A stretch of 64,000 nucleotides of DNA, from the IMG/VR virus record IMGVR_UViG_3300023108_000002. The stretch is one strand, 5' to 3'. This DNA is from a virus (Duplodnaviria; Caudoviricetes). Position numbers and translations under genes: made by a program. This document shows positions 1 through 64,000 of the stretch, piece by piece; position 1 is the stretch's first letter; every line of letters starts with the position of its first letter. The notes under the pieces are model-generated. The model had not been told where the DNA came from. It searched no databases and saw only the letters and a list, made by a program, of their open reading frames with translations.

Positions 1-171
1 GGTTCAAGCACAAATGTAAAAGATACTTGGAGTACTGATGATGATGGAAACATTCGTTTATCGTCATCTAAAGATTTCAAATCTTTAGGTATTCAAGATG
101 CTGATACATTTGCAGCAGTAAACATCAACGGAAGTGTAGTGTTGGTTAAAATAGATATGGTATTGAAATAA
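1..171 (+). CDS. 3' end of a hypothetical protein (partial, starts before the window)
   Basis: Frame open from base 1 (GSSTNVKDTW...KIDMVLK) to TAA at 169-171, directly before the first tRNA. Confidence 0.55.
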   Translation, partial: GSSTNVKDTWSTDDDGNIRLSSSKDFKSLGIQDADTFAAVNINGSVVLVKIDMVLK

Positions 172-247
172 GCCGCTCTAGCTCAGCTGGTAGAGCAACT
201 GATTTGTAATCAGTGGGTCGGGGGTTCGAGTCCCTCGAGCGGCACCA
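172..247 (+). tRNA. tRNA-Thr (UGU)
   Basis: 76 nt; GCCGCTC acceptor pairs with GAGCGGC-ACCA; D arm AGCTCAGCTGGTAGAGC; anticodon arm CTGAT-tt-TGT-aa-ATCAG; T loop GGTTCGAG; encoded CCA. Confidence 0.97.
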
Positions 248-249
248 CC

Positions 250-335
250 GCCTCTGTGGTGAAATAGGTAGACACAAGAGACTTAAAATCTCTCGACCTT
301 AGGTCGTCCCAGTTCGAGTCTGGGTGGAGGCACCA
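250..335 (+). tRNA. tRNA-Leu (UAA)
   Basis: 86 nt with long variable arm; anticodon arm AGAGA-ct-TAA-aa-TCTCT; T loop GTTCGAG; acceptor GCCTCTG/TGGAGGC-ACCA. Confidence 0.95.
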
Positions 336-354
336 ATCAATCTTGGAGATTATT

Positions 355-948
355 ATGCCAAAGTTTAGAGACATTTTTGATGTCTTAGAAGAAAAACCAA
401 AAAAGAAACGCAAACGCCGAACCAAGGCGGAAATGGCAGCTGCCCGTGAAAAAGAAGCGCAGTTGGAAGCAGAAAAGAATTTTGTGGTTCCACAAAATAC
501 AACTGTATATTCTAATAGGCCCATACCAACTAAATCATCCAGGCCTATAAAAAAATATCCACCACCCCCACCAAAACCAAAATTTGATCTTTCTAAAATA
601 GAAGAAGAAATAGTCTTGCCAGGCGGGGCAAAATATGGTATAACTAAAGAAACAAAACATGGTAAACATATGATCTACTACTGTAGTGCTGCAAAAGATT
701 GGAGCATATTATATGATGCAAGATATAATGATGTATCGAAACATTGGAATTTTTATAACAAATTAAAAGTTAGATTAGAGAGTGAAAAAAATGGAAGCAC
801 AAAAAAATCCGTGGCATCTAGAAATAGAACCAGCAAAACTAAAACTTCTGCTAAGCGAAAAAGTACAAAAGGTGGTGTTCGAAAAAGCAGACGGAACGAT
901 TCGGGAGATGATGTGTACAACAAATCCAAATATAGTGCCGTGGCCTGA
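355..948 (+). CDS. hypothetical Lys/Arg-rich protein
   Basis: GGAG RBS before ATG 355; basic N-terminus (KPKKKRKRRTKAEM) and basic C-terminal tail overlapping the next gene. Confidence 0.7.
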   Translation: MPKFRDIFDVLEEKPKKKRKRRTKAEMAAAREKEAQLEAEKNFVVPQNTTVYSNRPIPTKSSRPIKKYPPPPPKPKFDLSKIEEEIVLPGGAKYGITKETKHGKHMIYYCSAAKDWSILYDARYNDVSKHWNFYNKLKVRLESEKNGSTKKSVASRNRTSKTKTSAKRKSTKGGVRKSRRNDSGDDVYNKSKYSAVA

Positions 949-1087
949 TAACCCTACTGAAGCAGAAGGGCGCATTTCCGAAAAAAGAAATAAAGATGAA
1001 AATCTTTTTTCAGTATGGGACGTGGAAAAGGAAGGATGGAGATCCTTTCGATTTGAAAGACTTATTAAATACGGAGATCCAGAATAA
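791..1087 (+). CDS. WYL_2 / SH3-like (former DUF2693-type) small protein
   Basis: Motifs V.FEKADGTIREM.CT and VWDVEKEGWRSFR typical of this T4-like phage family; ATG 791 preferred over GTG 782. Confidence 0.7.
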   Translation: MEAQKNPWHLEIEPAKLKLLLSEKVQKVVFEKADGTIREMMCTTNPNIVPWPDNPTEAEGRISEKRNKDENLFSVWDVEKEGWRSFRFERLIKYGDPE

Positions 1088-1350
1088 TGGGAAAGAAAAA
1101 ACTAAGAGATAAATATACTTCTAAGGGCGAACGTAGAAGTGTTGCTAAGCACAACCGCACACCAATGCCAAAGAATACAATCGGTCGTTTGATTCGTCAG
1201 AGGGATGCCTGGAAAGAGGGCAAGAATGTTGTTATCACTATGGCAAATCCAAATCCAAATGAAACAAACAAAAAATTTATTAGAGTAAATGCTAGAGAAC
1301 TTTGGGGAGATCCAAAGAAACAAAGAGCTTACTCCATGAAAGATGCTTGA
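1087..1350 (+). CDS. hypothetical basic protein
   Basis: 87-aa ORF translationally coupled to neighbours (TAATG and TGATG overlaps). Confidence 0.75.
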   Translation: MGKKKLRDKYTSKGERRSVAKHNRTPMPKNTIGRLIRQRDAWKEGKNVVITMANPNPNETNKKFIRVNARELWGDPKKQRAYSMKDA

Positions 1351-2156
1351 TGGTTGAATTTGACATAAAACCTTTGCATAAGAATAAAGCCTCTTTGTTT
1401 GTCGCAGAGAGGCACTATTCTGCTGTTATGCCTAGATTGACTAAACATTATCTTGGTTTTTTTGTCAAAGAAGAATTGATGGGTGTACTAACATTAGGGT
1501 GGGGCACAAATCCAATGGGAACAATAAAGAAAATGTTTCCAGACTTGACAACAAAAGATTACTTTGAAATTGGCAAGATGTGTATGGACGAGACAATGCC
1601 AAGAAATTCTGAAAGTCAGATGTTATCGCAAACAGTTAAATGGATGAAACAGAATACTCCAGATATCAAATTTTTATACACTTGGGCAGATGGAATTGTG
1701 GGCAAGCCTGGCTATGTTTATCAATCTGCTAACTTCTTGCATGGCGGTTTTATTTGGTCTGATGTTTATGTTTCAGAAACAGGAGAGAAAGTACACTTTA
1801 GAACCATCCAAAGACAAATGAAAAAAGAGATGGGTAGATTTGATACAAAATATGGCCCACGACCAAATGATGAAAAAATGGGTCAGCTAGGGTTTTCTAG
1901 AGTTTGGGGAAAGCAGTTTAGATATATCTATCCATTGACTAAAAAAGATAGAAAGTATATGAATAGATACTCGACTTGTAGTTGGGATAATAATTATCCT
2001 AAAGATAGTGATCTACAATGGAAGATAAAAAAACCAGGCGAAACAGAATATACTATCACTGATACAATGCCTTTTATACATAGTAAAGATGTTAAACACA
2101 ATACTGCAAATATAAGAAGGTATAAATCAGAAATAAGTATTGACGATTTTTTATAA
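1350..2156 (+). CDS. Mom-like (GNAT-fold) DNA modification protein
   Basis: Motifs ERHYS, EIGKMCMDETMPRNSES, LYTWADGIVGKPGYVYQSANF match the Mu Mom-like pattern (HY; PRNSES; ADP..G..G..YQA.NF); start at 1350 overlaps the upstream TGA. Confidence 0.7.
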   Translation: MVEFDIKPLHKNKASLFVAERHYSAVMPRLTKHYLGFFVKEELMGVLTLGWGTNPMGTIKKMFPDLTTKDYFEIGKMCMDETMPRNSESQMLSQTVKWMKQNTPDIKFLYTWADGIVGKPGYVYQSANFLHGGFIWSDVYVSETGEKVHFRTIQRQMKKEMGRFDTKYGPRPNDEKMGQLGFSRVWGKQFRYIYPLTKKDRKYMNRYSTCSWDNNYPKDSDLQWKIKKPGETEYTITDTMPFIHSKDVKHNTANIRRYKSEISIDDFL

Positions 2157-2166
2157 GGAGAATGAT

Positions 2167-2721
2167 ATGGTTGAATTGCCAGAATGGAAATCTTTCTATA
2201 AATTTAGTTATATAGAAACAGAAAATGGAAGTGAGAGTCAAAAGATTGATTATAAGTTTGATTCTTCTGAATTTGCATTACCAGAAGTACTAGCTAAGAT
2301 CGAAGATTTTCTTATTGCGTCTGGATATGATTGGATTCAGAGAGGTACTTTATCTGTAAAAAATAAAAGAAATGATTTGTTTACAAGCACCGAATTAGGA
2401 TCATTACCAGACGATTTGGAATTAGAATTAGCAGATTCATTGAAGAGTGCTCTAGAAGAACTCAAAAGACAGAATAATATTGAGATTGGTGAGAGAATGA
2501 TGGGAATAGACAGAACTGCAAAGGTTGTAAGTATAAATGATGGAAAAGAAATTCCAGAGTTTAATATGGATACATCATTTCAGCATATAACACCAGAAAC
2601 CCTTAATGTTAGATGGGATGAATATGATCAAACTATCACATATGGTGGAATTCCAATTGAAGAAATAGATTTTTCAAAACATGAATATGAAGTAGACGAA
2701 GAAGATAATATTTTACATTAG
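2167..2721 (+). CDS. hypothetical acidic protein
   Basis: AAGGAG RBS at ~2155-2160 before ATG 2167; no recognised motif. Confidence 0.7.
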   Translation: MVELPEWKSFYKFSYIETENGSESQKIDYKFDSSEFALPEVLAKIEDFLIASGYDWIQRGTLSVKNKRNDLFTSTELGSLPDDLELELADSLKSALEELKRQNNIEIGERMMGIDRTAKVVSINDGKEIPEFNMDTSFQHITPETLNVRWDEYDQTITYGGIPIEEIDFSKHEYEVDEEDNILH

Positions 2722-2733
2722 AAAGGATTATAA

Positions 2734-3201
2734 ATGGGATTTAATTTATCAAATAGATCGAAGGCAAAACTAGAAGGAGTGCATCCAGATATGGTTGCAG
2801 TCGTTGAGCGAGCCATAGAGCTCACTAAAGTTGATTTTGGTGTCACTTATGGAGTTAGAACGCTTGAAGAACAGGAGAGACTTGTAGCAAGTGGTCGCTC
2901 ACAGACTATGAAGTCTAAACATCTTATTCAAGACTCTGGTTATTCACATGCGGTGGATGTGGTAGCTTATGATGGTCCTGATGTAGTTTGGGAAATTAAT
3001 GTATATGACGATATTTGTGATGCTTTCAAACAGGCCGCTGAAGAGCTTGGAGTAGCGATCAAGTGGGGTGCTGCTTGGTCAGAAGGCGATATCAGATCTT
3101 ATTCTGGTACTGCTGAAGATGCTATGAATGCATACATAGATCTTCGTCGCAGTCAAGGTCGGAGGCCTTTTATCGATGGGCCACACTTTGAACTTATGTG
3201 A
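2734..3201 (+). CDS. endolysin, peptidase M15 family (L-Ala-D-Glu peptidase-like)
   Basis: LEGVHPD, GVRTLEEQ..L...G.S.T..SKH, HAVD, WG..W, DGPHFEL motifs. Confidence 0.88.
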   Translation: MGFNLSNRSKAKLEGVHPDMVAVVERAIELTKVDFGVTYGVRTLEEQERLVASGRSQTMKSKHLIQDSGYSHAVDVVAYDGPDVVWEINVYDDICDAFKQAAEELGVAIKWGAAWSEGDIRSYSGTAEDAMNAYIDLRRSQGRRPFIDGPHFELM

Positions 3202-3227
3202 TATATTTGCAATACTTTAAAAAAGTG

Positions 3228-3258
3228 TTGACATGTCGTAATAATTGTGGTATAAATA
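3228..3258 (+). promoter_or_regulatory. sigma70-type promoter overlapping a T4 late promoter, upstream of tmRNA
   Basis: TTGACA (3228-3233) -N17- TATAAA; the -10 is also TATAAATA (3251-3258). Confidence 0.75.
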
Positions 3259-3261
3259 AAT

Positions 3262-3590
3262 TCGTAATTGTTGATGCAATTCAAAACACATACTGGACTT
3301 GGGGGCAGTACCCAACGCCTCCACCATAAATGCACTATGTCCTGCTGCATCAGGAAGTTATGCAGAACATAGGTTGCCCACGATGGGACGCCGAAGTTAG
3401 TGCATTTTTGATGGGGGCGAACTAGGATCGACAGGTGAGTAGAGATGAGTGGAGATTACCGTGGTGGCTTACGATATTCGGCCAACTAAACTAAATGCAA
3501 ACGATAATTTTGCACCTTCTGAGTTCGCTCTAGCAGCGTAACCACAGGGGGTTGGCCACTCACCTAGCAACAGAAGAAGTGGCGCTCATA
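3262..3590 (+). ncRNA. ssrA: two-piece (circularly permuted) tmRNA, alphaproteobacterial type; outer ends approximate
   Basis: Acceptor piece ends GACTTGGGGGCAGTACCCAACGCCTCCACCA (CCA at 3324-3326). Intervening segment 3327-3412. Coding piece starts GGGGGCGAACTAGGATCGAC at 3413 (G3:U70 pair). Tag frame 3497-3541 = ANDNFAPSEFALAA-stop. Confidence 0.93.
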
Positions 3591-3609
3591 ATAAAAAGGA
3601 ATAACAAAA

Positions 3610-3963
3610 ATGAGAAGTATTATTTTGTCAGGTGCATTTGCACTTGTATTGGCAAGTTCGGCCGCAGCGATGGAACTTGGAAACGGTCTTTCATGGAACA
3701 ATGAAGTGACAGCAGAAAGAAATTTGGAAACAGAAACAAATAGCTTTACATTTGAAACTGATGTTGCATGGGATTTTGGATTGGGTACTTTAGAAGTCGG
3801 CCCAAATGTATTTGATCTTGAAAATATTGAATGGACTTCAACAGAATACCAAGTAACTATGCCAGTCAAATTTCTTGATGGCGCAGAAGTTTTTACAAAA
3901 ACATCTACCAATAGTGATTGGGAAATTGGTGACGTAACAATCGGCGCATCTTTCACATTCTAA
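3610..3963 (+). CDS. small exported protein, probable outer-membrane beta-barrel/porin-like
   Basis: Signal peptide (MRSIILSGAFALVLASSAAA), alternating beta-strand pattern, C-terminal aromatic signature IGASFTF. Confidence 0.65.
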   Translation: MRSIILSGAFALVLASSAAAMELGNGLSWNNEVTAERNLETETNSFTFETDVAWDFGLGTLEVGPNVFDLENIEWTSTEYQVTMPVKFLDGAEVFTKTSTNSDWEIGDVTIGASFTF

Positions 3964-3974
3964 ATATTTACAGG

Positions 3975-4022
3975 GTTGCTACTTAATAAGCACGCCTCCC
4001 CCCACGGTTAGGGGGAGATTTT
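3975..4022 (+). promoter_or_regulatory. tandem hairpins; the second may be an intrinsic terminator
   Basis: TGCT-acttaata-AGCA, then CTCCCCC-cacggtta-GGGGGAG followed by ATTTT. Confidence 0.45.
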
Positions 4023-4045
4023 ACACACAGACACAGGAGAAAAAA

Positions 4046-4267
4046 ATGTCTAATAAAAATCCTTTTGAAATTCGTTCCGAAATGCTTCAACTTGCCAAAG
4101 ATTATATGGATCAGCAATATCACATGAATCGTGAGTTCGCGGAGAAAATGTATGAAGCAGGTAAAAGCTCTATGGAAGAGTGGCAAAAAGCCAATCAAAT
4201 GTATTCAATGGATGAACTAATGGAAAAAGCAAAAGAAATGTATTCTTTTGTTTCTAAAAAAGACTAG
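4046..4267 (+). CDS. hypothetical 73-aa helical protein
   Basis: Strong RBS AGGAG before ATG; NKNPFEIR.EML..AK motif recalled from T4-like phage small proteins. Confidence 0.8.
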   Translation: MSNKNPFEIRSEMLQLAKDYMDQQYHMNREFAEKMYEAGKSSMEEWQKANQMYSMDELMEKAKEMYSFVSKKD

Positions 4268-4330
4268 CTGAAATGCGGATGTCGGATACAAGTAAATCAT
4301 ATATATTTTAGTGGTTATGAATTTCTAAGA

Positions 4331-4359
4331 TTGAAATATCAATAAACGGAAAATATAAT
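4331..4359 (+). promoter_or_regulatory. sigma70-type promoter
   Basis: TTGAAA (4331-4336) -N17- TATAAT (4354-4359) upstream of the FmdB/phoH genes. Confidence 0.55.
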
Positions 4360-4404
4360 TGAATAAAGCTTGTATCCAACATCTAAAAGTGAATAGAGGT
4401 AATA

Positions 4405-4692
4405 ATGCCATTATATACATTTAGATGTAAAAGTTGTAATCACGAATTTGAACATTCGTGTAAAATATCAGAGAGGGACGAAGCCCTACGTGGTTCTTGT
4501 CCGTCTTGCGTTCACCCCGAAAAATGTACATTAGAACAGATCATTACCAAAGTAAACATTGGTGATCCAACTGGTCGTGCAAAAGTTCCCCTTGAATTTA
4601 AAGAAAAAGTATTAGATAAGGTTGATGCTGTGCCAGGCGCTGCAAAACGTGAATCTAAATTTAATGTAGAGAGATCTGCCTCGGGGTATTAG
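4405..4692 (+). CDS. FmdB-family zinc-ribbon protein
   Basis: MPLYTFRCKSCNHEFE...CPSC signature. Confidence 0.85.
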   Translation: MPLYTFRCKSCNHEFEHSCKISERDEALRGSCPSCVHPEKCTLEQIITKVNIGDPTGRAKVPLEFKEKVLDKVDAVPGAAKRESKFNVERSASGY

Positions 4693-4741
4693 ATATTTAC
4701 AAGCTTACAATTAGTTTTCCCCCAACAATAGGAGTCTGATC

Positions 4742-5461
4742 GTGAGCAGAAGGTCTAAGAAAAATAGAAGTAGTAACAATAGATTAATTGGTTTAGATAG
4801 CAGGAGTACAGATTTAAAAAAAATTTTTCCAATGACACCAGCACAAGATAAAGTATTTTCTTCATTTGAACAAGGAAATCATTTATTCTTACATGGAGTT
4901 GCAGGCACAGGTAAAACTTTCGTTTCATTATATCTTGCATTGAATGAATTGCTTTCTAAAAGATCGATGTATAGAGAAATACAGATAATCAGAAGTGTAG
5001 TTCCAACAAGAGATATGGGATTCTTGCCCGGCACAGAAAAACAGAAAACAGAATCATATGAAGCACCATATAAAACAATTGTAAACGAATTGTTTCAGTG
5101 TGGCACAGCATATGAAAGTTTAAGAAAAACCAATTTAATTAATTTTAGTTCTACATCATTTATTCGTGGCCAAACATTTTACGATAGCATAATAATTGTT
5201 GATGAATGTCAAAATATGAACTTTCATGAACTAGATTCAGTAATTACTAGAATAGGAGATAATTGTTTAATAATATTCTGTGGAGACTTTAGACAGTCTG
5301 ACTTCAGATGGGAAGATGAGAAAAATGGCATCAAAGAATTTATGAAAATTATCAGAAAGATGTCACAGTTTTCATTCATAGAATTTGGCCAAGAGGACAT
5401 TGTAAGGAGCGCACTAGTTAAAGATTACATTATAAATAAACTAGAACTAGGAATTGCGTAA
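4742..5461 (+). CDS. phoH: PhoH-like ATPase
   Basis: Walker A GVAGTGKT, RSVVPTRDMGFLPG, FIRGQTF, IIVDECQN, GDFRQSD. Confidence 0.93.
   Translation: MSRRSKKNRSSNNRLIGLDSRSTDLKKIFPMTPAQDKVFSSFEQGNHLFLHGVAGTGKTFVSLYLALNELLSKRSMYREIQIIRSVVPTRDMGFLPGTEKQKTESYEAPYKTIVNELFQCGTAYESLRKTNLINFSSTSFIRGQTFYDSIIIVDECQNMNFHELDSVITRIGDNCLIIFCGDFRQSDFRWEDEKNGIKEFMKIIRKMSQFSFIEFGQEDIVRSALVKDYIINKLELGIA
5431..5438 (+). promoter_or_regulatory. candidate T4 late promoter
   Basis: TATAAATA inside the phoH 3' end, 23 nt before the next ATG; could be chance in AT-rich DNA. Confidence 0.4.
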
Positions 5462-5785
5462 ATGTCAAATGTAATAGATGCAGCAGAGTATTTCAGTATT
5501 AAGAAAGAACAGGGCCTCCCAACACTGGAGTCGATCAAAGATTATATTGACTATGGAGATGAATCAGATCAAATTTGTCAGCATGTTATGTTGGATTTAA
5601 TCGAAACATTATCTGTAGAATATGAATTTGAAACACAGGATTTGAGGTTCTTAGATGAATTAGCTTTTCTGCATCTAATACTACAAGCAATTGTTGACAG
5701 ACAATTAGATATTGATAATCCATTTATTGAAGAGATGAATGTAGCAATTAGTAATTTGAAAAGGGAACATAAGAAAGAAGTATAA
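5462..5785 (+). CDS. hypothetical acidic protein
   Basis: 107-aa ORF coupled to both neighbours. Confidence 0.7.
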   Translation: MSNVIDAAEYFSIKKEQGLPTLESIKDYIDYGDESDQICQHVMLDLIETLSVEYEFETQDLRFLDELAFLHLILQAIVDRQLDIDNPFIEEMNVAISNLKREHKKEV

Positions 5786-6459
5786 TGTTTAATCATGTTG
5801 ATGTTGACTTACCGATTAATAAGCTTAGTCGAGTAAATGAAAATGGTAAAAGATGGTATCTAACACCAGACGGAAATAAGTATCCATCTATAACAACAGT
5901 CCTTTCGTGGTTTTCTGCGAAAGGACTTATGGAATGGAGAAAAAGAGTTGGTGAAGAGGTTGCCAATAAAATCACTACTCAAGCTGCCCGAAGTGGAACT
6001 AGTGTTCATCAAATGGCAGAAGATCATCTAAACAATTTAGAATGGAAATCAAAAAAGACTATGCCTAATGACATAGAAACTTTTTTGAAAATAAAACCTG
6101 TCTTAGATGAAAGAATTGATAATGTGTATGCACAGGAACATCCATTATATTCAGATCATTTAGGACTGGCTGGGACGGTTGACTGTGTTGCCGAATTTGA
6201 TGGTAAACTATCCATAATTGACTTCAAGACTTCTAGGCAAAGCATGATTGGAGATAAATATGGTAAGTTAGAAAAATATTTTTGTCAGGCTTCTGGTTAC
6301 GCAGTGATGTTTGAGGAGAGATATAAAATGCCCATAAATAATTTAGTCATTATTGCGGCGGTGGCAGACAAAGACGAACCAGAGGTTTTTGTGTCTAAAC
6401 GAGATGTTCATATAAAAGAACTAATAAATATGACAGAAGAATATAAAAATAGGTTTTAG
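5785..6459 (+). CDS. PD-(D/E)XK exonuclease (phage exonuclease, Cas4/MGME1-like fold)
   Basis: YPSITTVL, WRKRVGEE.AN, RGT-like RSGTSVH, AGTVDC...IIDFKTS, Q..GYA.MFEE. Confidence 0.85.
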   Translation: MFNHVDVDLPINKLSRVNENGKRWYLTPDGNKYPSITTVLSWFSAKGLMEWRKRVGEEVANKITTQAARSGTSVHQMAEDHLNNLEWKSKKTMPNDIETFLKIKPVLDERIDNVYAQEHPLYSDHLGLAGTVDCVAEFDGKLSIIDFKTSRQSMIGDKYGKLEKYFCQASGYAVMFEERYKMPINNLVIIAAVADKDEPEVFVSKRDVHIKELINMTEEYKNRF

Positions 6460-6469
6460 GAAAAAATAA

Positions 6470-7261
6470 ATGTCCAGAGTAGTTAGATTGGTTAGCGACA
6501 GAATTCCATTGGGAATTGAGCATCATCTTGGAGTTCTCTATGAGCCCCAATATGAGGATGGGGCCCCTTTTGTTTGGGGGAATTTTTATTTATTTGGTGT
6601 TACCAGATTGGATAAAAACACTGATGATCTTGAGATTGTTCCAGAAAAAACAGTTACTCTTAATTCACAAATTAGAGAAAAGAGAGTGACACTCGCGCCT
6701 GGCCAGACTGTAAAGTTAAAAGTTAATAATTCTTCTGTAGGAATTGCTAGAGTTGCTTTACTCATAAGTGCTAGCACTAGTGATGGGAGTGTGGATATAA
6801 TTTTTGATGATAAAAATAAAACAGTTGTTCATACAAACGAAACTTCATGGATGCAATATATTGATTTAACTCTGACGCCCGTAAAAGATTTTCCTACAGT
6901 TACATATTCCCTTTCGATAGATAGACAAATCGGAGAATGGGGATACAATTTAATTAATTCTACAAGTCCATATCCAAAATTTCCATCATCTCCACAATTA
7001 GTTGCTCAATGGGATACTAAAAAATTTGAAAATGTGAGTTGTACTATAGTTTTTGGACAAAGATTCGGAGAACGTCTGGGACAAACAAAAATTCATATCA
7101 ATTCTATAGAAAGTAAATTTTTGATTTTGCCATATAGATGGAAAAATAGTGGATGTAGCAAAGCAGATATTGTATGTCATTTTGATGTATTGTCTGAAAA
7201 TGGAGATGTTGCTAAATTTAAATGTAAAGAATTAGCAGGTATAGACGGCATAAGTTATTAA
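6470..7261 (+). CDS. hypothetical beta-rich protein
   Basis: 263-aa ORF, no recognised motif. Confidence 0.7.
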   Translation: MSRVVRLVSDRIPLGIEHHLGVLYEPQYEDGAPFVWGNFYLFGVTRLDKNTDDLEIVPEKTVTLNSQIREKRVTLAPGQTVKLKVNNSSVGIARVALLISASTSDGSVDIIFDDKNKTVVHTNETSWMQYIDLTLTPVKDFPTVTYSLSIDRQIGEWGYNLINSTSPYPKFPSSPQLVAQWDTKKFENVSCTIVFGQRFGERLGQTKIHINSIESKFLILPYRWKNSGCSKADIVCHFDVLSENGDVAKFKCKELAGIDGISY

Positions 7262-7322
7262 AGCCGTATATTAATTACTATGTGAATTTGAAAAACAACT
7301 TAAAAACGAAAGGAGGTAATAC

Positions 7323-7553
7323 ATGGATATTATCAACAAAGTAAAAGGTTGGGCTGGCGCACTAGCTGAATTAGGTATTAGTGTCGCCGCGCTTATGATT
7401 GTAGTAGAAGTACTAGGTTTAGGTGCAATCCCATTCTTTCCAGAAGTGAGTGTAGTAAGCAATGTGAGTAATATGCTTGCTGTACTAGGCGCAGAAGGTC
7501 TTATGGGCTTGATTGCGATTTGGGTATTATGGGGAATTTGGAATCGCAAGTGA
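7323..7553 (+). CDS. small membrane protein (2 TM)
   Basis: AAGGAGG RBS; two hydrophobic segments; basic C-terminus WNRK. Confidence 0.8.
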   Translation: MDIINKVKGWAGALAELGISVAALMIVVEVLGLGAIPFFPEVSVVSNVSNMLAVLGAEGLMGLIAIWVLWGIWNRK

Positions 7554-7590
7554 TTCCAGACAATTAACTGATTAACAGAAAGGAGGTCAT

Positions 7591-7764
7591 ATGGTCGATA
7601 AGTTAAAAGACTGGACTATGGCTAGAAAAAATGAAAGAACTACTTGGGATGGTATTCTTTTAGTAGTATTTGGAGTTTTATTGTTAATGGGAAGTCCATT
7701 AGTAAAACTCGCCGCATGGATAGCAATTCTTTGGGGCGTATGGACAATCTGGAAGTCAGAATAA
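7591..7764 (+). CDS. small membrane protein (57 aa, absent from the ORF track)
   Basis: AAGGAGG RBS; MVDKLKDWTMARKNERTTWDGILLVVFGVLLLMGSPLVKLAAWIAILWGVWTIWKSE. Confidence 0.8.
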   Translation: MVDKLKDWTMARKNERTTWDGILLVVFGVLLLMGSPLVKLAAWIAILWGVWTIWKSE

Positions 7765-7768
7765 AGTC

Positions 7769-7797
7769 TTGACATAACTTGTATTATAGCGTATACT
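7769..7797 (+). promoter_or_regulatory. sigma70-type promoter upstream of gp33
   Basis: TTGACA (7769-7774) -N17- TATACT (7792-7797). Confidence 0.7.
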
Positions 7798-7832
7798 GTA
7801 AAAATATACGCTATAATACGAAAGGAGATAGA

Positions 7833-8057
7833 ATGTTAAAATTAAAAAGTTCAAAAGAATTTTGTGATGAAATTGAAAAGAATGTAAGTGAAATGAAAAT
7901 GTCTTACATCGAAACAATCACGCATTACTGCGAAACTAATAATTTAGAAGTTGAAAATGTGACTCCACTTTTGAGTTCATTTATAAAAGAGAAAATCAAA
8001 TACGAAGCAGAGGGTTTAAACTTAGTCAGAAAATCGACTCAGCGGCTACCTTTATGA
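7833..8057 (+). CDS. gp33: late transcription accessory protein (T4 gp33-like)
   Basis: AAGGAG RBS before ATG 7833; F..EIE..V......YIE.I..YCE.N.LE.E....L....KEKIK.EA..LNL pattern; precedes gp59-gp32 as in T4. Confidence 0.85.
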   Translation: MLKLKSSKEFCDEIEKNVSEMKMSYIETITHYCETNNLEVENVTPLLSSFIKEKIKYEAEGLNLVRKSTQRLPL

Positions 8058-8737
8058 GATACATGTCTAGTAGAAAAATAGATGATTTTGAAGCCTTTAA
8101 GATATATTTGGCAATGAAGAATCATTTCGCTGGTAAGTTTGATTTTAAGAAGTATAATGGTAAAGTAAATACAAAAAAAGAAACATATCTGAATAGAAAA
8201 GATAAAAAAACTTTTGAAGAACTTTCTAAAAGATATGACAAAAAAACCTTAGAAGAATTTTTACTTTCAGTTTTTGTTAATGTTACTGATAGTGGAAATT
8301 TAGCAATACATAGAAATGAATATATGTATTCTAAAAATCTACTTGATAAAGAATCGATTGAGATCTATAAAAACTGGAAAAAAAGAATACATAGTATCAG
8401 ATACACTTTTAAATCGGATTGTGAAATTCTATTTTCTAGTGCATCAAATAAAGACTTAGAATTTCAAGATATTTTTAGGTCTTTAAAAGGACACTATCCT
8501 TTTATAGTACAACTGGAACAAAAAGGTGAAATTTGTTTAGAAACCTTAGTAATCTTTGAAAAGATTTTTGGTTTCTTGAAAAAAGTAAAGATTGATGATA
8601 CAACTTACTGGCCGGTTTATTGTAAGAAGATAGACAAGTACATGTCTTTTTTAGATGTGGAACTTGATTATTATGTTGGAGTTATAAAGACTCTTTTGAT
8701 TGAAGATTATTATGAAAATTATGGTAAATATATTTAA
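8054..8737 (+). CDS. gp59: helicase loader (T4 gp59-like)
   Basis: FEAFKIYLAMKNHF...DF.KY.GK, RKDK..F..L, I.LET; position between gp33 and gp32. Confidence 0.85.
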   Translation: MRYMSSRKIDDFEAFKIYLAMKNHFAGKFDFKKYNGKVNTKKETYLNRKDKKTFEELSKRYDKKTLEEFLLSVFVNVTDSGNLAIHRNEYMYSKNLLDKESIEIYKNWKKRIHSIRYTFKSDCEILFSSASNKDLEFQDIFRSLKGHYPFIVQLEQKGEICLETLVIFEKIFGFLKKVKIDDTTYWPVYCKKIDKYMSFLDVELDYYVGVIKTLLIEDYYENYGKYI

Positions 8738-8745
8738 TTTACATC

Positions 8746-8774
8746 TTGACATACAACGAATATTGAGTTATATT
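8746..8774 (+). promoter_or_regulatory. sigma70-type promoter upstream of gp32
   Basis: TTGACA (8746-8751) -N17- TATATT (8769-8774). Confidence 0.65.
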
Positions 8775-8820
8775 AGAAAAATAAACAAACGCATACAACG
8801 CATATTAAGGAGAAAAATAT

Positions 8821-9726
8821 ATGTCTTTTGCAGCATTAAAAAAGAATCGTACCAACTTTAGTAAACTTACAGAAGAGTTGGAAAAAACATCTCAACCACA
8901 ATCAAATACATCATCTGTAGATGATCGTTTTTGGAAACCAACTATTGATAAGTCTGGTAACAGTTATGCTGTTATTCGATTTCTTCCACCAACTGATGGT
9001 GAAGACCTTCCTTGGGTTCGAGTTTTCAATCATGGGTTCAAAGGCCCTGGCGGTTGGTTAATTGATAATTGTCTTACTACTATTGGAAAGCCATGTCCTG
9101 TTTGTGAAAGCAATACAGAACTTTGGGGAACTGGTTCTCAAGACAATCAAAATCTGGCTAGGGATCGTAAACGTAAACTGAAATATATGTCTAATATTTA
9201 CGTTGTTAAGGATCCAGCAAATCCAGAAAACGAAGGTAAAGTTTTCCTTTATTCTTTCGGTAAAAAAATCTTTGATAAACTGAACGATATCATGCGTCCA
9301 CAATTCGAAGATGAAGATCCAGTAAATCCATTTGATTTTTGGGAAGGTGCTAATTTTAAATTGAAGTATCGTACTGTTGATGGATATGGTAATTATGATA
9401 AATCTGAATTTGATCGCCAGTCTGCACTGTCAGAAGATGATGCAGAATTGGAATCAATTTATAATCAACAACACTCTTTAGAAGAGTTTGTAAGTCCTAG
9501 TAACTTTAAGTCTTATGAACAACTTAAAGAGCGTCTTGATAGAGTTCTTGGTAATACTGCTTCTATGACAAATGCAGATTATGATATGGATGAGTCAATC
9601 TCTGATACTCCAAGTTTTGCGAAACCTTCATTCAAGGAAGTACCAACACCAGAACTCGCTTCAGCATCTAGTGATGATGAAGATGATTCAATTTCATACT
9701 TCACACGTCTTGCTGAAGAAACTTAA
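8821..9726 (+). CDS. gp32: single-stranded DNA-binding protein (T4 gp32-like)
   Basis: DDRFWKP..DKSGN.YAVIRFLP, NCLTTIGKPCPVCE zinc site, FGKKIFDK, PFDFWEGANFKLK, acidic C-terminus. Confidence 0.96.
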   Translation: MSFAALKKNRTNFSKLTEELEKTSQPQSNTSSVDDRFWKPTIDKSGNSYAVIRFLPPTDGEDLPWVRVFNHGFKGPGGWLIDNCLTTIGKPCPVCESNTELWGTGSQDNQNLARDRKRKLKYMSNIYVVKDPANPENEGKVFLYSFGKKIFDKLNDIMRPQFEDEDPVNPFDFWEGANFKLKYRTVDGYGNYDKSEFDRQSALSEDDAELESIYNQQHSLEEFVSPSNFKSYEQLKERLDRVLGNTASMTNADYDMDESISDTPSFAKPSFKEVPTPELASASSDDEDDSISYFTRLAEET

Positions 9727-9798
9727 AGGGTATACTAGATAGAATATCCCTGATGGCAGAGTAAGCCTCGCATCGAAAAGACTAGGTACACCAGAGCG

Positions 9799-9831
9799 GA
9801 AGGTAGAGATTATATCTCTACCTTCTTTTTT
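9799..9831 (+). terminator. intrinsic terminator after gp32
   Basis: Perfect 12-bp stem GAAGGTAGAGAT/ATCTCTACCTTC followed by a T run. Confidence 0.85.
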
Positions 9832-9942
9832 ACATAACGGGCATTCTCAAATTTCATAGCTTAAACCCTTTTTTTTCTGCAATTGCAAACTACATAATAA
9901 TGTATCAGATACACACATTTATCACATTAGGAGAATAAAAAA

Positions 9943-10188
9943 ATGTTTGAGACATTTGTAAGATTATATTCAAATTGGCAAAATAGATACGAGGCTGCTC
10001 GTAGTAAAAAAATTACTATTGATGAGTTGAGTAAACTTAACGATAAAGATTTAGAAGATATTGGAATAAACAGAGGTGATATTCGTTTCATTGCAGATAA
10101 ACATTATAACGACATTAGAGAAGAATATTTCAGAGATATTAGAGCTAGAGCAGATATGATAAATTCTAATTTAAGAGGATGGGTATAA
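9943..10188 (+). CDS. DUF1127 (YjiS-like) small protein
   Basis: R...TIDELSKLNDKDLEDIGINRGDI matches the DUF1127 core (EL..L.D..L.DIG..R.DI); AGGAG RBS. Confidence 0.85.
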   Translation: MFETFVRLYSNWQNRYEAARSKKITIDELSKLNDKDLEDIGINRGDIRFIADKHYNDIREEYFRDIRARADMINSNLRGWV

Positions 10189-10373
10189 TGACAGATACTT
10201 TATTTCATTTAAGAAATGAGATGTCCTCTATGGCGTCTAGTGTTTGGTCTGGGTTTTATAAATTCTGTGAAATTTCTGGTTATGCAAGAGCAGCATCAGC
10301 ACTAGCCAGACAGGGATTGCACGAAGAAGCAAAAGCTTGCATGATGCAAGCGAAAAAACTGCGTACTAATTAA
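10188..10373 (+). CDS. hypothetical small protein coupled to DUF1127
   Basis: TAATG overlap with the DUF1127 stop; GYARAASALARQG motif. Confidence 0.75.
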   Translation: MTDTLFHLRNEMSSMASSVWSGFYKFCEISGYARAASALARQGLHEEAKACMMQAKKLRTN

Positions 10374-13082
10374 TTAGAATGCTCCATGTAAACCTCTGGT
10401 CGCATCTCTGATTGCTTGGTCAGTGTGTCTGACTTCTGGCTTCTGTACTGCTGTAGTTGTATTGTTATTGACTACATTATTTGTAGTTGATTGCGGAGCA
10501 ACAACTACATTTGCAGCACCGCCTGCAGGGCCCGCTGAATCTAGTGCATTTGTATTCATAAATTCACTTGCTGCAAGTTTTTGTTGAGCAGAGTTTAATT
10601 CATTGGCAGATGTATTGGAAACGTCTGTAGTTAAGCCCGATGCGTTTAGAGTGTTTGTTGGTGTTATGTCTTGAATAGCTGAAAGCTTTTCTCTTTCTGC
10701 ATTCAAAAGTTCTGTTGTTTTATTCACTCGAATTTGACGTGCTTCTTTCACTGGATCGGGTCCTCTTTTGGGACTTTTTGTGTTGTCCAATGCTGCTTGT
10801 TCTTTTGCTAGTGTACTTTCCAATCTCTTTATGTTTTCTTCAATTTTCGCTTTTTCTTTTGCTTGTAGTATTTGGTTTTGTTTTTCGATATTATTTTCTG
10901 CTCCAGAAATCATTTCTTTTGCTAATTGAGTCAGTTCGTCTGTTCTTTGTTTAAAGAGTTCTGGATTTGTTGTAGAATCTGTATCAAATGGGCGCGGATT
11001 TTCTGGGGTGCGATACATATCATTATAAGTATCTCTTACCATCAATCCAATATCCAATGGAGCTCCCGCTAAGCTTGGTAAAAATATTCCAGCACCTTCG
11101 GCTGCAGCCCCGGCGAAATCTCCCTCAAACAATCTTCCTAATGCAAAAATTCCTCCAGCAGCAATTCCAAGAGCAGGTATTGCTTTTACTGCAACGCCTG
11201 CTGCATTTTTTGCCAGAATTTTCATTGCTAGTTTTTTATCGATTGATGATGCTACTTTTGCTACACTACCTGTTTGGTTTCCGGCCGCACTGGCAGCACT
11301 ATCGATTGCACTAACGACACCTCTATTGTTGCTCGCAATTATTTTTCTTGCCTCTTCTAATCCACCATCTCCCGCTCTTGGTGCTGCAGATGGTTTTGAT
11401 ATGGCCGGATCGACTTTTGTATTGACGCCATCCGACACTGCGACTTTTATATCGTTATTCTGGCGCAATCTCACTCGTTCATCGTTTATTAGGTCAGTCT
11501 GAGTTTTTCTTTGGTCAAATTTCTTAATTTCGGCATCTTGTGCTTTTTTTGCCAACGCCTCTCTTTCTAATCTTCGAAACTCTAAATCGGCCCGCTGTCT
11601 TTGTTTCATTTTTTCAATTTCTGCCTGTTGTTTCGCTTTTGCTCTTTTCTCTGCTTCTGCATCGGCGTCAGTTTTTTTCGTATTATCGGCGTCAGTTTTT
11701 TTCGTATTATCGGCGTCAGTTTTTTTCGTATTATCGACGTTGTCAACATTAGGTTCTGGTAAATCGGGTGCTCTAAACATTGATGTAAGTAGAGATCCGC
11801 CACCAATCGCAGCAGTCAATGCTAAAAGACCTTTTCCTAATTTTCCTCTAGTCAGTGCTTTTGTTAAATTTTTCAATCCGCCTAAAAGGCCTTTTCCCTT
11901 TCCTTTTCCTTTTCCTCCGAAAAGATTTCCTAAAAAAGAGCCCCCTGCAACTGCGCCAAAGAGATCAACTCCACTTCCATCTCCATCGCCGCCGGGCCCA
12001 GGCCCACCGCTTTCAGCAATCTCTTTGTTGGTTTTTGCAAGTGCTTGTAATGCTTTCAGTTGTGCAAGTTCTATTTGTTGATCTTTTTTTCTTTCTCTTC
12101 TGAGTTCTCTCTGTTCTTCTATTTCTAATGATGTTGGATTACCATCATTATCTTTCATCCATTGTAGGAGATCTCTTATTTCTGCTAGATATGGTTCATT
12201 AGGCCCAAGTTTTGTATCTATTTCATCAAGTGCATCTTTATTTCCTGTGAGTTTATCTTCTATTCCAGAATTATCTACAGGTTCTGGTTTATTCTCTGGT
12301 TGTGATACTGAAGGTTCACCATCTAATCCAAATTTTGACTTGAGTGCTTCAATCTCATCCAGTTCTGCTTTTTTAATTTCTCTATCTTGTTTGTCTGCTT
12401 GTGCTTTTCTAATGATGTTGTCTTTGATTTCATTTATGACTTCATCTTCAGATACGCCTCTACGTCTTGCCTCTTCTTGGATTTTTTCTTGATCCATATT
12501 AGAACGAGCAATCGCATCTTCGTTTGATATTTGGGTTCGTAGTACTTCGAATTCTTTTTTCTCTAGAGCTCTTTGTGCTGCAATTCTTTCTTCTCTTTGT
12601 GCATTTTCTTCTTTAGCAGCTTTGCGTCTTTCTCTGAATTGTTTTACTCTTTGTCCAATAAAACTTGCTCCCATTGCGAGAAGTGGACTTTGTGATAATG
12701 CTCCCGTTACAAGGCCTCCTATTCCATCAAGACTTCCTTTGACAGTATCAGATACTAAATCTTTGACGCCTGCTTTAAATCCAGCATTTTCTTTGATGCT
12801 TGCTTGAGAATTTTGAAGAACTTGTTCTAAGATTTGTCTTTCTCTATTAGAAACACCTTCCATATTTTCAAGTGTTGCACTTAATGCATCAATTCTTTTT
12901 CTAGTTTCCGTGAATTGTTTTACAGAAACATCTGATTGTTGTTCAAAAATAGAACCTATTTCATTCAATGCCTGTCTTGCACCGGCAGACTGAAGAGAAG
13001 CGCTCGCGTCTTTTACAGACTTCGCGAGCTCTTCTTGATTTTGTTTTACTAATTTTTCAGTTACTGATGCAAGATCTGCCAT
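10374..13082 (-). CDS. tape-measure / baseplate hub protein (T4 gp29-like position)
   Basis: 902 aa, long helical/coiled-coil segments, Gly/Ala-rich hydrophobic blocks, C-terminal NVVVAPQSTTNNV-type tail; downstream of gp26/gp51. Confidence 0.7.
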   Translation of the reverse strand: MADLASVTEKLVKQNQEELAKSVKDASASLQSAGARQALNEIGSIFEQQSDVSVKQFTETRKRIDALSATLENMEGVSNRERQILEQVLQNSQASIKENAGFKAGVKDLVSDTVKGSLDGIGGLVTGALSQSPLLAMGASFIGQRVKQFRERRKAAKEENAQREERIAAQRALEKKEFEVLRTQISNEDAIARSNMDQEKIQEEARRRGVSEDEVINEIKDNIIRKAQADKQDREIKKAELDEIEALKSKFGLDGEPSVSQPENKPEPVDNSGIEDKLTGNKDALDEIDTKLGPNEPYLAEIRDLLQWMKDNDGNPTSLEIEEQRELRRERKKDQQIELAQLKALQALAKTNKEIAESGGPGPGGDGDGSGVDLFGAVAGGSFLGNLFGGKGKGKGKGLLGGLKNLTKALTRGKLGKGLLALTAAIGGGSLLTSMFRAPDLPEPNVDNVDNTKKTDADNTKKTDADNTKKTDADAEAEKRAKAKQQAEIEKMKQRQRADLEFRRLEREALAKKAQDAEIKKFDQRKTQTDLINDERVRLRQNNDIKVAVSDGVNTKVDPAISKPSAAPRAGDGGLEEARKIIASNNRGVVSAIDSAASAAGNQTGSVAKVASSIDKKLAMKILAKNAAGVAVKAIPALGIAAGGIFALGRLFEGDFAGAAAEGAGIFLPSLAGAPLDIGLMVRDTYNDMYRTPENPRPFDTDSTTNPELFKQRTDELTQLAKEMISGAENNIEKQNQILQAKEKAKIEENIKRLESTLAKEQAALDNTKSPKRGPDPVKEARQIRVNKTTELLNAEREKLSAIQDITPTNTLNASGLTTDVSNTSANELNSAQQKLAASEFMNTNALDSAGPAGGAANVVVAPQSTTNNVVNNNTTTAVQKPEVRHTDQAIRDATRGLHGAF
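11661..11732. repeat. 3 x 24-nt perfect tandem repeat (encodes DNTKKTDA on the minus strand)
   Basis: ATCGGCGTCAGTTTTTTTCGTATT x3. Confidence 0.95.
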
Positions 13083-13384
13083 TATTTTCTACTCATGTAA
13101 GCTTGAGCACCAAAATAAAAACCAACAATAGATGCCTGTGCAATATAAAATAATCCGAATAAATCAGATAAAGCATTTACTCTAGAGTCTGATAAAACTG
13201 GTGTGAATAATACAATAGTAAAAATTAACATAGAAGCCAAAGATATCCAACTCATTTTCTTTTGAGTCTCTGCCTTTTCTTCGGCTCTTTCTATTTCAAG
13301 CATTTCTTTTTTCAATGCGATTTCTTCTTGACTCACTTTTCCATCTCCATGTAGGTCAAAATTAATTTCCTCTGCTGGTGCCAT
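13082..13384 (-). CDS. membrane protein (2 TM) with EF-hand-like N-terminal loop
   Basis: DLHGDGKVSQEE loop; two hydrophobic helices ending ASIVGFYFG. Confidence 0.75.
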   Translation of the reverse strand: MAPAEEINFDLHGDGKVSQEEIALKKEMLEIERAEEKAETQKKMSWISLASMLIFTIVLFTPVLSDSRVNALSDLFGLFYIAQASIVGFYFGAQAYMSRK

Positions 13385-13393
13385 TTGATTTCC

Positions 13394-13624
13394 TTATTGA
13401 TTTTGTTCTCTTCGTTTCTTTTCTTCGTTTAAATAATTAATCAATAAATTAAGATAGATTTCTCTTTCCCACGGAATCATATTTTCCAATTCACTCAAAC
13501 TATATTTATGATGATGCATTAACGCAAAGTTATTCCTATACAAAGACGCGAGGGATTCATGATTTAAGGTTAGGAAAAAAAATCGGAAATGCCTCTTACT
13601 TTCATTTCTTTTTGAAATCCACAC
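13394..13624 (-). CDS. gp51: baseplate hub assembly protein gp51-like; may be expressed as a -1 frameshift extension of gp26
   Basis: NFALMHHHKYSLSELENMIPWEREIY motif; no convincing own start before the conserved region. Confidence 0.75.
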   Translation of the reverse strand: MWISKRNESKRHFRFFFLTLNHESLASLYRNNFALMHHHKYSLSELENMIPWEREIYLNLLINYLNEEKKRREQNQ

Positions 13625-14295
13625 TTAGGACATCTAATATTCACTTCACATACTGTTTCTGGCATATTTTCAAAGAAGTCATTTATTAAATCTAATTGTT
13701 TTTGTGTCAGATTTTCAATAAACTCCGATACTTCTTCAATAGTATAATCTGAAACATTGTGCATATCATCTGCATCCCAGATAAATTCTACGCAACTTGC
13801 AATTAATTTCACCAAATCATCATAATCTTCTGCTGATAAAAGCCTATTTAATGTTTCAAAATCAGGATATTTCATTATAAGACCAATTTCATCTGTTAGT
13901 TCTATTTTATTTGAATATCCTTCTTGTTCTGTGTTGACTCTAACTTGGTCTAAGTCAAGCAAAAAAGGTAATTGACAATCCCCTGGCCCGTTTTCCTTTT
14001 CTGAACAATTTTCTTTTTTATAATTCAAATTAATAATATTTCCAACAGATTTTGATCTGAGTTGAATGAATAGATATTCTATATCAAATGTAGATAATTT
14101 TTCTACATCAATATCATTTAATACGCAATTTCTTATTATTTGTTTAACTGCATCAATTTTTTCTTCTACTGTCTCTCCTTCTTGAGCCATCAAAAGAATT
14201 TTCTCTTCTTTGACCAGAAATGGCCTATATCTTATTTTTTTATTTGTCGATGGCAACTTCAATTCATAAGTTGGTGTATCAATTTTTGGTAACAT
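13570..14295 (-). CDS. gp26: baseplate hub subunit / assembly protein gp26-like
   Basis: LPKIDTPTYEL.LPS..K.I.YRPFLVKEEKILLMA, FDIEYLF.QLRSKSVG, MKYP, FFE.MP, C-terminal CPKC...GISDFF. Confidence 0.9.
   Translation of the reverse strand: MLPKIDTPTYELKLPSTNKKIRYRPFLVKEEKILLMAQEGETVEEKIDAVKQIIRNCVLNDIDVEKLSTFDIEYLFIQLRSKSVGNIINLNYKKENCSEKENGPGDCQLPFLLDLDQVRVNTEQEGYSNKIELTDEIGLIMKYPDFETLNRLLSAEDYDDLVKLIASCVEFIWDADDMHNVSDYTIEEVSEFIENLTQKQLDLINDFFENMPETVCEVNIRCPKCGFQKEMKVRGISDFFS
13576..13582 (-). other. candidate -1 ribosomal frameshift slippery heptamer T TTT TTT
   Basis: Minus strand GAT TTT TTT TCC TAA at the gp26 end; the -1 frame is the gp51-like frame. Confidence 0.6.
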
Positions 14296-14317
14296 AATTT
14301 CCTCACAAAATTAATTA

Positions 14318-15112
14318 TTAAAATGGTATTCTAAAAGATGAACGTAAATTTGAAATTCTATTATTTATTTGGTTTTGTGTAGCTTGAAATCTCTGACTTA
14401 CTTGGGACTGTAAGTTGGTAACTTGTCCTTGAATATTGTTACCTACAGTATTACGAAATTCTCCGACATAATCTCTCCCGGCCCTTTCAGCCAATTGGTC
14501 GAGTGTCGCAAATGGTAGTGAGCTCACTGGAGAATTTGCTGGGTATCCAGATGAAAATTGCCCCGTTTCTGTTGTTCTATTCTCCAAAACCGTTTCTGAA
14601 CTATATTTTAGATATGACATGGTAATTTGGCATTGTGCAACATCATCATTTCCATATGCAAATGAAACCTCTCCTATTGATAATGGAAATGCGTCTTGAA
14701 ACTCATGCACACTCATAAGAACATCTTTTTCATTGAAAACTAGCAATCTAAGTTTTCCATTATATTCTGTTGAATATCTTATTTTATGGTCTTGATAATC
14801 GATAACATAATGCATCCAGTTTTCAAACCATTCTCTCTCTTTTAGTCCTTCGCTCAAATAAATACTAAAAGTCAATTGGTCATATGTGGTGGAATATGGT
14901 GCTTGTCTTACAGGCCCATATACTTTTGTCTCTGTTGTTGCTAATGATTTTTGCGGAAGAGTTATGGATGGAACTCTAAATCTCAGATCTTGAGATCCCA
15001 TTTCTCTAATGTTATTTACTGCAATAGGAGGATGAACAAACAATTCATATCTATTTGCTTTTGTAAATCCAAGTTTTCCTACATTACTTATGAATTCAGA
15101 TATTGAGGCCAT
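14318..15112 (-). CDS. gp54: baseplate tail-tube initiator (T4 gp54-like, tube-protein fold)
   Basis: G.TKANRYE, LP.KSL.T......GP.R..PY...Y..LTFS, F..AFP.SIG.V.F.YG. Confidence 0.75.
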   Translation of the reverse strand: MASISEFISNVGKLGFTKANRYELFVHPPIAVNNIREMGSQDLRFRVPSITLPQKSLATTETKVYGPVRQAPYSTTYDQLTFSIYLSEGLKEREWFENWMHYVIDYQDHKIRYSTEYNGKLRLLVFNEKDVLMSVHEFQDAFPLSIGEVSFAYGNDDVAQCQITMSYLKYSSETVLENRTTETGQFSSGYPANSPVSSLPFATLDQLAERAGRDYVGEFRNTVGNNIQGQVTNLQSQVSQRFQATQNQINNRISNLRSSFRIPF

Positions 15113-15120
15113 TTATCTTC

Positions 15121-15696
15121 CTATCTTGCCTTAGCAGAATCTGACCAAACTTTTGATGCAGCTGCTTTTTTAAATTTTTGTACTGGTAAAAACAGAGCAA
15201 TGTCCCATTCATTTGCGTCTATTTTTACAAAGTTACCTTTTACATGTGTATATAGATATTTCTTCACACACGGTTTTATCATGTTATATTTAGACAAACC
15301 TTTTAGGACATTATAAGAAATTGCCAATTTTGTTTTGGCATCATAATTCTTTCCTTGAACTGTTCTGGTTAAAGCATCCATGATTACAATTCTGTTTCTT
15401 GGAGAAACATAATGAAGATTGATTCCCACAAATCCGCCAGGAATTTTATCTATCATGAATATGAGAGGAAATTCGTCATAGTAAGGTAATTTTTTTGCAT
15501 ATTTTGGGTCATAGTAATAGCAATACATTGAACCAATCTGTGGTCCGCTGACTTTTCTGTCAGATGCATTTGCTAGTGTGTTTCTACTAATCCTAGTTTC
15601 TCTAACCTTTTTTCGAAACCATTCTCTTGCTTTGTTTGTATTTGGTGTAATACCCTGAGCGGCAAGTCTATTTAATAGTGGTGCAAAATTTGCCAT
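15121..15696 (-). CDS. gp2: DNA end protector protein (T4 gp2-like)
   Basis: WFRKK, G.MY.Y.YDPKY..KLPYYD.FPL, GINLHY.SP..R, KPC.K.YL..HV, EW..A.FLP..KF. Confidence 0.92.
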   Translation of the reverse strand: MANFAPLLNRLAAQGITPNTNKAREWFRKKVRETRISRNTLANASDRKVSGPQIGSMYCYYYDPKYAKKLPYYDEFPLIFMIDKIPGGFVGINLHYVSPRNRIVIMDALTRTVQGKNYDAKTKLAISYNVLKGLSKYNMIKPCVKKYLYTHVKGNFVKIDANEWDIALFLPVQKFKKAAASKVWSDSAKAR

Positions 15697-15697
15697 G

Positions 15698-16138
15698 TTA
15701 TCTTCCTAACTGATCTTCTGTCATAATTTTAAATTCCCAACTTCTGTCTTTACAGAATTCTTCTGCGGCTTTCCATTTTGCTTCATTTACAGACCAAGTT
15801 TTCATTTCGCTCAAATATCTAGGTGTAATTTTTTGTCTTTTTCTGGGTGCCTTGGTTTCTTTTTTGGGTTTTACTTCTACTATAATTGTTTTTGGCTTTC
15901 CTTCTCTATTCACCTTAACTAGAAAGTCAGGATAATATCTATGTACTTTTTTATCTAAAGGAGATAAATAAGGAATAACTAGTTCTTCACTAGACCAAAT
16001 TAAAACATCAGGATTTTCATCACAATACTTCATGAATCGTCTTTCCCACATAGAACGATACACAATATTTTTTACATTCCCAACGTATTTTTGTGGGTTA
16101 TTTGGGTTGTATTTTCCTTTATATGTAAATCTTCTCAT
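15698..16138 (-). CDS. gp4: head completion protein / nuclease (T4 gp4-like)
   Basis: Y.GKY.P.NP.KY.G....IVYRS.WE..FM.YCD, WSSEE..IPY, HRYYPDF, EVKP, VN.AKW.AA. Confidence 0.93.
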   Translation of the reverse strand: MRRFTYKGKYNPNNPQKYVGNVKNIVYRSMWERRFMKYCDENPDVLIWSSEELVIPYLSPLDKKVHRYYPDFLVKVNREGKPKTIIVEVKPKKETKAPRKRQKITPRYLSEMKTWSVNEAKWKAAEEFCKDRSWEFKIMTEDQLGR

Positions 16139-16156
16139 TTAGATGAAAAAAACCTT

Positions 16157-16164
16157 TATAAATA
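16157..16164 (+). promoter_or_regulatory. T4 late promoter in the divergent gp4/gp48 gap
   Basis: TATAAATA 26 nt before the gp48 ATG, followed by an AGGAG RBS. Confidence 0.8.
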
Positions 16165-16190
16165 TATTTAACTATTTAGGAGAAAAATAG

Positions 16191-17015
16191 ATGTATCAAG
16201 AAGCAGGAAGAACAAACGCTTATGATATTGGCCTGTATAGTCAATTTGAAGGATCATATCCAATAGACGGACCTAATGCTATTGAAAATGATTATATTCT
16301 TTTTACTGGATATGAAGGAAAAGTTCCTGGCTATACAAAAATAAAAAGTCGAGGTGCTGCTTCTGCCAGGGCAACTGGAACTGTGAAACTTTATATTCCA
16401 GAAAATGTTAAAAATTCTACAAAATCAAATTATGAAGGAACAAACGGCGGAACTCTCTTATCGGCCGGTGTAAACGCTGGTGGAAATGTTGATGACCCTG
16501 CTTCTCTCAGTGGGGTTACGAAGTATTTGAAACAATTAGGCATTGATGCCATCACCGCGGTCGGTAATGCTGCCATTGGCGACAACGCAGCTGTAACTTC
16601 TCAGGCAGTAGGAGTTTCTGGTGCAGCAGCAAATAGACATGTTCTTTTTCAGGGTGTAGATTATAGACAATTTACATATCAATATAACATGATGCCAAAA
16701 ACAGCAGGCGAATCTCAACAACTAACAAATATAATTAAATATTTTAGAGCACAAATGTCACCCGAATTGACGGCGGGCGGAAACTTTTTTACTCCACCAA
16801 ACTTTTTTGGAATTAAATATTATATTGATGGAAGAGAATCTTCGCATTTAAATAAAATCAAACCCTGCGTATTAACTGACTGCGAAGTTGAATATGGTGG
16901 AAATGGTTCGTTTGGAATGTTTAGAGAAACTGGAGCTCCAGCGGTTGTTAACTTAACTCTTACTTTCCAAGAAGTTCAACTTATAACAAAATCAGACGTA
17001 CAGGTGGGTTTCTAA
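16191..17015 (+). CDS. gp48: baseplate tail-tube cap (T4 gp48-like)
   Basis: LYIPE.V.N.....YE, LFQGVDYRQF.Y...M.PK...ES..L..II.YF, KPCVL....V.Y, L.L.FQE..LITK. Confidence 0.85.
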   Translation: MYQEAGRTNAYDIGLYSQFEGSYPIDGPNAIENDYILFTGYEGKVPGYTKIKSRGAASARATGTVKLYIPENVKNSTKSNYEGTNGGTLLSAGVNAGGNVDDPASLSGVTKYLKQLGIDAITAVGNAAIGDNAAVTSQAVGVSGAAANRHVLFQGVDYRQFTYQYNMMPKTAGESQQLTNIIKYFRAQMSPELTAGGNFFTPPNFFGIKYYIDGRESSHLNKIKPCVLTDCEVEYGGNGSFGMFRETGAPAVVNLTLTFQEVQLITKSDVQVGF

Positions 17016-17016
17016 A

Positions 17017-18252
17017 ATGTTTAAAAATATTCAAAATATAGTATATGATATGAACCTTGATGGTAGGGTTCGCCCAGTAAAGAATATTTTTAAATATTCT
17101 TACATAATTCAATCATATGTAAATAATCCATTGTCAACTTTTGACTATACTGTTTCTGACAGCGATTCAGCAGAATTGATTGCAGCTCGTTATTATGGAG
17201 ATCCAGAATTATCTTGGATAATATTACTTCTAAATGATATTAAAGATATTTACAGCGAATGGCCAAAATCAGAATATTCTTTGATGAATTATTTAAAGAG
17301 AAATTATAATCCCGAAAGATTATCATATTTTGACCTAAAAAGAGTAAAGGCGCTGACAAAGAAAAATAATATTCCTGATCCAAAAGACGGCGATGTAATA
17401 TATTTGGAAGATTTGGATCAGACTCATAAGTTTGATGGCCCAAGTCAAAATTGGAATTTTATTTCTAATGGAAAACCACAATCAAGAATTTACAATAAAG
17501 AATATTTTATAACTTTAAACCAATATGATACTCCACAGTCATTTGTAGTTTCTTCAAAAACCTCAAAAATACCTGTCACAAATATGACTCTTAGAATTTA
17601 TAGAGGTTCTACTGTAAATATAAACTTTACAGGACAAGATGTTTCTAGATTATACATTACTAGAGATGATGGTGGTAGTTTCACTTCTGAGAATTATTTT
17701 AGAGAATATAGAGAAGGGATTGAAAATAATAGATTGTCAAATGGATTATTGACATTTAATGTTCCTATGGATGCGCCTAATAGATTATATTATCAATCTT
17801 CTAAGTATAGAGATGTGAGAGGTTCTATTGATATTTTAAATAGGGAAGATGAGTATTATGTTGAACATTCTGATAAAAATTCCTTACAGCAAAGAAGCGG
17901 CAATAGAGTAGGACAACTTGCTAGAGTTGGAAGTGATTTTTATATTTGGAACGGAAATATTAAAACTATAAACAATTTTATTAGTACTTGGGAAAAATTG
18001 ACAACTGATAGTAAAGTTCTTCATTTAGACATTGCAAAAAAAATTCCTAAACATTATATACACACAGAATATGACCATATTATTTCTTCCGAAACATATA
18101 CACATTTATCCGATCAAGAAAAAAAATTATATAAAAAATATTCATCATATGAATATGAATTTGATCTAAATGAAAATAATAGAATAATAAAAATTATGAG
18201 AAGAGAAGTTCTTTCAGAATTTTTGAAAGAATGGGAAAGGATTTCTAAGTAA
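17017..18252 (+). CDS. gp53: baseplate wedge subunit (T4 gp53-like) with large internal insertion
   Basis: Y.V.D.D.AE.IA..YYGDP...WIILLLN.I.D...EWP; C-terminal YEYE..LNE.NR.IKI. Confidence 0.85.
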   Translation: MFKNIQNIVYDMNLDGRVRPVKNIFKYSYIIQSYVNNPLSTFDYTVSDSDSAELIAARYYGDPELSWIILLLNDIKDIYSEWPKSEYSLMNYLKRNYNPERLSYFDLKRVKALTKKNNIPDPKDGDVIYLEDLDQTHKFDGPSQNWNFISNGKPQSRIYNKEYFITLNQYDTPQSFVVSSKTSKIPVTNMTLRIYRGSTVNINFTGQDVSRLYITRDDGGSFTSENYFREYREGIENNRLSNGLLTFNVPMDAPNRLYYQSSKYRDVRGSIDILNREDEYYVEHSDKNSLQQRSGNRVGQLARVGSDFYIWNGNIKTINNFISTWEKLTTDSKVLHLDIAKKIPKHYIHTEYDHIISSETYTHLSDQEKKLYKKYSSYEYEFDLNENNRIIKIMRREVLSEFLKEWERISK

Positions 18253-19529
18253 TGTCTGATTTTGCAAAGTTAGGTGATTATCAAATAAATGATTTGACAA
18301 TAACATCACACAATGGATTTCAAAGAAGTCTAATACCAATGGCAATGTCTATTCAAGTTTTTGAAGATATATTCTCTCCAAACATGACATGTAGAATTAG
18401 TATTAGTGATGATGGTGGAATGTTAAATTATTTGCCGATTATTGGACAGGAAAAGGTATCTTTTTCTTTTGTGACTATGGGTGGTACAACATCTATTAAT
18501 ATGAATATGATTGTTCATAAAATATCTGGCCTCACTGCCGATGGATTGTCTCAGTTATATAATTTAGAACTAGTTACCGAAGATATGATAAAAAATTTCG
18601 AAATGAGAATATCAGAAAGATTTGAGGGTAGTGTTACAGAAATAGCACAACAAGTCTTTAGTAAAATGGGAACAACAAAACAGTTGGAAGTTGAGCCCAG
18701 CGATGATAGATATGATGCAGAAACTGGAATCGTAATTCCAAATATGACTCCGATAAAGGCTTTAGATTTTTTAAGTGGAAAGGCATTTTCTGATACTTAT
18801 AAAAGTTCTTCTTATACATTTTTTGAAAATTCTAAAGGATATCATTTAAAACCTATTGAAGCTTTGGCACAAGGAGCCTCAAAAAATAAATTTTATCTTG
18901 GAGATTTGAAAAATGTTGATGGGCCAGGAGGACAGAATTCGGAAAACAAGAAAGTAATTGATTATTCTTTTGATTCTAATTTTTCTGTTATCGATAACAT
19001 AATGAGAGGAATGTATGTCGGAAATTTAATTACCGTTGACCTTCTTACAAGAAATTTCAAAACTTTAGAACATTCATATTGGGATAATTATATGGATTAT
19101 CAATATATGAATGATGGCCCTATACATGATGTTAGCGGAACAGGTGTTCAATATAATCCAAGCACATTATATATTGCTCCCGAAACAGAACTAGAAACTG
19201 GAAAGCCTTTGCAGAATCAAGAAAAGATATTTCTTCAAAGAAAGTTTCACAGACAATTGATGCAGAACATAAAATGCACAATAAGTGTATATGGAGATAG
19301 TGATTTGACAGTTGGGGATTGTATTGATTTGAATGTTCCATTATTTAGTTCGACAGACCCAGATGAAATAGATAAATATTACAGTGGTAAATATTTAATC
19401 ATGGCAATTCGGCACAGATTGCAATTTGGTAGATATATTACAGATATAGAAGTTGTTAAAGATTCTTTCAACGATTCGTTGCCATCTCCAATACCAATTC
19501 CAGTAGAAAATCGAGGAAACGCCAGATGA
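18252..19529 (+). CDS. baseplate hub / tail protein (gp27/late-control-D-like)
   Basis: I.VFEDIFSP..T..I.I.D......LPIIGQE; FFEN..G.H....E.L; GDS.L.VGD.I.L.VP; YSGKYLI.AIRH; position between gp53 and gp5. Confidence 0.75.
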   Translation: MSDFAKLGDYQINDLTITSHNGFQRSLIPMAMSIQVFEDIFSPNMTCRISISDDGGMLNYLPIIGQEKVSFSFVTMGGTTSINMNMIVHKISGLTADGLSQLYNLELVTEDMIKNFEMRISERFEGSVTEIAQQVFSKMGTTKQLEVEPSDDRYDAETGIVIPNMTPIKALDFLSGKAFSDTYKSSSYTFFENSKGYHLKPIEALAQGASKNKFYLGDLKNVDGPGGQNSENKKVIDYSFDSNFSVIDNIMRGMYVGNLITVDLLTRNFKTLEHSYWDNYMDYQYMNDGPIHDVSGTGVQYNPSTLYIAPETELETGKPLQNQEKIFLQRKFHRQLMQNIKCTISVYGDSDLTVGDCIDLNVPLFSSTDPDEIDKYYSGKYLIMAIRHRLQFGRYITDIEVVKDSFNDSLPSPIPIPVENRGNAR

Positions 19530-21844
19530 TGAATTTTATGGGTAGAGAAGGTATGGTCTGGTGGCAGGGTATCATCGAAGATATCAAAGACCCTGAGGCT
19601 TTAGGTAGAGTTCGAGTCCGTATTATCGGATACCATACCGAAGATAGACAACAATTACCTACAGATGCGTTACCTTGGGCATCTCCAATTATGCCAATTA
19701 CCTCTGCTGCGATAGCCGGTATAGGACAATCTCCTACTGGTGCATTGCCTGGCGCATGGGTTATGGGTTTCTTTAGAGATGGTGAGGCAGCTCAAGATCC
19801 TATTATATTTGGAACAGTTTATGGGCGTCCAAACGATACATCACAGACAACAGAAGATGGTTCATATCCATCTTCAGATGAGAGGGTGCCTGGCGCGTCC
19901 ACAAACAACGAGACAGATGTTAACAGACTTGCAAGGGGAACTGGCGTCAGTGAAGAATCTGGTGGCTCTGGTGATGCTAATGGTGTCAGTGATGGTGCTG
20001 CAAATACTGGAGATCAAACTGCACATGGAAAAGTGGATCAAGACGGAACGCCATCAGATTCTGAAAACAAAAAAAGACTTTCAAAGATTACTACTAAAAA
20101 TGGAAAATCAACATATGTAGCTACAATATTTGCAGAAAATTTTCAAAATTTTATCAATGAACTAGAAAAAACACCAGCACCAAATCATCCAAATGGATAT
20201 ACGATTTATAGTATAGGTGGGTATAATCATAGAAAATCCGCAGCGGGAAGTGGTGCATGGAGTTATCATGCGTCTGGTGCATCTATCGATATCAATCCTA
20301 GAGAAAATCCATATAGTTCGCAATTTATAACTGATATGCCATCAAACACTTCAGCTATTGCAGCAAAATATGGATTGGGTTGGGGCGGTGATTGGACAAG
20401 CAAAAAAGATACAATGCATTTTAGTATGGCTTCGGCAGAGCGCGGTTCTGTAAAATTAAAAAGAAATGGTGTTGTCCCAGATCCAAACACTGGTAGTCAA
20501 GAAGGTAGTCCAAGTTCTTCAGGTTCGTCCAGTGTTTATGGTAAAGGGAGTCCATTCCTTGGCGAAGGAAACACAAGGTATACTGCTCCGCAAAATCAAC
20601 CGAAAATACAGACACAAGCACGTCCGGCCGTGAACGCGCAAGATTGGCAGTCTGGAAAAACTTATCAGGTTGGAGATGTTGTAAAAAGTCCAGTTCTTTC
20701 AAAGGGGCAAAATTCCACAGGAGGCCCGCCACATACAATGAAAAGCGGAATTATCTCTTCTGCTTCAGCATTGGGAATTTCTGCCGTTGATTTGGCTACA
20801 GTAATATCATACGAAACTGCTGGAACATTCAATCCAAGAAAACCTGGCCCTACAACCAAATGGGGTCAACACAAAGGGTTAATTCAATTTGGAGAACCTC
20901 AGGCTACACAGTATGGAGTAGACTTTACTACAGAACAATCTGCAATAGATACTCAATTAGGATCAAATGGCGCAGTAGTGAAATATCTACGAGATGCTGG
21001 TGTGAAGCCAGGAATGGGACGATTGGAAGTTTATTCTGCAATCAATGCCGGTGGAATTGGAGAGAAATACTATGGAAGAAGCGATAGTTCTTCTGGTGGA
21101 GCTGCTGGTACAGTCAGAGATAAAGTAAACAACCAAATGGCCGGACATGAAGTCAAAGCAAATAGACTCCTGCAAGGTACTGACGAGGCCAAATTTGTTG
21201 AACAAACTGTATTTATCGCAAGGAAGGCTGGTATTTCTGGAAGTGATGGTGGGCCTAGAAAATCTAATCTAACTGATGGTGATGTTCTTTGGGAAGTTGC
21301 AAATAACGAAATTCAACAACAATCTGTGAGTGAACAATTTGCAGAAGCCGAAGCAGCAGCTGCAACAACCTCAGATGGATATACCACAAACAATAAAGGA
21401 ATTTCCAATACTCCTGCTGAAAACAAACCAGCGGCTGTACAACAAAAAGAAAATAGTATTGATGAAACGGATTTGTTTAAAGAACCAGATAATCCTTATG
21501 CAGCAGAATATCCATACAATAAAGTTTTGTTTACTGAGTCGGGACATATTCAAGAATTTGACGATACGCCTGGTGCAGAAAGAATACATACTATGCACAA
21601 GTCAGGAACATTTCAAGAGATACATCCAGACGGCACGACAGTAACAAAGGTTGTGAAGGATAATTATCAGATTGTCTTTGGAGAAAATAACATATATGTG
21701 AAAGGGAATCTGAACATAGTCGTAGATAAAGATGTAAATATAAAAGTGAGTGGCGCTGTTGATGCCCAGATTGGTAAAACTCTGAATTCGCAGAGTGGTG
21801 GAAATACAACAATCAAAGCACCAAGAATAGATCTAAACCCATAG
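19526..21844 (+). CDS. gp5: baseplate hub and tail spike (T4 gp5-like) with M15 peptidase and second lytic domain
   Basis: OB-fold start WWQGIIED..DP..LGRVRVRI.G.H, LPWA, GAWVMGFFRDG..AQ.P; C-terminal YPYN.V..TESGH..EFDDTPG.ERI...H.SGTF.EI.PDG. Confidence 0.9.
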   Translation: MMNFMGREGMVWWQGIIEDIKDPEALGRVRVRIIGYHTEDRQQLPTDALPWASPIMPITSAAIAGIGQSPTGALPGAWVMGFFRDGEAAQDPIIFGTVYGRPNDTSQTTEDGSYPSSDERVPGASTNNETDVNRLARGTGVSEESGGSGDANGVSDGAANTGDQTAHGKVDQDGTPSDSENKKRLSKITTKNGKSTYVATIFAENFQNFINELEKTPAPNHPNGYTIYSIGGYNHRKSAAGSGAWSYHASGASIDINPRENPYSSQFITDMPSNTSAIAAKYGLGWGGDWTSKKDTMHFSMASAERGSVKLKRNGVVPDPNTGSQEGSPSSSGSSSVYGKGSPFLGEGNTRYTAPQNQPKIQTQARPAVNAQDWQSGKTYQVGDVVKSPVLSKGQNSTGGPPHTMKSGIISSASALGISAVDLATVISYETAGTFNPRKPGPTTKWGQHKGLIQFGEPQATQYGVDFTTEQSAIDTQLGSNGAVVKYLRDAGVKPGMGRLEVYSAINAGGIGEKYYGRSDSSSGGAAGTVRDKVNNQMAGHEVKANRLLQGTDEAKFVEQTVFIARKAGISGSDGGPRKSNLTDGDVLWEVANNEIQQQSVSEQFAEAEAAAATTSDGYTTNNKGISNTPAENKPAAVQQKENSIDETDLFKEPDNPYAAEYPYNKVLFTESGHIQEFDDTPGAERIHTMHKSGTFQEIHPDGTTVTKVVKDNYQIVFGENNIYVKGNLNIVVDKDVNIKVSGAVDAQIGKTLNSQSGGNTTIKAPRIDLNP

Positions 21845-21853
21845 GAAACTAAA

Positions 21854-22315
21854 ATGGCAACACTTCAGACGAATAAAGATTTTGATTTGAAATTCACCAG
21901 AATGCCTAGTGGTGATGTGAAAATTAAAACAGATAAACCACAACTAAATCAATTTCCGGCAATAGAACAGAGTTTAATTAATATTTTGTTAACAAATAAA
22001 GGAGAAAAACCTTTTAATCCGGCTTTCGGTGGTGATTTATATGCAAGTTTGTTTGAACTCATTCCAGATATTGAGTTTTTATCTATTCCAGGCCAGATAA
22101 ATATAAAAGAAAATATAAAATTAGTTCTAGAAGAATATGAACCAAGAATCAATGTAATGGAAGTTAATTTTGTTGGAGATGGAGAAAATAGATATGGCAA
22201 AGGTTCAGTTCATAAATCTACTGATAATAATCAGATCAACATTGAAATTAAATATATTGTTCCACCAGCAACACAAATGTATGAATATACACTACAAGTA
22301 AAAAGAGTAAGATAA
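21854..22315 (+). CDS. gp25: baseplate wedge subunit (T4 gp25-like)
   Basis: AI.QSL.NILLT.KGEKPFNP.FG..L...LFE; YEPRI.V. Confidence 0.9.
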   Translation: MATLQTNKDFDLKFTRMPSGDVKIKTDKPQLNQFPAIEQSLINILLTNKGEKPFNPAFGGDLYASLFELIPDIEFLSIPGQINIKENIKLVLEEYEPRINVMEVNFVGDGENRYGKGSVHKSTDNNQINIEIKYIVPPATQMYEYTLQVKRVR

Positions 22316-24358
22316 ATGGCCAAGAACATTAACATATCCGAATTAGATTTCAATTCAATTAAACAATCTATCAAGGCATATATGCAGTCAGACGAGACTT
22401 TCAAAGATTATAATTTTGAAGGATCTGCCCTTAATACTCTTACTGATATATTAGGATACAATACATATTATAATTCATTTTATTTGAATATGATGGCAAA
22501 TGAAATGTTTCTTGAGACTGCAAGGTTGAGAGATAATGTTGTTTCTAAGGCGAAATTGCTGGGTTATACACCGACATCAAACAAATCTTCTGAAGCAACT
22601 ATTGTTGCTACATTCGTGATAGAAAATTCTGTGAGCGATAGATTAAATTCAAAATATACAAATATTAAAATTGATAGAAATTTTGTTTTCAAATTGAATG
22701 CAGATGGCGCAGAGTATAGATTTGTCCCTAAAATTAATAGAGTTGTAAATCGTTCTCAAAATCCTATAGATATGGGTAACGGAAAATATCGCCACATATA
22801 TGAAATATTTGATTTGGAATTGATTCAAGGAAACGAAGTTCAAGAAATGTATACAGTAGATACTTCTGATCCAAATCAGAAATTTTATATTTCAAATCAA
22901 AATGTAGACATATCCTCTCTTAAAGTTTATGTAAAAGAAAATCAATTTAGCGATACAATTGAAGAATATAGCATCAATACAGATACAATGTCGTTAACAG
23001 ATATTTCTACAAGATATTTTTTACAAGAATCTACTGATGGAAAATATGAAATATTATTTGGAGATGGTGTTCTAGGAAAAGAATTAGTGTCTGGTAATGT
23101 GATAACTATAAAATATATTACTACTGCTGGTGCAGCAGCAAATGGTTTTGGTGGAAAAATGACTTTGTTGGGTAAAAGTATTCCAGACGGAATCAAACCA
23201 GCATCATCTACTTTGGTTCCAAACAACCTTGAAATTGTCGGAAGAACTTACAATGGCGCAGATAAAGAAAGCATAGAATCTATCAAGTTTTATGCTCCAA
23301 GAACTTTTGAAGGACAAAATAGGGCAGTAACTGCTAGAGATTATATGACAATTGTTCCAAAAATATATCCACAGACTGCATCAATGAATATTTGGGGAGG
23401 AGAAGATAATAACCCACCCCAATACGGTAGGGTTTTTATTTCAATTAAACCTAATACTGGATTATATCTTTCACAACTTGAAAAACAATCGCTTCAAAAT
23501 AATTTGATAAAGAATTATTCAGTATTGGGGCTGACTCCTGTCATTGAAGATCCAGATTTTATTAAACTAAAATTAAACATTCAAGTTAAATATGATAATG
23601 AAGCAACACTTTTAGATGAAGCAGATTTACTAGGCGCAGTAAAAAATTCTATTGTAGATTTTAATGAAAAGTTTTTAAATGATTTCAATAGTTATTTTAG
23701 ATATTCTCAATTTTTGGCTAAAATTGACCAAACAGATGAGTCCATCACAAACAACTTGACTACCATGATTTTAATTAATGAACAAATAGCAACACTCAAT
23801 ACTGCTTCTGCATATAACTTTAACTTCAGTAATGCAGTTTCTCCAAACTCAATTTATTCTAATGCTGTTTATGTGTCTGGTGGAGATGTTCCATATTATA
23901 TTGATGATAATGGACTTGGTTCTATTAGAATGTATTATATCAATAATTTTAATACAAGAGTATATAATACTCTTCCAATCGGAACTATAAATTACACTAC
24001 AGGAACGATCAATATTCCAGATTTAAATATATCTGGAGTTTTAGGTGGAGATGTGTTTGGGGTTGCATGTACTCCAGCATCAAATGATATCTTTCCCGTA
24101 AGAAATCAAATTATATTTATTGATATGGAAGAACTGGATGTAACTATGTTGCCAGACACAGACGAATTCAACGAGAACTATGATATTTCAACTCAGAGAG
24201 TTGTTGTAAGTAGAAATGTTTCTACAACATATAACACAGGAAATTCATCTATTTCATCATCTGGAGCAAATTCTTCAATAACGAGAGTTTATAGTGACAG
24301 CGGGCAAACAAGTTCTGGTTCGTCTGGAACCAATACTGGTACTGGTAGTGGATACTAA
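22316..24358 (+). CDS. gp6: baseplate wedge subunit (T4 gp6-like)
   Basis: ELDF.SIK, DYNFEGSAL..L.D.L.YNTYYN, LETA.LR.NVVS.AK.LGY.P, ESIESIKFYAP..F..QNRAVTA.DY, PP.YG.VFIS.KP. Confidence 0.93.
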   Translation: MAKNINISELDFNSIKQSIKAYMQSDETFKDYNFEGSALNTLTDILGYNTYYNSFYLNMMANEMFLETARLRDNVVSKAKLLGYTPTSNKSSEATIVATFVIENSVSDRLNSKYTNIKIDRNFVFKLNADGAEYRFVPKINRVVNRSQNPIDMGNGKYRHIYEIFDLELIQGNEVQEMYTVDTSDPNQKFYISNQNVDISSLKVYVKENQFSDTIEEYSINTDTMSLTDISTRYFLQESTDGKYEILFGDGVLGKELVSGNVITIKYITTAGAAANGFGGKMTLLGKSIPDGIKPASSTLVPNNLEIVGRTYNGADKESIESIKFYAPRTFEGQNRAVTARDYMTIVPKIYPQTASMNIWGGEDNNPPQYGRVFISIKPNTGLYLSQLEKQSLQNNLIKNYSVLGLTPVIEDPDFIKLKLNIQVKYDNEATLLDEADLLGAVKNSIVDFNEKFLNDFNSYFRYSQFLAKIDQTDESITNNLTTMILINEQIATLNTASAYNFNFSNAVSPNSIYSNAVYVSGGDVPYYIDDNGLGSIRMYYINNFNTRVYNTLPIGTINYTTGTINIPDLNISGVLGGDVFGVACTPASNDIFPVRNQIIFIDMEELDVTMLPDTDEFNENYDISTQRVVVSRNVSTTYNTGNSSISSSGANSSITRVYSDSGQTSSGSSGTNTGTGSGY

Positions 24359-24360
24359 GA

Positions 24361-27300
24361 ATGTCAAGCAACATCAAAGATATATCAAATTATATAAGAC
24401 AACAACTTCCTTACTATATTTCTTCTGATGAAGATTATGGTAAGTTTGTAAGATTTCTAGAATTATATTATGAGTGGTTATCTCAACCATCAAATGTATC
24501 TGATGTAACAGGAAAAATTATTGATTATACCGATTTAGACCAAACTCTTGACCTTTTTGTTTCTATGTTCAAAAGCGAACTGGCTGATAGTTTTCCAAAC
24601 ATTACCAGAATAAAAGGTATTGAGTTTTCAAATGAAAATACAGAAAATAATACACAATCTGCAACTATTACAACTTCAGATCAAAATTTCTTTGCAGATG
24701 GGTCGAATCATACTTTTAAATTAAATTATTTCAATCCTCTTTATTATCTTGGAAACCCAGATGATAATAGTAAAGTTGTAGAGATTAAGGTTTTCACAAA
24801 TTTAGCAGGATCGGCGAGAGGGACAGATAGTTCTTTGGATGGGGTTCTTGATTTCTTAACATCTCCTGATGTCGATCCAAATGGTTCTGCTGGTTCATAT
24901 AATTTACTCGTAGAAAATACTGATTATGTTTTGATTGACAATACAATTAAATTTATTGATATTAATGGTGACCCTGAAGCTCCAACCAATAATGATTTAA
25001 TTAAAGTTAGATTTTATATTGAGTCTATATTACAGACAACAGGAACTGCTGATAGTGAAGATGATGTTAAGAAAATTGTCTCTGATGCATCTATCAAAAA
25101 AACTAGTTACACAAATCAAAAAAACTTTTTGAAATTTATGAAAGATTTCTATCAATCAAAAGGAACAGAACCATCATATAAATTTTTGTTTCGTTCTATT
25201 TTCAATGAAGATATAGATATCTATTATCCAAAAAATAATTTATTCAAGCTGAGCAACAATGTTTGGGACAGCACTAGAAGTTTAAGAGCAATTCCATATT
25301 CTCCTTCAAAGGTTACTGATCCTAAAGTAGAAACTCCATATAGAATAAAAGGTAAAACATCTAATGCAACCGCTACAGTAGAATATTATAATGATGTTAC
25401 TATTGGTTCATATTCGGTTAGAGAATATTTTATAACAAATATCTCTGGTGATTTTACAAATAAAGAAAAAATTGAAATTCTTCAAACAAATAACACAACA
25501 TATGAAGAGGAATTATATGTATGTGTGGTTGGATTTGATATTATTGAGCCCGGCCAAAACTATCCAAGAAATAGACCTCTCACAAGTTATGTTTCTGATG
25601 CTGGTTCTGGGACTGGATTTTCTGCAATGATTCAACACACAACGATGGGTTCTCTTGATGAAATTGAAATCATTGGATCTGGTTCTAACTATATTACTGG
25701 CGAACAAATAGATTTTGCAGAAACTGGTTCGTTAGGATCTGGTGCTCTTGGTGAAGTGAGCGAAATTGACTCAGTTACTACAGACTATGAGGTTGTTTTC
25801 AATCAAAATCCAGAGTCTTTAGAATATCCTGTTCTGTCATTTGATATTTCTCTTTCTGGTGATATATATCCTTCAAATTCCACAAATACAATAGTTTCAA
25901 TTGAAAATATTGATTCTAAAACAAACGATGTTTTAATTTTATATGATTATGAAAATTTAATTCGTGATAGAAGAGTATATCAAAATGGAATGTCATTTCA
26001 TGGGTTTTTGTTGGATAAAAAGTCAAATACAATTGCATATAGACACAAAGCATCTCTAATGCCTGTGGAAAATCCACTCGATACTGTAGTAAATACAAAT
26101 TTTGGAGAAGTTACTGATACTAGAATTAGACAAGATTTGGATATTAGAGTCGATTCTGTAGATGCAAATGGTGGTATTACTTCAGCATCTGTTATTACTC
26201 CTGCGGCTAATCCAACTTCGATTTTTCCTAATATAATTCAATTAACTAACCAAACAGCAGTCTTAAACAATGGCCTTGGATTTGGAGCCAGTTTTGATGT
26301 TGTTGTTGAGAATAATACTATTACTAGTCTCACTTTAAATGCCGATGATAATTCTCAATTATATTCAATTAATGATATTGTAAAAATTGATGGTTCTACT
26401 TTTAGACCAGATGGCGAGAGCATTAATGATGATGTATTCATTAAGATCACAGCTGTTGCGGGTGGAGTTGTTGTGACTGATATTGAAAGCGATGCATATA
26501 CAACAACTAGTGTAAACGGTACTGGCGCAGTTTGGGATATTGATACTACACAAGCAACATATCCAAAACTAATATCAGTTTTATTGAGTGATGCAGATTC
26601 TAATGGAAATCCATCTCCTACTAGTGGATATGAAGTGGGAGATTCATTTACGATACCTGGCTCAGTTATCAACGGCACTGATGGTGAACACGATCTGACG
26701 ATTGAAGTTACTGAAGTGGATAATAATGGAAGAATTCACAGTTTCCAAACGCTAGGTCGTCCACAGGGCGGACAGATATCATCATTTACACAAGAAAATT
26801 TTCCAACACTACCAGATGCAAAACATGAATTCTATAATCCAACATTTGTTGCAAACAATCCAAACGGCGGGCCCGTTGGTGTTGGATTAAAATTTTCTGT
26901 GAATGTAGATGGAAGTTCATATTCTGTTATAAATCCTTTTGGTGTGTCTCGTGGCTCAGGATATGAGGTGGGAACTACTCTTACTATCAATGGTGAATTA
27001 TTGGGAGGAACTACTGGTGTAAATGACCTTGTAATTCGAATTGATGATGTAGTGGACAATATTAGAGATGGAGAGTTTATTTCTGGACAAGTAAAAGAGT
27101 TGTCTGTTGTTAGTGGAACAGCTGTAAATAAAACAACATATAGAAATGTAAGTGTACAAAATGGAAAAGGAAGGGGTGCTAGATTTGATGTTGCTGTTAA
27201 TTCTGGAACCTATTCTATTACAATTCCAGCGGGAAAAGAGGGAACTGGATATTCTATAGACCAAACTCTTACTATTCCTGGCCAAGTTCTTGGTGCCCAA

Positions 27301-30225
27301 TGGATTAAAGATGGATTTGTGGCTGGTTTGGATCAAGTTGGAGAGTATGCTCTTCACACAGATTTTGGATATGCCAGAACAGATGATGTCGATGAAATTC
27401 TATCAAATAGCTTAACAAATAATGAATTGACTTTAGATTTTTGGTATTTTAGAAAATCAACATCCATAACTGATTTAAATTCTCCTGGCTCATCAATATT
27501 TTCTTTCAATGTTGAAGATGGTGGAGATCAAAAAACAATTCTTTGGCAAAAAACAGACGGAACACTTTTATTAGAAGATAGTCTTGGAAATCAATTAACA
27601 ACTGCACAATTAGAATTTGGAAAATGGCATCATATCGCTGTTTATTTTAGCGACAATGCAACTACAATATATGTTGATGGAAAAAAAGAAGATACTATTG
27701 CGTCCACAAACATGCTTGAATATACTACAGGTACTAATTTTTATGTCGGCGCTAGACAAGACGCTGGACCAGACTATGTAATACTTGATTATACTTTAGG
27801 TTTCTTTGGTAGTATGAGATTTACCAAAGGACAGAGATATGAGGAACAACCAATTAATGGGGATGGTAATATTTTAGTTGAAGATTTGGGAACAGAAAAC
27901 GCATTATCTGGAAATGGACTAAATCCAATATATGTAAATCCAGTTCCAAGTTATAGAAATATTAGAAATTCAGTAAAATTGACAAACTCCTTTGTTGCAA
28001 CAGAAGGACAAACTGTATATGCATTAGATTATGACTCAACACAACAGATTGTAATTACTATCAATGATTCTCCAACAACCGCATTTTCTGCGACAGATGG
28101 ATATGAAATTACTTTTGATAGTGGTTTGACTGCTGGTGATGTTGTAGTTATTTCTTCATATTCTGTTATAAATGATGATCTTGAATATATCATTTACGAT
28201 TCAAATAATGCAGTTGCTGCGAATACGATCCTTTTAAGAAGAATGGATTCTGATGGAATCTATTCGTCATATCAACTTCCAGATGGACATTCATTGAGAG
28301 TAAAATATTCTGCGCGGCCACCGGCGGGAGTAAGCAAAACAAGACTTATTACTGGTGGTAGTAATTATATTCGTTATTTGTATGGTTATGTAAAAGACAA
28401 AACTATGGATTATAATTCAATTGGTGATGGCGCATTTTTCTTAGGCAAAGGAAAAACTGTTGGCGGGATTAGTAAAATCAATATTTATGAAAGCAATATT
28501 CAAGATCAGTATGATGGGTTTGGAGTTGGTTACGATACACCACCGACTCTAGACCTATCTCAACTTGGAGATGGTACTGCACAAGTAAATGTTTTGACAG
28601 GGCCGGTTTGTGTTAGAGAAGGACAATATATTAATGATGAAGGTTTCTTATCGGCAGATAATAGAATAACTGACAGTTATTTGTGGCAAGATTATTCATA
28701 TGTTATCAAAGTTGGTAGATATATTGATGAGTGGAGAAAAATCGTTAAGAAAGTAGTTCATCCGGCCGGACTAATGATGTTTGGTGAATACTCAATTACT
28801 ACCACGGCGGAATTGAGAAAGACTGCAAATGCAGCATGGAGTCAATTGATATATGAGATTATCAAAAATATCAACTTAAAAGTCAGAAATATGGATGGTT
28901 TGGGAAGATGGACATATGGATCTTCATTTCCAATGAACACCAATGACTTAAATTCTTATGGGTATAAAATTGTCTATGATAATAGACAACCAACAATAAA
29001 CAGCACGATTGATGGATTGTATCAGGGCGTGGGTACTGGAGAGGTATCTGATGATACAATTGGAGCAGCCACAGTTGACACGGGTTCTGGTAGATATGCA
29101 CTTTTAGATGAAAATCAAGATGATGCATACCAATGGAATGTTGTAAAATATATTGCATTGAACTACAAAGATGCGTTTGGAAAAGATTATGAAAATTATT
29201 ACGAATCAGAACTTATTGGAAATACAGTAACTGTATATGATTTGTCTGATACTGAAATTACAAATGATGAATACATAAACACACGTCCTTGGGCGAAATA
29301 TCAAATCACTTCAATTGAATTTGATGATGATGCTGAAGATAGAATAGTCACATTTACTGTGAAATATTTGAAACATTATAAAAATATTCCAACACTTTCC
29401 CCAGAAAACAAAGTAGAATTCAGATGGGATAATATCTTTAGAGGAAATGTGGACAGAATGAACAACTATTGGGTCGGTTCTACTCTAGATGGTGCCAATC
29501 CAAGAGATGAAAAAATGATCATAAATATTTCTGGAAGATATAATAATAACAAAGAAGGAGATGTGCCTACTTTACATACAACCTATCGTTCTCTAGAAAG
29601 ATTTAAATTCTACTTTACAGCATATTATCCTTGGCAAAATCTAGCAGCACTGTTGTTTAGTCCACAGAGAGAAATGGAAGCTTCCCCATACTGGAATAGA
29701 AGAAAATTAATTCAAGGCAATCAACTCACTCATGTTCCAAGACGGCCTACAGAATTTAATATGTGGTATTTCTTGCCAGTTGAGGTTGCTGGAGATTATG
29801 ATTGGATTGCAAATACGGATGGAACTGACCATCAATGGACTAATACTAGAATTTCTGAAATTACAGAAAAATCGGATAGAAAATATAGAGCAGTTCTAGA
29901 TTCACATTTAGATTTGAATCCTGTATATTTGGTAATGAGTGAAGAAAATCCTAATTCTAGTACTAGAAAAAGAATGGGCCCTACTAATTTATCAGTAGAA
30001 AGAGCTAAATTCAATGAAAAAACTCAGATGATAGATTATAATGTAGACAGAATTGATTATAACGAAAATGAGTTGTATATGAACACATTTGGAAAATATA
30101 TCGTTCCCGGCGGGTTACATAATAAAACTAATTTTGCTTCTGAATCGAGCATAATAAAATTCCGTTCAGAACCAACCACATTGGAAGAATTGAATAATAT
30201 GATAAGTTCAACTATGATTGACTAA
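24361..30225 (+). CDS. gp7: baseplate wedge initiator (T4 gp7-like), expanded with repeats and a LamG-like domain
   Basis: F..FLE.YYEW, K.FYQSKGTE.SYKFLFR..F.E, DSYLWQDYSYV.K, W...VK..VHPAG..MFG; internal LTLDFW..., WHHIAV..., LYVDG-type LamG pattern. Confidence 0.8.
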   Translation: MSSNIKDISNYIRQQLPYYISSDEDYGKFVRFLELYYEWLSQPSNVSDVTGKIIDYTDLDQTLDLFVSMFKSELADSFPNITRIKGIEFSNENTENNTQSATITTSDQNFFADGSNHTFKLNYFNPLYYLGNPDDNSKVVEIKVFTNLAGSARGTDSSLDGVLDFLTSPDVDPNGSAGSYNLLVENTDYVLIDNTIKFIDINGDPEAPTNNDLIKVRFYIESILQTTGTADSEDDVKKIVSDASIKKTSYTNQKNFLKFMKDFYQSKGTEPSYKFLFRSIFNEDIDIYYPKNNLFKLSNNVWDSTRSLRAIPYSPSKVTDPKVETPYRIKGKTSNATATVEYYNDVTIGSYSVREYFITNISGDFTNKEKIEILQTNNTTYEEELYVCVVGFDIIEPGQNYPRNRPLTSYVSDAGSGTGFSAMIQHTTMGSLDEIEIIGSGSNYITGEQIDFAETGSLGSGALGEVSEIDSVTTDYEVVFNQNPESLEYPVLSFDISLSGDIYPSNSTNTIVSIENIDSKTNDVLILYDYENLIRDRRVYQNGMSFHGFLLDKKSNTIAYRHKASLMPVENPLDTVVNTNFGEVTDTRIRQDLDIRVDSVDANGGITSASVITPAANPTSIFPNIIQLTNQTAVLNNGLGFGASFDVVVENNTITSLTLNADDNSQLYSINDIVKIDGSTFRPDGESINDDVFIKITAVAGGVVVTDIESDAYTTTSVNGTGAVWDIDTTQATYPKLISVLLSDADSNGNPSPTSGYEVGDSFTIPGSVINGTDGEHDLTIEVTEVDNNGRIHSFQTLGRPQGGQISSFTQENFPTLPDAKHEFYNPTFVANNPNGGPVGVGLKFSVNVDGSSYSVINPFGVSRGSGYEVGTTLTINGELLGGTTGVNDLVIRIDDVVDNIRDGEFISGQVKELSVVSGTAVNKTTYRNVSVQNGKGRGARFDVAVNSGTYSITIPAGKEGTGYSIDQTLTIPGQVLGAQWIKDGFVAGLDQVGEYALHTDFGYARTDDVDEILSNSLTNNELTLDFWYFRKSTSITDLNSPGSSIFSFNVEDGGDQKTILWQKTDGTLLLEDSLGNQLTTAQLEFGKWHHIAVYFSDNATTIYVDGKKEDTIASTNMLEYTTGTNFYVGARQDAGPDYVILDYTLGFFGSMRFTKGQRYEEQPINGDGNILVEDLGTENALSGNGLNPIYVNPVPSYRNIRNSVKLTNSFVATEGQTVYALDYDSTQQIVITINDSPTTAFSATDGYEITFDSGLTAGDVVVISSYSVINDDLEYIIYDSNNAVAANTILLRRMDSDGIYSSYQLPDGHSLRVKYSARPPAGVSKTRLITGGSNYIRYLYGYVKDKTMDYNSIGDGAFFLGKGKTVGGISKINIYESNIQDQYDGFGVGYDTPPTLDLSQLGDGTAQVNVLTGPVCVREGQYINDEGFLSADNRITDSYLWQDYSYVIKVGRYIDEWRKIVKKVVHPAGLMMFGEYSITTTAELRKTANAAWSQLIYEIIKNINLKVRNMDGLGRWTYGSSFPMNTNDLNSYGYKIVYDNRQPTINSTIDGLYQGVGTGEVSDDTIGAATVDTGSGRYALLDENQDDAYQWNVVKYIALNYKDAFGKDYENYYESELIGNTVTVYDLSDTEITNDEYINTRPWAKYQITSIEFDDDAEDRIVTFTVKYLKHYKNIPTLSPENKVEFRWDNIFRGNVDRMNNYWVGSTLDGANPRDEKMIINISGRYNNNKEGDVPTLHTTYRSLERFKFYFTAYYPWQNLAALLFSPQREMEASPYWNRRKLIQGNQLTHVPRRPTEFNMWYFLPVEVAGDYDWIANTDGTDHQWTNTRISEITEKSDRKYRAVLDSHLDLNPVYLVMSEENPNSSTRKRMGPTNLSVERAKFNEKTQMIDYNVDRIDYNENELYMNTFGKYIVPGGLHNKTNFASESSIIKFRSEPTTLEELNNMISSTMID

Positions 30226-30232
30226 AAAAGAT

Positions 30233-30240
30233 TATAAATA
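30233..30240 (+). promoter_or_regulatory. T4 late promoter upstream of gp8
   Basis: TATAAATA in the 48-nt intergenic gap. Confidence 0.75.
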
Positions 30241-30273
30241 GTAAAAACTTACAAAGACTTAAAAGGTAAAAAA

Positions 30274-31944
30274 ATGGCAGCAATTATCACAAACAAATTG
30301 AGGATTTTCAACGCACAAGAATTCCTACAATCAATAAACCGTTCTTCTCCTGTCTGGACAACTAATAGAGCATATTCTGCTGGGGATTCTGTAGTAAATA
30401 ACAGAAACCTTTTCATTGCAGTCTCTAATGGAACTTCTGCAGCAACAGGAACAGGGCCTACGCCATCTTCTCTTACAGATGGTACTGTAACATGGGTACA
30501 TCAAGGTCTTGCAGTATATAACAATCTGTATATGTCAGTTGCAAGACACACTCCTTGGGTGAATGATGCAAATCCTCCAACTCCACAAGATTCTATTGGA
30601 TATGGTTATTCAGTAAATGCAGATGCGATTGCAATGAAAAAGATCAATTATGCTGATATGACTCTCGCTATTCCAAGAATTAATTGGACTTCTGGAAGAG
30701 TTTATACAATGTTTGAACACGATTCCCCAGAAGAAATCATTCCAAACAATTATGTAATTACTGATTCTGGAAATCAATACAATGTCTACAAATGTATTAG
30801 TAACCAAAGATATATTGACGATTCAGTTGGTGTTCAAGCTGTCGCATCTACTGTCAAACCTACTTCTACTTCTACTACTTCATTTGAGACAACTTCAGAC
30901 GGATATGTGTGGAAGTATATGTATTCTATTGAACTTTCAAAGGCCTTAAAGTTTTTGACTAAAGACTATATTCCAGTCGATTCTGTTTTATATGAACCCG
31001 TTGATACTACTAGTGCAGAGTATGTACAGTGGCAAATTCAACAAAATGCGGCATCAGTTGATGGAGAAATTGAATTTATTAAAATTGAACCAAACGAACC
31101 AGGCGGCGCTGTCTCTGGTGGTGCTGGTTATCATCCAAATATTAATAAAACTGGTGTAACTTTAAGTGGAAATACTCTAAGTATTACAAATTTACCAAAC
31201 AATTCTCTTGATTATACAGGATATTTTGTAGTTGATTTAGGTAATAACGAACAGTTTGAAATCACAGAATGGAATGTAACTGGAACAACTGCTAATGTTA
31301 CGGTCAATGGAACATTTACTGGTGGTGCAGACAGAAATATTATTGTTGCCCCAGGCGTATCTATTGCTGGTAATGGTTCTGGTTTCTCTGCATATGGTCT
31401 TGTAACTATTGACAAAATTTCAGAAATGAGAATTACCGCTCAAGGTGCAAATTGGAGCGCAGTTGATAGTGCAACTATTGATACTGTAAATGTTCCAGCA
31501 TTTGGCGGTGATGGAAATCCAAATGTAAATGCGTGTAAAATCAAACCTATTATTTCTCCAGATTTTGGTCATGGTTATAATGCCATTGAAGAGCTTGCTG
31601 GATATTATGTCATGATTTCAATGAGATTAGAATATGATGAACAATCCACAAGAAATAACAGTTTGGGTAATAGTGAAACCAAAGTAATGTTCCCTGTTTC
31701 TGGAGATGAAGCACAATTCAGACAAATTGCTGTTGTTGCAGACCCACTAGAAGCAACCACAGACAATCCACCAGCTACGGAAGAATCTTATAGGGGCCCA
31801 CAACACCCAGATTTTGGTACAGCAGACGAAGAACCTTTTGACATATTGACAGGTTCTGGTAAAGTACTTTATACAGAAAACAGACAGCCGGTTGCCAGAG
31901 CAATCGACCAAATTGAAGATATTAAAATAGTATTCGAATTCTAA
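30274..31944 (+). CDS. gp8: baseplate wedge subunit (T4 gp8-like)
   Basis: MAAIIT.K.RI.NA..F, W.ND..PP.P.D, IPRINWTSG..Y, VYKCI.N, DGY.WKYMY, SG...Y.ENR....R..DQ.EDIKIV.EF. Confidence 0.9.
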   Translation: MAAIITNKLRIFNAQEFLQSINRSSPVWTTNRAYSAGDSVVNNRNLFIAVSNGTSAATGTGPTPSSLTDGTVTWVHQGLAVYNNLYMSVARHTPWVNDANPPTPQDSIGYGYSVNADAIAMKKINYADMTLAIPRINWTSGRVYTMFEHDSPEEIIPNNYVITDSGNQYNVYKCISNQRYIDDSVGVQAVASTVKPTSTSTTSFETTSDGYVWKYMYSIELSKALKFLTKDYIPVDSVLYEPVDTTSAEYVQWQIQQNAASVDGEIEFIKIEPNEPGGAVSGGAGYHPNINKTGVTLSGNTLSITNLPNNSLDYTGYFVVDLGNNEQFEITEWNVTGTTANVTVNGTFTGGADRNIIVAPGVSIAGNGSGFSAYGLVTIDKISEMRITAQGANWSAVDSATIDTVNVPAFGGDGNPNVNACKIKPIISPDFGHGYNAIEELAGYYVMISMRLEYDEQSTRNNSLGNSETKVMFPVSGDEAQFRQIAVVADPLEATTDNPPATEESYRGPQHPDFGTADEEPFDILTGSGKVLYTENRQPVARAIDQIEDIKIVFEF

Positions 31945-31965
31945 TTAATTTGAGAGAAGAAAAAC

Positions 31966-34900
31966 ATGGCCTTAAATCTTAATGTAGCTCCTTATTTTGA
32001 TGATTATGATGTAAATAAGGGGTACTTAAAAATACTCTTCAAACCTGGCAATTCTGTTCAAGCCAGAGAAATGACGCAACTTCAGACAATACTGCAAAAT
32101 CAAATTGCCAATCTATCTGATCATTTCTTTAAAGAAGGTTCTTTGGTAATTCCTGGCCAAGCAGCTCTTGATTTGAAAGCAAATTATGTAAAAGTAGAAC
32201 TTGGTGGAACTCTCTCTACTGCAAATGGATTTGTAGGAAAAATTGTTCAGGGTAAAAGCACAGGAATTAGGGCATTAGTTGTAAATTATGCAGATGCTGT
32301 TGATTTAAATAATGATGATGTTATCGATGGTTCTAATGATGAGTTAACTACCCTATATGTTAAATATTTAGATAGCACAACTTCAGGAAACACAACATTC
32401 TCTGATGGCACAACAGTAAATATTTTAGAAAATGGAACAGCAAATTTTACAATAAATGGCCAAACTGTATCTTTAGCAGAAGGACAAACTTCCACCTTTG
32501 TGGAAGGAGAAGAACTTGTTACAACAACCGACGATGGTGTAAACTTAACTTGTACCGTTCAAAATAATTCTCAAGTTTTAAATCCTATTGGAATTGGTTC
32601 TCTCGCATTTATCGAAGAGGGAGTTTACTATATTGGTGGTAAATTAGTAAGAGTCGCATCACAAAGTATTATTCTAGACAAATATAATAACAAACCATCA
32701 TATAGAATTGGATTGGAAATTTCTGAAAGTATTGTATCTCATAATGACGATACTAGTTTATTGGATAATTCTTTAGGAACTACAAACTTTAATTCTCCTG
32801 GCGCCGACAGATATAAAATTCAACTCACTCTTACCAAACGAGATTATGATGTTATTGACACAAATAATTTTGTAGAATTGATAGCAGTTAAAGATGGGTA
32901 TATTAATAGTTATGTTCAAAATACAGACTATTCTGTTTTAATGAAAACATTAGCAAGAAGAACATATGACGCGGATGGAGATTTTACAATTCGTCCATTC
33001 AAATTAGATATCAGAGAATATTATAAAGAAAATAATAATGGTGGTGTGTTTTCAATGTCAGATTTTGAATTTGACACAGAAGTTGCTGCAAGACAGTTTG
33101 CATTTGATTGGGGATTTAGTGATGACATTGGATGGGTGATCAACGGCCAAGGTCAGGCGCATACTATTTCTTCTATTGACAGATTAAATTATCCAGAACA
33201 AAATTTAGATGAAACTGGTTTAAAATATTATCCGGCAAATAACCATGAAAATCTTATGGTTGCAATTAGAGACAAATTAGCCATTGGGGTAGAATCTGGG
33301 AAGGCTTATATTAAAGGATATGAAATTGAACGCAAACCTTCTTCAAGACAAGGAAAATATATTGTATTTGATAAATCTAGAAGCAATTATCAAATAAACA
33401 ACAAATATATGCCTGTGAATTTAGGAGCATTTGTTTATACCAGCGACTCCAAAGGTTTATTTAAAATAGACGAAGAAGTAAAATTGGTAAATGTTCATAT
33501 TTCTAACTCAGGCCTTACAAAATTTATAAGTGTAAATGAGAATGTTGATGAATCGGAATCGAACTATTTAACAACTATTACATATGATGAAGATGATACA
33601 TTTTATCAAGGTGGCGGAACTGCATTAGGAACGAATATATATGGAACTGATGTTATTGCAACTGCAAAAGTAAAGGCAGTTGAATATTTTGCAGATTCAT
33701 CTTCTGATGCAAAGAAAAATAATTATTTACAATCTAGCTATCGTCCAACAACAGATGTTGAAAAAAGTAAAGAATCTGCAATCTATAAAGTATATTTATA
33801 TGATATAGAGTATGAAACAAATCCTAGAACATCACAACCCTATAATATGTCTAATGCTCGGTCTATTGTTTCTTCTGCTGAGCAGACTCCAGCGGGAATT
33901 GGTACTCCAATTTATGAAAATGGTGCCAATATTCTTACGCAATTGCAGTTGACAGATGTTCAAGGCGGATTCACCTACAAAAGTATGATATATGATAAAT
34001 TTAATGTGAACTTTAGAGGAATTAACTATTATTACAATTCGATTTATTCAATTATGTTGGTTAAACCTTTAAACTCTGGAAATATTGCCAGTGGGGCCGA
34101 GGGTACAGGTGTTTTACCTTCTGCAACTTTTAATATAAATGAAGTTATTCAAGAAGCAATACCATCCACTGATGTTGCAAGTGTTAATGTAAATTCTTGG
34201 AATGGGTCTCAAACCGCTGATGTTGGAAATGTTTCTGCAAGAATTTTTAGTAAAGCAGTTCTTCATAATACAAATGGTTCTAGTATTATTCCAATCGGAC
34301 ATGATTGGGTACAAACTGCTAGAAGTATTGACCCTATAAGTGGTATTGCTTCTATTGATACACAATATTCAGTTATAAAAAGATTTGATAATGTAAGCAC
34401 ATCTCCCACGACAGGAAATGTAACACTTACAATAACTGAATCTGATGCTTTTTTTGAAAATATTCCAAGTAAATATTTCATTTTTTCTTCCGCAACAACT
34501 ACACAAAATAATGGAAACATTGGATTTACTTCTAATTTTTCATTTTCTACGGATTTAAGAACAGTAACATTCAATGTTTCTGGTGATACCATTGCAAATG
34601 GTTCTGCCGGGCTTGTTGTATATGCACCAGTTAAGAAAACTTCTGCTAAAGAAAAAACAAAAACACTTGTAAAAAATTATGTTGAATTGCCGCTTACTTT
34701 GTTAAATGCTTCTGGAGCAACCATAACTCCAGTAGACTATAACAATAGTCTTAGTTTTGAAGATAATGATTCATCAGGAACATATGGTGTAGATATTTTA
34801 AAGACAAATAGCAGTAATGCTACTGGAACTGTAAATCCGACTTTTGCTGTTGGTGCGAATTTAGATATGAGTTTGAGTTTATCAACTTTGCAACTGCAAA

Positions 34901-37900
34901 AATCAGACATTAGAGAATTGGTAAAACTTTATGATACATGTAATGTTAACAATGTTGCATATAGAGTTGATGTTGTGTCTGATACTAAAAAATATATTCA
35001 TGAAATGACAGCAGATGATTTTGCTTTTGCAAGGAGTGCATATGAATTTTATGAACAAACAGGACAATCTCCATTCAATGTAAATTTGGACAATAATATT
35101 GTTACTAGTTTAGTTGACCTTGCAAATGCATTAACTATTAGTGAAATTGAAAATCCGTTTAAAATTCAGATGGAAACCGCCTGGGCCGCCGGTCAGTTGA
35201 TCACAAATCCAACTGATGTTCCTGTTAAAATTAATGATATAACAGATAGATATGATTTATTTGACGGCCAAAAACCATCAATTATTCAGTTAGGAGAATT
35301 AAATTTAAAATCTGGAAGTTTACCCTGCGGAGGCCGTCCAATTGTTGTGTATAATTACTACAATCACGGCATAGGTGATTATGCGTCCGTAGATTCATAT
35401 GTAGATGGATATTCGACTATAGGTTATTATCAAAATTCTCGTTTATCAGATGTTATCGATTTCCGTCCAGCAGTTTCGTATCAACAGCTAACAGGATATC
35501 CTATAGGAGAGGGAGTTGTTTCTGATTCGACTGACTATCCAATTCATAATACCGCAATTAGTGCTGATATTAGAATATATCTTGCTAGAAAGGATAAACT
35601 ATATATTGACAAATTAGGAAGAGTGAGAGTTAAATATGGTTCTCCTAGCGAAGACCCTTCAATGCCAGAAGATGCAGCCGATGGCATGGTAATTTACGAA
35701 ATAAACACCGATCCATATACAATAAGTCCAAAAGCTCTTACTGTTAAAATGAGAGATAATAAAAAATATAGCATGAAAGACATTGGTAAACTAGAAAAAA
35801 GAATTGAAAATCTTGAATATTATACATCTCTCAATCTTTTAGAAAAAGACACTATGGATCTCGCAGTGAGAGATGAAAACGGAAATGATCGATTCAAAAA
35901 TGGATTTATTGTTGATAGATTTGTAGATCATACAGTTGGTGATGTTTTTGATCCAGATTATAAAGTTTCAATTAGTAAATCTGAAGGCGTTTTGCGGCCG
36001 TTCTTTACTGAAAAAAATGTTAACATGTCAATTAATGCAGCTGCATCTGATGGATATGCAATAAAAGAACAAAAACTGTATTTGCCATATACAAGCGAAT
36101 ATCTAATCACACAAGAAAAATCTTCAAAAACTGTGAATGTTAATCCTTTTGCTATTTTCACATTTAGAGGAAGTGTTGCTCTATTTCCGTCTACTGATGA
36201 ATGGAAAGTAACAAATCAGGCTCCAGATATTGTAACTGATAGAAGAGAAGAGTATGAAAATATTTTTGGAGCGCTTCTTCCTGAAGATGGAGTTCTAGGC
36301 ACAATTTGGAACGAATGGGAACAAAACTGGACAGGAGAGAGTTCAGATTCTACATCCAGCACACGAAGAGTGAATAGAAGTAATGCAACTTCTTCAGTTA
36401 TTTCTGGTGGAAGAACATCTGGTGGCATTAGAAACGAAACAACTACAATTACGACTACTACACTCACTGGACAACAAACAAGAACTGGTACTACAAATAT
36501 AGTTCAGTTGCGCGATAATACAGAAACCGTAGGACAAAGAATACTTAGTACTGAAATTATTCCGTTTATGAGAGCAAGAGATGTTTATTTTAGTGCTGAT
36601 AGATTGAAACCAAATACAAGACTATATCAATATTTTGATGGAGTAGACGTTTCTCAGTATTGTAAATCTTCTACTTTAGTAACAATTAATGACATTCCTT
36701 CAGCAACTGCTACATGGAGAAAAACCAACCCAAGTATTGTGAGAGATAATATGGGGTTTGTTTTTATTAGAGGTGGATCTAGTGGAACAAATGCAAGAGT
36801 TTTTGATATTAATTATTTGACTTCTAGCAGTTTGCGGTTTCATTTACACCCAGACGCAACAACTGGATTTATAAGTGGAGAAAATATATTCATTGTCTAT
36901 CCTGATCCAGAAGCATCTGGGGGGGAGAGAATTAGAAATGCTGGAAGCTGGCCTACCCTCAGTTCAAATATTATTGCTGGTGGAGATCTTGTCAAATCAG
37001 ATGGTGCTGGATTTGTTTCTGGTACTTTTTCTATTCCAAATAATGATGATCTCAGATTCAAGACTGGAGAAAGAGTTTTCAAGCTTTCTGACCAACCTAA
37101 CAATGCACAGGATGTAGATACGGAAGCGCAGACAACCTATGTTGCCTCAGGTGTCATTGAAACTGTTGCTGATCAAATTGTTCTAACAAGAATGCCAGAC
37201 TTTCAAACACAAAGCGCAGAAGAATCCGAAGCAATTACTTCAGTAGAGGTAAATACAGTTGTTACTGCTGGAAACTGGTATGACCCTCTTGCACAGACTA
37301 TTATGATTAATCAAGACGGTGGCTGTTTTATTACAGCAGTAGAACTATTTTTCTCTACAAAGGATGATAGTAAACCAGTTACTGTTCAGGTTAGACAAAC
37401 TGTAAATGGATATCCAGGCCCTAAAATTTTAGGACAATCTGTAGTATATCCAGAAAATGTGTCCATATCAGATAATGGTGTTCTTCCGACTGAATTTGTA
37501 TTTCCATCTCCTATCTATGTGCAAGACGAAACAGAATATTGTATTGTAATTCTTGCAGATACACAAGGATATCGTTGCCACGTTGCTAGAATGGGAGAAC
37601 AATCTTTAGATGGAAGTGGAACTATTTCTCAGCAACCTTATGCGGGAGTATTCTTTAAATCACAAAATGCTTCAACTTGGACAGCAGATCAAATGGAAGA
37701 TTTGAAGTTTAGAGTATCAAGAGCTAAGTTTGACACTTTAGCAAATTCTGAAATTTATCTTCAAAACACAGAATTAGATGATATGGGTAATGACCTTTGG
37801 TCAGAAAACTTTAAATCAAATTCAATGAAAGTTGCTGCTGGAGATACTAAAGTAACATTCTTTGTTTCGGATACAAGTGGTATGGTCCCGACAAGTGTTT

Positions 37901-38931
37901 GGAGATCTAATGGATACAATTATGTTACCCTGCAAAATTTCTTTGGAACATATGGAGTATTCCCATCTACATCATTGAATGGTACTCATTTGGTTACAGA
38001 CACAACAACAAATAGTTTCACTATTGATTTGAGAAATCCATTCTTCCCTGCTGGTTTGACTACTGCCCAGACAGCATATTCTGGAAGTACCTTACCAACA
38101 GTTGATGATTTATTTACACCAAAATCAAACACAAACAAATTACCTTCTGTTAAATCTAATTTCAAGTATGACTTGATAAAACCCGTAATTGCAAATTTAG
38201 AGTTCCCAAGAACATCTATGACTTTTGCAATGAGAGGATTGAGTGGAACTTCTCAAGATTCAGCAGAAGTTCCAGGCATTAAAGATTCTGGATATGTTGG
38301 ATTTATTCCAAATACAAATTATGAACTAACTTCTCCTAGAATGGTTGCAATAGATTTCAATGAAAATGAATATAACCAAGAGGCAGCTGCAATTGATAAA
38401 AAATCTCTTGTATTTAGAGTAAACATGAGAAGTGAAGTTGATAATCTGTCTCCTGTTATTGATACTCAAAGAATGAGTTCAATTCTTGTATCAAATAAAA
38501 CTAACAGTCCAGAAAATGTTTCAAGGGGTGTATTGGGACATGTAAATACTGGATTTGTAGATGAAACCGAATCCACAGGTGGTTCCGCAGCAACTAAATA
38601 TATGACAAGAGAAGTGACTTTGGACCAACCAGCAACTTCATTAAGAGTTATTGCGGGAGTCAATAGAAGAGAGGGTTGTGATGTTGATTTTTATTATAGA
38701 ATTAAAACATCTGAAGATCAGCTCTTCTCTAAATTGGCATATACACTAATCCCACGCAATAGTAACTATGATGTAGCGTCTATTAATGGAGAAGATTATA
38801 AAGAATTTGATTTTGACCTGAGAGGGTTGCCGGAATTTACTTCAGTATCTATAAAAGTTGTTATGAAAACTAAAAATTCTTCAATTGTTCCTAAGATTAA
38901 GGATTTAAGAGTTATAGCATTAGCGAGTTAA
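31966..38931 (+). CDS. large virion structural protein (DUF4815 / VrlC-like)
   Basis: LNV.PYFDDYD..K.Y..ILFKPG..VQARE.TQLQ.ILQ.QI, N.N.PGADR, R.KNGF.VD.F, VNVNPF.IF, YDPLAQT, TA..LFF..KD...PV.V.VR, F.SQN.STWT. Confidence 0.85.
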   Translation: MALNLNVAPYFDDYDVNKGYLKILFKPGNSVQAREMTQLQTILQNQIANLSDHFFKEGSLVIPGQAALDLKANYVKVELGGTLSTANGFVGKIVQGKSTGIRALVVNYADAVDLNNDDVIDGSNDELTTLYVKYLDSTTSGNTTFSDGTTVNILENGTANFTINGQTVSLAEGQTSTFVEGEELVTTTDDGVNLTCTVQNNSQVLNPIGIGSLAFIEEGVYYIGGKLVRVASQSIILDKYNNKPSYRIGLEISESIVSHNDDTSLLDNSLGTTNFNSPGADRYKIQLTLTKRDYDVIDTNNFVELIAVKDGYINSYVQNTDYSVLMKTLARRTYDADGDFTIRPFKLDIREYYKENNNGGVFSMSDFEFDTEVAARQFAFDWGFSDDIGWVINGQGQAHTISSIDRLNYPEQNLDETGLKYYPANNHENLMVAIRDKLAIGVESGKAYIKGYEIERKPSSRQGKYIVFDKSRSNYQINNKYMPVNLGAFVYTSDSKGLFKIDEEVKLVNVHISNSGLTKFISVNENVDESESNYLTTITYDEDDTFYQGGGTALGTNIYGTDVIATAKVKAVEYFADSSSDAKKNNYLQSSYRPTTDVEKSKESAIYKVYLYDIEYETNPRTSQPYNMSNARSIVSSAEQTPAGIGTPIYENGANILTQLQLTDVQGGFTYKSMIYDKFNVNFRGINYYYNSIYSIMLVKPLNSGNIASGAEGTGVLPSATFNINEVIQEAIPSTDVASVNVNSWNGSQTADVGNVSARIFSKAVLHNTNGSSIIPIGHDWVQTARSIDPISGIASIDTQYSVIKRFDNVSTSPTTGNVTLTITESDAFFENIPSKYFIFSSATTTQNNGNIGFTSNFSFSTDLRTVTFNVSGDTIANGSAGLVVYAPVKKTSAKEKTKTLVKNYVELPLTLLNASGATITPVDYNNSLSFEDNDSSGTYGVDILKTNSSNATGTVNPTFAVGANLDMSLSLSTLQLQKSDIRELVKLYDTCNVNNVAYRVDVVSDTKKYIHEMTADDFAFARSAYEFYEQTGQSPFNVNLDNNIVTSLVDLANALTISEIENPFKIQMETAWAAGQLITNPTDVPVKINDITDRYDLFDGQKPSIIQLGELNLKSGSLPCGGRPIVVYNYYNHGIGDYASVDSYVDGYSTIGYYQNSRLSDVIDFRPAVSYQQLTGYPIGEGVVSDSTDYPIHNTAISADIRIYLARKDKLYIDKLGRVRVKYGSPSEDPSMPEDAADGMVIYEINTDPYTISPKALTVKMRDNKKYSMKDIGKLEKRIENLEYYTSLNLLEKDTMDLAVRDENGNDRFKNGFIVDRFVDHTVGDVFDPDYKVSISKSEGVLRPFFTEKNVNMSINAAASDGYAIKEQKLYLPYTSEYLITQEKSSKTVNVNPFAIFTFRGSVALFPSTDEWKVTNQAPDIVTDRREEYENIFGALLPEDGVLGTIWNEWEQNWTGESSDSTSSTRRVNRSNATSSVISGGRTSGGIRNETTTITTTTLTGQQTRTGTTNIVQLRDNTETVGQRILSTEIIPFMRARDVYFSADRLKPNTRLYQYFDGVDVSQYCKSSTLVTINDIPSATATWRKTNPSIVRDNMGFVFIRGGSSGTNARVFDINYLTSSSLRFHLHPDATTGFISGENIFIVYPDPEASGGERIRNAGSWPTLSSNIIAGGDLVKSDGAGFVSGTFSIPNNDDLRFKTGERVFKLSDQPNNAQDVDTEAQTTYVASGVIETVADQIVLTRMPDFQTQSAEESEAITSVEVNTVVTAGNWYDPLAQTIMINQDGGCFITAVELFFSTKDDSKPVTVQVRQTVNGYPGPKILGQSVVYPENVSISDNGVLPTEFVFPSPIYVQDETEYCIVILADTQGYRCHVARMGEQSLDGSGTISQQPYAGVFFKSQNASTWTADQMEDLKFRVSRAKFDTLANSEIYLQNTELDDMGNDLWSENFKSNSMKVAAGDTKVTFFVSDTSGMVPTSVWRSNGYNYVTLQNFFGTYGVFPSTSLNGTHLVTDTTTNSFTIDLRNPFFPAGLTTAQTAYSGSTLPTVDDLFTPKSNTNKLPSVKSNFKYDLIKPVIANLEFPRTSMTFAMRGLSGTSQDSAEVPGIKDSGYVGFIPNTNYELTSPRMVAIDFNENEYNQEAAAIDKKSLVFRVNMRSEVDNLSPVIDTQRMSSILVSNKTNSPENVSRGVLGHVNTGFVDETESTGGSAATKYMTREVTLDQPATSLRVIAGVNRREGCDVDFYYRIKTSEDQLFSKLAYTLIPRNSNYDVASINGEDYKEFDFDLRGLPEFTSVSIKVVMKTKNSSIVPKIKDLRVIALAS

Positions 38932-38933
38932 TA

Positions 38934-39140
38934 ATGAAAGAAAGACATATTGTAGAAGAAAACAAAAACTTACAGAGAGACCTGCACTCAAAAGCTATAA
39001 TAAATACTGATAGTAGAGCATATCGTGATTATATGAACAAACAACATGCTATCAAAAGAAGAGATGAAGAGATTAGAGATTTGAAATCTGAAGTTGACGA
39101 AATTAAAAAAATATTAAACCTAATATTGGAGAAAATTTAA
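38934..39140 (+). CDS. hypothetical 68-aa protein with C-terminal coiled coil
   Basis: RD..SKAIINTD...Y motif; coiled-coil end; typical position after DUF4815 genes. Confidence 0.75.
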   Translation: MKERHIVEENKNLQRDLHSKAIINTDSRAYRDYMNKQHAIKRRDEEIRDLKSEVDEIKKILNLILEKI

Positions 39141-40553
39141 ATGGCCGTAGAATATCCAACACTAGTCAGTGTAATTCTGACAGATACATTTGAAGAATGG
39201 CGTATAAAAACAAATGCTATAATCGCGCACACTGAAGCGGCGGCTCAGAATGTCGGAAATTTAAATTTTCTAAACACTGATGGAAAAACTACAATTGTAG
39301 ATGCCTTGAATGAAGTAGATACTCACACCGATACTAATACTACAAATATTGGTAATATGAGTGATATTGATAATAAAATCAAAAAGGCAACACTTGTAGA
39401 CACCCTAAATCAAGCAGTCCAATATCACGAAAAATATACAACTGATGCAGTGGCAGCAGAGGCAGCTATTCGTCTTGCAAAGGATAATTCTCTTCAATCT
39501 GAATTAGATGCAACTCAAACAGCAGCTGGTTTGACAAATAGTGGAACCTATGTTGCTCCTACTTCTACATATTTGGGAAATTCAACATCTATTATGGGCG
39601 GTATGTTAAATTTAGATACTAATTTGAAAAGTACAGCAGATTTATTGGAAGTTTTGATTGATACGGTTGGAGCAAATGAAAAGGGAGTATATAATTACAC
39701 TGGAGATACAGTTTATTACTTACAGACTCCCACGACTGGAAATGCTAAAGTAAAAAGTGCATTGATTCAATTAGATAACCAGATACATTTAAATGCTGAT
39801 AATATTTCAAATAACGTAACGGCACATAATGATTTGGCCGGAATTGTTGACAATATCAAAACTTCTATTGGTTTATTAACTGCTGATGGCTCTTATGAGG
39901 CCGACGAAAGAAATGATTACGCGGGGGGCGTTGGGGCCACATCGGTCAGGGACGATATTTCATTCTTAGACAATCAAGTTGCATCAATTTCCAATAAACT
40001 AACAGAAGATGTAGATGATATCAATGAAGCAATAAAATTAAACATTGATAATATTTCAGCAAACGCAGTAGCACACAATACTTTGGCCGAACAAGTTGAA
40101 AGTTTGAGACAGGCACTTGGTATGATAAATACCAGTTTTAACTATACCACAATTTCTGGAACAAACTATGCCAAAGGGACTACAGTTGCAGCAGATATTA
40201 AAGCACTAGACGATACCTTACATGGGGCCATTTTGCAACTTACCGGCGAAACAGAGACTTCTATCGCTAACATTTCAGGAGATTTATCTACAAAGGCAGA
40301 TAAAGTAGTTGTTGGCAATAGAGAGGACTTAAAGGGTGAGATTGGTAATACTTCTAACATTGTTGCAGCAATCAATTCTTTATATGACTTGGTGGCACCT
40401 CTCATCAATGGAGCGAGTACAACCCCATTTGTTTTAAAAACTGGAGATACAATGTCTGGTACTTTAACTATAGATGGTGGCAATTTAATTGTAACTGGAA
40501 ATCAAGGCCTATATATTAAATCAAGTGGTGATGTGATTGCATATGCTGACTAA
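39141..40553 (+). CDS. fibritin/whisker-like or tail-fibre protein
   Basis: V...DTFEEWR.KTN start; heptad segments broken by short loops; C-terminal FVLKTGDTMSGTL and SGDVIAY. Confidence 0.65.
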   Translation: MAVEYPTLVSVILTDTFEEWRIKTNAIIAHTEAAAQNVGNLNFLNTDGKTTIVDALNEVDTHTDTNTTNIGNMSDIDNKIKKATLVDTLNQAVQYHEKYTTDAVAAEAAIRLAKDNSLQSELDATQTAAGLTNSGTYVAPTSTYLGNSTSIMGGMLNLDTNLKSTADLLEVLIDTVGANEKGVYNYTGDTVYYLQTPTTGNAKVKSALIQLDNQIHLNADNISNNVTAHNDLAGIVDNIKTSIGLLTADGSYEADERNDYAGGVGATSVRDDISFLDNQVASISNKLTEDVDDINEAIKLNIDNISANAVAHNTLAEQVESLRQALGMINTSFNYTTISGTNYAKGTTVAADIKALDDTLHGAILQLTGETETSIANISGDLSTKADKVVVGNREDLKGEIGNTSNIVAAINSLYDLVAPLINGASTTPFVLKTGDTMSGTLTIDGGNLIVTGNQGLYIKSSGDVIAYAD

Positions 40554-40576
40554 ATCCTAATTAAAGAGTATTATAC

Positions 40577-43500
40577 ATGTCTATTACAGCTTTACCTGCC
40601 TCTGGAAGAATAACATTAGCACAAATTCAAGGCGAATTCAATCCCTCTGATAATTCAGCACCACATGCGTTATCTGAATATTATAGAGGACATGGCAATG
40701 TTGAAGATATTATTGAGAACGAAAATATTCCAGCTGTTCAAAAGACTCAAATAAAATTTAGTGATTTCTTTGGCACCAGTGATGAGGTGGGACCATCTTC
40801 CGTCGATCTCCCTGCAATTAATGTTGAAGATTTTTGGCAAGAATGTCAGGGTGTTAATAATTGGAACGATATTCAGGATAATTGGAAACAATATGTAACT
40901 AGAATTAATGATAGACATGCGGTTGCAGTAGATGTTCGTTCTGAAAAAGCGAAAGTTGAAGTAGAATTTAATAATACAGGTTTTGGTCCTCCCATAATGA
41001 TGGAGACTGGTGTTGGGGAAGATACTGGATTTGAAAAACTCCTTAGAAATACGCAAGAAAATAAAGATTACTTTGAATTTGGTGAATGGGCTCTTACTGT
41101 ACCAAATAAATTTTATAGATTTAGAATAGTTGCAACTGCTGGTGGTGGAAGTGGAAGTGTTCAAAAAACAGAATTGACAGGAGATGCTCTTCTCAATAAA
41201 GATTTGCCTGGATTAGAGGAATCTGGTTATAAGGGAGGAGATGCAGTAATAATATCAAATGGTGCCACCGTTAAAATGTTTGGTGCTCCTGGCGGAACTG
41301 ACCCTGATGGAATTCCTGATGTTTCAATTATTCCAGAACAGGGACAATATACAGTTAAGAATAATGGAACAGTTACAGGAGATTATTTAAAAATATCTTC
41401 AACCACTGTTGAACATCCTTTGGTTGTAACTAAAGGAAATTATATATTGGAAGCCGGCCAAAAACACACCATCAAAATTGTTGGCGGTGGTGGAGGCGGT
41501 GGTGCTGGCTCTGATGATTGGAAAGATTTTGGTGCGGTTGGTACGGCGGGTACAGCAACAACCATAGAAATTCTCAAAGAAGATGGAAGTGTTCACGAAA
41601 CATATTCTGCAGCTGGCGGCCGCCGAGGTAAAGGTGGAGACAGGCCGAAATGGGGTGGTGGAGAAACCAGCACCCATACGCGATTGATTGGTCTTAAATA
41701 TGGAGAAAGAGGCCAAAGTAGTACATTCGGGGCTGGTGGCGGTGGCGGCGCCCAAGGCAGTACTGGTAGGCACGGTACTGCTGGTGGCGCTGGGGGAAGA
41801 GGAGCCGGCGGCGGCGGCGGTGGCGCAGGAGTCAAATGGAGAACTGGATTTGGCGGTCAAGGAGGCGGGGCCGGAGAAGAAAAAACTGTTGAAATTGATT
41901 TGACAGGAAAGACTCAAAATTGGACTATGAAAGTGACAGCCATAGGTCAAGGCGGCGCTGGAGGTCCAAGAGATGGTGGTAGCACAAAAGGTGGTGCAGG
42001 CGGCACGGGCGGAAATGGTGCTATAGAATATAATTCAGTTATGTCGAGTGATAAACCAAGATTTGTTCAATTCTATTGGAGCAATAATGTAATTGAAAGT
42101 TATTATGCTGGAAATAATTCTCGCACCACAGCACAGGAATATTCAGGCACTTCTTATAATTATATTTCAGAAGTAAATGAAATTTCAAGAGTAGGAGAAA
42201 CTAGATACTATTCTCTCACAAGAATTCCAATTCCAGAAAGCGCCGATAATGATGGAGTTGCTGATGTCAATTGGAGTACATCTAGAAGCAATCTAATGGA
42301 AGTTTCTGGTGGAATTGAAACGAGTAAACCACTTGGAAAATATATGCACAGATTTCCAGATTCAGCAAAAAGATATACTCAAGACAATATTGTAAACTAT
42401 ACTGTAGGGGAAGATGGAAACTTTATGTTGCCTATTGGGCCTCCTACGGGAAATGCGAGATTTTCTGTTTTTGGAGACCCATCAAAATATCCAATAAACA
42501 TGTATTACAGAGAATTCGATCAAAGAGCTCAACATCAAGATAAAAAAGGTGGATCTGGTAAAGGCGGAAAATCGTTTTATGGGGATGGAACTGTAGGCGC
42601 AGCAGAATATCCAAATATTTCGGGCCCCGAAGGAACACCAGCTTTTGGAGCCGGTGGCGGGGCCGGTCAGCACGGCGGTAGAGGGAGTGATGCGTATGGC
42701 TATACTGAAACGTATGGTGGATATGGAGCTCCAACTGCATATCTAGGAGACTTCTCATGCGAACCAGGCGATATTATTAATATCCAAGTTCCACAGGGCG
42801 GTAGAGAATCTAGAAACGAATATACAGAATATGATGAAGATACAGGTGATGGACAGAGATACGTTTCTAGAGCGGATCGCGGGGGAGATGGTTTAGTTCA
42901 GATATATGGACTACATGGTCCTTCATTTACTGAAATGTCTCATGGCGGAATTGTTCTTATGGACGACACAGGAAGAGTTTTGAAAAATTTATATTCTAGT
43001 GGCACATCGAAACGTGGTGTAAATGAAGGCCTTCCTTCAATTCCAAACAAAATAAGTGTTGTTTTAAATGGAACAACCGATCCATCAAGTCCAAAAAGAT
43101 ATTATATTGGATATACAGCAAGAATTAGAAAGTCTGGTAAATTTAGAACTCCAACTAAATTTAATGCCCCAGGCGCAAAGGTCACTATCACTCCAACATT
43201 TACGGAAAATGTTACACCAACTGAGTTCCAACCAATATACTTGCTCCCAGACTATCAAGGACAAGAAGAGGTTTCAGTTGGAACTTTTGGCACTAGAGAT
43301 GCTATTGATAATGAATTGGTTCCAAACTGGTTCATAAAGAAATGTGATGTAACTTTTACAGCCACAAGGGATGCTGGAGACAGTAATACCGCTACTTTTA
43401 CTAAAGTGGAATCAACAAATGCGGATGTTGGACCAGATACCATTACTTTTGGCCCGAATGGCGGAACCCAAACATTTACAGTGGCAGAAGATGAAGTATA

Positions 43501-43975
43501 TGCTTTGAGGCCCAGCAATATAACTAACAATAGAGGCGCTGCTGGAGGAACTTACACCATAAAAACTTATGCTTATGAAGATGGAAGATTTCAGTTAGAA
43601 GACCGTTCCTCTGTTGATAGTTGGGCCAATGCCGATCTTGGTGTTACTCCCTCTATGGGAAAATTCTATGTTGAGACTGGAGTGACATATTTTAGTTGTG
43701 GTAGAGAAACAAATTCTTCAGGAAGAACTGCCGGAACAGTAAGGAATTATGTTGCAGCCGTGGTCATGTCCCATGATGATCCGGGCGCTTGGAAAAATGA
43801 TAACAATAATGATGATCGAATCACATACACCTACACAGACACACAAGTCATAGTCGATTTCGGCAGCGGTATGGTTCATACACACGACAGAGTTTCCACC
43901 GACCCAGATGGAGTCCAAAGCGAGAATGGCGGTTTGGATCTGTTCTCCGGCAGCAGTTGGTTGGGTGGATGGTAA
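40577..43975 (+). CDS. glycine-rich tail fibre / adhesin
   Basis: N-terminal SG.I....I..EF....LSEYYRG...IKFSDF.G; several GGGGGG polyglycine blocks. Confidence 0.75.
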   Translation: MSITALPASGRITLAQIQGEFNPSDNSAPHALSEYYRGHGNVEDIIENENIPAVQKTQIKFSDFFGTSDEVGPSSVDLPAINVEDFWQECQGVNNWNDIQDNWKQYVTRINDRHAVAVDVRSEKAKVEVEFNNTGFGPPIMMETGVGEDTGFEKLLRNTQENKDYFEFGEWALTVPNKFYRFRIVATAGGGSGSVQKTELTGDALLNKDLPGLEESGYKGGDAVIISNGATVKMFGAPGGTDPDGIPDVSIIPEQGQYTVKNNGTVTGDYLKISSTTVEHPLVVTKGNYILEAGQKHTIKIVGGGGGGGAGSDDWKDFGAVGTAGTATTIEILKEDGSVHETYSAAGGRRGKGGDRPKWGGGETSTHTRLIGLKYGERGQSSTFGAGGGGGAQGSTGRHGTAGGAGGRGAGGGGGGAGVKWRTGFGGQGGGAGEEKTVEIDLTGKTQNWTMKVTAIGQGGAGGPRDGGSTKGGAGGTGGNGAIEYNSVMSSDKPRFVQFYWSNNVIESYYAGNNSRTTAQEYSGTSYNYISEVNEISRVGETRYYSLTRIPIPESADNDGVADVNWSTSRSNLMEVSGGIETSKPLGKYMHRFPDSAKRYTQDNIVNYTVGEDGNFMLPIGPPTGNARFSVFGDPSKYPINMYYREFDQRAQHQDKKGGSGKGGKSFYGDGTVGAAEYPNISGPEGTPAFGAGGGAGQHGGRGSDAYGYTETYGGYGAPTAYLGDFSCEPGDIINIQVPQGGRESRNEYTEYDEDTGDGQRYVSRADRGGDGLVQIYGLHGPSFTEMSHGGIVLMDDTGRVLKNLYSSGTSKRGVNEGLPSIPNKISVVLNGTTDPSSPKRYYIGYTARIRKSGKFRTPTKFNAPGAKVTITPTFTENVTPTEFQPIYLLPDYQGQEEVSVGTFGTRDAIDNELVPNWFIKKCDVTFTATRDAGDSNTATFTKVESTNADVGPDTITFGPNGGTQTFTVAEDEVYALRPSNITNNRGAAGGTYTIKTYAYEDGRFQLEDRSSVDSWANADLGVTPSMGKFYVETGVTYFSCGRETNSSGRTAGTVRNYVAAVVMSHDDPGAWKNDNNNDDRITYTYTDTQVIVDFGSGMVHTHDRVSTDPDGVQSENGGLDLFSGSSWLGGW

Positions 43976-44041
43976 AGGTTGAAACTAGTAAGGATAAAAT
44001 ATAATGACATTCGCAATACAAATATTTGAAGGTAGATATTA

Positions 44042-46090
44042 ATGGCACAAAGATATGTAGATCCTAGCACTTTTACAAACTACGGAGTATCTAGACAAAG
44101 AAGTTCTTTCACCACACTTCAGGGTGTTGGTGAAATTTCTAGTGCTGGAGCGATTTCTGGCGGCGCGATGATGGTTCTTGCGACAGATTTGACTACAAGT
44201 TGGACTATGTATAATGGAGATCCTATTGCGGGAAATGAAATTATTGATCAGGATATTGCCAGTCCAGTGACTCCAATCACAAAACAATTTTTCACACAGG
44301 TTTCTTTGAATCGTCCAACCACTTCTAATGGCGCGGGCTCTGGACCTTATGCTGGAGTTGCAAACTTTAGTCAACTCAATGCTGGAATTAATCCAGAACA
44401 ACATGTTATGGTTTTTGAAACTAATGACGATATTTTACCAAAAAGTGGTGCCGTTTCGAGAGGGATTGACCAAAATTATAGAATTAGATTTGAGTTGGAT
44501 TTGCGTCCAAGACTTTATTTTGATGTGGCAGGAAATTCTGGTGATGTTGAATTTAACCAAGAATTATATCAATTAAATATTCGTATGAGTTCTAGGGGCG
44601 ATCCGCAATATGCAGTTGGTAGTACAATTGATGAAGCAACATTTGTTCCAGATTCTTATCATCCTGGCTATTCATTTACAGGAACATTAGCTTCTGGATG
44701 GGAGTTATCCACAGGAATACCAAATCCAAAATATGGTTGGTTCAAAGTAAATGTAGGAACCGCAAATCAAATATTAAATGATGGTAGTGTAGTATCTCCA
44801 CAATTGAGTGGTGATGGACTTATTACATTAGAAAACGGTTCGTCCACAAACACATCAGTTATTAGAAATCCTGGCGAGATGGTAGACTTATCTTTTGATG
44901 ATGTTGTTATTGCTGCTGATGTTTCTAATAGTGGCCCATATCATGTTTACGGAACTGAAACGGACACTTCTACATATGGCCTTAGTAAAGGATATTATTA
45001 TCCATTGTATCTAGACCAAGCAGCTTCGAATGCAGCGGATATTGCAGCAGGAGGCACAGGAATATCTCATACTCATACTTTTACTGAATATCCTCTTGCC
45101 ACCTTCTATATGCCAGATTCTGACCAAAATCATACAATGGCAACCGCTCCGAGCTCTTCTAGTTACACAAGATATATAAACAATAGATCGATAAGATTTA
45201 GAAATAAAAGAAAAGGTGGTGGATGGTTTAAGAGATATCCTAAAACCGACCCTACTCTTGAAGGAACATATCCTTTTTCATATAGATTAACAATGACTGA
45301 AAGAGGATTAATTTTATATATGTATGATGATGCGGCAAGTGATCAGGCAGATGATTATGCGTGGTTTTGCGTTCAAAGAACAGTAAGCAATGAAAGTGGA
45401 TTACCAAGAACAGATGAGGGTTCAAAATTTCCAGTTCACGCAATGTACTCATGTTCAAGAGAATCTTCATATTCTAGTGATGCAGGAGTTTATTTTTCCA
45501 GTCAGGCTGCAAATTTACAAACAGCAGAAACTATGGTTAATCAAGTTTACGACGATCAAGGAAATGAATATACGCTTGAAAATATTGATAATACTAAAAC
45601 ATTTTATATTTTGAGTCCATTTGATAGAGAAGATTATCTTGGAGATGAAGCAGCCGCAAAAAATATTTGGAGATTTGTTGTAAGAGAATTTGATATTCAA
45701 AAACCATCTGATGTTCATAAATTTGCAACAAGACATCAAATTGATAGCAATGCAGTAATCAATCCACTGGAACAATTAGCAATCACAGACGAAAACAGAT
45801 TTGTCATTACATTTCCAACGGGACTTACGACACAAAGATTTATGTATCCAAAAGAAGAGATAGATCTTATTTGTTTTTCCTCTGCTGAAGTTGTTGCTGA
45901 AGGAAGTAATATTCCAATGGCAACATATCTATACGATGGAGCTAGTGAAGATAAAAGACGCTATCAGGGAATGCGTTCAACTGCTGCATTTGGAAACGGT
46001 ATGAGAATTATGGTTTTGGTTAATTCACAATACATATTTAATTCGGATGTTAACTTAGATGCCAACGACCCTGTTGGAACAGGAACTTAA
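44042..46090 (+). CDS. unrecognised probable virion protein, paralogue 1 (682 aa)
   Basis: Shares ordered motifs with the next two ORFs (YP.SYRLT, DDYAWF.VQR, RFVVRE.D, INP.EQL.IT, GNGMRI). Confidence 0.8.
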   Translation: MAQRYVDPSTFTNYGVSRQRSSFTTLQGVGEISSAGAISGGAMMVLATDLTTSWTMYNGDPIAGNEIIDQDIASPVTPITKQFFTQVSLNRPTTSNGAGSGPYAGVANFSQLNAGINPEQHVMVFETNDDILPKSGAVSRGIDQNYRIRFELDLRPRLYFDVAGNSGDVEFNQELYQLNIRMSSRGDPQYAVGSTIDEATFVPDSYHPGYSFTGTLASGWELSTGIPNPKYGWFKVNVGTANQILNDGSVVSPQLSGDGLITLENGSSTNTSVIRNPGEMVDLSFDDVVIAADVSNSGPYHVYGTETDTSTYGLSKGYYYPLYLDQAASNAADIAAGGTGISHTHTFTEYPLATFYMPDSDQNHTMATAPSSSSYTRYINNRSIRFRNKRKGGGWFKRYPKTDPTLEGTYPFSYRLTMTERGLILYMYDDAASDQADDYAWFCVQRTVSNESGLPRTDEGSKFPVHAMYSCSRESSYSSDAGVYFSSQAANLQTAETMVNQVYDDQGNEYTLENIDNTKTFYILSPFDREDYLGDEAAAKNIWRFVVREFDIQKPSDVHKFATRHQIDSNAVINPLEQLAITDENRFVITFPTGLTTQRFMYPKEEIDLICFSSAEVVAEGSNIPMATYLYDGASEDKRRYQGMRSTAAFGNGMRIMVLVNSQYIFNSDVNLDANDPVGTGT

Positions 46091-46116
46091 TAAAGATATA
46101 AGGACTATTTTTTTTT

Positions 46117-46124
46117 TATAAATA
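46117..46124 (+). promoter_or_regulatory. T4 late promoter upstream of paralogue 2
   Basis: TTTTTTTATAAATATAAAGAAAA followed by an AAGGAG RBS. Confidence 0.8.
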
Positions 46125-46152
46125 TAAAGAAAAATACACAAAGGAGAATTTA

Positions 46153-49100
46153 ATGCCTATCGCCAGCGGATTCAGTATTCAAAGAAATGACATTATTGAT
46201 GTCGCACATCGGACGCAGAAAGAAATGCACACAGCAAATTCTGCGACCGATACCTATATTTTAAGATCAAAACCAGATTTCACTGATAAAGAGTGGGAAT
46301 GGGATATCAGAATGGGTGAAGTCAGATTGTATCTGGATAGAAGAAAAGGAAATAATGTTCTTGCTATTCCAACAATGGCATCAGAAATAACAGAATGGCG
46401 CGGAAAAAATTATACGGAAGGTTCTTTAGTTGCTGGAGAAGGTGGTGTAATTTACGATAGTAGTGTTGGTGAATTTGGAGCATTAATATTTAGCGATCTT
46501 TCTAAACCAACTTCTGGCGAAATTGTTGAAATTCAATATAGTGAGGCACTAGAAAAATTTACTGGCAATGACGGCGGCCTTCTTTTCCAACTGGCACATG
46601 ACCTTTGTGTTCATCCATATAATACTCCAGAAACTTTTAGGGCAAAATTTAGTAATGCAGAGACATTAAAAATTAATCCGGCCGGAGATGCGCTTGATCC
46701 AACCACTAATGGCATCAACCCAAGCCAAACAATTACTGGAACTCTTCTTAGCCAAAACGGCGACAACCTATCGGTGTTCAGAAACGATTTATCTGTAAGA
46801 TATAATCATGATTATTTAGAAGATGGAACGAAGGCTGAACAAAGAGAAGGGTATCAGTTGTGGAAGGTTGTTACAGAACATAGAGAATCGGCCACTGTAG
46901 ACCTTAGTGCTGGCGCTAACGCAACAACTCCTATAACTTTGATGGACGATTTTCCTTTAATTGAAGGAGATCTTGGTTCTGGTGAATTTAGAGTTGCAAT
47001 TAATGGAAGAGTTATTCCAAGAGATCACTATACAATTAGTAGTGAGGTTGCTGATAGAAAATCTACATTCAAACTGATAAGAGATACAACTTTATATCCA
47101 CTAACTTGGGTCGCAGATTTAGTTTCATCGAATATTGTAATCACCTATCATTGGGCAAAATCGCTAGATGTTCCATATGGGGCATTAGTTGGTTATAAAG
47201 GAATGGGCCCAGATCAGGCAAATTTAACACAAACTAATGCAACTGTAAATCCAGCAGATGGTTCTTTTCCTAGACAGGGCGCAGATAAAGAGTATTGGGT
47301 ATATAGTACTCCAATTTTAGCATCCCCTGCTACAACAGGAATTAACGGATTTGTTGGTTGGGTTTATGATACTGGTACAAACGCAGCAAATGTTGTAACA
47401 GATCAAAGTACGGTAGGTACACCTATTACTACAGATGGAATGAGCGAAAGAAGAAAAAATCTTGCTACCGTTTCTGATGGAGATGTATTCTACTTATCTT
47501 TCGTTCAAAATGACGATTTTGCAAACCCATTTGAATTGGTTTATCCAAAACCAGTAAGTTCTGAATCAGCTGATGTTAAAGCAGCGCTGAGAAGAATTAC
47601 TAATAAATTTCTTGTTGAGTCAGATAAGGGTGTTGATTTATTGTCAGCATCAGATATGTCTTTCCTTAATAGTTATTCTCCTGTTACTGCAAGAAAATCA
47701 CAGAGATGGAGAATTAGATTTGAATGGAATGAATCTGACTTTGCATTAAAAGTAAATGTTGCAACACACCATCAATTAAAAGATGATATGACCATTACTC
47801 AGCCTCAAGGTAGAGATGGAATTAAGTCTCCAGTCTATAGAGAGCCTGGAGAACTTTGTGATGTTTATAAAGAACCTGTTATTGGAAAGGGTGCAAGCGT
47901 TCAAATTACAACAGCAAAACAACAGTGGTTCAAAAGAAATAAAATTGTTGATGAATTGTCCTTAACATATCCAATGTCATATCGTTTGACATGTACAAAT
48001 CATGGGTTAGGATTATTTTTGTTCGATCAAGCCTCAGTAGATCAAGATGATGATTACGCATGGTTTGTTGTACAAAGACATGTGGATCAAACAACAGGAC
48101 AGCCAGAATATACTGACAAGTCTCCCGTACATTGTGTATATTCTCCATTCAAACCAACTGCTGATATATCTACCATTAATAGATATTATGCTGTAGATGA
48201 TTTGGATGATTTATCTCAACCACCGCCAATTGCGAATGCATTGGGAGATATTTTTAAATCCGAATCTCCAACGATTTTCATAGACAAAGATAATTCTATT
48301 TTTAATGGATATGTAAATGCTGTAGATTTTAATAGTTTTGGATACACCACTGGCGTATCTGCTGGTATTTCCACTGGTGGAAATATAGTTACCACAGATT
48401 TCAAGGCCGATTTGTTTAGAGGAATTACAGGCACTTCTGGAATTCCTTCGACATCTCTCTGGTCAGCAACAACATATTCGTTTCAAATAGATGCTAATAC
48501 AGCTGATCTTTCAACATTGGAAGATTCCGGCGCATTAATGGCTGGACGATATATTCAATTTGATGCTAATGATGCCTCATTTGCCTCAGCACCAAATCCA
48601 GCTGATGCCGTTGGCGGGCGTATTATATCATATAACAAAAGCACTAAGGAATTGGTAATTTCTATGTCAGCAGACAAGAAAGCAGTTGCAGATGCTCTTG
48701 CGGGACAGGTGCCGGTTACTGCACACTTAGGAACAAGTGCGACTGGTGATGTGATAGGAATTAACGATTTTGCACAATCATCTCTTGCACAAGATTATGG
48801 GATTTTACATACTTTACCATATACAGGTGCGGACCAAGTTCTATTGACAACTCATAGTAGTGATTCAAATGCATTGTGTGTGAAGAATGAACTTGGAAAT
48901 GTAAATGATTTGAATGTTGTTGGATTTAACTCCCTTCCAAGAAGAAGAGAAACGGCAGTTACAATGGGTGCGTCAAAATCTCCAGTTCCACTTATAAGAG
49001 ATTCTTTAGCAAATCCAGTTTCTATGATTACTGCTACTTCTAATGGTAATAATTTTACAGCAAATCATCCAGCAGCTGCTCTGTGGGTAAATACATTAGA

Positions 49101-50418
49101 TATGGCTCCTTCTGCTTCTGGTAATGTAGTTTTCCCAGCACAACTATTAGATAGAATGTCTACTTTTAGGACAGCATCATCAAGCGGAACAGGAGTTCCA
49201 CCTGTTCCAGAAAATATTAGTCTTTCAGATTATAAAGAAGGGGATTCTGCTGTTTTAGACATATTATATAACGCTCAACCAACAAACGCATCAAAAGTTT
49301 TTGAATCTATTGTTGTAGCAATTGATGATGTTGAAGTTGTAAGAGACCCAGATGCATATGTTCTTACATATGATGAATGGGTAGCACACGGCGATCCATC
49401 TACCGCTGGAAAATTTTTAGAAATGCTTGAAGCGGCCGGTGCGGATAATATTGGACCAAACTTCAAACTTCCAGCAGTTAACACAACTGTTTCTAATCTA
49501 TTGGGAGAGACAGTAGATGGAACAATAGATGGTTCTGTTGTTAATAGAGTAACAAATCGTAGAATGTTTTTAGACAAAACTGGAGATTCTTTTGTAATCG
49601 CTTCTGGAAATTTAGTTGTCTCTACAAACGATACAAAATTGAGTAGTTTATTGCCAGGTGATATTGTTTGGAAAGAAAACTCAACCACAGATGCTTCTAG
49701 AAATACATATATGTATGATTTCTGGAACAAAACTTTAGTATTCAAATATGCTCCTAGAGCAAGTGCAAACTTTAGTATTTCTATGGTAAATTATACATCT
49801 TCTAATCCATCTCAAAATAGATATATTATTGATGTTCCAGAAGATAGAAATTTCCCAGAAACAAATATGAATAAAATTAAAACAATTAATAGATTTGTTG
49901 TTAGAGAACAGGACGTATTAAAACCTTGGGATTATCATGTTTCTGCTACAATGCACGAAATTGACTCTCATGCGATCATCAATCCTCAAGAACAATTGTC
50001 CATAACACAGGATAGAAATTTTGTGTTCTCGTTCCCAACACAAATTACATCACAGAGGTTTTATTACCCACAAAGTGAACTTGATATTATTTGTGTATCT
50101 TCTGCTGATTTCTCTACTCAAGCTGGTCATGTAGAAATAAATAAGTATGGAGATTCAGATGGGTTGAATGGAGTATTTTCTGGAAATGATTTTGTTCCAG
50201 CGGGCCTCGATGGTGACGAAGGCACAAGATATGCTGGGCATGTTGGACCAGATGGAGAAAAATATATCTGGAGAAAGTCTGCAAGAAAATATGAAGGAAT
50301 GGTTTCTACACTTCCAAATGGAAATGGTATGCGAATTTTCATGCAAGTAACGGGATCTAGTATTAGATACAGTGATGTGTCGCCAGGAAAAGATCCGGGC
50401 TCCGTCTTAGGAACATAA
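46153..50418 (+). CDS. unrecognised probable virion protein, paralogue 2 (1421 aa)
   Basis: Same motif scaffold with long inserted regions. Confidence 0.85.
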   Translation: MPIASGFSIQRNDIIDVAHRTQKEMHTANSATDTYILRSKPDFTDKEWEWDIRMGEVRLYLDRRKGNNVLAIPTMASEITEWRGKNYTEGSLVAGEGGVIYDSSVGEFGALIFSDLSKPTSGEIVEIQYSEALEKFTGNDGGLLFQLAHDLCVHPYNTPETFRAKFSNAETLKINPAGDALDPTTNGINPSQTITGTLLSQNGDNLSVFRNDLSVRYNHDYLEDGTKAEQREGYQLWKVVTEHRESATVDLSAGANATTPITLMDDFPLIEGDLGSGEFRVAINGRVIPRDHYTISSEVADRKSTFKLIRDTTLYPLTWVADLVSSNIVITYHWAKSLDVPYGALVGYKGMGPDQANLTQTNATVNPADGSFPRQGADKEYWVYSTPILASPATTGINGFVGWVYDTGTNAANVVTDQSTVGTPITTDGMSERRKNLATVSDGDVFYLSFVQNDDFANPFELVYPKPVSSESADVKAALRRITNKFLVESDKGVDLLSASDMSFLNSYSPVTARKSQRWRIRFEWNESDFALKVNVATHHQLKDDMTITQPQGRDGIKSPVYREPGELCDVYKEPVIGKGASVQITTAKQQWFKRNKIVDELSLTYPMSYRLTCTNHGLGLFLFDQASVDQDDDYAWFVVQRHVDQTTGQPEYTDKSPVHCVYSPFKPTADISTINRYYAVDDLDDLSQPPPIANALGDIFKSESPTIFIDKDNSIFNGYVNAVDFNSFGYTTGVSAGISTGGNIVTTDFKADLFRGITGTSGIPSTSLWSATTYSFQIDANTADLSTLEDSGALMAGRYIQFDANDASFASAPNPADAVGGRIISYNKSTKELVISMSADKKAVADALAGQVPVTAHLGTSATGDVIGINDFAQSSLAQDYGILHTLPYTGADQVLLTTHSSDSNALCVKNELGNVNDLNVVGFNSLPRRRETAVTMGASKSPVPLIRDSLANPVSMITATSNGNNFTANHPAAALWVNTLDMAPSASGNVVFPAQLLDRMSTFRTASSSGTGVPPVPENISLSDYKEGDSAVLDILYNAQPTNASKVFESIVVAIDDVEVVRDPDAYVLTYDEWVAHGDPSTAGKFLEMLEAAGADNIGPNFKLPAVNTTVSNLLGETVDGTIDGSVVNRVTNRRMFLDKTGDSFVIASGNLVVSTNDTKLSSLLPGDIVWKENSTTDASRNTYMYDFWNKTLVFKYAPRASANFSISMVNYTSSNPSQNRYIIDVPEDRNFPETNMNKIKTINRFVVREQDVLKPWDYHVSATMHEIDSHAIINPQEQLSITQDRNFVFSFPTQITSQRFYYPQSELDIICVSSADFSTQAGHVEINKYGDSDGLNGVFSGNDFVPAGLDGDEGTRYAGHVGPDGEKYIWRKSARKYEGMVSTLPNGNGMRIFMQVTGSSIRYSDVSPGKDPGSVLGT

Positions 50419-50436
50419 ACATAGGAAAAGTTTTTT

Positions 50437-50444
50437 TATAAATA
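50437..50444 (+). promoter_or_regulatory. T4 late promoter upstream of paralogue 3
   Basis: Same TTTTTTTATAAATATAAAGAAAA block as at 46111-46133, with an AAGGAG RBS. Confidence 0.8.
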
Positions 50445-50475
50445 TAAAGAAAAGCAACTTTAAAGGAGAACATAA

Positions 50476-53400
50476 ATGGCTACCTCACTAGCAACCGAAT
50501 TTTTGTCAGGTGGTTTTTCTATCCAAAGAAACGAAATGGTGTCTATGCAGCAACAGAAACACCGCCAAAAGTTTCAGTTTTTGAATAGTTTTAACCAAAC
50601 ATATACAAGACTCGATAGACCAGCACAAGGAGAATTTGATAGAATTCGTCCTTATTCACTATCATCTGAAAAAAGACAATTTATTGGTGGGACTGTTACT
50701 ACAGTAACTACTCCATTAACACAAACATATAGAAATGGAAATCAAAAAGCACAACTAGGAGGTATCACTTTAAACTCACAGGGTGGTATTGTAACTCTCA
50801 ATGTTCTTTCTGGTGGATATGGTTATGCTCCTAGTACAACATTTAATGTGATCTTTAGAGGTGGCCAACCAGATGTTGGAACTTTCGAGCAATGTTACGC
50901 TACAGCACAATCAGACGGTGAGGGTAGAATTGTTTCTGTAGATATTCAAGTCACTGGATTGAACTATGATGAAACAACTGGTGCCGAAATTACAGCAGAA
51001 ATAGATGAGTCTCCTACTATTGGACAGTTCTATGTTTCTTTCTTTGATGGGGTTGGTGCTATTACTGGAGTTGATATTGAAAGTGGAAACACAGGACATC
51101 GCCCTGGCGTTTATTTTGTAGAAGCTGGCACGGTTGCTGTTGGTGTCGGTGAGGATGGTGTAACTCCAAACGCTTCAGCAGGTTCTGGTGGTACTTTCCA
51201 AGTGCATGTTGATAATAGCGGCGCTGTTATTAAAGTAGTTCCTCTTACTTTTGGACAAGATTATCTTGTCGGAAATGAAATTACTATTCCAGCAACACGA
51301 CTTGGTAATAATGGAACTCAGTTAACACCAGTTACCGATCTTGTTATTAGTGTCAGTTCTGTTGTTGACGCCGATCAGTTTGCCCTTGATTATGGAACAG
51401 TCACTTGGAGAAGTGAAACCTTTCAAGTTGGCGATACTGTTGTTTTAGAATATTTTATCGATACTTCTAGAGATACAAGAGCTGTTGATGGTGTTCTTAG
51501 AACACTTGCTACTGATTTGTGTCTACATCCATATGGAAACTATTATAGTTCTGCATTTTCAACTGTCCAACAAAGAAATGCTGTTTTGACTTGGGATGCT
51601 GCTCCGACTTATGGTGTTACTACATTTACTGCCACTTTAACAGATGCTGTTTCTGGATTTGCTTTAACAGCAGATACAGGATTTCAACCAGGCGATGTTG
51701 GTAAAAGAATTATTGAACCAAATAAAACTGGCGCTGCAAAAATTATATCTGTAGATGCCGCTGGTGTTGCTACAGTAACTATGGATAATGTTTTGGAACC
51801 AGATACAAGAGAAGTAAATGCATTTGAAAGTTCCACAAAAACCACATATTCGGTAGGAGAATGGAGACTTGCGATTGCAACATCTGAATTTGAATCGCAA
51901 CCATATAATATCATTTATCCATATCTCAATTCAGATGCAACTTCTCCAATTCCAATCGCAGTTGATGGTCAACAAAACCATAGAGATGTTAAAACATGTA
52001 TCAATAGAATTGGTGATATGTTTATTGTAGAATCTGAAAAGGCAACAGACCTTCTTTCTTCGAAAGCAGATATTAACTCTGCTACTTCAGCTATACCATC
52101 TTCGGTTTCTTTGACACAACCAGTAAAAGATGCTAGAAAACCACAAAAATGGAGAATGAGATTCTTCTATGACCAAAGAGATGAATATCTTTATGTAAAT
52201 ATAGCAACTTCTCTTCAAATTAAGGACAATGGAGATTTGACAAAAGGTCAAGGACGTGATGGTATTAAACAGGCAGTATTTAGACAGCCAGGAGAATTAA
52301 GTGAAATTTATTACAATTTCTCCAATGATACTAACAAAGCAAAATCTGGTTGGTTCCGTAGACAAGGTAAAACAACAGACGATATTGAAAGCGGATATCC
52401 ACTTGCATATCGTTTAACTTGTACTGACCATGGCACAGGACTGTTCTTGTTTGACCAAGCATCAGTAGATCAAGATGATGACTACGCATGGTTTGTTGTA
52501 CAAAGACATGTTAACAATGTTTCTGGAAGAATCGAATTTGAAGATGGAAAATCTCCAGTACATTGTTTATATTCACCATCTACAAGGCCAGAAGAAACAT
52601 CAAACTATAATGTAGGTTTCTTTGCAGAAGTTGATGAAGATTTGGATGTTATCAGTGGACAAACTACAATAACATCAAAATCTCTTGAAGAACTTCAAAT
52701 CTATGATGTGAATGGTAGATTGCTTAAACCAGGCCTACCAGTAGATGTATCTATTGTTACAGATTCTAGTCCTGTGGAATTTAGAACTACTCCATATTCG
52801 GGCGGACCTAAATATCTCGCTCCAACTCTTGCTGCTGGCGGTGTTGCCGGTGTTGGTCCGTATGATGGAATTTCATTTGTCGATACCGCGACACTAGGAA
52901 CAGATTCCACAACTGGATATACAATTATTAATGACCAAGTGCTTATGCCAGCAATTACTGGTGGTGCGACTGGAACATATGAAGATCTAGCTATTTCAAA
53001 AAGTGCTGGATTTACAGGAGCAACTATTACTGATAGAACTCAATTTTCTCTGAATTTTGCTAAGGGATATGGAACAACTTTTGTTCCTGTGGGACAATTT
53101 ATCACTGCACTAGAACAAACGAATAGATTTACAGCTAATGTGGATGAAGATATTGCAAAAACCGCAGCAGACATAGGAGACTCCAGAACCGTTGTTGCAA
53201 AGGCTGGATTTACTATTGGTGGTTTGGATAACTTTAACGCAGCAAGAAATCAGATGACGGGCCCTGCTAGACTCGGATTGACGCCATCTAGAATTAGACA
53301 TAGAAGTAGATCTGGTGTTGATACATACTTAGAGGTTTCCGATTTCCAATTCCTTGATAAAACTGAAATTGCACCAAGGGTAAATCCAAACGGCAAGGCA

Positions 53401-54978
53401 AGAGAACTTCCAGTCGTTTCATCTGTAGCAATATTTAAACCTCTTTCTGGATTTGCAAAAAATCTAGTAAACCAACAAAGAGTGAGAATAATTCACGTTA
53501 CTCCTGTAACAGCTACATATTCTGCTGGTTCAAATATTCCAGTAATAGCACTACAGGCCGCTGGATCAATTACTGGACCGGTAACTGGATTGACAGATGA
53601 TGTAAATGCAGAAATTGTTCCAATCCCTTACGCACAATTGGGCGGAAGCACAGCAGGATTTATTACAGACTATTCTGGTTTATCAGAAGCAACTCCAACC
53701 AATAATGGATTTATTACTGGTGGCAGCGGTTTTACTGACATGTTTATTACTGCTCCAGGCTCTGGAACTTTAGATATGGCTGTGGGTGATATGATTACAA
53801 CTAAACAAGAAGCTGTCAAAGTTGATGCTACATATCTTGGAGCGCCAGGAGCGCCAATTGAGGGTTATAGAGTTGATGCTATTGTTGATACTTTCTCAGA
53901 AGGTGATGGTTTCATTTATGAATATGCATGGGAAGGTGCTGGATTTGGTAACACATATACAAACTTCTATGGAAGATCTGGTACTTCATCCAACCCACTA
54001 TTTGAAGTAAATAGATTGAAAATATTTGTTGATGGTGCAGAAGCAGATGCTGCTGTTTTCGGACAAAACTATACTATCAACTCAGCGGGAGAAGTAGAGT
54101 TTGGTACAACTAATAAGAGTTTGGAATACTTTGGTGTTGAGAAACCAATGTATGCGTATAACTTGACAAACGACACATGGACTTTCAATGAAGTAATTGA
54201 AAATGGAACAGTTGTAAAACTTTCTTATGAAAACTATAATGATATCGAAGAAAGAGATACAGGTAAATCAACATACTTGATTAAAGTTCCAGAGGATAGA
54301 GATATTCCAAGCATTTGGAATGATATTCACAGAGTTGCCAAAGGTATCTACAGATTCTGTGTCAGAGAAGCCGATGTGTTCAAACCTTGGGATTATCATG
54401 TATCTGCTGTAATTCCACAAGTAGATAGCCCTGCATGTATTAACCCTGTAGAACAGTTGTCAATTACACAAGACAAGACAGTTATCTTTAACTTCCCAAC
54501 ACCTCTTGCATCACAAAGATTTATCTATAGTGATGCTGAAATGGACTTGATTTGTGTCGCAGGCGCAGACAGTTCAACTCAAGGTGGTATTATCAAAACT
54601 GCTTCTACAAAGTATGACTTGGATGCTGCACAAATCTCTGCGGTTACTGATGGACATACTCCAGGCACTGAAAATATATCAAGCAATGGAGATAAAATGA
54701 ATTTCCGTCAACCATATGATTGGCACAACACTCACCAAGGAGTTCACTCAGCTACATTGGCTACAAATGGTGGAGTTGCATCTTTTAGAGATGGAGCTGT
54801 GGCTGTTGATACCATTTCGAACTCAACACACAGAACATATGTTGGTATGATGAGTACAAAACCTTTTGGTAACGGCATGAGAATCTTTATCTTAACAAGA
54901 GGTGGGCCAGTTAGACCACAATATAGTGACTATACTCCAAGAGATATTAGAGCAGAAAACGAAAATACATTTACATAA
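50476..54978 (+). CDS. unrecognised probable virion protein, paralogue 3 (1500 aa)
   Basis: Same motif scaffold with different inserted regions. Confidence 0.85.
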   Translation: MATSLATEFLSGGFSIQRNEMVSMQQQKHRQKFQFLNSFNQTYTRLDRPAQGEFDRIRPYSLSSEKRQFIGGTVTTVTTPLTQTYRNGNQKAQLGGITLNSQGGIVTLNVLSGGYGYAPSTTFNVIFRGGQPDVGTFEQCYATAQSDGEGRIVSVDIQVTGLNYDETTGAEITAEIDESPTIGQFYVSFFDGVGAITGVDIESGNTGHRPGVYFVEAGTVAVGVGEDGVTPNASAGSGGTFQVHVDNSGAVIKVVPLTFGQDYLVGNEITIPATRLGNNGTQLTPVTDLVISVSSVVDADQFALDYGTVTWRSETFQVGDTVVLEYFIDTSRDTRAVDGVLRTLATDLCLHPYGNYYSSAFSTVQQRNAVLTWDAAPTYGVTTFTATLTDAVSGFALTADTGFQPGDVGKRIIEPNKTGAAKIISVDAAGVATVTMDNVLEPDTREVNAFESSTKTTYSVGEWRLAIATSEFESQPYNIIYPYLNSDATSPIPIAVDGQQNHRDVKTCINRIGDMFIVESEKATDLLSSKADINSATSAIPSSVSLTQPVKDARKPQKWRMRFFYDQRDEYLYVNIATSLQIKDNGDLTKGQGRDGIKQAVFRQPGELSEIYYNFSNDTNKAKSGWFRRQGKTTDDIESGYPLAYRLTCTDHGTGLFLFDQASVDQDDDYAWFVVQRHVNNVSGRIEFEDGKSPVHCLYSPSTRPEETSNYNVGFFAEVDEDLDVISGQTTITSKSLEELQIYDVNGRLLKPGLPVDVSIVTDSSPVEFRTTPYSGGPKYLAPTLAAGGVAGVGPYDGISFVDTATLGTDSTTGYTIINDQVLMPAITGGATGTYEDLAISKSAGFTGATITDRTQFSLNFAKGYGTTFVPVGQFITALEQTNRFTANVDEDIAKTAADIGDSRTVVAKAGFTIGGLDNFNAARNQMTGPARLGLTPSRIRHRSRSGVDTYLEVSDFQFLDKTEIAPRVNPNGKARELPVVSSVAIFKPLSGFAKNLVNQQRVRIIHVTPVTATYSAGSNIPVIALQAAGSITGPVTGLTDDVNAEIVPIPYAQLGGSTAGFITDYSGLSEATPTNNGFITGGSGFTDMFITAPGSGTLDMAVGDMITTKQEAVKVDATYLGAPGAPIEGYRVDAIVDTFSEGDGFIYEYAWEGAGFGNTYTNFYGRSGTSSNPLFEVNRLKIFVDGAEADAAVFGQNYTINSAGEVEFGTTNKSLEYFGVEKPMYAYNLTNDTWTFNEVIENGTVVKLSYENYNDIEERDTGKSTYLIKVPEDRDIPSIWNDIHRVAKGIYRFCVREADVFKPWDYHVSAVIPQVDSPACINPVEQLSITQDKTVIFNFPTPLASQRFIYSDAEMDLICVAGADSSTQGGIIKTASTKYDLDAAQISAVTDGHTPGTENISSNGDKMNFRQPYDWHNTHQGVHSATLATNGGVASFRDGAVAVDTISNSTHRTYVGMMSTKPFGNGMRIFILTRGGPVRPQYSDYTPRDIRAENENTFT

Positions 54979-55006
54979 TATAAAAGTATCATAGTTTTAG
55001 ATAAAT

Positions 55007-55035
55007 AAGGGGAGGCACTTAGCTTCCCCTTTTTT
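55007..55035 (+). terminator. intrinsic terminator after paralogue 3
   Basis: AAGGGGAGG-cacttag-CTTCCCCTT followed by a T run. Confidence 0.75.
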
Positions 55036-55048
55036 GTTGCAGAGAAAA

Positions 55049-58000
55049 ATGTCAGTCGTAAATATATTTTTATTTAGAGATATAGTAAAAGTTAAGATTG
55101 GAATAGGTTCGCCTTCCAATCCTGGCACTCCTACGGATGGTCAAGAGATCTCCGAGGGAAACATAACATATGTTTACAATGCGTCTACAACAAATTGGGA
55201 TATTACAACAAAAACAAATCAAGTTTTTGTGTCAGGATTATCTTCTGCTATAACTATAAATTTTTCAGCCGGTGATATTATAAAAAATGGTAATAGTGTC
55301 GGAACATCTACCACAGTAGATAATGGAGATACCGTTAGGCTTTCAGTTACAAGTCCTGTATTAAATACGGTGAACAATTATACGTTCACTGCTGATTCTA
55401 CAACATTAGAATTTAATGTGGAATTAAATGATCCAGTAACCGCAAATTATGATGTAGAAAAAGCCGAAACAATTTCTAATAACGACGACTTAGAAAAAGA
55501 AGATGAAAATGTAAATTTAATTTCTGGTGCAACAGAAAATTTATTTCAGAATATTGCAAAACAGACTCAAACAACAGAGCGTGATGCTCTAATAGTAAAA
55601 GATACTATTGAAAAATATGTACAAGAAAGAGTTGGTAGTAATTTACTTGAGCCAGATTTTGCAGATATTGATATTATTACTGAAATTGCAAAGTTAGAAG
55701 GAATCAATCTTGAATTTATTGCTGACATAGAAACTATTACTCTAAGAGATTTTATTTTAGCATATCTTCAAGATACAGAACTGAAAACTTTAGAATATAC
55801 TCCTACAGAAGAAACAGTAGAAGAAAAATCTCAAGAATCTATTGAAGAGGAAGAAACTTTACAAACTTCTGAAACCGAAAAATCAGAAGTTTTAGAAACA
55901 ATTTCTACTACAGATGCTTCTTTGTTGGAAACATCTGATAGCGATTCTTTATTAGAAACTAATCTAATTGAAGATTCAGAAACCATTACTTCTTTAGAAA
56001 CTGCAAGTGCGGAGATTACAGAGATTATATCTGCAAAAGATGCGGAGATTAATAATGTTACAGACACTATTGAGACAACACAGACATCTACATTTGAAGA
56101 TATTGAAGAGATCTCTTCTCAGGAGACTTCTACATTAGAAGAAACGGAAACAATAACAACTTCTGAAACAGACAAGGCAGAAGAGACAGAGTTTGTTTCA
56201 TTCACAGAAACTTCTACTTTAGAGGAAACTGAATCTACTTCATTCACAGAAACTTCTACTCTAGAAGAAACCGAATCTACTTCAATCACAGAAACTTCTA
56301 CTCTAGAAGAAACCGAATCTACTTCAATCACAGAAACTTCTACTTTAGAAGAAGTAGAGGATGTTTCATTTACTAATATTGAAGCTGATGAAGTTCTTGA
56401 GCAGGCCAATTTACTAGAACAAATTAAAAACGAGCTTCAAGAACTCACAGAAACGAAACAATCTGAAATACTAAGTGAACTAGAAAATATTTTTCTGAAT
56501 AATTTAGAAAATTTTTCTGAACAGATTACGGTAGATTTTATATCTCAAAATTTAGCAGATATTTTAGAGAAAGAAAATTTATCAGTACCAGAATTCAATA
56601 GTTTTGAAGAATTACAACAGTTTCTTCAAAATGAATTAGATTCTACTACCGAGATCACTTCTCTGCGTCAACTGAATTTAGGAGAAATTGATGAAATAAT
56701 TTCCGTTTCTCTTCAGGAAACATTTACGGATAGCGTAGTCGATTCTTTATTGGACACGCCTATCAATGAAATAATAGATTCTGTTGAATTTGCAGATCCA
56801 AACATACTGAATGAAATTGAGACTTTTATAGAAACTAATTTCCCTCAAGCTTCTATAGAAGAAACCACAACATTTATAGAACCAAGAGAAAGTTCAAACG
56901 AAGCTGAAACAGTAGAAGCACAAGAAAAAATTACTGGTGCGACAGAACTTGTTTCTGGGGTTGATGACACTGATGATTCTTCAGTAAGTTCTGCTGTAAG
57001 CACAGATACTTCAGTAGAAGATTCTTCTTTAGAAAATGCAGCAAATCCTGATCAAACCGAGGATTTTATTCCAGTATCGGGAGTTTCAGAAACGACAATT
57101 CCAGAAACTGAAACATCAGAATCTGAAGATTCTTATGAATTCGAAAAATTTAGTGATGAAGAAATCAATGAAGTAAAAGAGATAGAAACTACATCAACAG
57201 ATGAAATTAATGATACAAGAGAATTAGAATCTTCAACACCAGACGAAAGTGAAAATTTAAGAGAATTGGATTTTGGTTCCGATTCGGATGTTGTTGAAAC
57301 ACAAGAAAAAATTACTGGTGCGGTAGAACTTGTTTCTGGTTCTGATGATACTGAAGATTCATCACAACCAACTGCTGTATCTACTGAAGGCACTGAAGAT
57401 TCATCACAACCAACTGCTGTATCTACTGAAGGCACTGAAGATTCATCACAACCAACTGCTGTATCTACTGAAGGCACTGAAGATTTTATTCAGCCACCGT
57501 CTATTGGATCTGAAGAAACTGAAGAGGAATCACAAAAAACTGATATATCAACATCAGAGACTATTGATAGTGGTTTGATTTCTGTTGTTGGTTCTGATGG
57601 CATTGTTGAAGATTCTCAAAAAACGATAAACAATTCTGATGATGCTGTAGATACAGTACAAACTTCAGTAATTGCATCTGAAGACGAAGAAGAAGATTCT
57701 CAACAAATAACTGTCAACTCTAATGATGCTGTAGATACATCACAAATAATAGTTGTTGCATCTGAAGATGAAGAAGAAGATTCTCAACAAATAACTGTCA
57801 ACTCTAATGATGCTGTAGATACAGTACAAACTTCAGTAATTGCATCTGAAGATGAAGAAGAAGATTCTCAACAAATAACTGTCAACTCTAATGATGCTGT
57901 AGATACAGTACAAACTTCAGTAATTGCATCTGAAGATGAGGAAGAAGCGGCGCAGATAACAACCATATCTTCTAACTCTATAGACATTTCAGAGATAGAA

Positions 58001-60682
58001 TCTATTATTCCGGCCGAAGATGTTTCAGATATTTCTTTAGATTCAAATTTAGAACAAGGAGAAGAAGTAGATGCTCAAATCCAGTCTGTAGCAAGCGCTG
58101 AGGTGCGCGAAGATGTTGCTGAAGCGGGAACTGCATCAGAAGATATCTCTGTAGATAACGATGTGGCTGCAGCGTCTAACGCCGATACTGCTGTTGATAA
58201 TAGTTTAGAAATTATACTTTCGACTGATGATAGTTTGGACGACCAACTCACATCTGGGACGGTTACGGATGAAATTTTAGATTCTTCATTAGAACTTTCT
58301 ACAAATTTAGATGATACTACAGATCAAGCAATACTTCAAACACCACCAGTTGATGATACTACAGATCAAGCAATACTTCAAACACCACCAGTTGATGATA
58401 CTACAGATCAAGCAATACTTCAAACACCACCAGTTGATGAAAGCGAAGATCAAGCAATACTTCAAATACCACCAGTTGATGAAAGCGAAGATGTTCAACA
58501 ACCCATTGTAGTTACAGCAGAAACAGATATTAATGAAGATGCAGATTCATTCATAGGTGCAGATATAGCAATAGATGATACAGATTCTTTAGTTACTGCA
58601 AAAGAAGAATCCGTAGACAGTACAGAATCTATAGATGCTGGAGAAGATCCTTCAATTGATACTTCTGTTGTTTCTATTGTTTCTGACGAAACATCAGAAG
58701 ATAATACAATTCCTGTTGTGACAGCTGTGGAAGATGAAGTCGAAGAACCTACAATTTCTACAAAATCTGAAAATGATAGTATTGATTCTGAAATTGTTTC
58801 TTCAGCTCAATCAGAAATTCCTAATGACGAAGCTGATTTTATAGAGACTGGAGTTGACCCCAGTGAAGATCAGAGTTTGGAATTTACTCTTCAAACAGAT
58901 TCTAATGTTGATTTTACTTCACCTCTTCCAGTTTCAGAAGATGATTTAATTCCAGACACTGAAAATATTATTTCGCAACAAGATACAAATATTGACCTTA
59001 CAGATAGTGTGTCTCCTAATATTGACGAACCAACAGATGAGACTGTTCCAGTATTAGCACAAGAAGATGTTAGAACTGATCTTACAGATAGTGTATCTCC
59101 TAATATTGATGAACCAACAGACGAGACTCTTCCAGTATTAGCACAAGAAGATATTAGAACTGATGATAGTGATTTCGTGGAATCGCAAACCGATCTGCGG
59201 CCTGATGAGACAAGTCCAGTTACGGCTCAATTCGATGAGACAATTGATAATGATTCAGCACCAGATTCGCAAACCGATCCACGGCCCGATGAGACAAGCC
59301 CTGTCACAACTCAATTCGATGAGACAATTGATAATGATTCAGCACCAGATTCGCAAGTAGATGATCAGCCCGATGAGACAAGTCCTGTCACAACTCAATT
59401 CGATGAGACAATTGATAATGATTCAGCGCTAGATCCTCAAGTAGATGATCGGCCTGATGAGACAAGTCCAGTTACGGCTCAGTTTGATGAGACAATTGAT
59501 AATGATTCAGCGCTAGATCCCCAAGTAGATGATCGGCCTGATGAGACAAGTCCAGTTACGGCTCAATTTGATGAAAGTTTAGATGATACTGACCCAACTA
59601 TAGTTCAATCTGACCTCATAGAAGAAGATACAATAAATCAAAATGGCGGCGAAAACCTTGAAATAGATGATACAGATATTTCTACTCTAAATGAAACTCC
59701 AGAAATTGATGATACAGATGCTGTTCCAACTGCTGAAAATTCTGTCGAAATAGAAGAAATTGTTTTAGATTCGAGTTCAGAGGTGCCGGTAGATGCGGAT
59801 ATTGATTTATCTGGAATCGAAGATACCGTAACAGATCAGGACACTCCAAATCGTATAAGCGATGATGTAAGTTTGGATGACCCTCTAATATTGGAGCCAT
59901 CAGTAGACGATACAACTGATGATGCTGTTGTATTTTCTAAAAATGACGATACTGTAGATGATGATGCAATAATATCAATTATTGAAACAGATCTTATTGA
60001 TGATACTGAAATAAATTTAGGATTTACTGATGATATTCTAACAGACCAAGACACTCCAACTATCGGGGTGGATGATGAATTAGGAGATGAGGATGTTGTA
60101 TTTGTAACTTCGACAGACGATACGATAGATGATGCTGTTATTGTAGAAACGGTAGTAGATGATACGATAGATGATGCTGTTATTGTAGAAACGGCAGTAG
60201 ACGATACAACTGATGATGCTGTTATTCTAGAAACAGCAGTAGATGATACAAATGATGAACAATTACAAGTAGGTGCAACAACTGATGATACGGCAGATCA
60301 AGAAACTCGGCCGAGACTTAGTGTTACTATAGAAACAGATTCGCAAATAGTTCTTAGATCTGGTACAGATGAAACTGATACCGAAGCATTGGTTTCAGTA
60401 GTTCCAGATGAAGATCCAGTCCAAGCACCAAACATTCCTAAGCCTCCGGCTGAAGAACCTGTAGAAGAACCTCCTATTTCAAAGCCAGGCGAAGATACAT
60501 TACCAGAATTAGCTCCACCGATTAGTGAAGGTTTGGATGATTTTAATAGAGAAAAAGGAATAATTATAATGAGAACTGGAGAAGATAGGTTGTATGCGTT
60601 AACTCCTGTTTTTGATAGCGTAAAAAATAGAAATATTGGTCCGTTTATTGATAGACGCGATTCAGATAGATATTTTGGATAA
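55049..60682 (+). CDS. very acidic, repeat-rich giant protein (about 1,877 aa)
   Basis: ATG 55049 after the terminator; D/E/T/S-dominated; many internal 14- and 28-aa repeats. Confidence 0.85.
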   Translation: MSVVNIFLFRDIVKVKIGIGSPSNPGTPTDGQEISEGNITYVYNASTTNWDITTKTNQVFVSGLSSAITINFSAGDIIKNGNSVGTSTTVDNGDTVRLSVTSPVLNTVNNYTFTADSTTLEFNVELNDPVTANYDVEKAETISNNDDLEKEDENVNLISGATENLFQNIAKQTQTTERDALIVKDTIEKYVQERVGSNLLEPDFADIDIITEIAKLEGINLEFIADIETITLRDFILAYLQDTELKTLEYTPTEETVEEKSQESIEEEETLQTSETEKSEVLETISTTDASLLETSDSDSLLETNLIEDSETITSLETASAEITEIISAKDAEINNVTDTIETTQTSTFEDIEEISSQETSTLEETETITTSETDKAEETEFVSFTETSTLEETESTSFTETSTLEETESTSITETSTLEETESTSITETSTLEEVEDVSFTNIEADEVLEQANLLEQIKNELQELTETKQSEILSELENIFLNNLENFSEQITVDFISQNLADILEKENLSVPEFNSFEELQQFLQNELDSTTEITSLRQLNLGEIDEIISVSLQETFTDSVVDSLLDTPINEIIDSVEFADPNILNEIETFIETNFPQASIEETTTFIEPRESSNEAETVEAQEKITGATELVSGVDDTDDSSVSSAVSTDTSVEDSSLENAANPDQTEDFIPVSGVSETTIPETETSESEDSYEFEKFSDEEINEVKEIETTSTDEINDTRELESSTPDESENLRELDFGSDSDVVETQEKITGAVELVSGSDDTEDSSQPTAVSTEGTEDSSQPTAVSTEGTEDSSQPTAVSTEGTEDFIQPPSIGSEETEEESQKTDISTSETIDSGLISVVGSDGIVEDSQKTINNSDDAVDTVQTSVIASEDEEEDSQQITVNSNDAVDTSQIIVVASEDEEEDSQQITVNSNDAVDTVQTSVIASEDEEEDSQQITVNSNDAVDTVQTSVIASEDEEEAAQITTISSNSIDISEIESIIPAEDVSDISLDSNLEQGEEVDAQIQSVASAEVREDVAEAGTASEDISVDNDVAAASNADTAVDNSLEIILSTDDSLDDQLTSGTVTDEILDSSLELSTNLDDTTDQAILQTPPVDDTTDQAILQTPPVDDTTDQAILQTPPVDESEDQAILQIPPVDESEDVQQPIVVTAETDINEDADSFIGADIAIDDTDSLVTAKEESVDSTESIDAGEDPSIDTSVVSIVSDETSEDNTIPVVTAVEDEVEEPTISTKSENDSIDSEIVSSAQSEIPNDEADFIETGVDPSEDQSLEFTLQTDSNVDFTSPLPVSEDDLIPDTENIISQQDTNIDLTDSVSPNIDEPTDETVPVLAQEDVRTDLTDSVSPNIDEPTDETLPVLAQEDIRTDDSDFVESQTDLRPDETSPVTAQFDETIDNDSAPDSQTDPRPDETSPVTTQFDETIDNDSAPDSQVDDQPDETSPVTTQFDETIDNDSALDPQVDDRPDETSPVTAQFDETIDNDSALDPQVDDRPDETSPVTAQFDESLDDTDPTIVQSDLIEEDTINQNGGENLEIDDTDISTLNETPEIDDTDAVPTAENSVEIEEIVLDSSSEVPVDADIDLSGIEDTVTDQDTPNRISDDVSLDDPLILEPSVDDTTDDAVVFSKNDDTVDDDAIISIIETDLIDDTEINLGFTDDILTDQDTPTIGVDDELGDEDVVFVTSTDDTIDDAVIVETVVDDTIDDAVIVETAVDDTTDDAVILETAVDDTNDEQLQVGATTDDTADQETRPRLSVTIETDSQIVLRSGTDETDTEALVSVVPDEDPVQAPNIPKPPAEEPVEEPPISKPGEDTLPELAPPISEGLDDFNREKGIIIMRTGEDRLYALTPVFDSVKNRNIGPFIDRRDSDRYFG
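56198..56365 (+). repeat. 4 x 42-nt coding tandem repeat (SFTETSTLEETEST)
   Basis: Visible in DNA and protein. Confidence 0.9.
57346..57485 (+). repeat. about 3 x 42-nt coding tandem repeat (GTEDSSQPTAVSTE)
   Basis: CACTGAAGATTCATCACAACCAACTGCTGTATCTACTGAAGG repeated. Confidence 0.9.
57630..57945 (+). repeat. about 4 x 84-nt coding tandem repeat (NSNDAVDTVQTSVIASEDEEEDSQQITV)
   Basis: Visible in DNA and protein; ends approximate. Confidence 0.88.
58310..58495 (+). repeat. about 4 x 42-nt coding tandem repeat (DDTTDQAILQTPPV)
   Basis: GATGATACTACAGATCAAGCAATACTTCAAACACCACCAGTT repeated. Confidence 0.9.
59197..59580 (+). repeat. about 5 x 84-nt coding tandem repeat (RPDETSPVTAQFDETIDNDSAPDSQTDP)
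   Basis: Five PDETSPVT copies at 28-aa spacing. Confidence 0.9.
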
Positions 60683-60688
60683 TTAATA

Positions 60689-63600
60689 ATGCCTCAGGTA
60701 CAAATACGTGGCGGAACAAAAGTTCAAGCCAGAACAAGAAGGATAGATAATATAATTTTCGATTCTGTGGCCGAAGTTACGGTGCAGTATGTAAATTATT
60801 ATTATGATGAGTCAAAAGAAAAAAATATTGCCCTTGAAAAGTTAAGAACCTCAATCACATTTGAAACTATCACTTCAAAGTTAGAATATAATCATTTAGA
60901 ATTAGATTTTTTAGAAGGAACCACTAGTCCATATGTTCCAATTGGTACAGAAAGTATGGAAAAATTTGCAACCGTTTCTGCGCCCCCTATAGATTATGTG
61001 GCAATACATAATGAATTTTTGCCAGGAAAGTTTGTAAGTTCTAAAAATCATAGAGAAAGATTTTCTGGAGATGATTCTAGCAGATTTGTTGTGCTTGATG
61101 ATAATTTTAGAAAAACTGCTACTATGCCATTACGGCACGTACACACTTTAAATAATCCTAATGATTCTGGGCCGGGGGATGCGTTTCATTTTTCCATTTT
61201 ATCTAGAAATATACTTACAGAAAATCCCAAGGTTAGAGTTAGTGTTTACAGAAGCACTTTGGAGTATGAAGATGCAATTGAAAATTTGGATGAATTTCAA
61301 AGAGGCTTGTCGTCTGTATTCGTTCAAAGCTTTGATTATTCGATTGAGGGTGTTGGATGGAATAGATTTGTAATAAATTTAAGAACTTTAAACATACCTA
61401 TTGGTAACTGCTTGTTGTGGTTTGTTATTGAAAGATTGCCAATTATAATTGAAAATCCATTTGATATTCCTTCTGGAGAATATAATGAATCATTTAATGA
61501 AACTAATATACAAATAGAAACTATCGTTGATGATAATTCTGAAACTAAAATTTATAGATTTTTAAGTTCTATAGATGATTGGATTGATAATGACACATTA
61601 ACAACTAGGCCCTTTTCTATTCAAATAAATGGAGTCGATTTAACTTTAGATGTTGATTTTTCATATCAATTATTTAAACATAGAGAAACTATACGAAAAT
61701 TAGAAATAACATTTTCTGACGATGTTCTTCCATTAACTCAGGAAGGCGAACTTTCATCTTTCTCAGGAGTTCTTACAGTTGAGCCTAGAACAACAGGTGT
61801 TAATTCTTATGCTATTTTATCGAATTGGTATAAATTTTCACACGGCGCAATTTTTACCGATGGCAGCGCGATATATCCATCTATACCTTCTGAAATTGAT
61901 TCGTGGCAAGTTAACGCGGATGACGCGATTTCATATACCAGAAACAGTCGGTCTTATATTGGATTTGTTTCTCCTGACCCAATCGAGTCTTATGAACTAG
62001 AAACTCAAGTTTCTTCGACAGGAAGAGATGATGATGCTATAGGTGTTGTGATTGGTTTTGCGAAAGATGAGGATTATGAATATACATTAAGTGCTGTTAG
62101 AGTTCATGGTGGTATGTTTGGTGGAGTAACTTGGATGTTGGCTACAAACATAGCACAAACAATATCATTTAATGGTAGAACTATATCTGATAAAATTTCT
62201 AGTCATAGATGGTATCTTAGAACACCAGCCGGAGAAATAGATTATGAAACAATCCCTAATATTGGAAGAAATTGGAGCAATACTCCAACAGGAGCAAAAA
62301 TAAAAATTAGAAAAGAGGGAAATATTATAAAGGCATGGACAAGCCAGATGAATTCTGATGTAATTGACCCTGCAAGTTTAATTGAAATTGATCTTAATGA
62401 ATATGAAGATACTAAAAAATTCATTAACTCTCGATTTGGATTCTCTACTTATTCACAATCAAATTCAAAATTTACTAATATATCTTTTTCTCCTATCATT
62501 GGAGAAACGAACTTAGAAGATATAAAGGCCGGAGAATTATTTGTTGGGGGATTTGCTACTGAGATTGCTTCCACTGAAGTCAAAAATTTAAATCCAAAGG
62601 CAAATCATGAATTTATAGATTCAATTACAGCCGAAAGATTTATCATAGATGGGCCAAAAGTTGCGAAAGAAAAATTTAACTTTATAACATTTGAACTAAC
62701 TTCAGCAATAGACACTGATTCTGAAAATTTCATAGATTTAATTAAACCAAGTCTATATGCTGGAACTATACTTGATTATACTAATATTAGTATGCTTTTA
62801 AAAACTAAAAAACTTACATTTACACACAATCCTTTTACTGGATTTAGAATTGATTATCTCACCGAAAACATTGATTCTCAATTAGTGTCAGGCGAAAGTT
62901 TAGTTGATATATTAAATAGATATATTTCTCCTACGAACGACTTATTTGCTGCTCAAAAATTAGTAGAAATCATCGAAGGAAAAGACGCAGCGAAAAGATA
63001 TGTTGAGTTTATATCTTCTGAAATGAGTCAAAATATTATACAAAATATTTCAGGAGAATTTACATCAACAGGAGTTTCTATAGAAAATATTTCTAGTGAA
63101 TTTGCTATATCTCAAAATATAAGTAAAAAAATAATAGAAGTAGGATATGCTGGAATAAAATATGAATTCTCATACGATCCTATCGATAGAGTGCAAAATT
63201 TAGATTCTATTACTAAAGAATTAAATCTTTCAGAATTTATTTCTATTTCTGATATCGCTTCTATTCAAAATTATGGAAGAGAATTAAATAGAGCAGTAGA
63301 TATTTTAAAAGAACAAGATCTTGTTATGGATATACAATCTGGATTGTATTATTTCGAACCCCAAGATTATTTAAATGATATTACAAAATCTATGTATTTT
63401 GGTAAACCAAAAGATAGCATTATTCCTATCAATTATGGTTTCCAAAAATATACAGATTCTACAGAAAAATACAAAAAATATATTGAATTATCGAAAGACA
63501 TTCTATTTGAGTTTGAGCCCTTTGCAGAAAACCCAATAGATATTTTATTCAATTCTGAACTCTTTATTGAAAAACCAAAAGATATAGAATATGATACTCT

Positions 63601-64000
63601 TTGGATGAATGCTCCATCCGATATAGTTTTAAACACAGAACTATTTTATGAAAATCTAAAAACAATAAATTTATCAAATTTGGAATTTAATGAAATTCTT
63701 AAAACGGTTGATATTTCACAAAAAGATTTTTATGAAGAATTAAAACTTGGAAATATTACACAGAAAGATTTTTATGAAATTGTAAAATCTATTTTTGAAA
63801 AAGAAAAAGTTTTCTATGAAATTCCAAGAAACATAATTCTTGGAGACAAAACATGGAACGAAAAAATAAAAATTATAGAAATTAATTATCCAAAAACTTC
63901 TTTTTTTGAACGAGCAAAAGATATTAGATTTGACGCCAAACCATTCTATACAGAGACTTTAAGTAAAACATACATTAATAAAATATTTTTCGTAGATATG
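60689..64000 (+). CDS. large hypothetical protein (partial, runs off the window; absent from the ORF track) with a lectin/TSP-C-like segment
   Basis: ATG 60689 (MPQVQIRGG...); frame checked in long stretches and open to the window end (1,104 codons); NSRSYIGFVS...ST..DDDAIGVVIGF segment. Confidence 0.8.
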   Translation, partial: MPQVQIRGGTKVQARTRRIDNIIFDSVAEVTVQYVNYYYDESKEKNIALEKLRTSITFETITSKLEYNHLELDFLEGTTSPYVPIGTESMEKFATVSAPPIDYVAIHNEFLPGKFVSSKNHRERFSGDDSSRFVVLDDNFRKTATMPLRHVHTLNNPNDSGPGDAFHFSILSRNILTENPKVRVSVYRSTLEYEDAIENLDEFQRGLSSVFVQSFDYSIEGVGWNRFVINLRTLNIPIGNCLLWFVIERLPIIIENPFDIPSGEYNESFNETNIQIETIVDDNSETKIYRFLSSIDDWIDNDTLTTRPFSIQINGVDLTLDVDFSYQLFKHRETIRKLEITFSDDVLPLTQEGELSSFSGVLTVEPRTTGVNSYAILSNWYKFSHGAIFTDGSAIYPSIPSEIDSWQVNADDAISYTRNSRSYIGFVSPDPIESYELETQVSSTGRDDDAIGVVIGFAKDEDYEYTLSAVRVHGGMFGGVTWMLATNIAQTISFNGRTISDKISSHRWYLRTPAGEIDYETIPNIGRNWSNTPTGAKIKIRKEGNIIKAWTSQMNSDVIDPASLIEIDLNEYEDTKKFINSRFGFSTYSQSNSKFTNISFSPIIGETNLEDIKAGELFVGGFATEIASTEVKNLNPKANHEFIDSITAERFIIDGPKVAKEKFNFITFELTSAIDTDSENFIDLIKPSLYAGTILDYTNISMLLKTKKLTFTHNPFTGFRIDYLTENIDSQLVSGESLVDILNRYISPTNDLFAAQKLVEIIEGKDAAKRYVEFISSEMSQNIIQNISGEFTSTGVSIENISSEFAISQNISKKIIEVGYAGIKYEFSYDPIDRVQNLDSITKELNLSEFISISDIASIQNYGRELNRAVDILKEQDLVMDIQSGLYYFEPQDYLNDITKSMYFGKPKDSIIPINYGFQKYTDSTEKYKKYIELSKDILFEFEPFAENPIDILFNSELFIEKPKDIEYDTLWMNAPSDIVLNTELFYENLKTINLSNLEFNEILKTVDISQKDFYEELKLGNITQKDFYEIVKSIFEKEKVFYEIPRNIILGDKTWNEKIKIIEINYPKTSFFERAKDIRFDAKPFYTETLSKTYINKIFFVDM

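Follow-up and report, generated by a model that had tools for sequence, protein, structure and literature searches.

The Mom enzyme of phage Mu acts on the adenine of the word SAS, where it produces N6-carbamoylmethyl-adenine from Gly-tRNA (PMC13219725, PDB 8BV8). Its activity requires residues H58, Y59, R111, S124, D149, R151 and Y159 (PMC13219725), and the substitutions R111K and R151A cripple the enzyme. TET-linked C5-cytosine methylases of phages methylate GpC[C/T], and some also spare GpCA (PMC8256090); ParB-like partners of phage dioxygenases are likewise known (PMC13229309). The group that described the TET-linked methylases left the role of such GpC-limited marks open and doubted that they protect whole genomes (bioRxiv 10.1101/2023.12.21.572611).

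Here we analyse a stretch of 64,000 nucleotides of a marine T4-like phage (the window, IMG/VR record IMGVR_UViG_3300023108_000002). In this phage, as in most wild relatives, CCWGG, CCGG and CTGCAG survive only after G, a pattern for which the imprint of a DNA modification at 5'-GCY-3' is the best reading. On this reading, an abundant clade of ocean phages would provide a clean quantitative case of genomes co-adapted to their own mark at hundreds of sites, with almost no exceptions. The case bears on the open question whether marks on words of two or three bases can protect a genome; the footprint would speak, on evolutionary grounds, for protection by a short-motif mark.

Flanking bases of restriction targets in the window

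Sites were counted exactly over positions 618..62535 (unstranded), a span with 50 CCWGG, 51 CCGG and 10 CCSGG sites, and compared with 1000 synonymous-codon shuffles inside genes, a null that had been proposed in an earlier note on this DNA. Every one of the 50 CCWGG sites has G on its 5' side or C on its 3' side, so that HCCWGGD is absent; none of the 10 CCSGG sites is unflanked; and 48 of the 51 CCGG sites are flanked, leaving three. The approximate tally of the earlier note (all of about 48 CCWGG and about 48 of about 51 CCGG sites) is borne out by these counts, down to the exceptions it named. The null predicts 41.3 ± 4.1 unflanked CCWGG sites (minimum 29, none observed) and 32.0 ± 4.9 unflanked CCGG sites (minimum 16, three observed), while flanked CCWGG sites number 50 against 16.8 in the null (maximum 31); flanked sites are enriched 2-3-fold. 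The flank rule is therefore confirmed, and it is stronger than first noted. As had been proposed, only the uncovered sites are purged: flanked forms are kept and unflanked forms removed.

Two of the three exceptions, at 43781..43786 and 50395..50400 (both + strand), are only apparent ones of the form CCGGGC within TCCGGGC. The first reads GCCCGG on the other strand, where the word GCC shares one base with CCGG. The sole truly unflanked CCGG in the window is ACCGGT at 53577..53582 (+ strand).

Codon choice at Pro-Gly pairs follows the same rule. The window encodes 53 such pairs, which in frame account for 43 of the 50 CCWGG sites. When the proline follows a codon whose last base is not G, the glycine is encoded by GGC in 30 of 30 pairs, although GGC makes up only 16% of all glycine codons; GGA, GGG and GGT never occur in pairs that follow a codon with A, C or T as its last base. 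The homologous Pro-Gly of three paralogues is an example. In the first (44870..44875, + strand) it is written CCT GGC after AAT, the rare GGC providing the 3' C; in the second (47844..47849, + strand) GAG provides the 5' G and CCT is followed by the common GGA; in the third (52287..52292, + strand) CAG precedes CCA GGA. Both the codon rule and the three examples had been given in the earlier note, and both hold.

Extent of the rule in the phage and its relatives

Further sequence of the phage was gathered by stepwise protein-identity look-ups on public contigs, which yielded an assembly of 159.5 kb and an additional 9.9 kb. The phage occurs in sequencing runs of metagenomes from salt marsh, sea and fresh water. 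A megablast search with 8 kb found no match among cultured phages, and exact 40-45-mers taken at the two ends of the window had no hit in a collection of viral contigs. Over the 169 kb, none of 99 CCWGG sites is unflanked, 118 of 127 CCGG sites are flanked (nine are not), and one of 11 CTGCAG sites is unflanked. Only two of the unflanked CCGG sites in the 169 kb are true exceptions, namely ACCGGT in the window and ACCGGA upstream of it. A second codon-shuffle null, run on the 159.5-kb assembly (95 CCWGG and 122 CCGG sites), predicts 82.8 ± 6.9 unflanked CCWGG and 76.2 ± 8.0 unflanked CCGG sites. Total numbers of CCWGG, CCGG and CTGCAG are reduced only mildly (for CCWGG, 95 observed, 122 in the null). 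Short restriction targets are more generally depleted beyond the codon-aware null; GGTACC, CTTAAG, CGTCTC, GTGCAC and AACGTT are all missing from the assembly, against 18-26 expected for each.

Melnitz, a cultured phage, follows the rule too, as does G001, a 148-kb relative that is complete, as the fragment G010 joins its two ends. Prevalence was estimated on metagenome contigs picked by capsid similarity only, none longer than 71 kb and used for prevalence rather than for gene presence: 24 of the 31 informative contigs obey fully (179 sites, none unflanked). Two relatives are relaxed at CCGG, with 11 of 35 sites unflanked in G003 and 14 of 51 in G011, while CCWGG is absolute in both; the pressures on the two targets are therefore separable. 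A further sequence, G015, encodes both of the modification genes discussed below (Mom and the C5 methylase), has a normal CCWGG density and shows no purge, and is uninformative for that reason. Where the rule is missing, it may be the pressure that is lacking and not the shield, G015 being an example. The DNA polymerases of the window's phage and Melnitz are only 50% identical, and a polymerase tree places the window's phage outside the pelagiphages HTVC008M and Mosig, with weak support (81/89).

The covered word

One flank rule fits at least five unrelated targets, among them CCWGG, CCSGG, CCGG and CTGCAG. Since it also holds for CTGCAG (73 of 74 sites flanked across nine relatives), the covered word is GCY and not GC or GCC alone. 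In the lineage of G001 and G010 asymmetric words obey as well, with GCCTGW in 104 of 105 and GCCGCA in 28 of 29 cases. No exemption arises from GCG or GCA: sites beginning with CG (CGTCTC, which has no sites at all, and CGCG) have left no survivors behind a G, and CATG is not exempt either. The base before the G is unconstrained, and RGCY, the word of an M.CviJI-like enzyme, was rejected for this reason. Four control words that the earlier note had called unconstrained are frequently unflanked, namely CCWWGG (9 of 17), TCGA (74 of 107), GATC (100 of 162) and CGCG (13 of 27). That note had placed the mark on the C of GC or GCC. Shield-like behaviour on a word of G, C and a pyrimidine stands, but plain GpC is too broad, given CGTCTC, CGCG and CATG, and GCT is covered as well.

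The form GCCCGG makes up seven of the nine unflanked CCGG sites in the 159.5-kb assembly, compared with 3.2 of 76 (about 4%) in the null. In this main survivor, CCGG takes in no more of GCC than its third base, which fits a modified base within GCC rather than for a bare requirement at position −1.

We consider it probable that these patterns reflect a sequence-specific base modification on 5'-GCY-3' (GCC and GCT), placed by a phage enzyme after replication and shielding the phage DNA. A target that begins with CC or CT and follows a G would then contain, or directly abut, a base modified in one strand or in both. A mark on a single strand would be enough against double-strand cutting, hence the logic of a G on the left or a C on the right. 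Hosts cutting CCWGG, CCNGG, CCGG and CTGCAG would select for removal of every uncovered site, and where the protein forces a site, as at Pro-Gly, recoding of the neighbouring codon (CCW GGC) would cover it. The rule, its selective nature, its spread across the clade and the genes present are shown directly; a modification as the cause, and any enzyme behind it, are inferred.

A Mom-family gene in the window

The window encodes a Mom-family (GNAT-type) DNA-modification protein of 268 aa at 1350..2156 (+ strand), a gene overlooked in the earlier note and called at the same coordinates on public contigs. It matches PF25680 with 164.1 bits (cut-off 27.1; profile positions 2-194 of 202) and phrog_1384 with an E-value of 4.5e-39, and aligns to the Mu Mom structure 8BV8 with an E-value of 7e-16. 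Five residues required in Mu Mom (H58, Y59, S124, D149 and Y159) are conserved; the other two are replaced (R111 by K, R151 by I) in all marine Moms as well as in the copies of an Edwardsiella and a Psychrobacter phage. Mom proteins with 58-79% identity occur in the window's phage, Melnitz, G001 and the fragment G006, and between the window's phage and Melnitz the identity is 73.5%. G002, G003 and G004 carry the gene too, though G001 to G005 were retrieved via Mom itself, so that the association is partly built in. No Mom gene was found in HTVC008M, Mosig or the cyanophages S-CRM01 and S-B05, and a supposed Mom of the cyanophage S-SCSM2R was dropped, as it does not match the Pfam family.

Melnitz open reading frames were screened against G001, the window's phage and the pelagiphages HTVC008M and Mosig. 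Among recognised DNA-modification genes, only Mom is common to the three large obeying genomes (the window's phage, Melnitz and G001) while being missing from the two pelagiphages. It stands alone, without a conserved partner gene, and its locus differs in every genome. Phages with a Mom of 43% identity show no exemption: the Edwardsiella phage has no CCWGG and one CCGG site, and the Psychrobacter phage follows no rule.

An adenine mark at SAS or SASNY was discarded as the shield, given that GCCGG contains no A and that every CCWGG contains CAG; the genome footprint argues against a SAS-adenine shield for CCWGG and CCGG. As GCC has no adenine, a role for Mom would need a new target base. The window Mom is the best-correlated candidate for the shield enzyme, and we tentatively regard it as a possible source, provided that its target is a base other than adenine or that its specificity is new. 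The narrower proposal that marine Moms, instead of making the Mu-type adenine mark at SAS, modify the pyrimidine of 5'-GCY-3' or its paired guanine is rather doubtful; if true, it would add a new base target to tRNA-dependent Mom chemistry.

The C5-cytosine methylase

The earlier note had reported no cytosine methylase in the window, and family scans of the larger open reading frames found none there; it had predicted one elsewhere in the genome, and a C5-cytosine methyltransferase of 398 aa is indeed encoded about 103 kb upstream (L265:1731-2927; PF00145, 197.6 bits). Its PC and ENV motifs are intact in the alignment, and with the Melnitz enzyme it shares 39% identity along its full length. 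Such a methylase, marking GpC or GpC[C/T] and perhaps with the mark tailored further, could in principle be the sole shield. The GpC[C/T] specificity of TET-linked methylases (PMC8256090) is exactly the word suggested by the footprint; a homologue is paired with TET in Melnitz, where the two genes adjoin, in G006 and in 65 of 80 IMG/VR loci; and the 80 methylase-bearing loci obey the rule (149 CCWGG sites, four unflanked).

However, the complete genome of G001 obeys, and a Pfam search, tblastn and a custom HMM with positive controls found neither C5 methylase nor TET in it. G012, the closest relative of Melnitz (polymerase 80% identical), obeys as well, and its 39.7-kb fragment, which covers DNA polymerase to UvsX and hence the methylase locus of Melnitz, has no methylase; the same holds for G003, whose polymerase-to-UvsX locus is visible. 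In the window's phage the methylase lies beside a SAM methyltransferase and an Asn-synthase-like protein, not beside TET: a tblastn search of the 159.5 kb for homologues of the Melnitz TET gave none, and no Tet_JBP is present among the genes called in the further 9.9 kb. The same module of Asn-synthase-like protein, SAM methyltransferase and methylase is found in S-CRM01 and S-B05, which show no flank rule, even though CCGG in S-B05 is purged to 23 sites. The C5 methylase thus appears, from gene content, to be neither necessary nor sufficient for the rule, which speaks against the methylase as its source, and we judge it unlikely that its module makes the shield, let alone as the sole shield.

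Possible flank effects without a modification

The rule could also arise without any modification, if host restriction enzymes or the nucleases with which phages attack host DNA cannot act after a 5' G, or through a more general 5'-G effect. In HTVC008M and Mosig, pelagiphages without Mom and without the C5 methylase, GATC and GANTC occur only with a 5' G (83 of 83, 43 of 43 and 19 of 19 sites); the contexts kept are GGATC and GGANTC in HTVC008M and GGATCC in Mosig. In HTVC008M, CCGG and CTGCAG are in addition partly biased towards GCY. Within the Melnitz clade, GAAGAC is kept as GAAGACC (15 of 15 sites in Melnitz, 11 of 11 in G001, 13 of 17 in the window's phage), which is not a GCY overlap, so that a flank rule outside GpC exists alongside the GCY rule. 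On the basis of GAAGACC in the Melnitz clade and GGATC in Mom-less pelagiphages, the 5'-G effect may be broader than GpC. We note that the marine Mom subfamily and the wider flank effect of pelagiphages both lie beyond what present knowledge accounts for.

Nuclease specificity would, however, require at least five different nucleases sharing one odd negative flank requirement, and it leaves unexplained the dominance of GCCCGG, in which CCGG has a 5' C, as well as the failure of GCG and GCA flanks to exempt. Assuming one shield is far more parsimonious than assuming five nucleases each stopped by a 5' G. We know of no enzyme with a specificity of the type HCCWGGD. An explanation free of modification is therefore improbable, and a mark on GCY is the reading that we retain.

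Other possible sources of the shield

The shield might also come from the host, as the work of one of its enzymes, or from a phage gene that has gone unrecognised. One candidate of the second kind is a g7-like protein of about 400-490 aa, which lies beside modification clusters in the window's phage (next to the methylase), in Melnitz (methylase-TET) and in G001 (a TET-associated glycosyltransferase), and which HTVC008M, Mosig and the cyanophages lack. A protein atlas gives weak ParB- or DndB-like leads (score 0.77), which recall the known ParB-like dioxygenase partners. The copies are, however, only 28-29% identical to one another, match no Pfam or PHROG family and are missing from G003 and G006 where the locus is visible. 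In the case of a host enzyme, the hosts of two far-apart phage lineages would need the same one. We rate either source as very unlikely. Two further types of modification gene were considered: an N6/N4 methyltransferase of 246 aa in the window's phage (L151:9210-9950) was discarded as a common cause, having no homologue in Melnitz, G001 or G006, and no thymidylate-synthase-like dCMP hydroxymethylase was found in G001 to G010.

Implications and comparison with known systems

If the reading as a GCY modification is correct, flank-conditional purges would reveal the modification motifs of uncultured phages from sequence alone, a cheap route to such motifs from metagenomes, and short-motif marks whose protective role has been doubted would protect whole genomes through the rewriting of those genomes to suit the marks. 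With Melnitz in culture on its OM43 host, strain H5P1, the proposal is directly testable.

M.CviPI, the GpC methylase of a chlorella virus, is similar in being a viral cytosine methylase whose short motif overlaps many restriction sites; in contrast, its plain GpC mark covers GCG and GCA, which exempt nothing in the window's phage. The window protein resembles Mu Mom as a clear member of the Pfam family, with five key residues conserved and a standalone gene, but is only 30% identical, has the two substitutions at R111 and R151 and carries about 60 extra C-terminal residues. Known Mom specificity fails to explain the rule, as a mark on SAS adenine covers every CCWGG whatever its flank and cannot cover GCCGG. 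The phage C5-methyltransferase and TET system (5mYOX; Burke et al. 2021, PMC8256090) agrees in its word, GCC or GCT and not GCG or GCA, and the pair is carried by Melnitz and many relatives; it differs in that the methylase of the window's phage has no TET neighbour and that relatives with neither gene obey. Classical avoidance of (palindromic) restriction sites shares with the present case a strong depletion of short targets through selection, several hexamers being absent altogether. Here, however, a single flanking base decides whether a site is purged, and sites that the protein makes obligatory are not removed but rewritten into an allowed context.

Flank-conditional restriction sites in the window

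CCWGG and CCGG sites are retained in the window almost exclusively with a G directly 5' or a C directly 3' of the site; sites with neither are denoted as unflanked. By exact count, 0 of the 50 CCWGG sites, 0 of the 10 CCSGG sites, and 3 of the 51 CCGG sites are unflanked, the latter being exactly those listed in the earlier note. A synonymous-codon shuffle results in an expectation of 41.3 +/- 4.1 unflanked CCWGG and 32.0 +/- 4.9 unflanked CCGG sites. The same null predicts only 16.8 flanked CCWGG sites, compared to 50 observed, hence sites were turned into an allowed context and not just removed. In-frame Pro-Gly accounts for 43 of the 50 CCWGG sites. The Pro-Gly recoding that the earlier note described is borne out exactly: where the codon ahead of the Pro-Gly pair ends in a base other than G, Gly is written GGC (16% of Gly codons overall) in 30 of 30 cases.

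The window belongs to a marine T4-like phage. Its genes comprise PhoH, gp59, gp32, gp2 and the baseplate genes gp5, gp6, gp25, gp48, gp53 and gp54; genes for very large structural proteins come next. Among named phages it is closest to Methylophilales phage Melnitz and to the Pelagibacter phages HTVC008M and Mosig, with a gp6 identity of just 35-37%. Salt-marsh metagenomes are the chief source of near-identical DNA; marine and freshwater ones match more weakly. By walking JGI contig Ga0255743_10000013 via protein-identity look-ups, 169 kb of the phage were rebuilt, and the pieces joined without conflict. The rule is equally strong outside the window: over the full 169 kb, 0 of 99 CCWGG and 9 of 127 CCGG sites are unflanked. 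For the 159.5-kb assembly of window plus upstream sequence used for nulls (95 CCWGG and 122 CCGG sites), codon shuffling gives 82.8 +/- 6.9 and 76.2 +/- 8.0 unflanked sites, respectively.

The genome has further features of note. Three tandem paralogous genes (window 44042-54978) encode large, tail-fibre-like structural proteins of 682, 1421 and 1500 aa, and a second block of giant genes in opposite orientation, one of 3157 aa (piece L147:10631-20104), lies upstream of the window. Also upstream are a 246-aa N6/N4 DNA methyltransferase (PF01555, L151:9210-9950) and a 95-aa SET-domain protein (L007:6966-7253), neither of which has a homologue in Melnitz or the related metagenome contig G001.

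Distribution among related phages

The flank-conditional pattern extends to relatives of the window phage (unflanked of total sites are given for CCWGG and CCGG, respectively). It is found in the cultured Melnitz (141.5 kb; 0 of 68, 0 of 15) and in the metagenome contigs G001 (148 kb; 3 of 68, 0 of 15), G002 (0 of 30, 0 of 2), G004 (0 of 35, 0 of 16), G006 (0 of 26, 0 of 0), G010 (1 of 32, 0 of 7), G012 (0 of 21, 0 of 10) and G013 (0 of 11, 0 of 2). In G003 (0 of 18, 11 of 35) and G011 (0 of 27, 14 of 51) CCGG is relaxed while CCWGG is still absolute, and the two pressures are therefore separable. For 80 loci found via the Melnitz methylase the counts are 4 of 149 and 9 of 61, and for 31 loci found via the Mom-family DNA-modification gene they are 3 of 160 and 7 of 68. 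Among 31 informative metagenome contigs sampled by capsid similarity only, 24 fully obey (179 sites, 0 unflanked), 4 nearly do so, and 3 do not. The CCWGG rule is not followed in HTVC008M (112 of 136, 10 of 51), Mosig (90 of 125, 27 of 53), S-CRM01 (184 of 252, 188 of 290) and S-B05 (287 of 341, 11 of 23).

The covered word

The base 5' of the flanking G is unconstrained, hence the covered word has no leftward extension. CTGCAG behaves likewise, being flanked at 73 of 74 sites in nine relatives, so that GCT counts alongside GCC. Targets beginning with CG have no G-flanked survivors (CGTCTC: 0 sites versus ~21 expected; CGCG is all but missing from Melnitz and G001), and CATG has no flank exemption. 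Together these patterns indicate GCY: the GC-type word of the earlier note, proposed as GC or GCC, is retained but refined. Seven of the 9 unflanked CCGG sites are GCCCGG (null: 3.2 of 76), in which GCC overlaps CCGG by one base, placing the protective feature within GCC and not at the position directly 5' of the site. In the G001/G010 lineage asymmetric words need the same 5' G, namely GCCTGW for 104 of 105 CCTGW and GCCGCA for 28 of 29 CCGCA sites (G001 L126-L133, G010 L244-L247), implying a further restriction specificity shielded in the same way.

One flank rule across at least five unrelated targets argues for a shield and against five nucleases sharing one quirk. The best available reading, and in our judgement a reasonably probable one, is that modification of a GC word acts as a shield and that uncovered sites have been purged.

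We note that GGCC, which holds GCC on both strands, is over-represented relative to the codon shuffle in the 159.5-kb window phage (264 versus 159) and G001 (158 versus 104), opposite to its strong depletion in HTVC008M (22 versus 76). Several words are wholly missing from the 159.5-kb window phage (GGTACC, CTTAAG, CGTCTC, GTGCAC and AACGTT; 0 versus 18-26 expected); GGAACC is missing from Melnitz and G001, and GAATTC from G001. GGWCC occurs 0 times in Melnitz (61 expected) and twice in G001 (56 expected).

Some flank rules lie outside GCY, and the mechanism may be a broader 5'-G one. The BbsI-type word GAAGAC, depleted 4-6 times in Melnitz, G001 and the window phage, survives as GAAGACC (15 of 15, 11 of 11, and 13 of 17 in the window plus upstream, respectively; 10 of 10 in G002, G010 and G012 together) with no GCY or GpC overlap; G003, G004, G006 and G011 show neither depletion nor rule. 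HTVC008M (L004-L006) has GATC only as GGATC/GATCC (83 of 83) and GANTC only as GGANTC/GANTCC (43 of 43). Mosig (L136-L143) has GATC only as GGATCC (19 of 19), and 0 of its 120 GGCC sites are GGGCC or GGCCC. Mom and C5 methylase are absent from both phages; in Mosig an annotated adenine methylase adjoins the DNA polymerase gene.

Candidate enzymes

A screen for Melnitz genes common to G001 and the window phage, and absent from HTVC008M and Mosig, left Mom (window 1350-2156) as the sole recognised DNA-modification gene. Its identity between the window phage and Melnitz is 73.5%, compared to just 50% for their polymerases; the polymerase tree places the window phage outside HTVC008M and Mosig, with support (81/89) that is not strong. 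The Mom locus differs per genome. In the window phage it precedes PhoH and in Melnitz it separates the baseplate modules; G001 and G003 have it between DNA polymerase and UvsX, and in G006 it adjoins gp46. All marine copies carry ~60 extra C-terminal residues and have K and I in place of Mu R111 and R151, respectively. Mom is the best-correlated candidate for the shield enzyme, a correlation that is suggestive but not proof, several Mom-bearing contigs having been retrieved through Mom itself. The flank exemption is missing from phages whose Mom is 43% identical. Contig G015 carries Mom and a methylase without any purge, so the rule needs restriction pressure too. A poorly conserved g7-like protein adjoining modification clusters is a further candidate, with a weak ParB/DndB lead.

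In line with the earlier note's prediction of a cytosine methylase outside the window, a 398-aa C5 methylase (39% identity to that of Melnitz) is encoded at L265:1731-2927, ~103 kb upstream of the window. Even so, this enzyme is dispensable for the rule, which G001, G012 and G003 obey with none found. G010 bridges the two ends of G001, which is therefore a complete circularly permuted genome, and Pfam search, tblastn and a custom HMM (positive controls E 1e-200) detected neither C5 methylase nor TET/JBP dioxygenase in it. No methylase lies at the polymerase-to-UvsX locus of G003 or of G012, the closest relative of Melnitz. Conversely, the T4-like cyanophages S-B05 (L268:865-3487) and S-CRM01 (L267:1809-3646) carry the window-type methylase module but show no flank rule, S-B05 nonetheless being purged of CCGG. 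The C5 methylase is thereby rejected as common cause.

In the window phage this module (L265:874-3618) consists of an Asn-synthase-like protein, the C5-cytosine methylase and a SAM methyltransferase of 232 aa, a combination that hints at a cytosine modification going further than simple 5mC. In Melnitz a TET/JBP dioxygenase comes directly after the methylase. G001 harbors a TET-associated glycosyltransferase (PF20691, L130:6858-7625, minus strand), clustered with Mom, endonuclease VII and a g7-like protein, yet its complete genome lacks TET, C5 methylase and a ThyA-like hydroxymethylase.

Comparison with known systems

Since Melnitz is cultured, the shield, its word and the candidate enzymes are open to bench test. 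Mu Mom marks adenine at its SAS target, and such a mark is unable to account for the flank rule. Phage methylases of the TET-linked type seen in Melnitz chiefly target GpC[C/T], as reported by Burke et al. (PMC8256090), the same word as the GCY inferred for the window phage.
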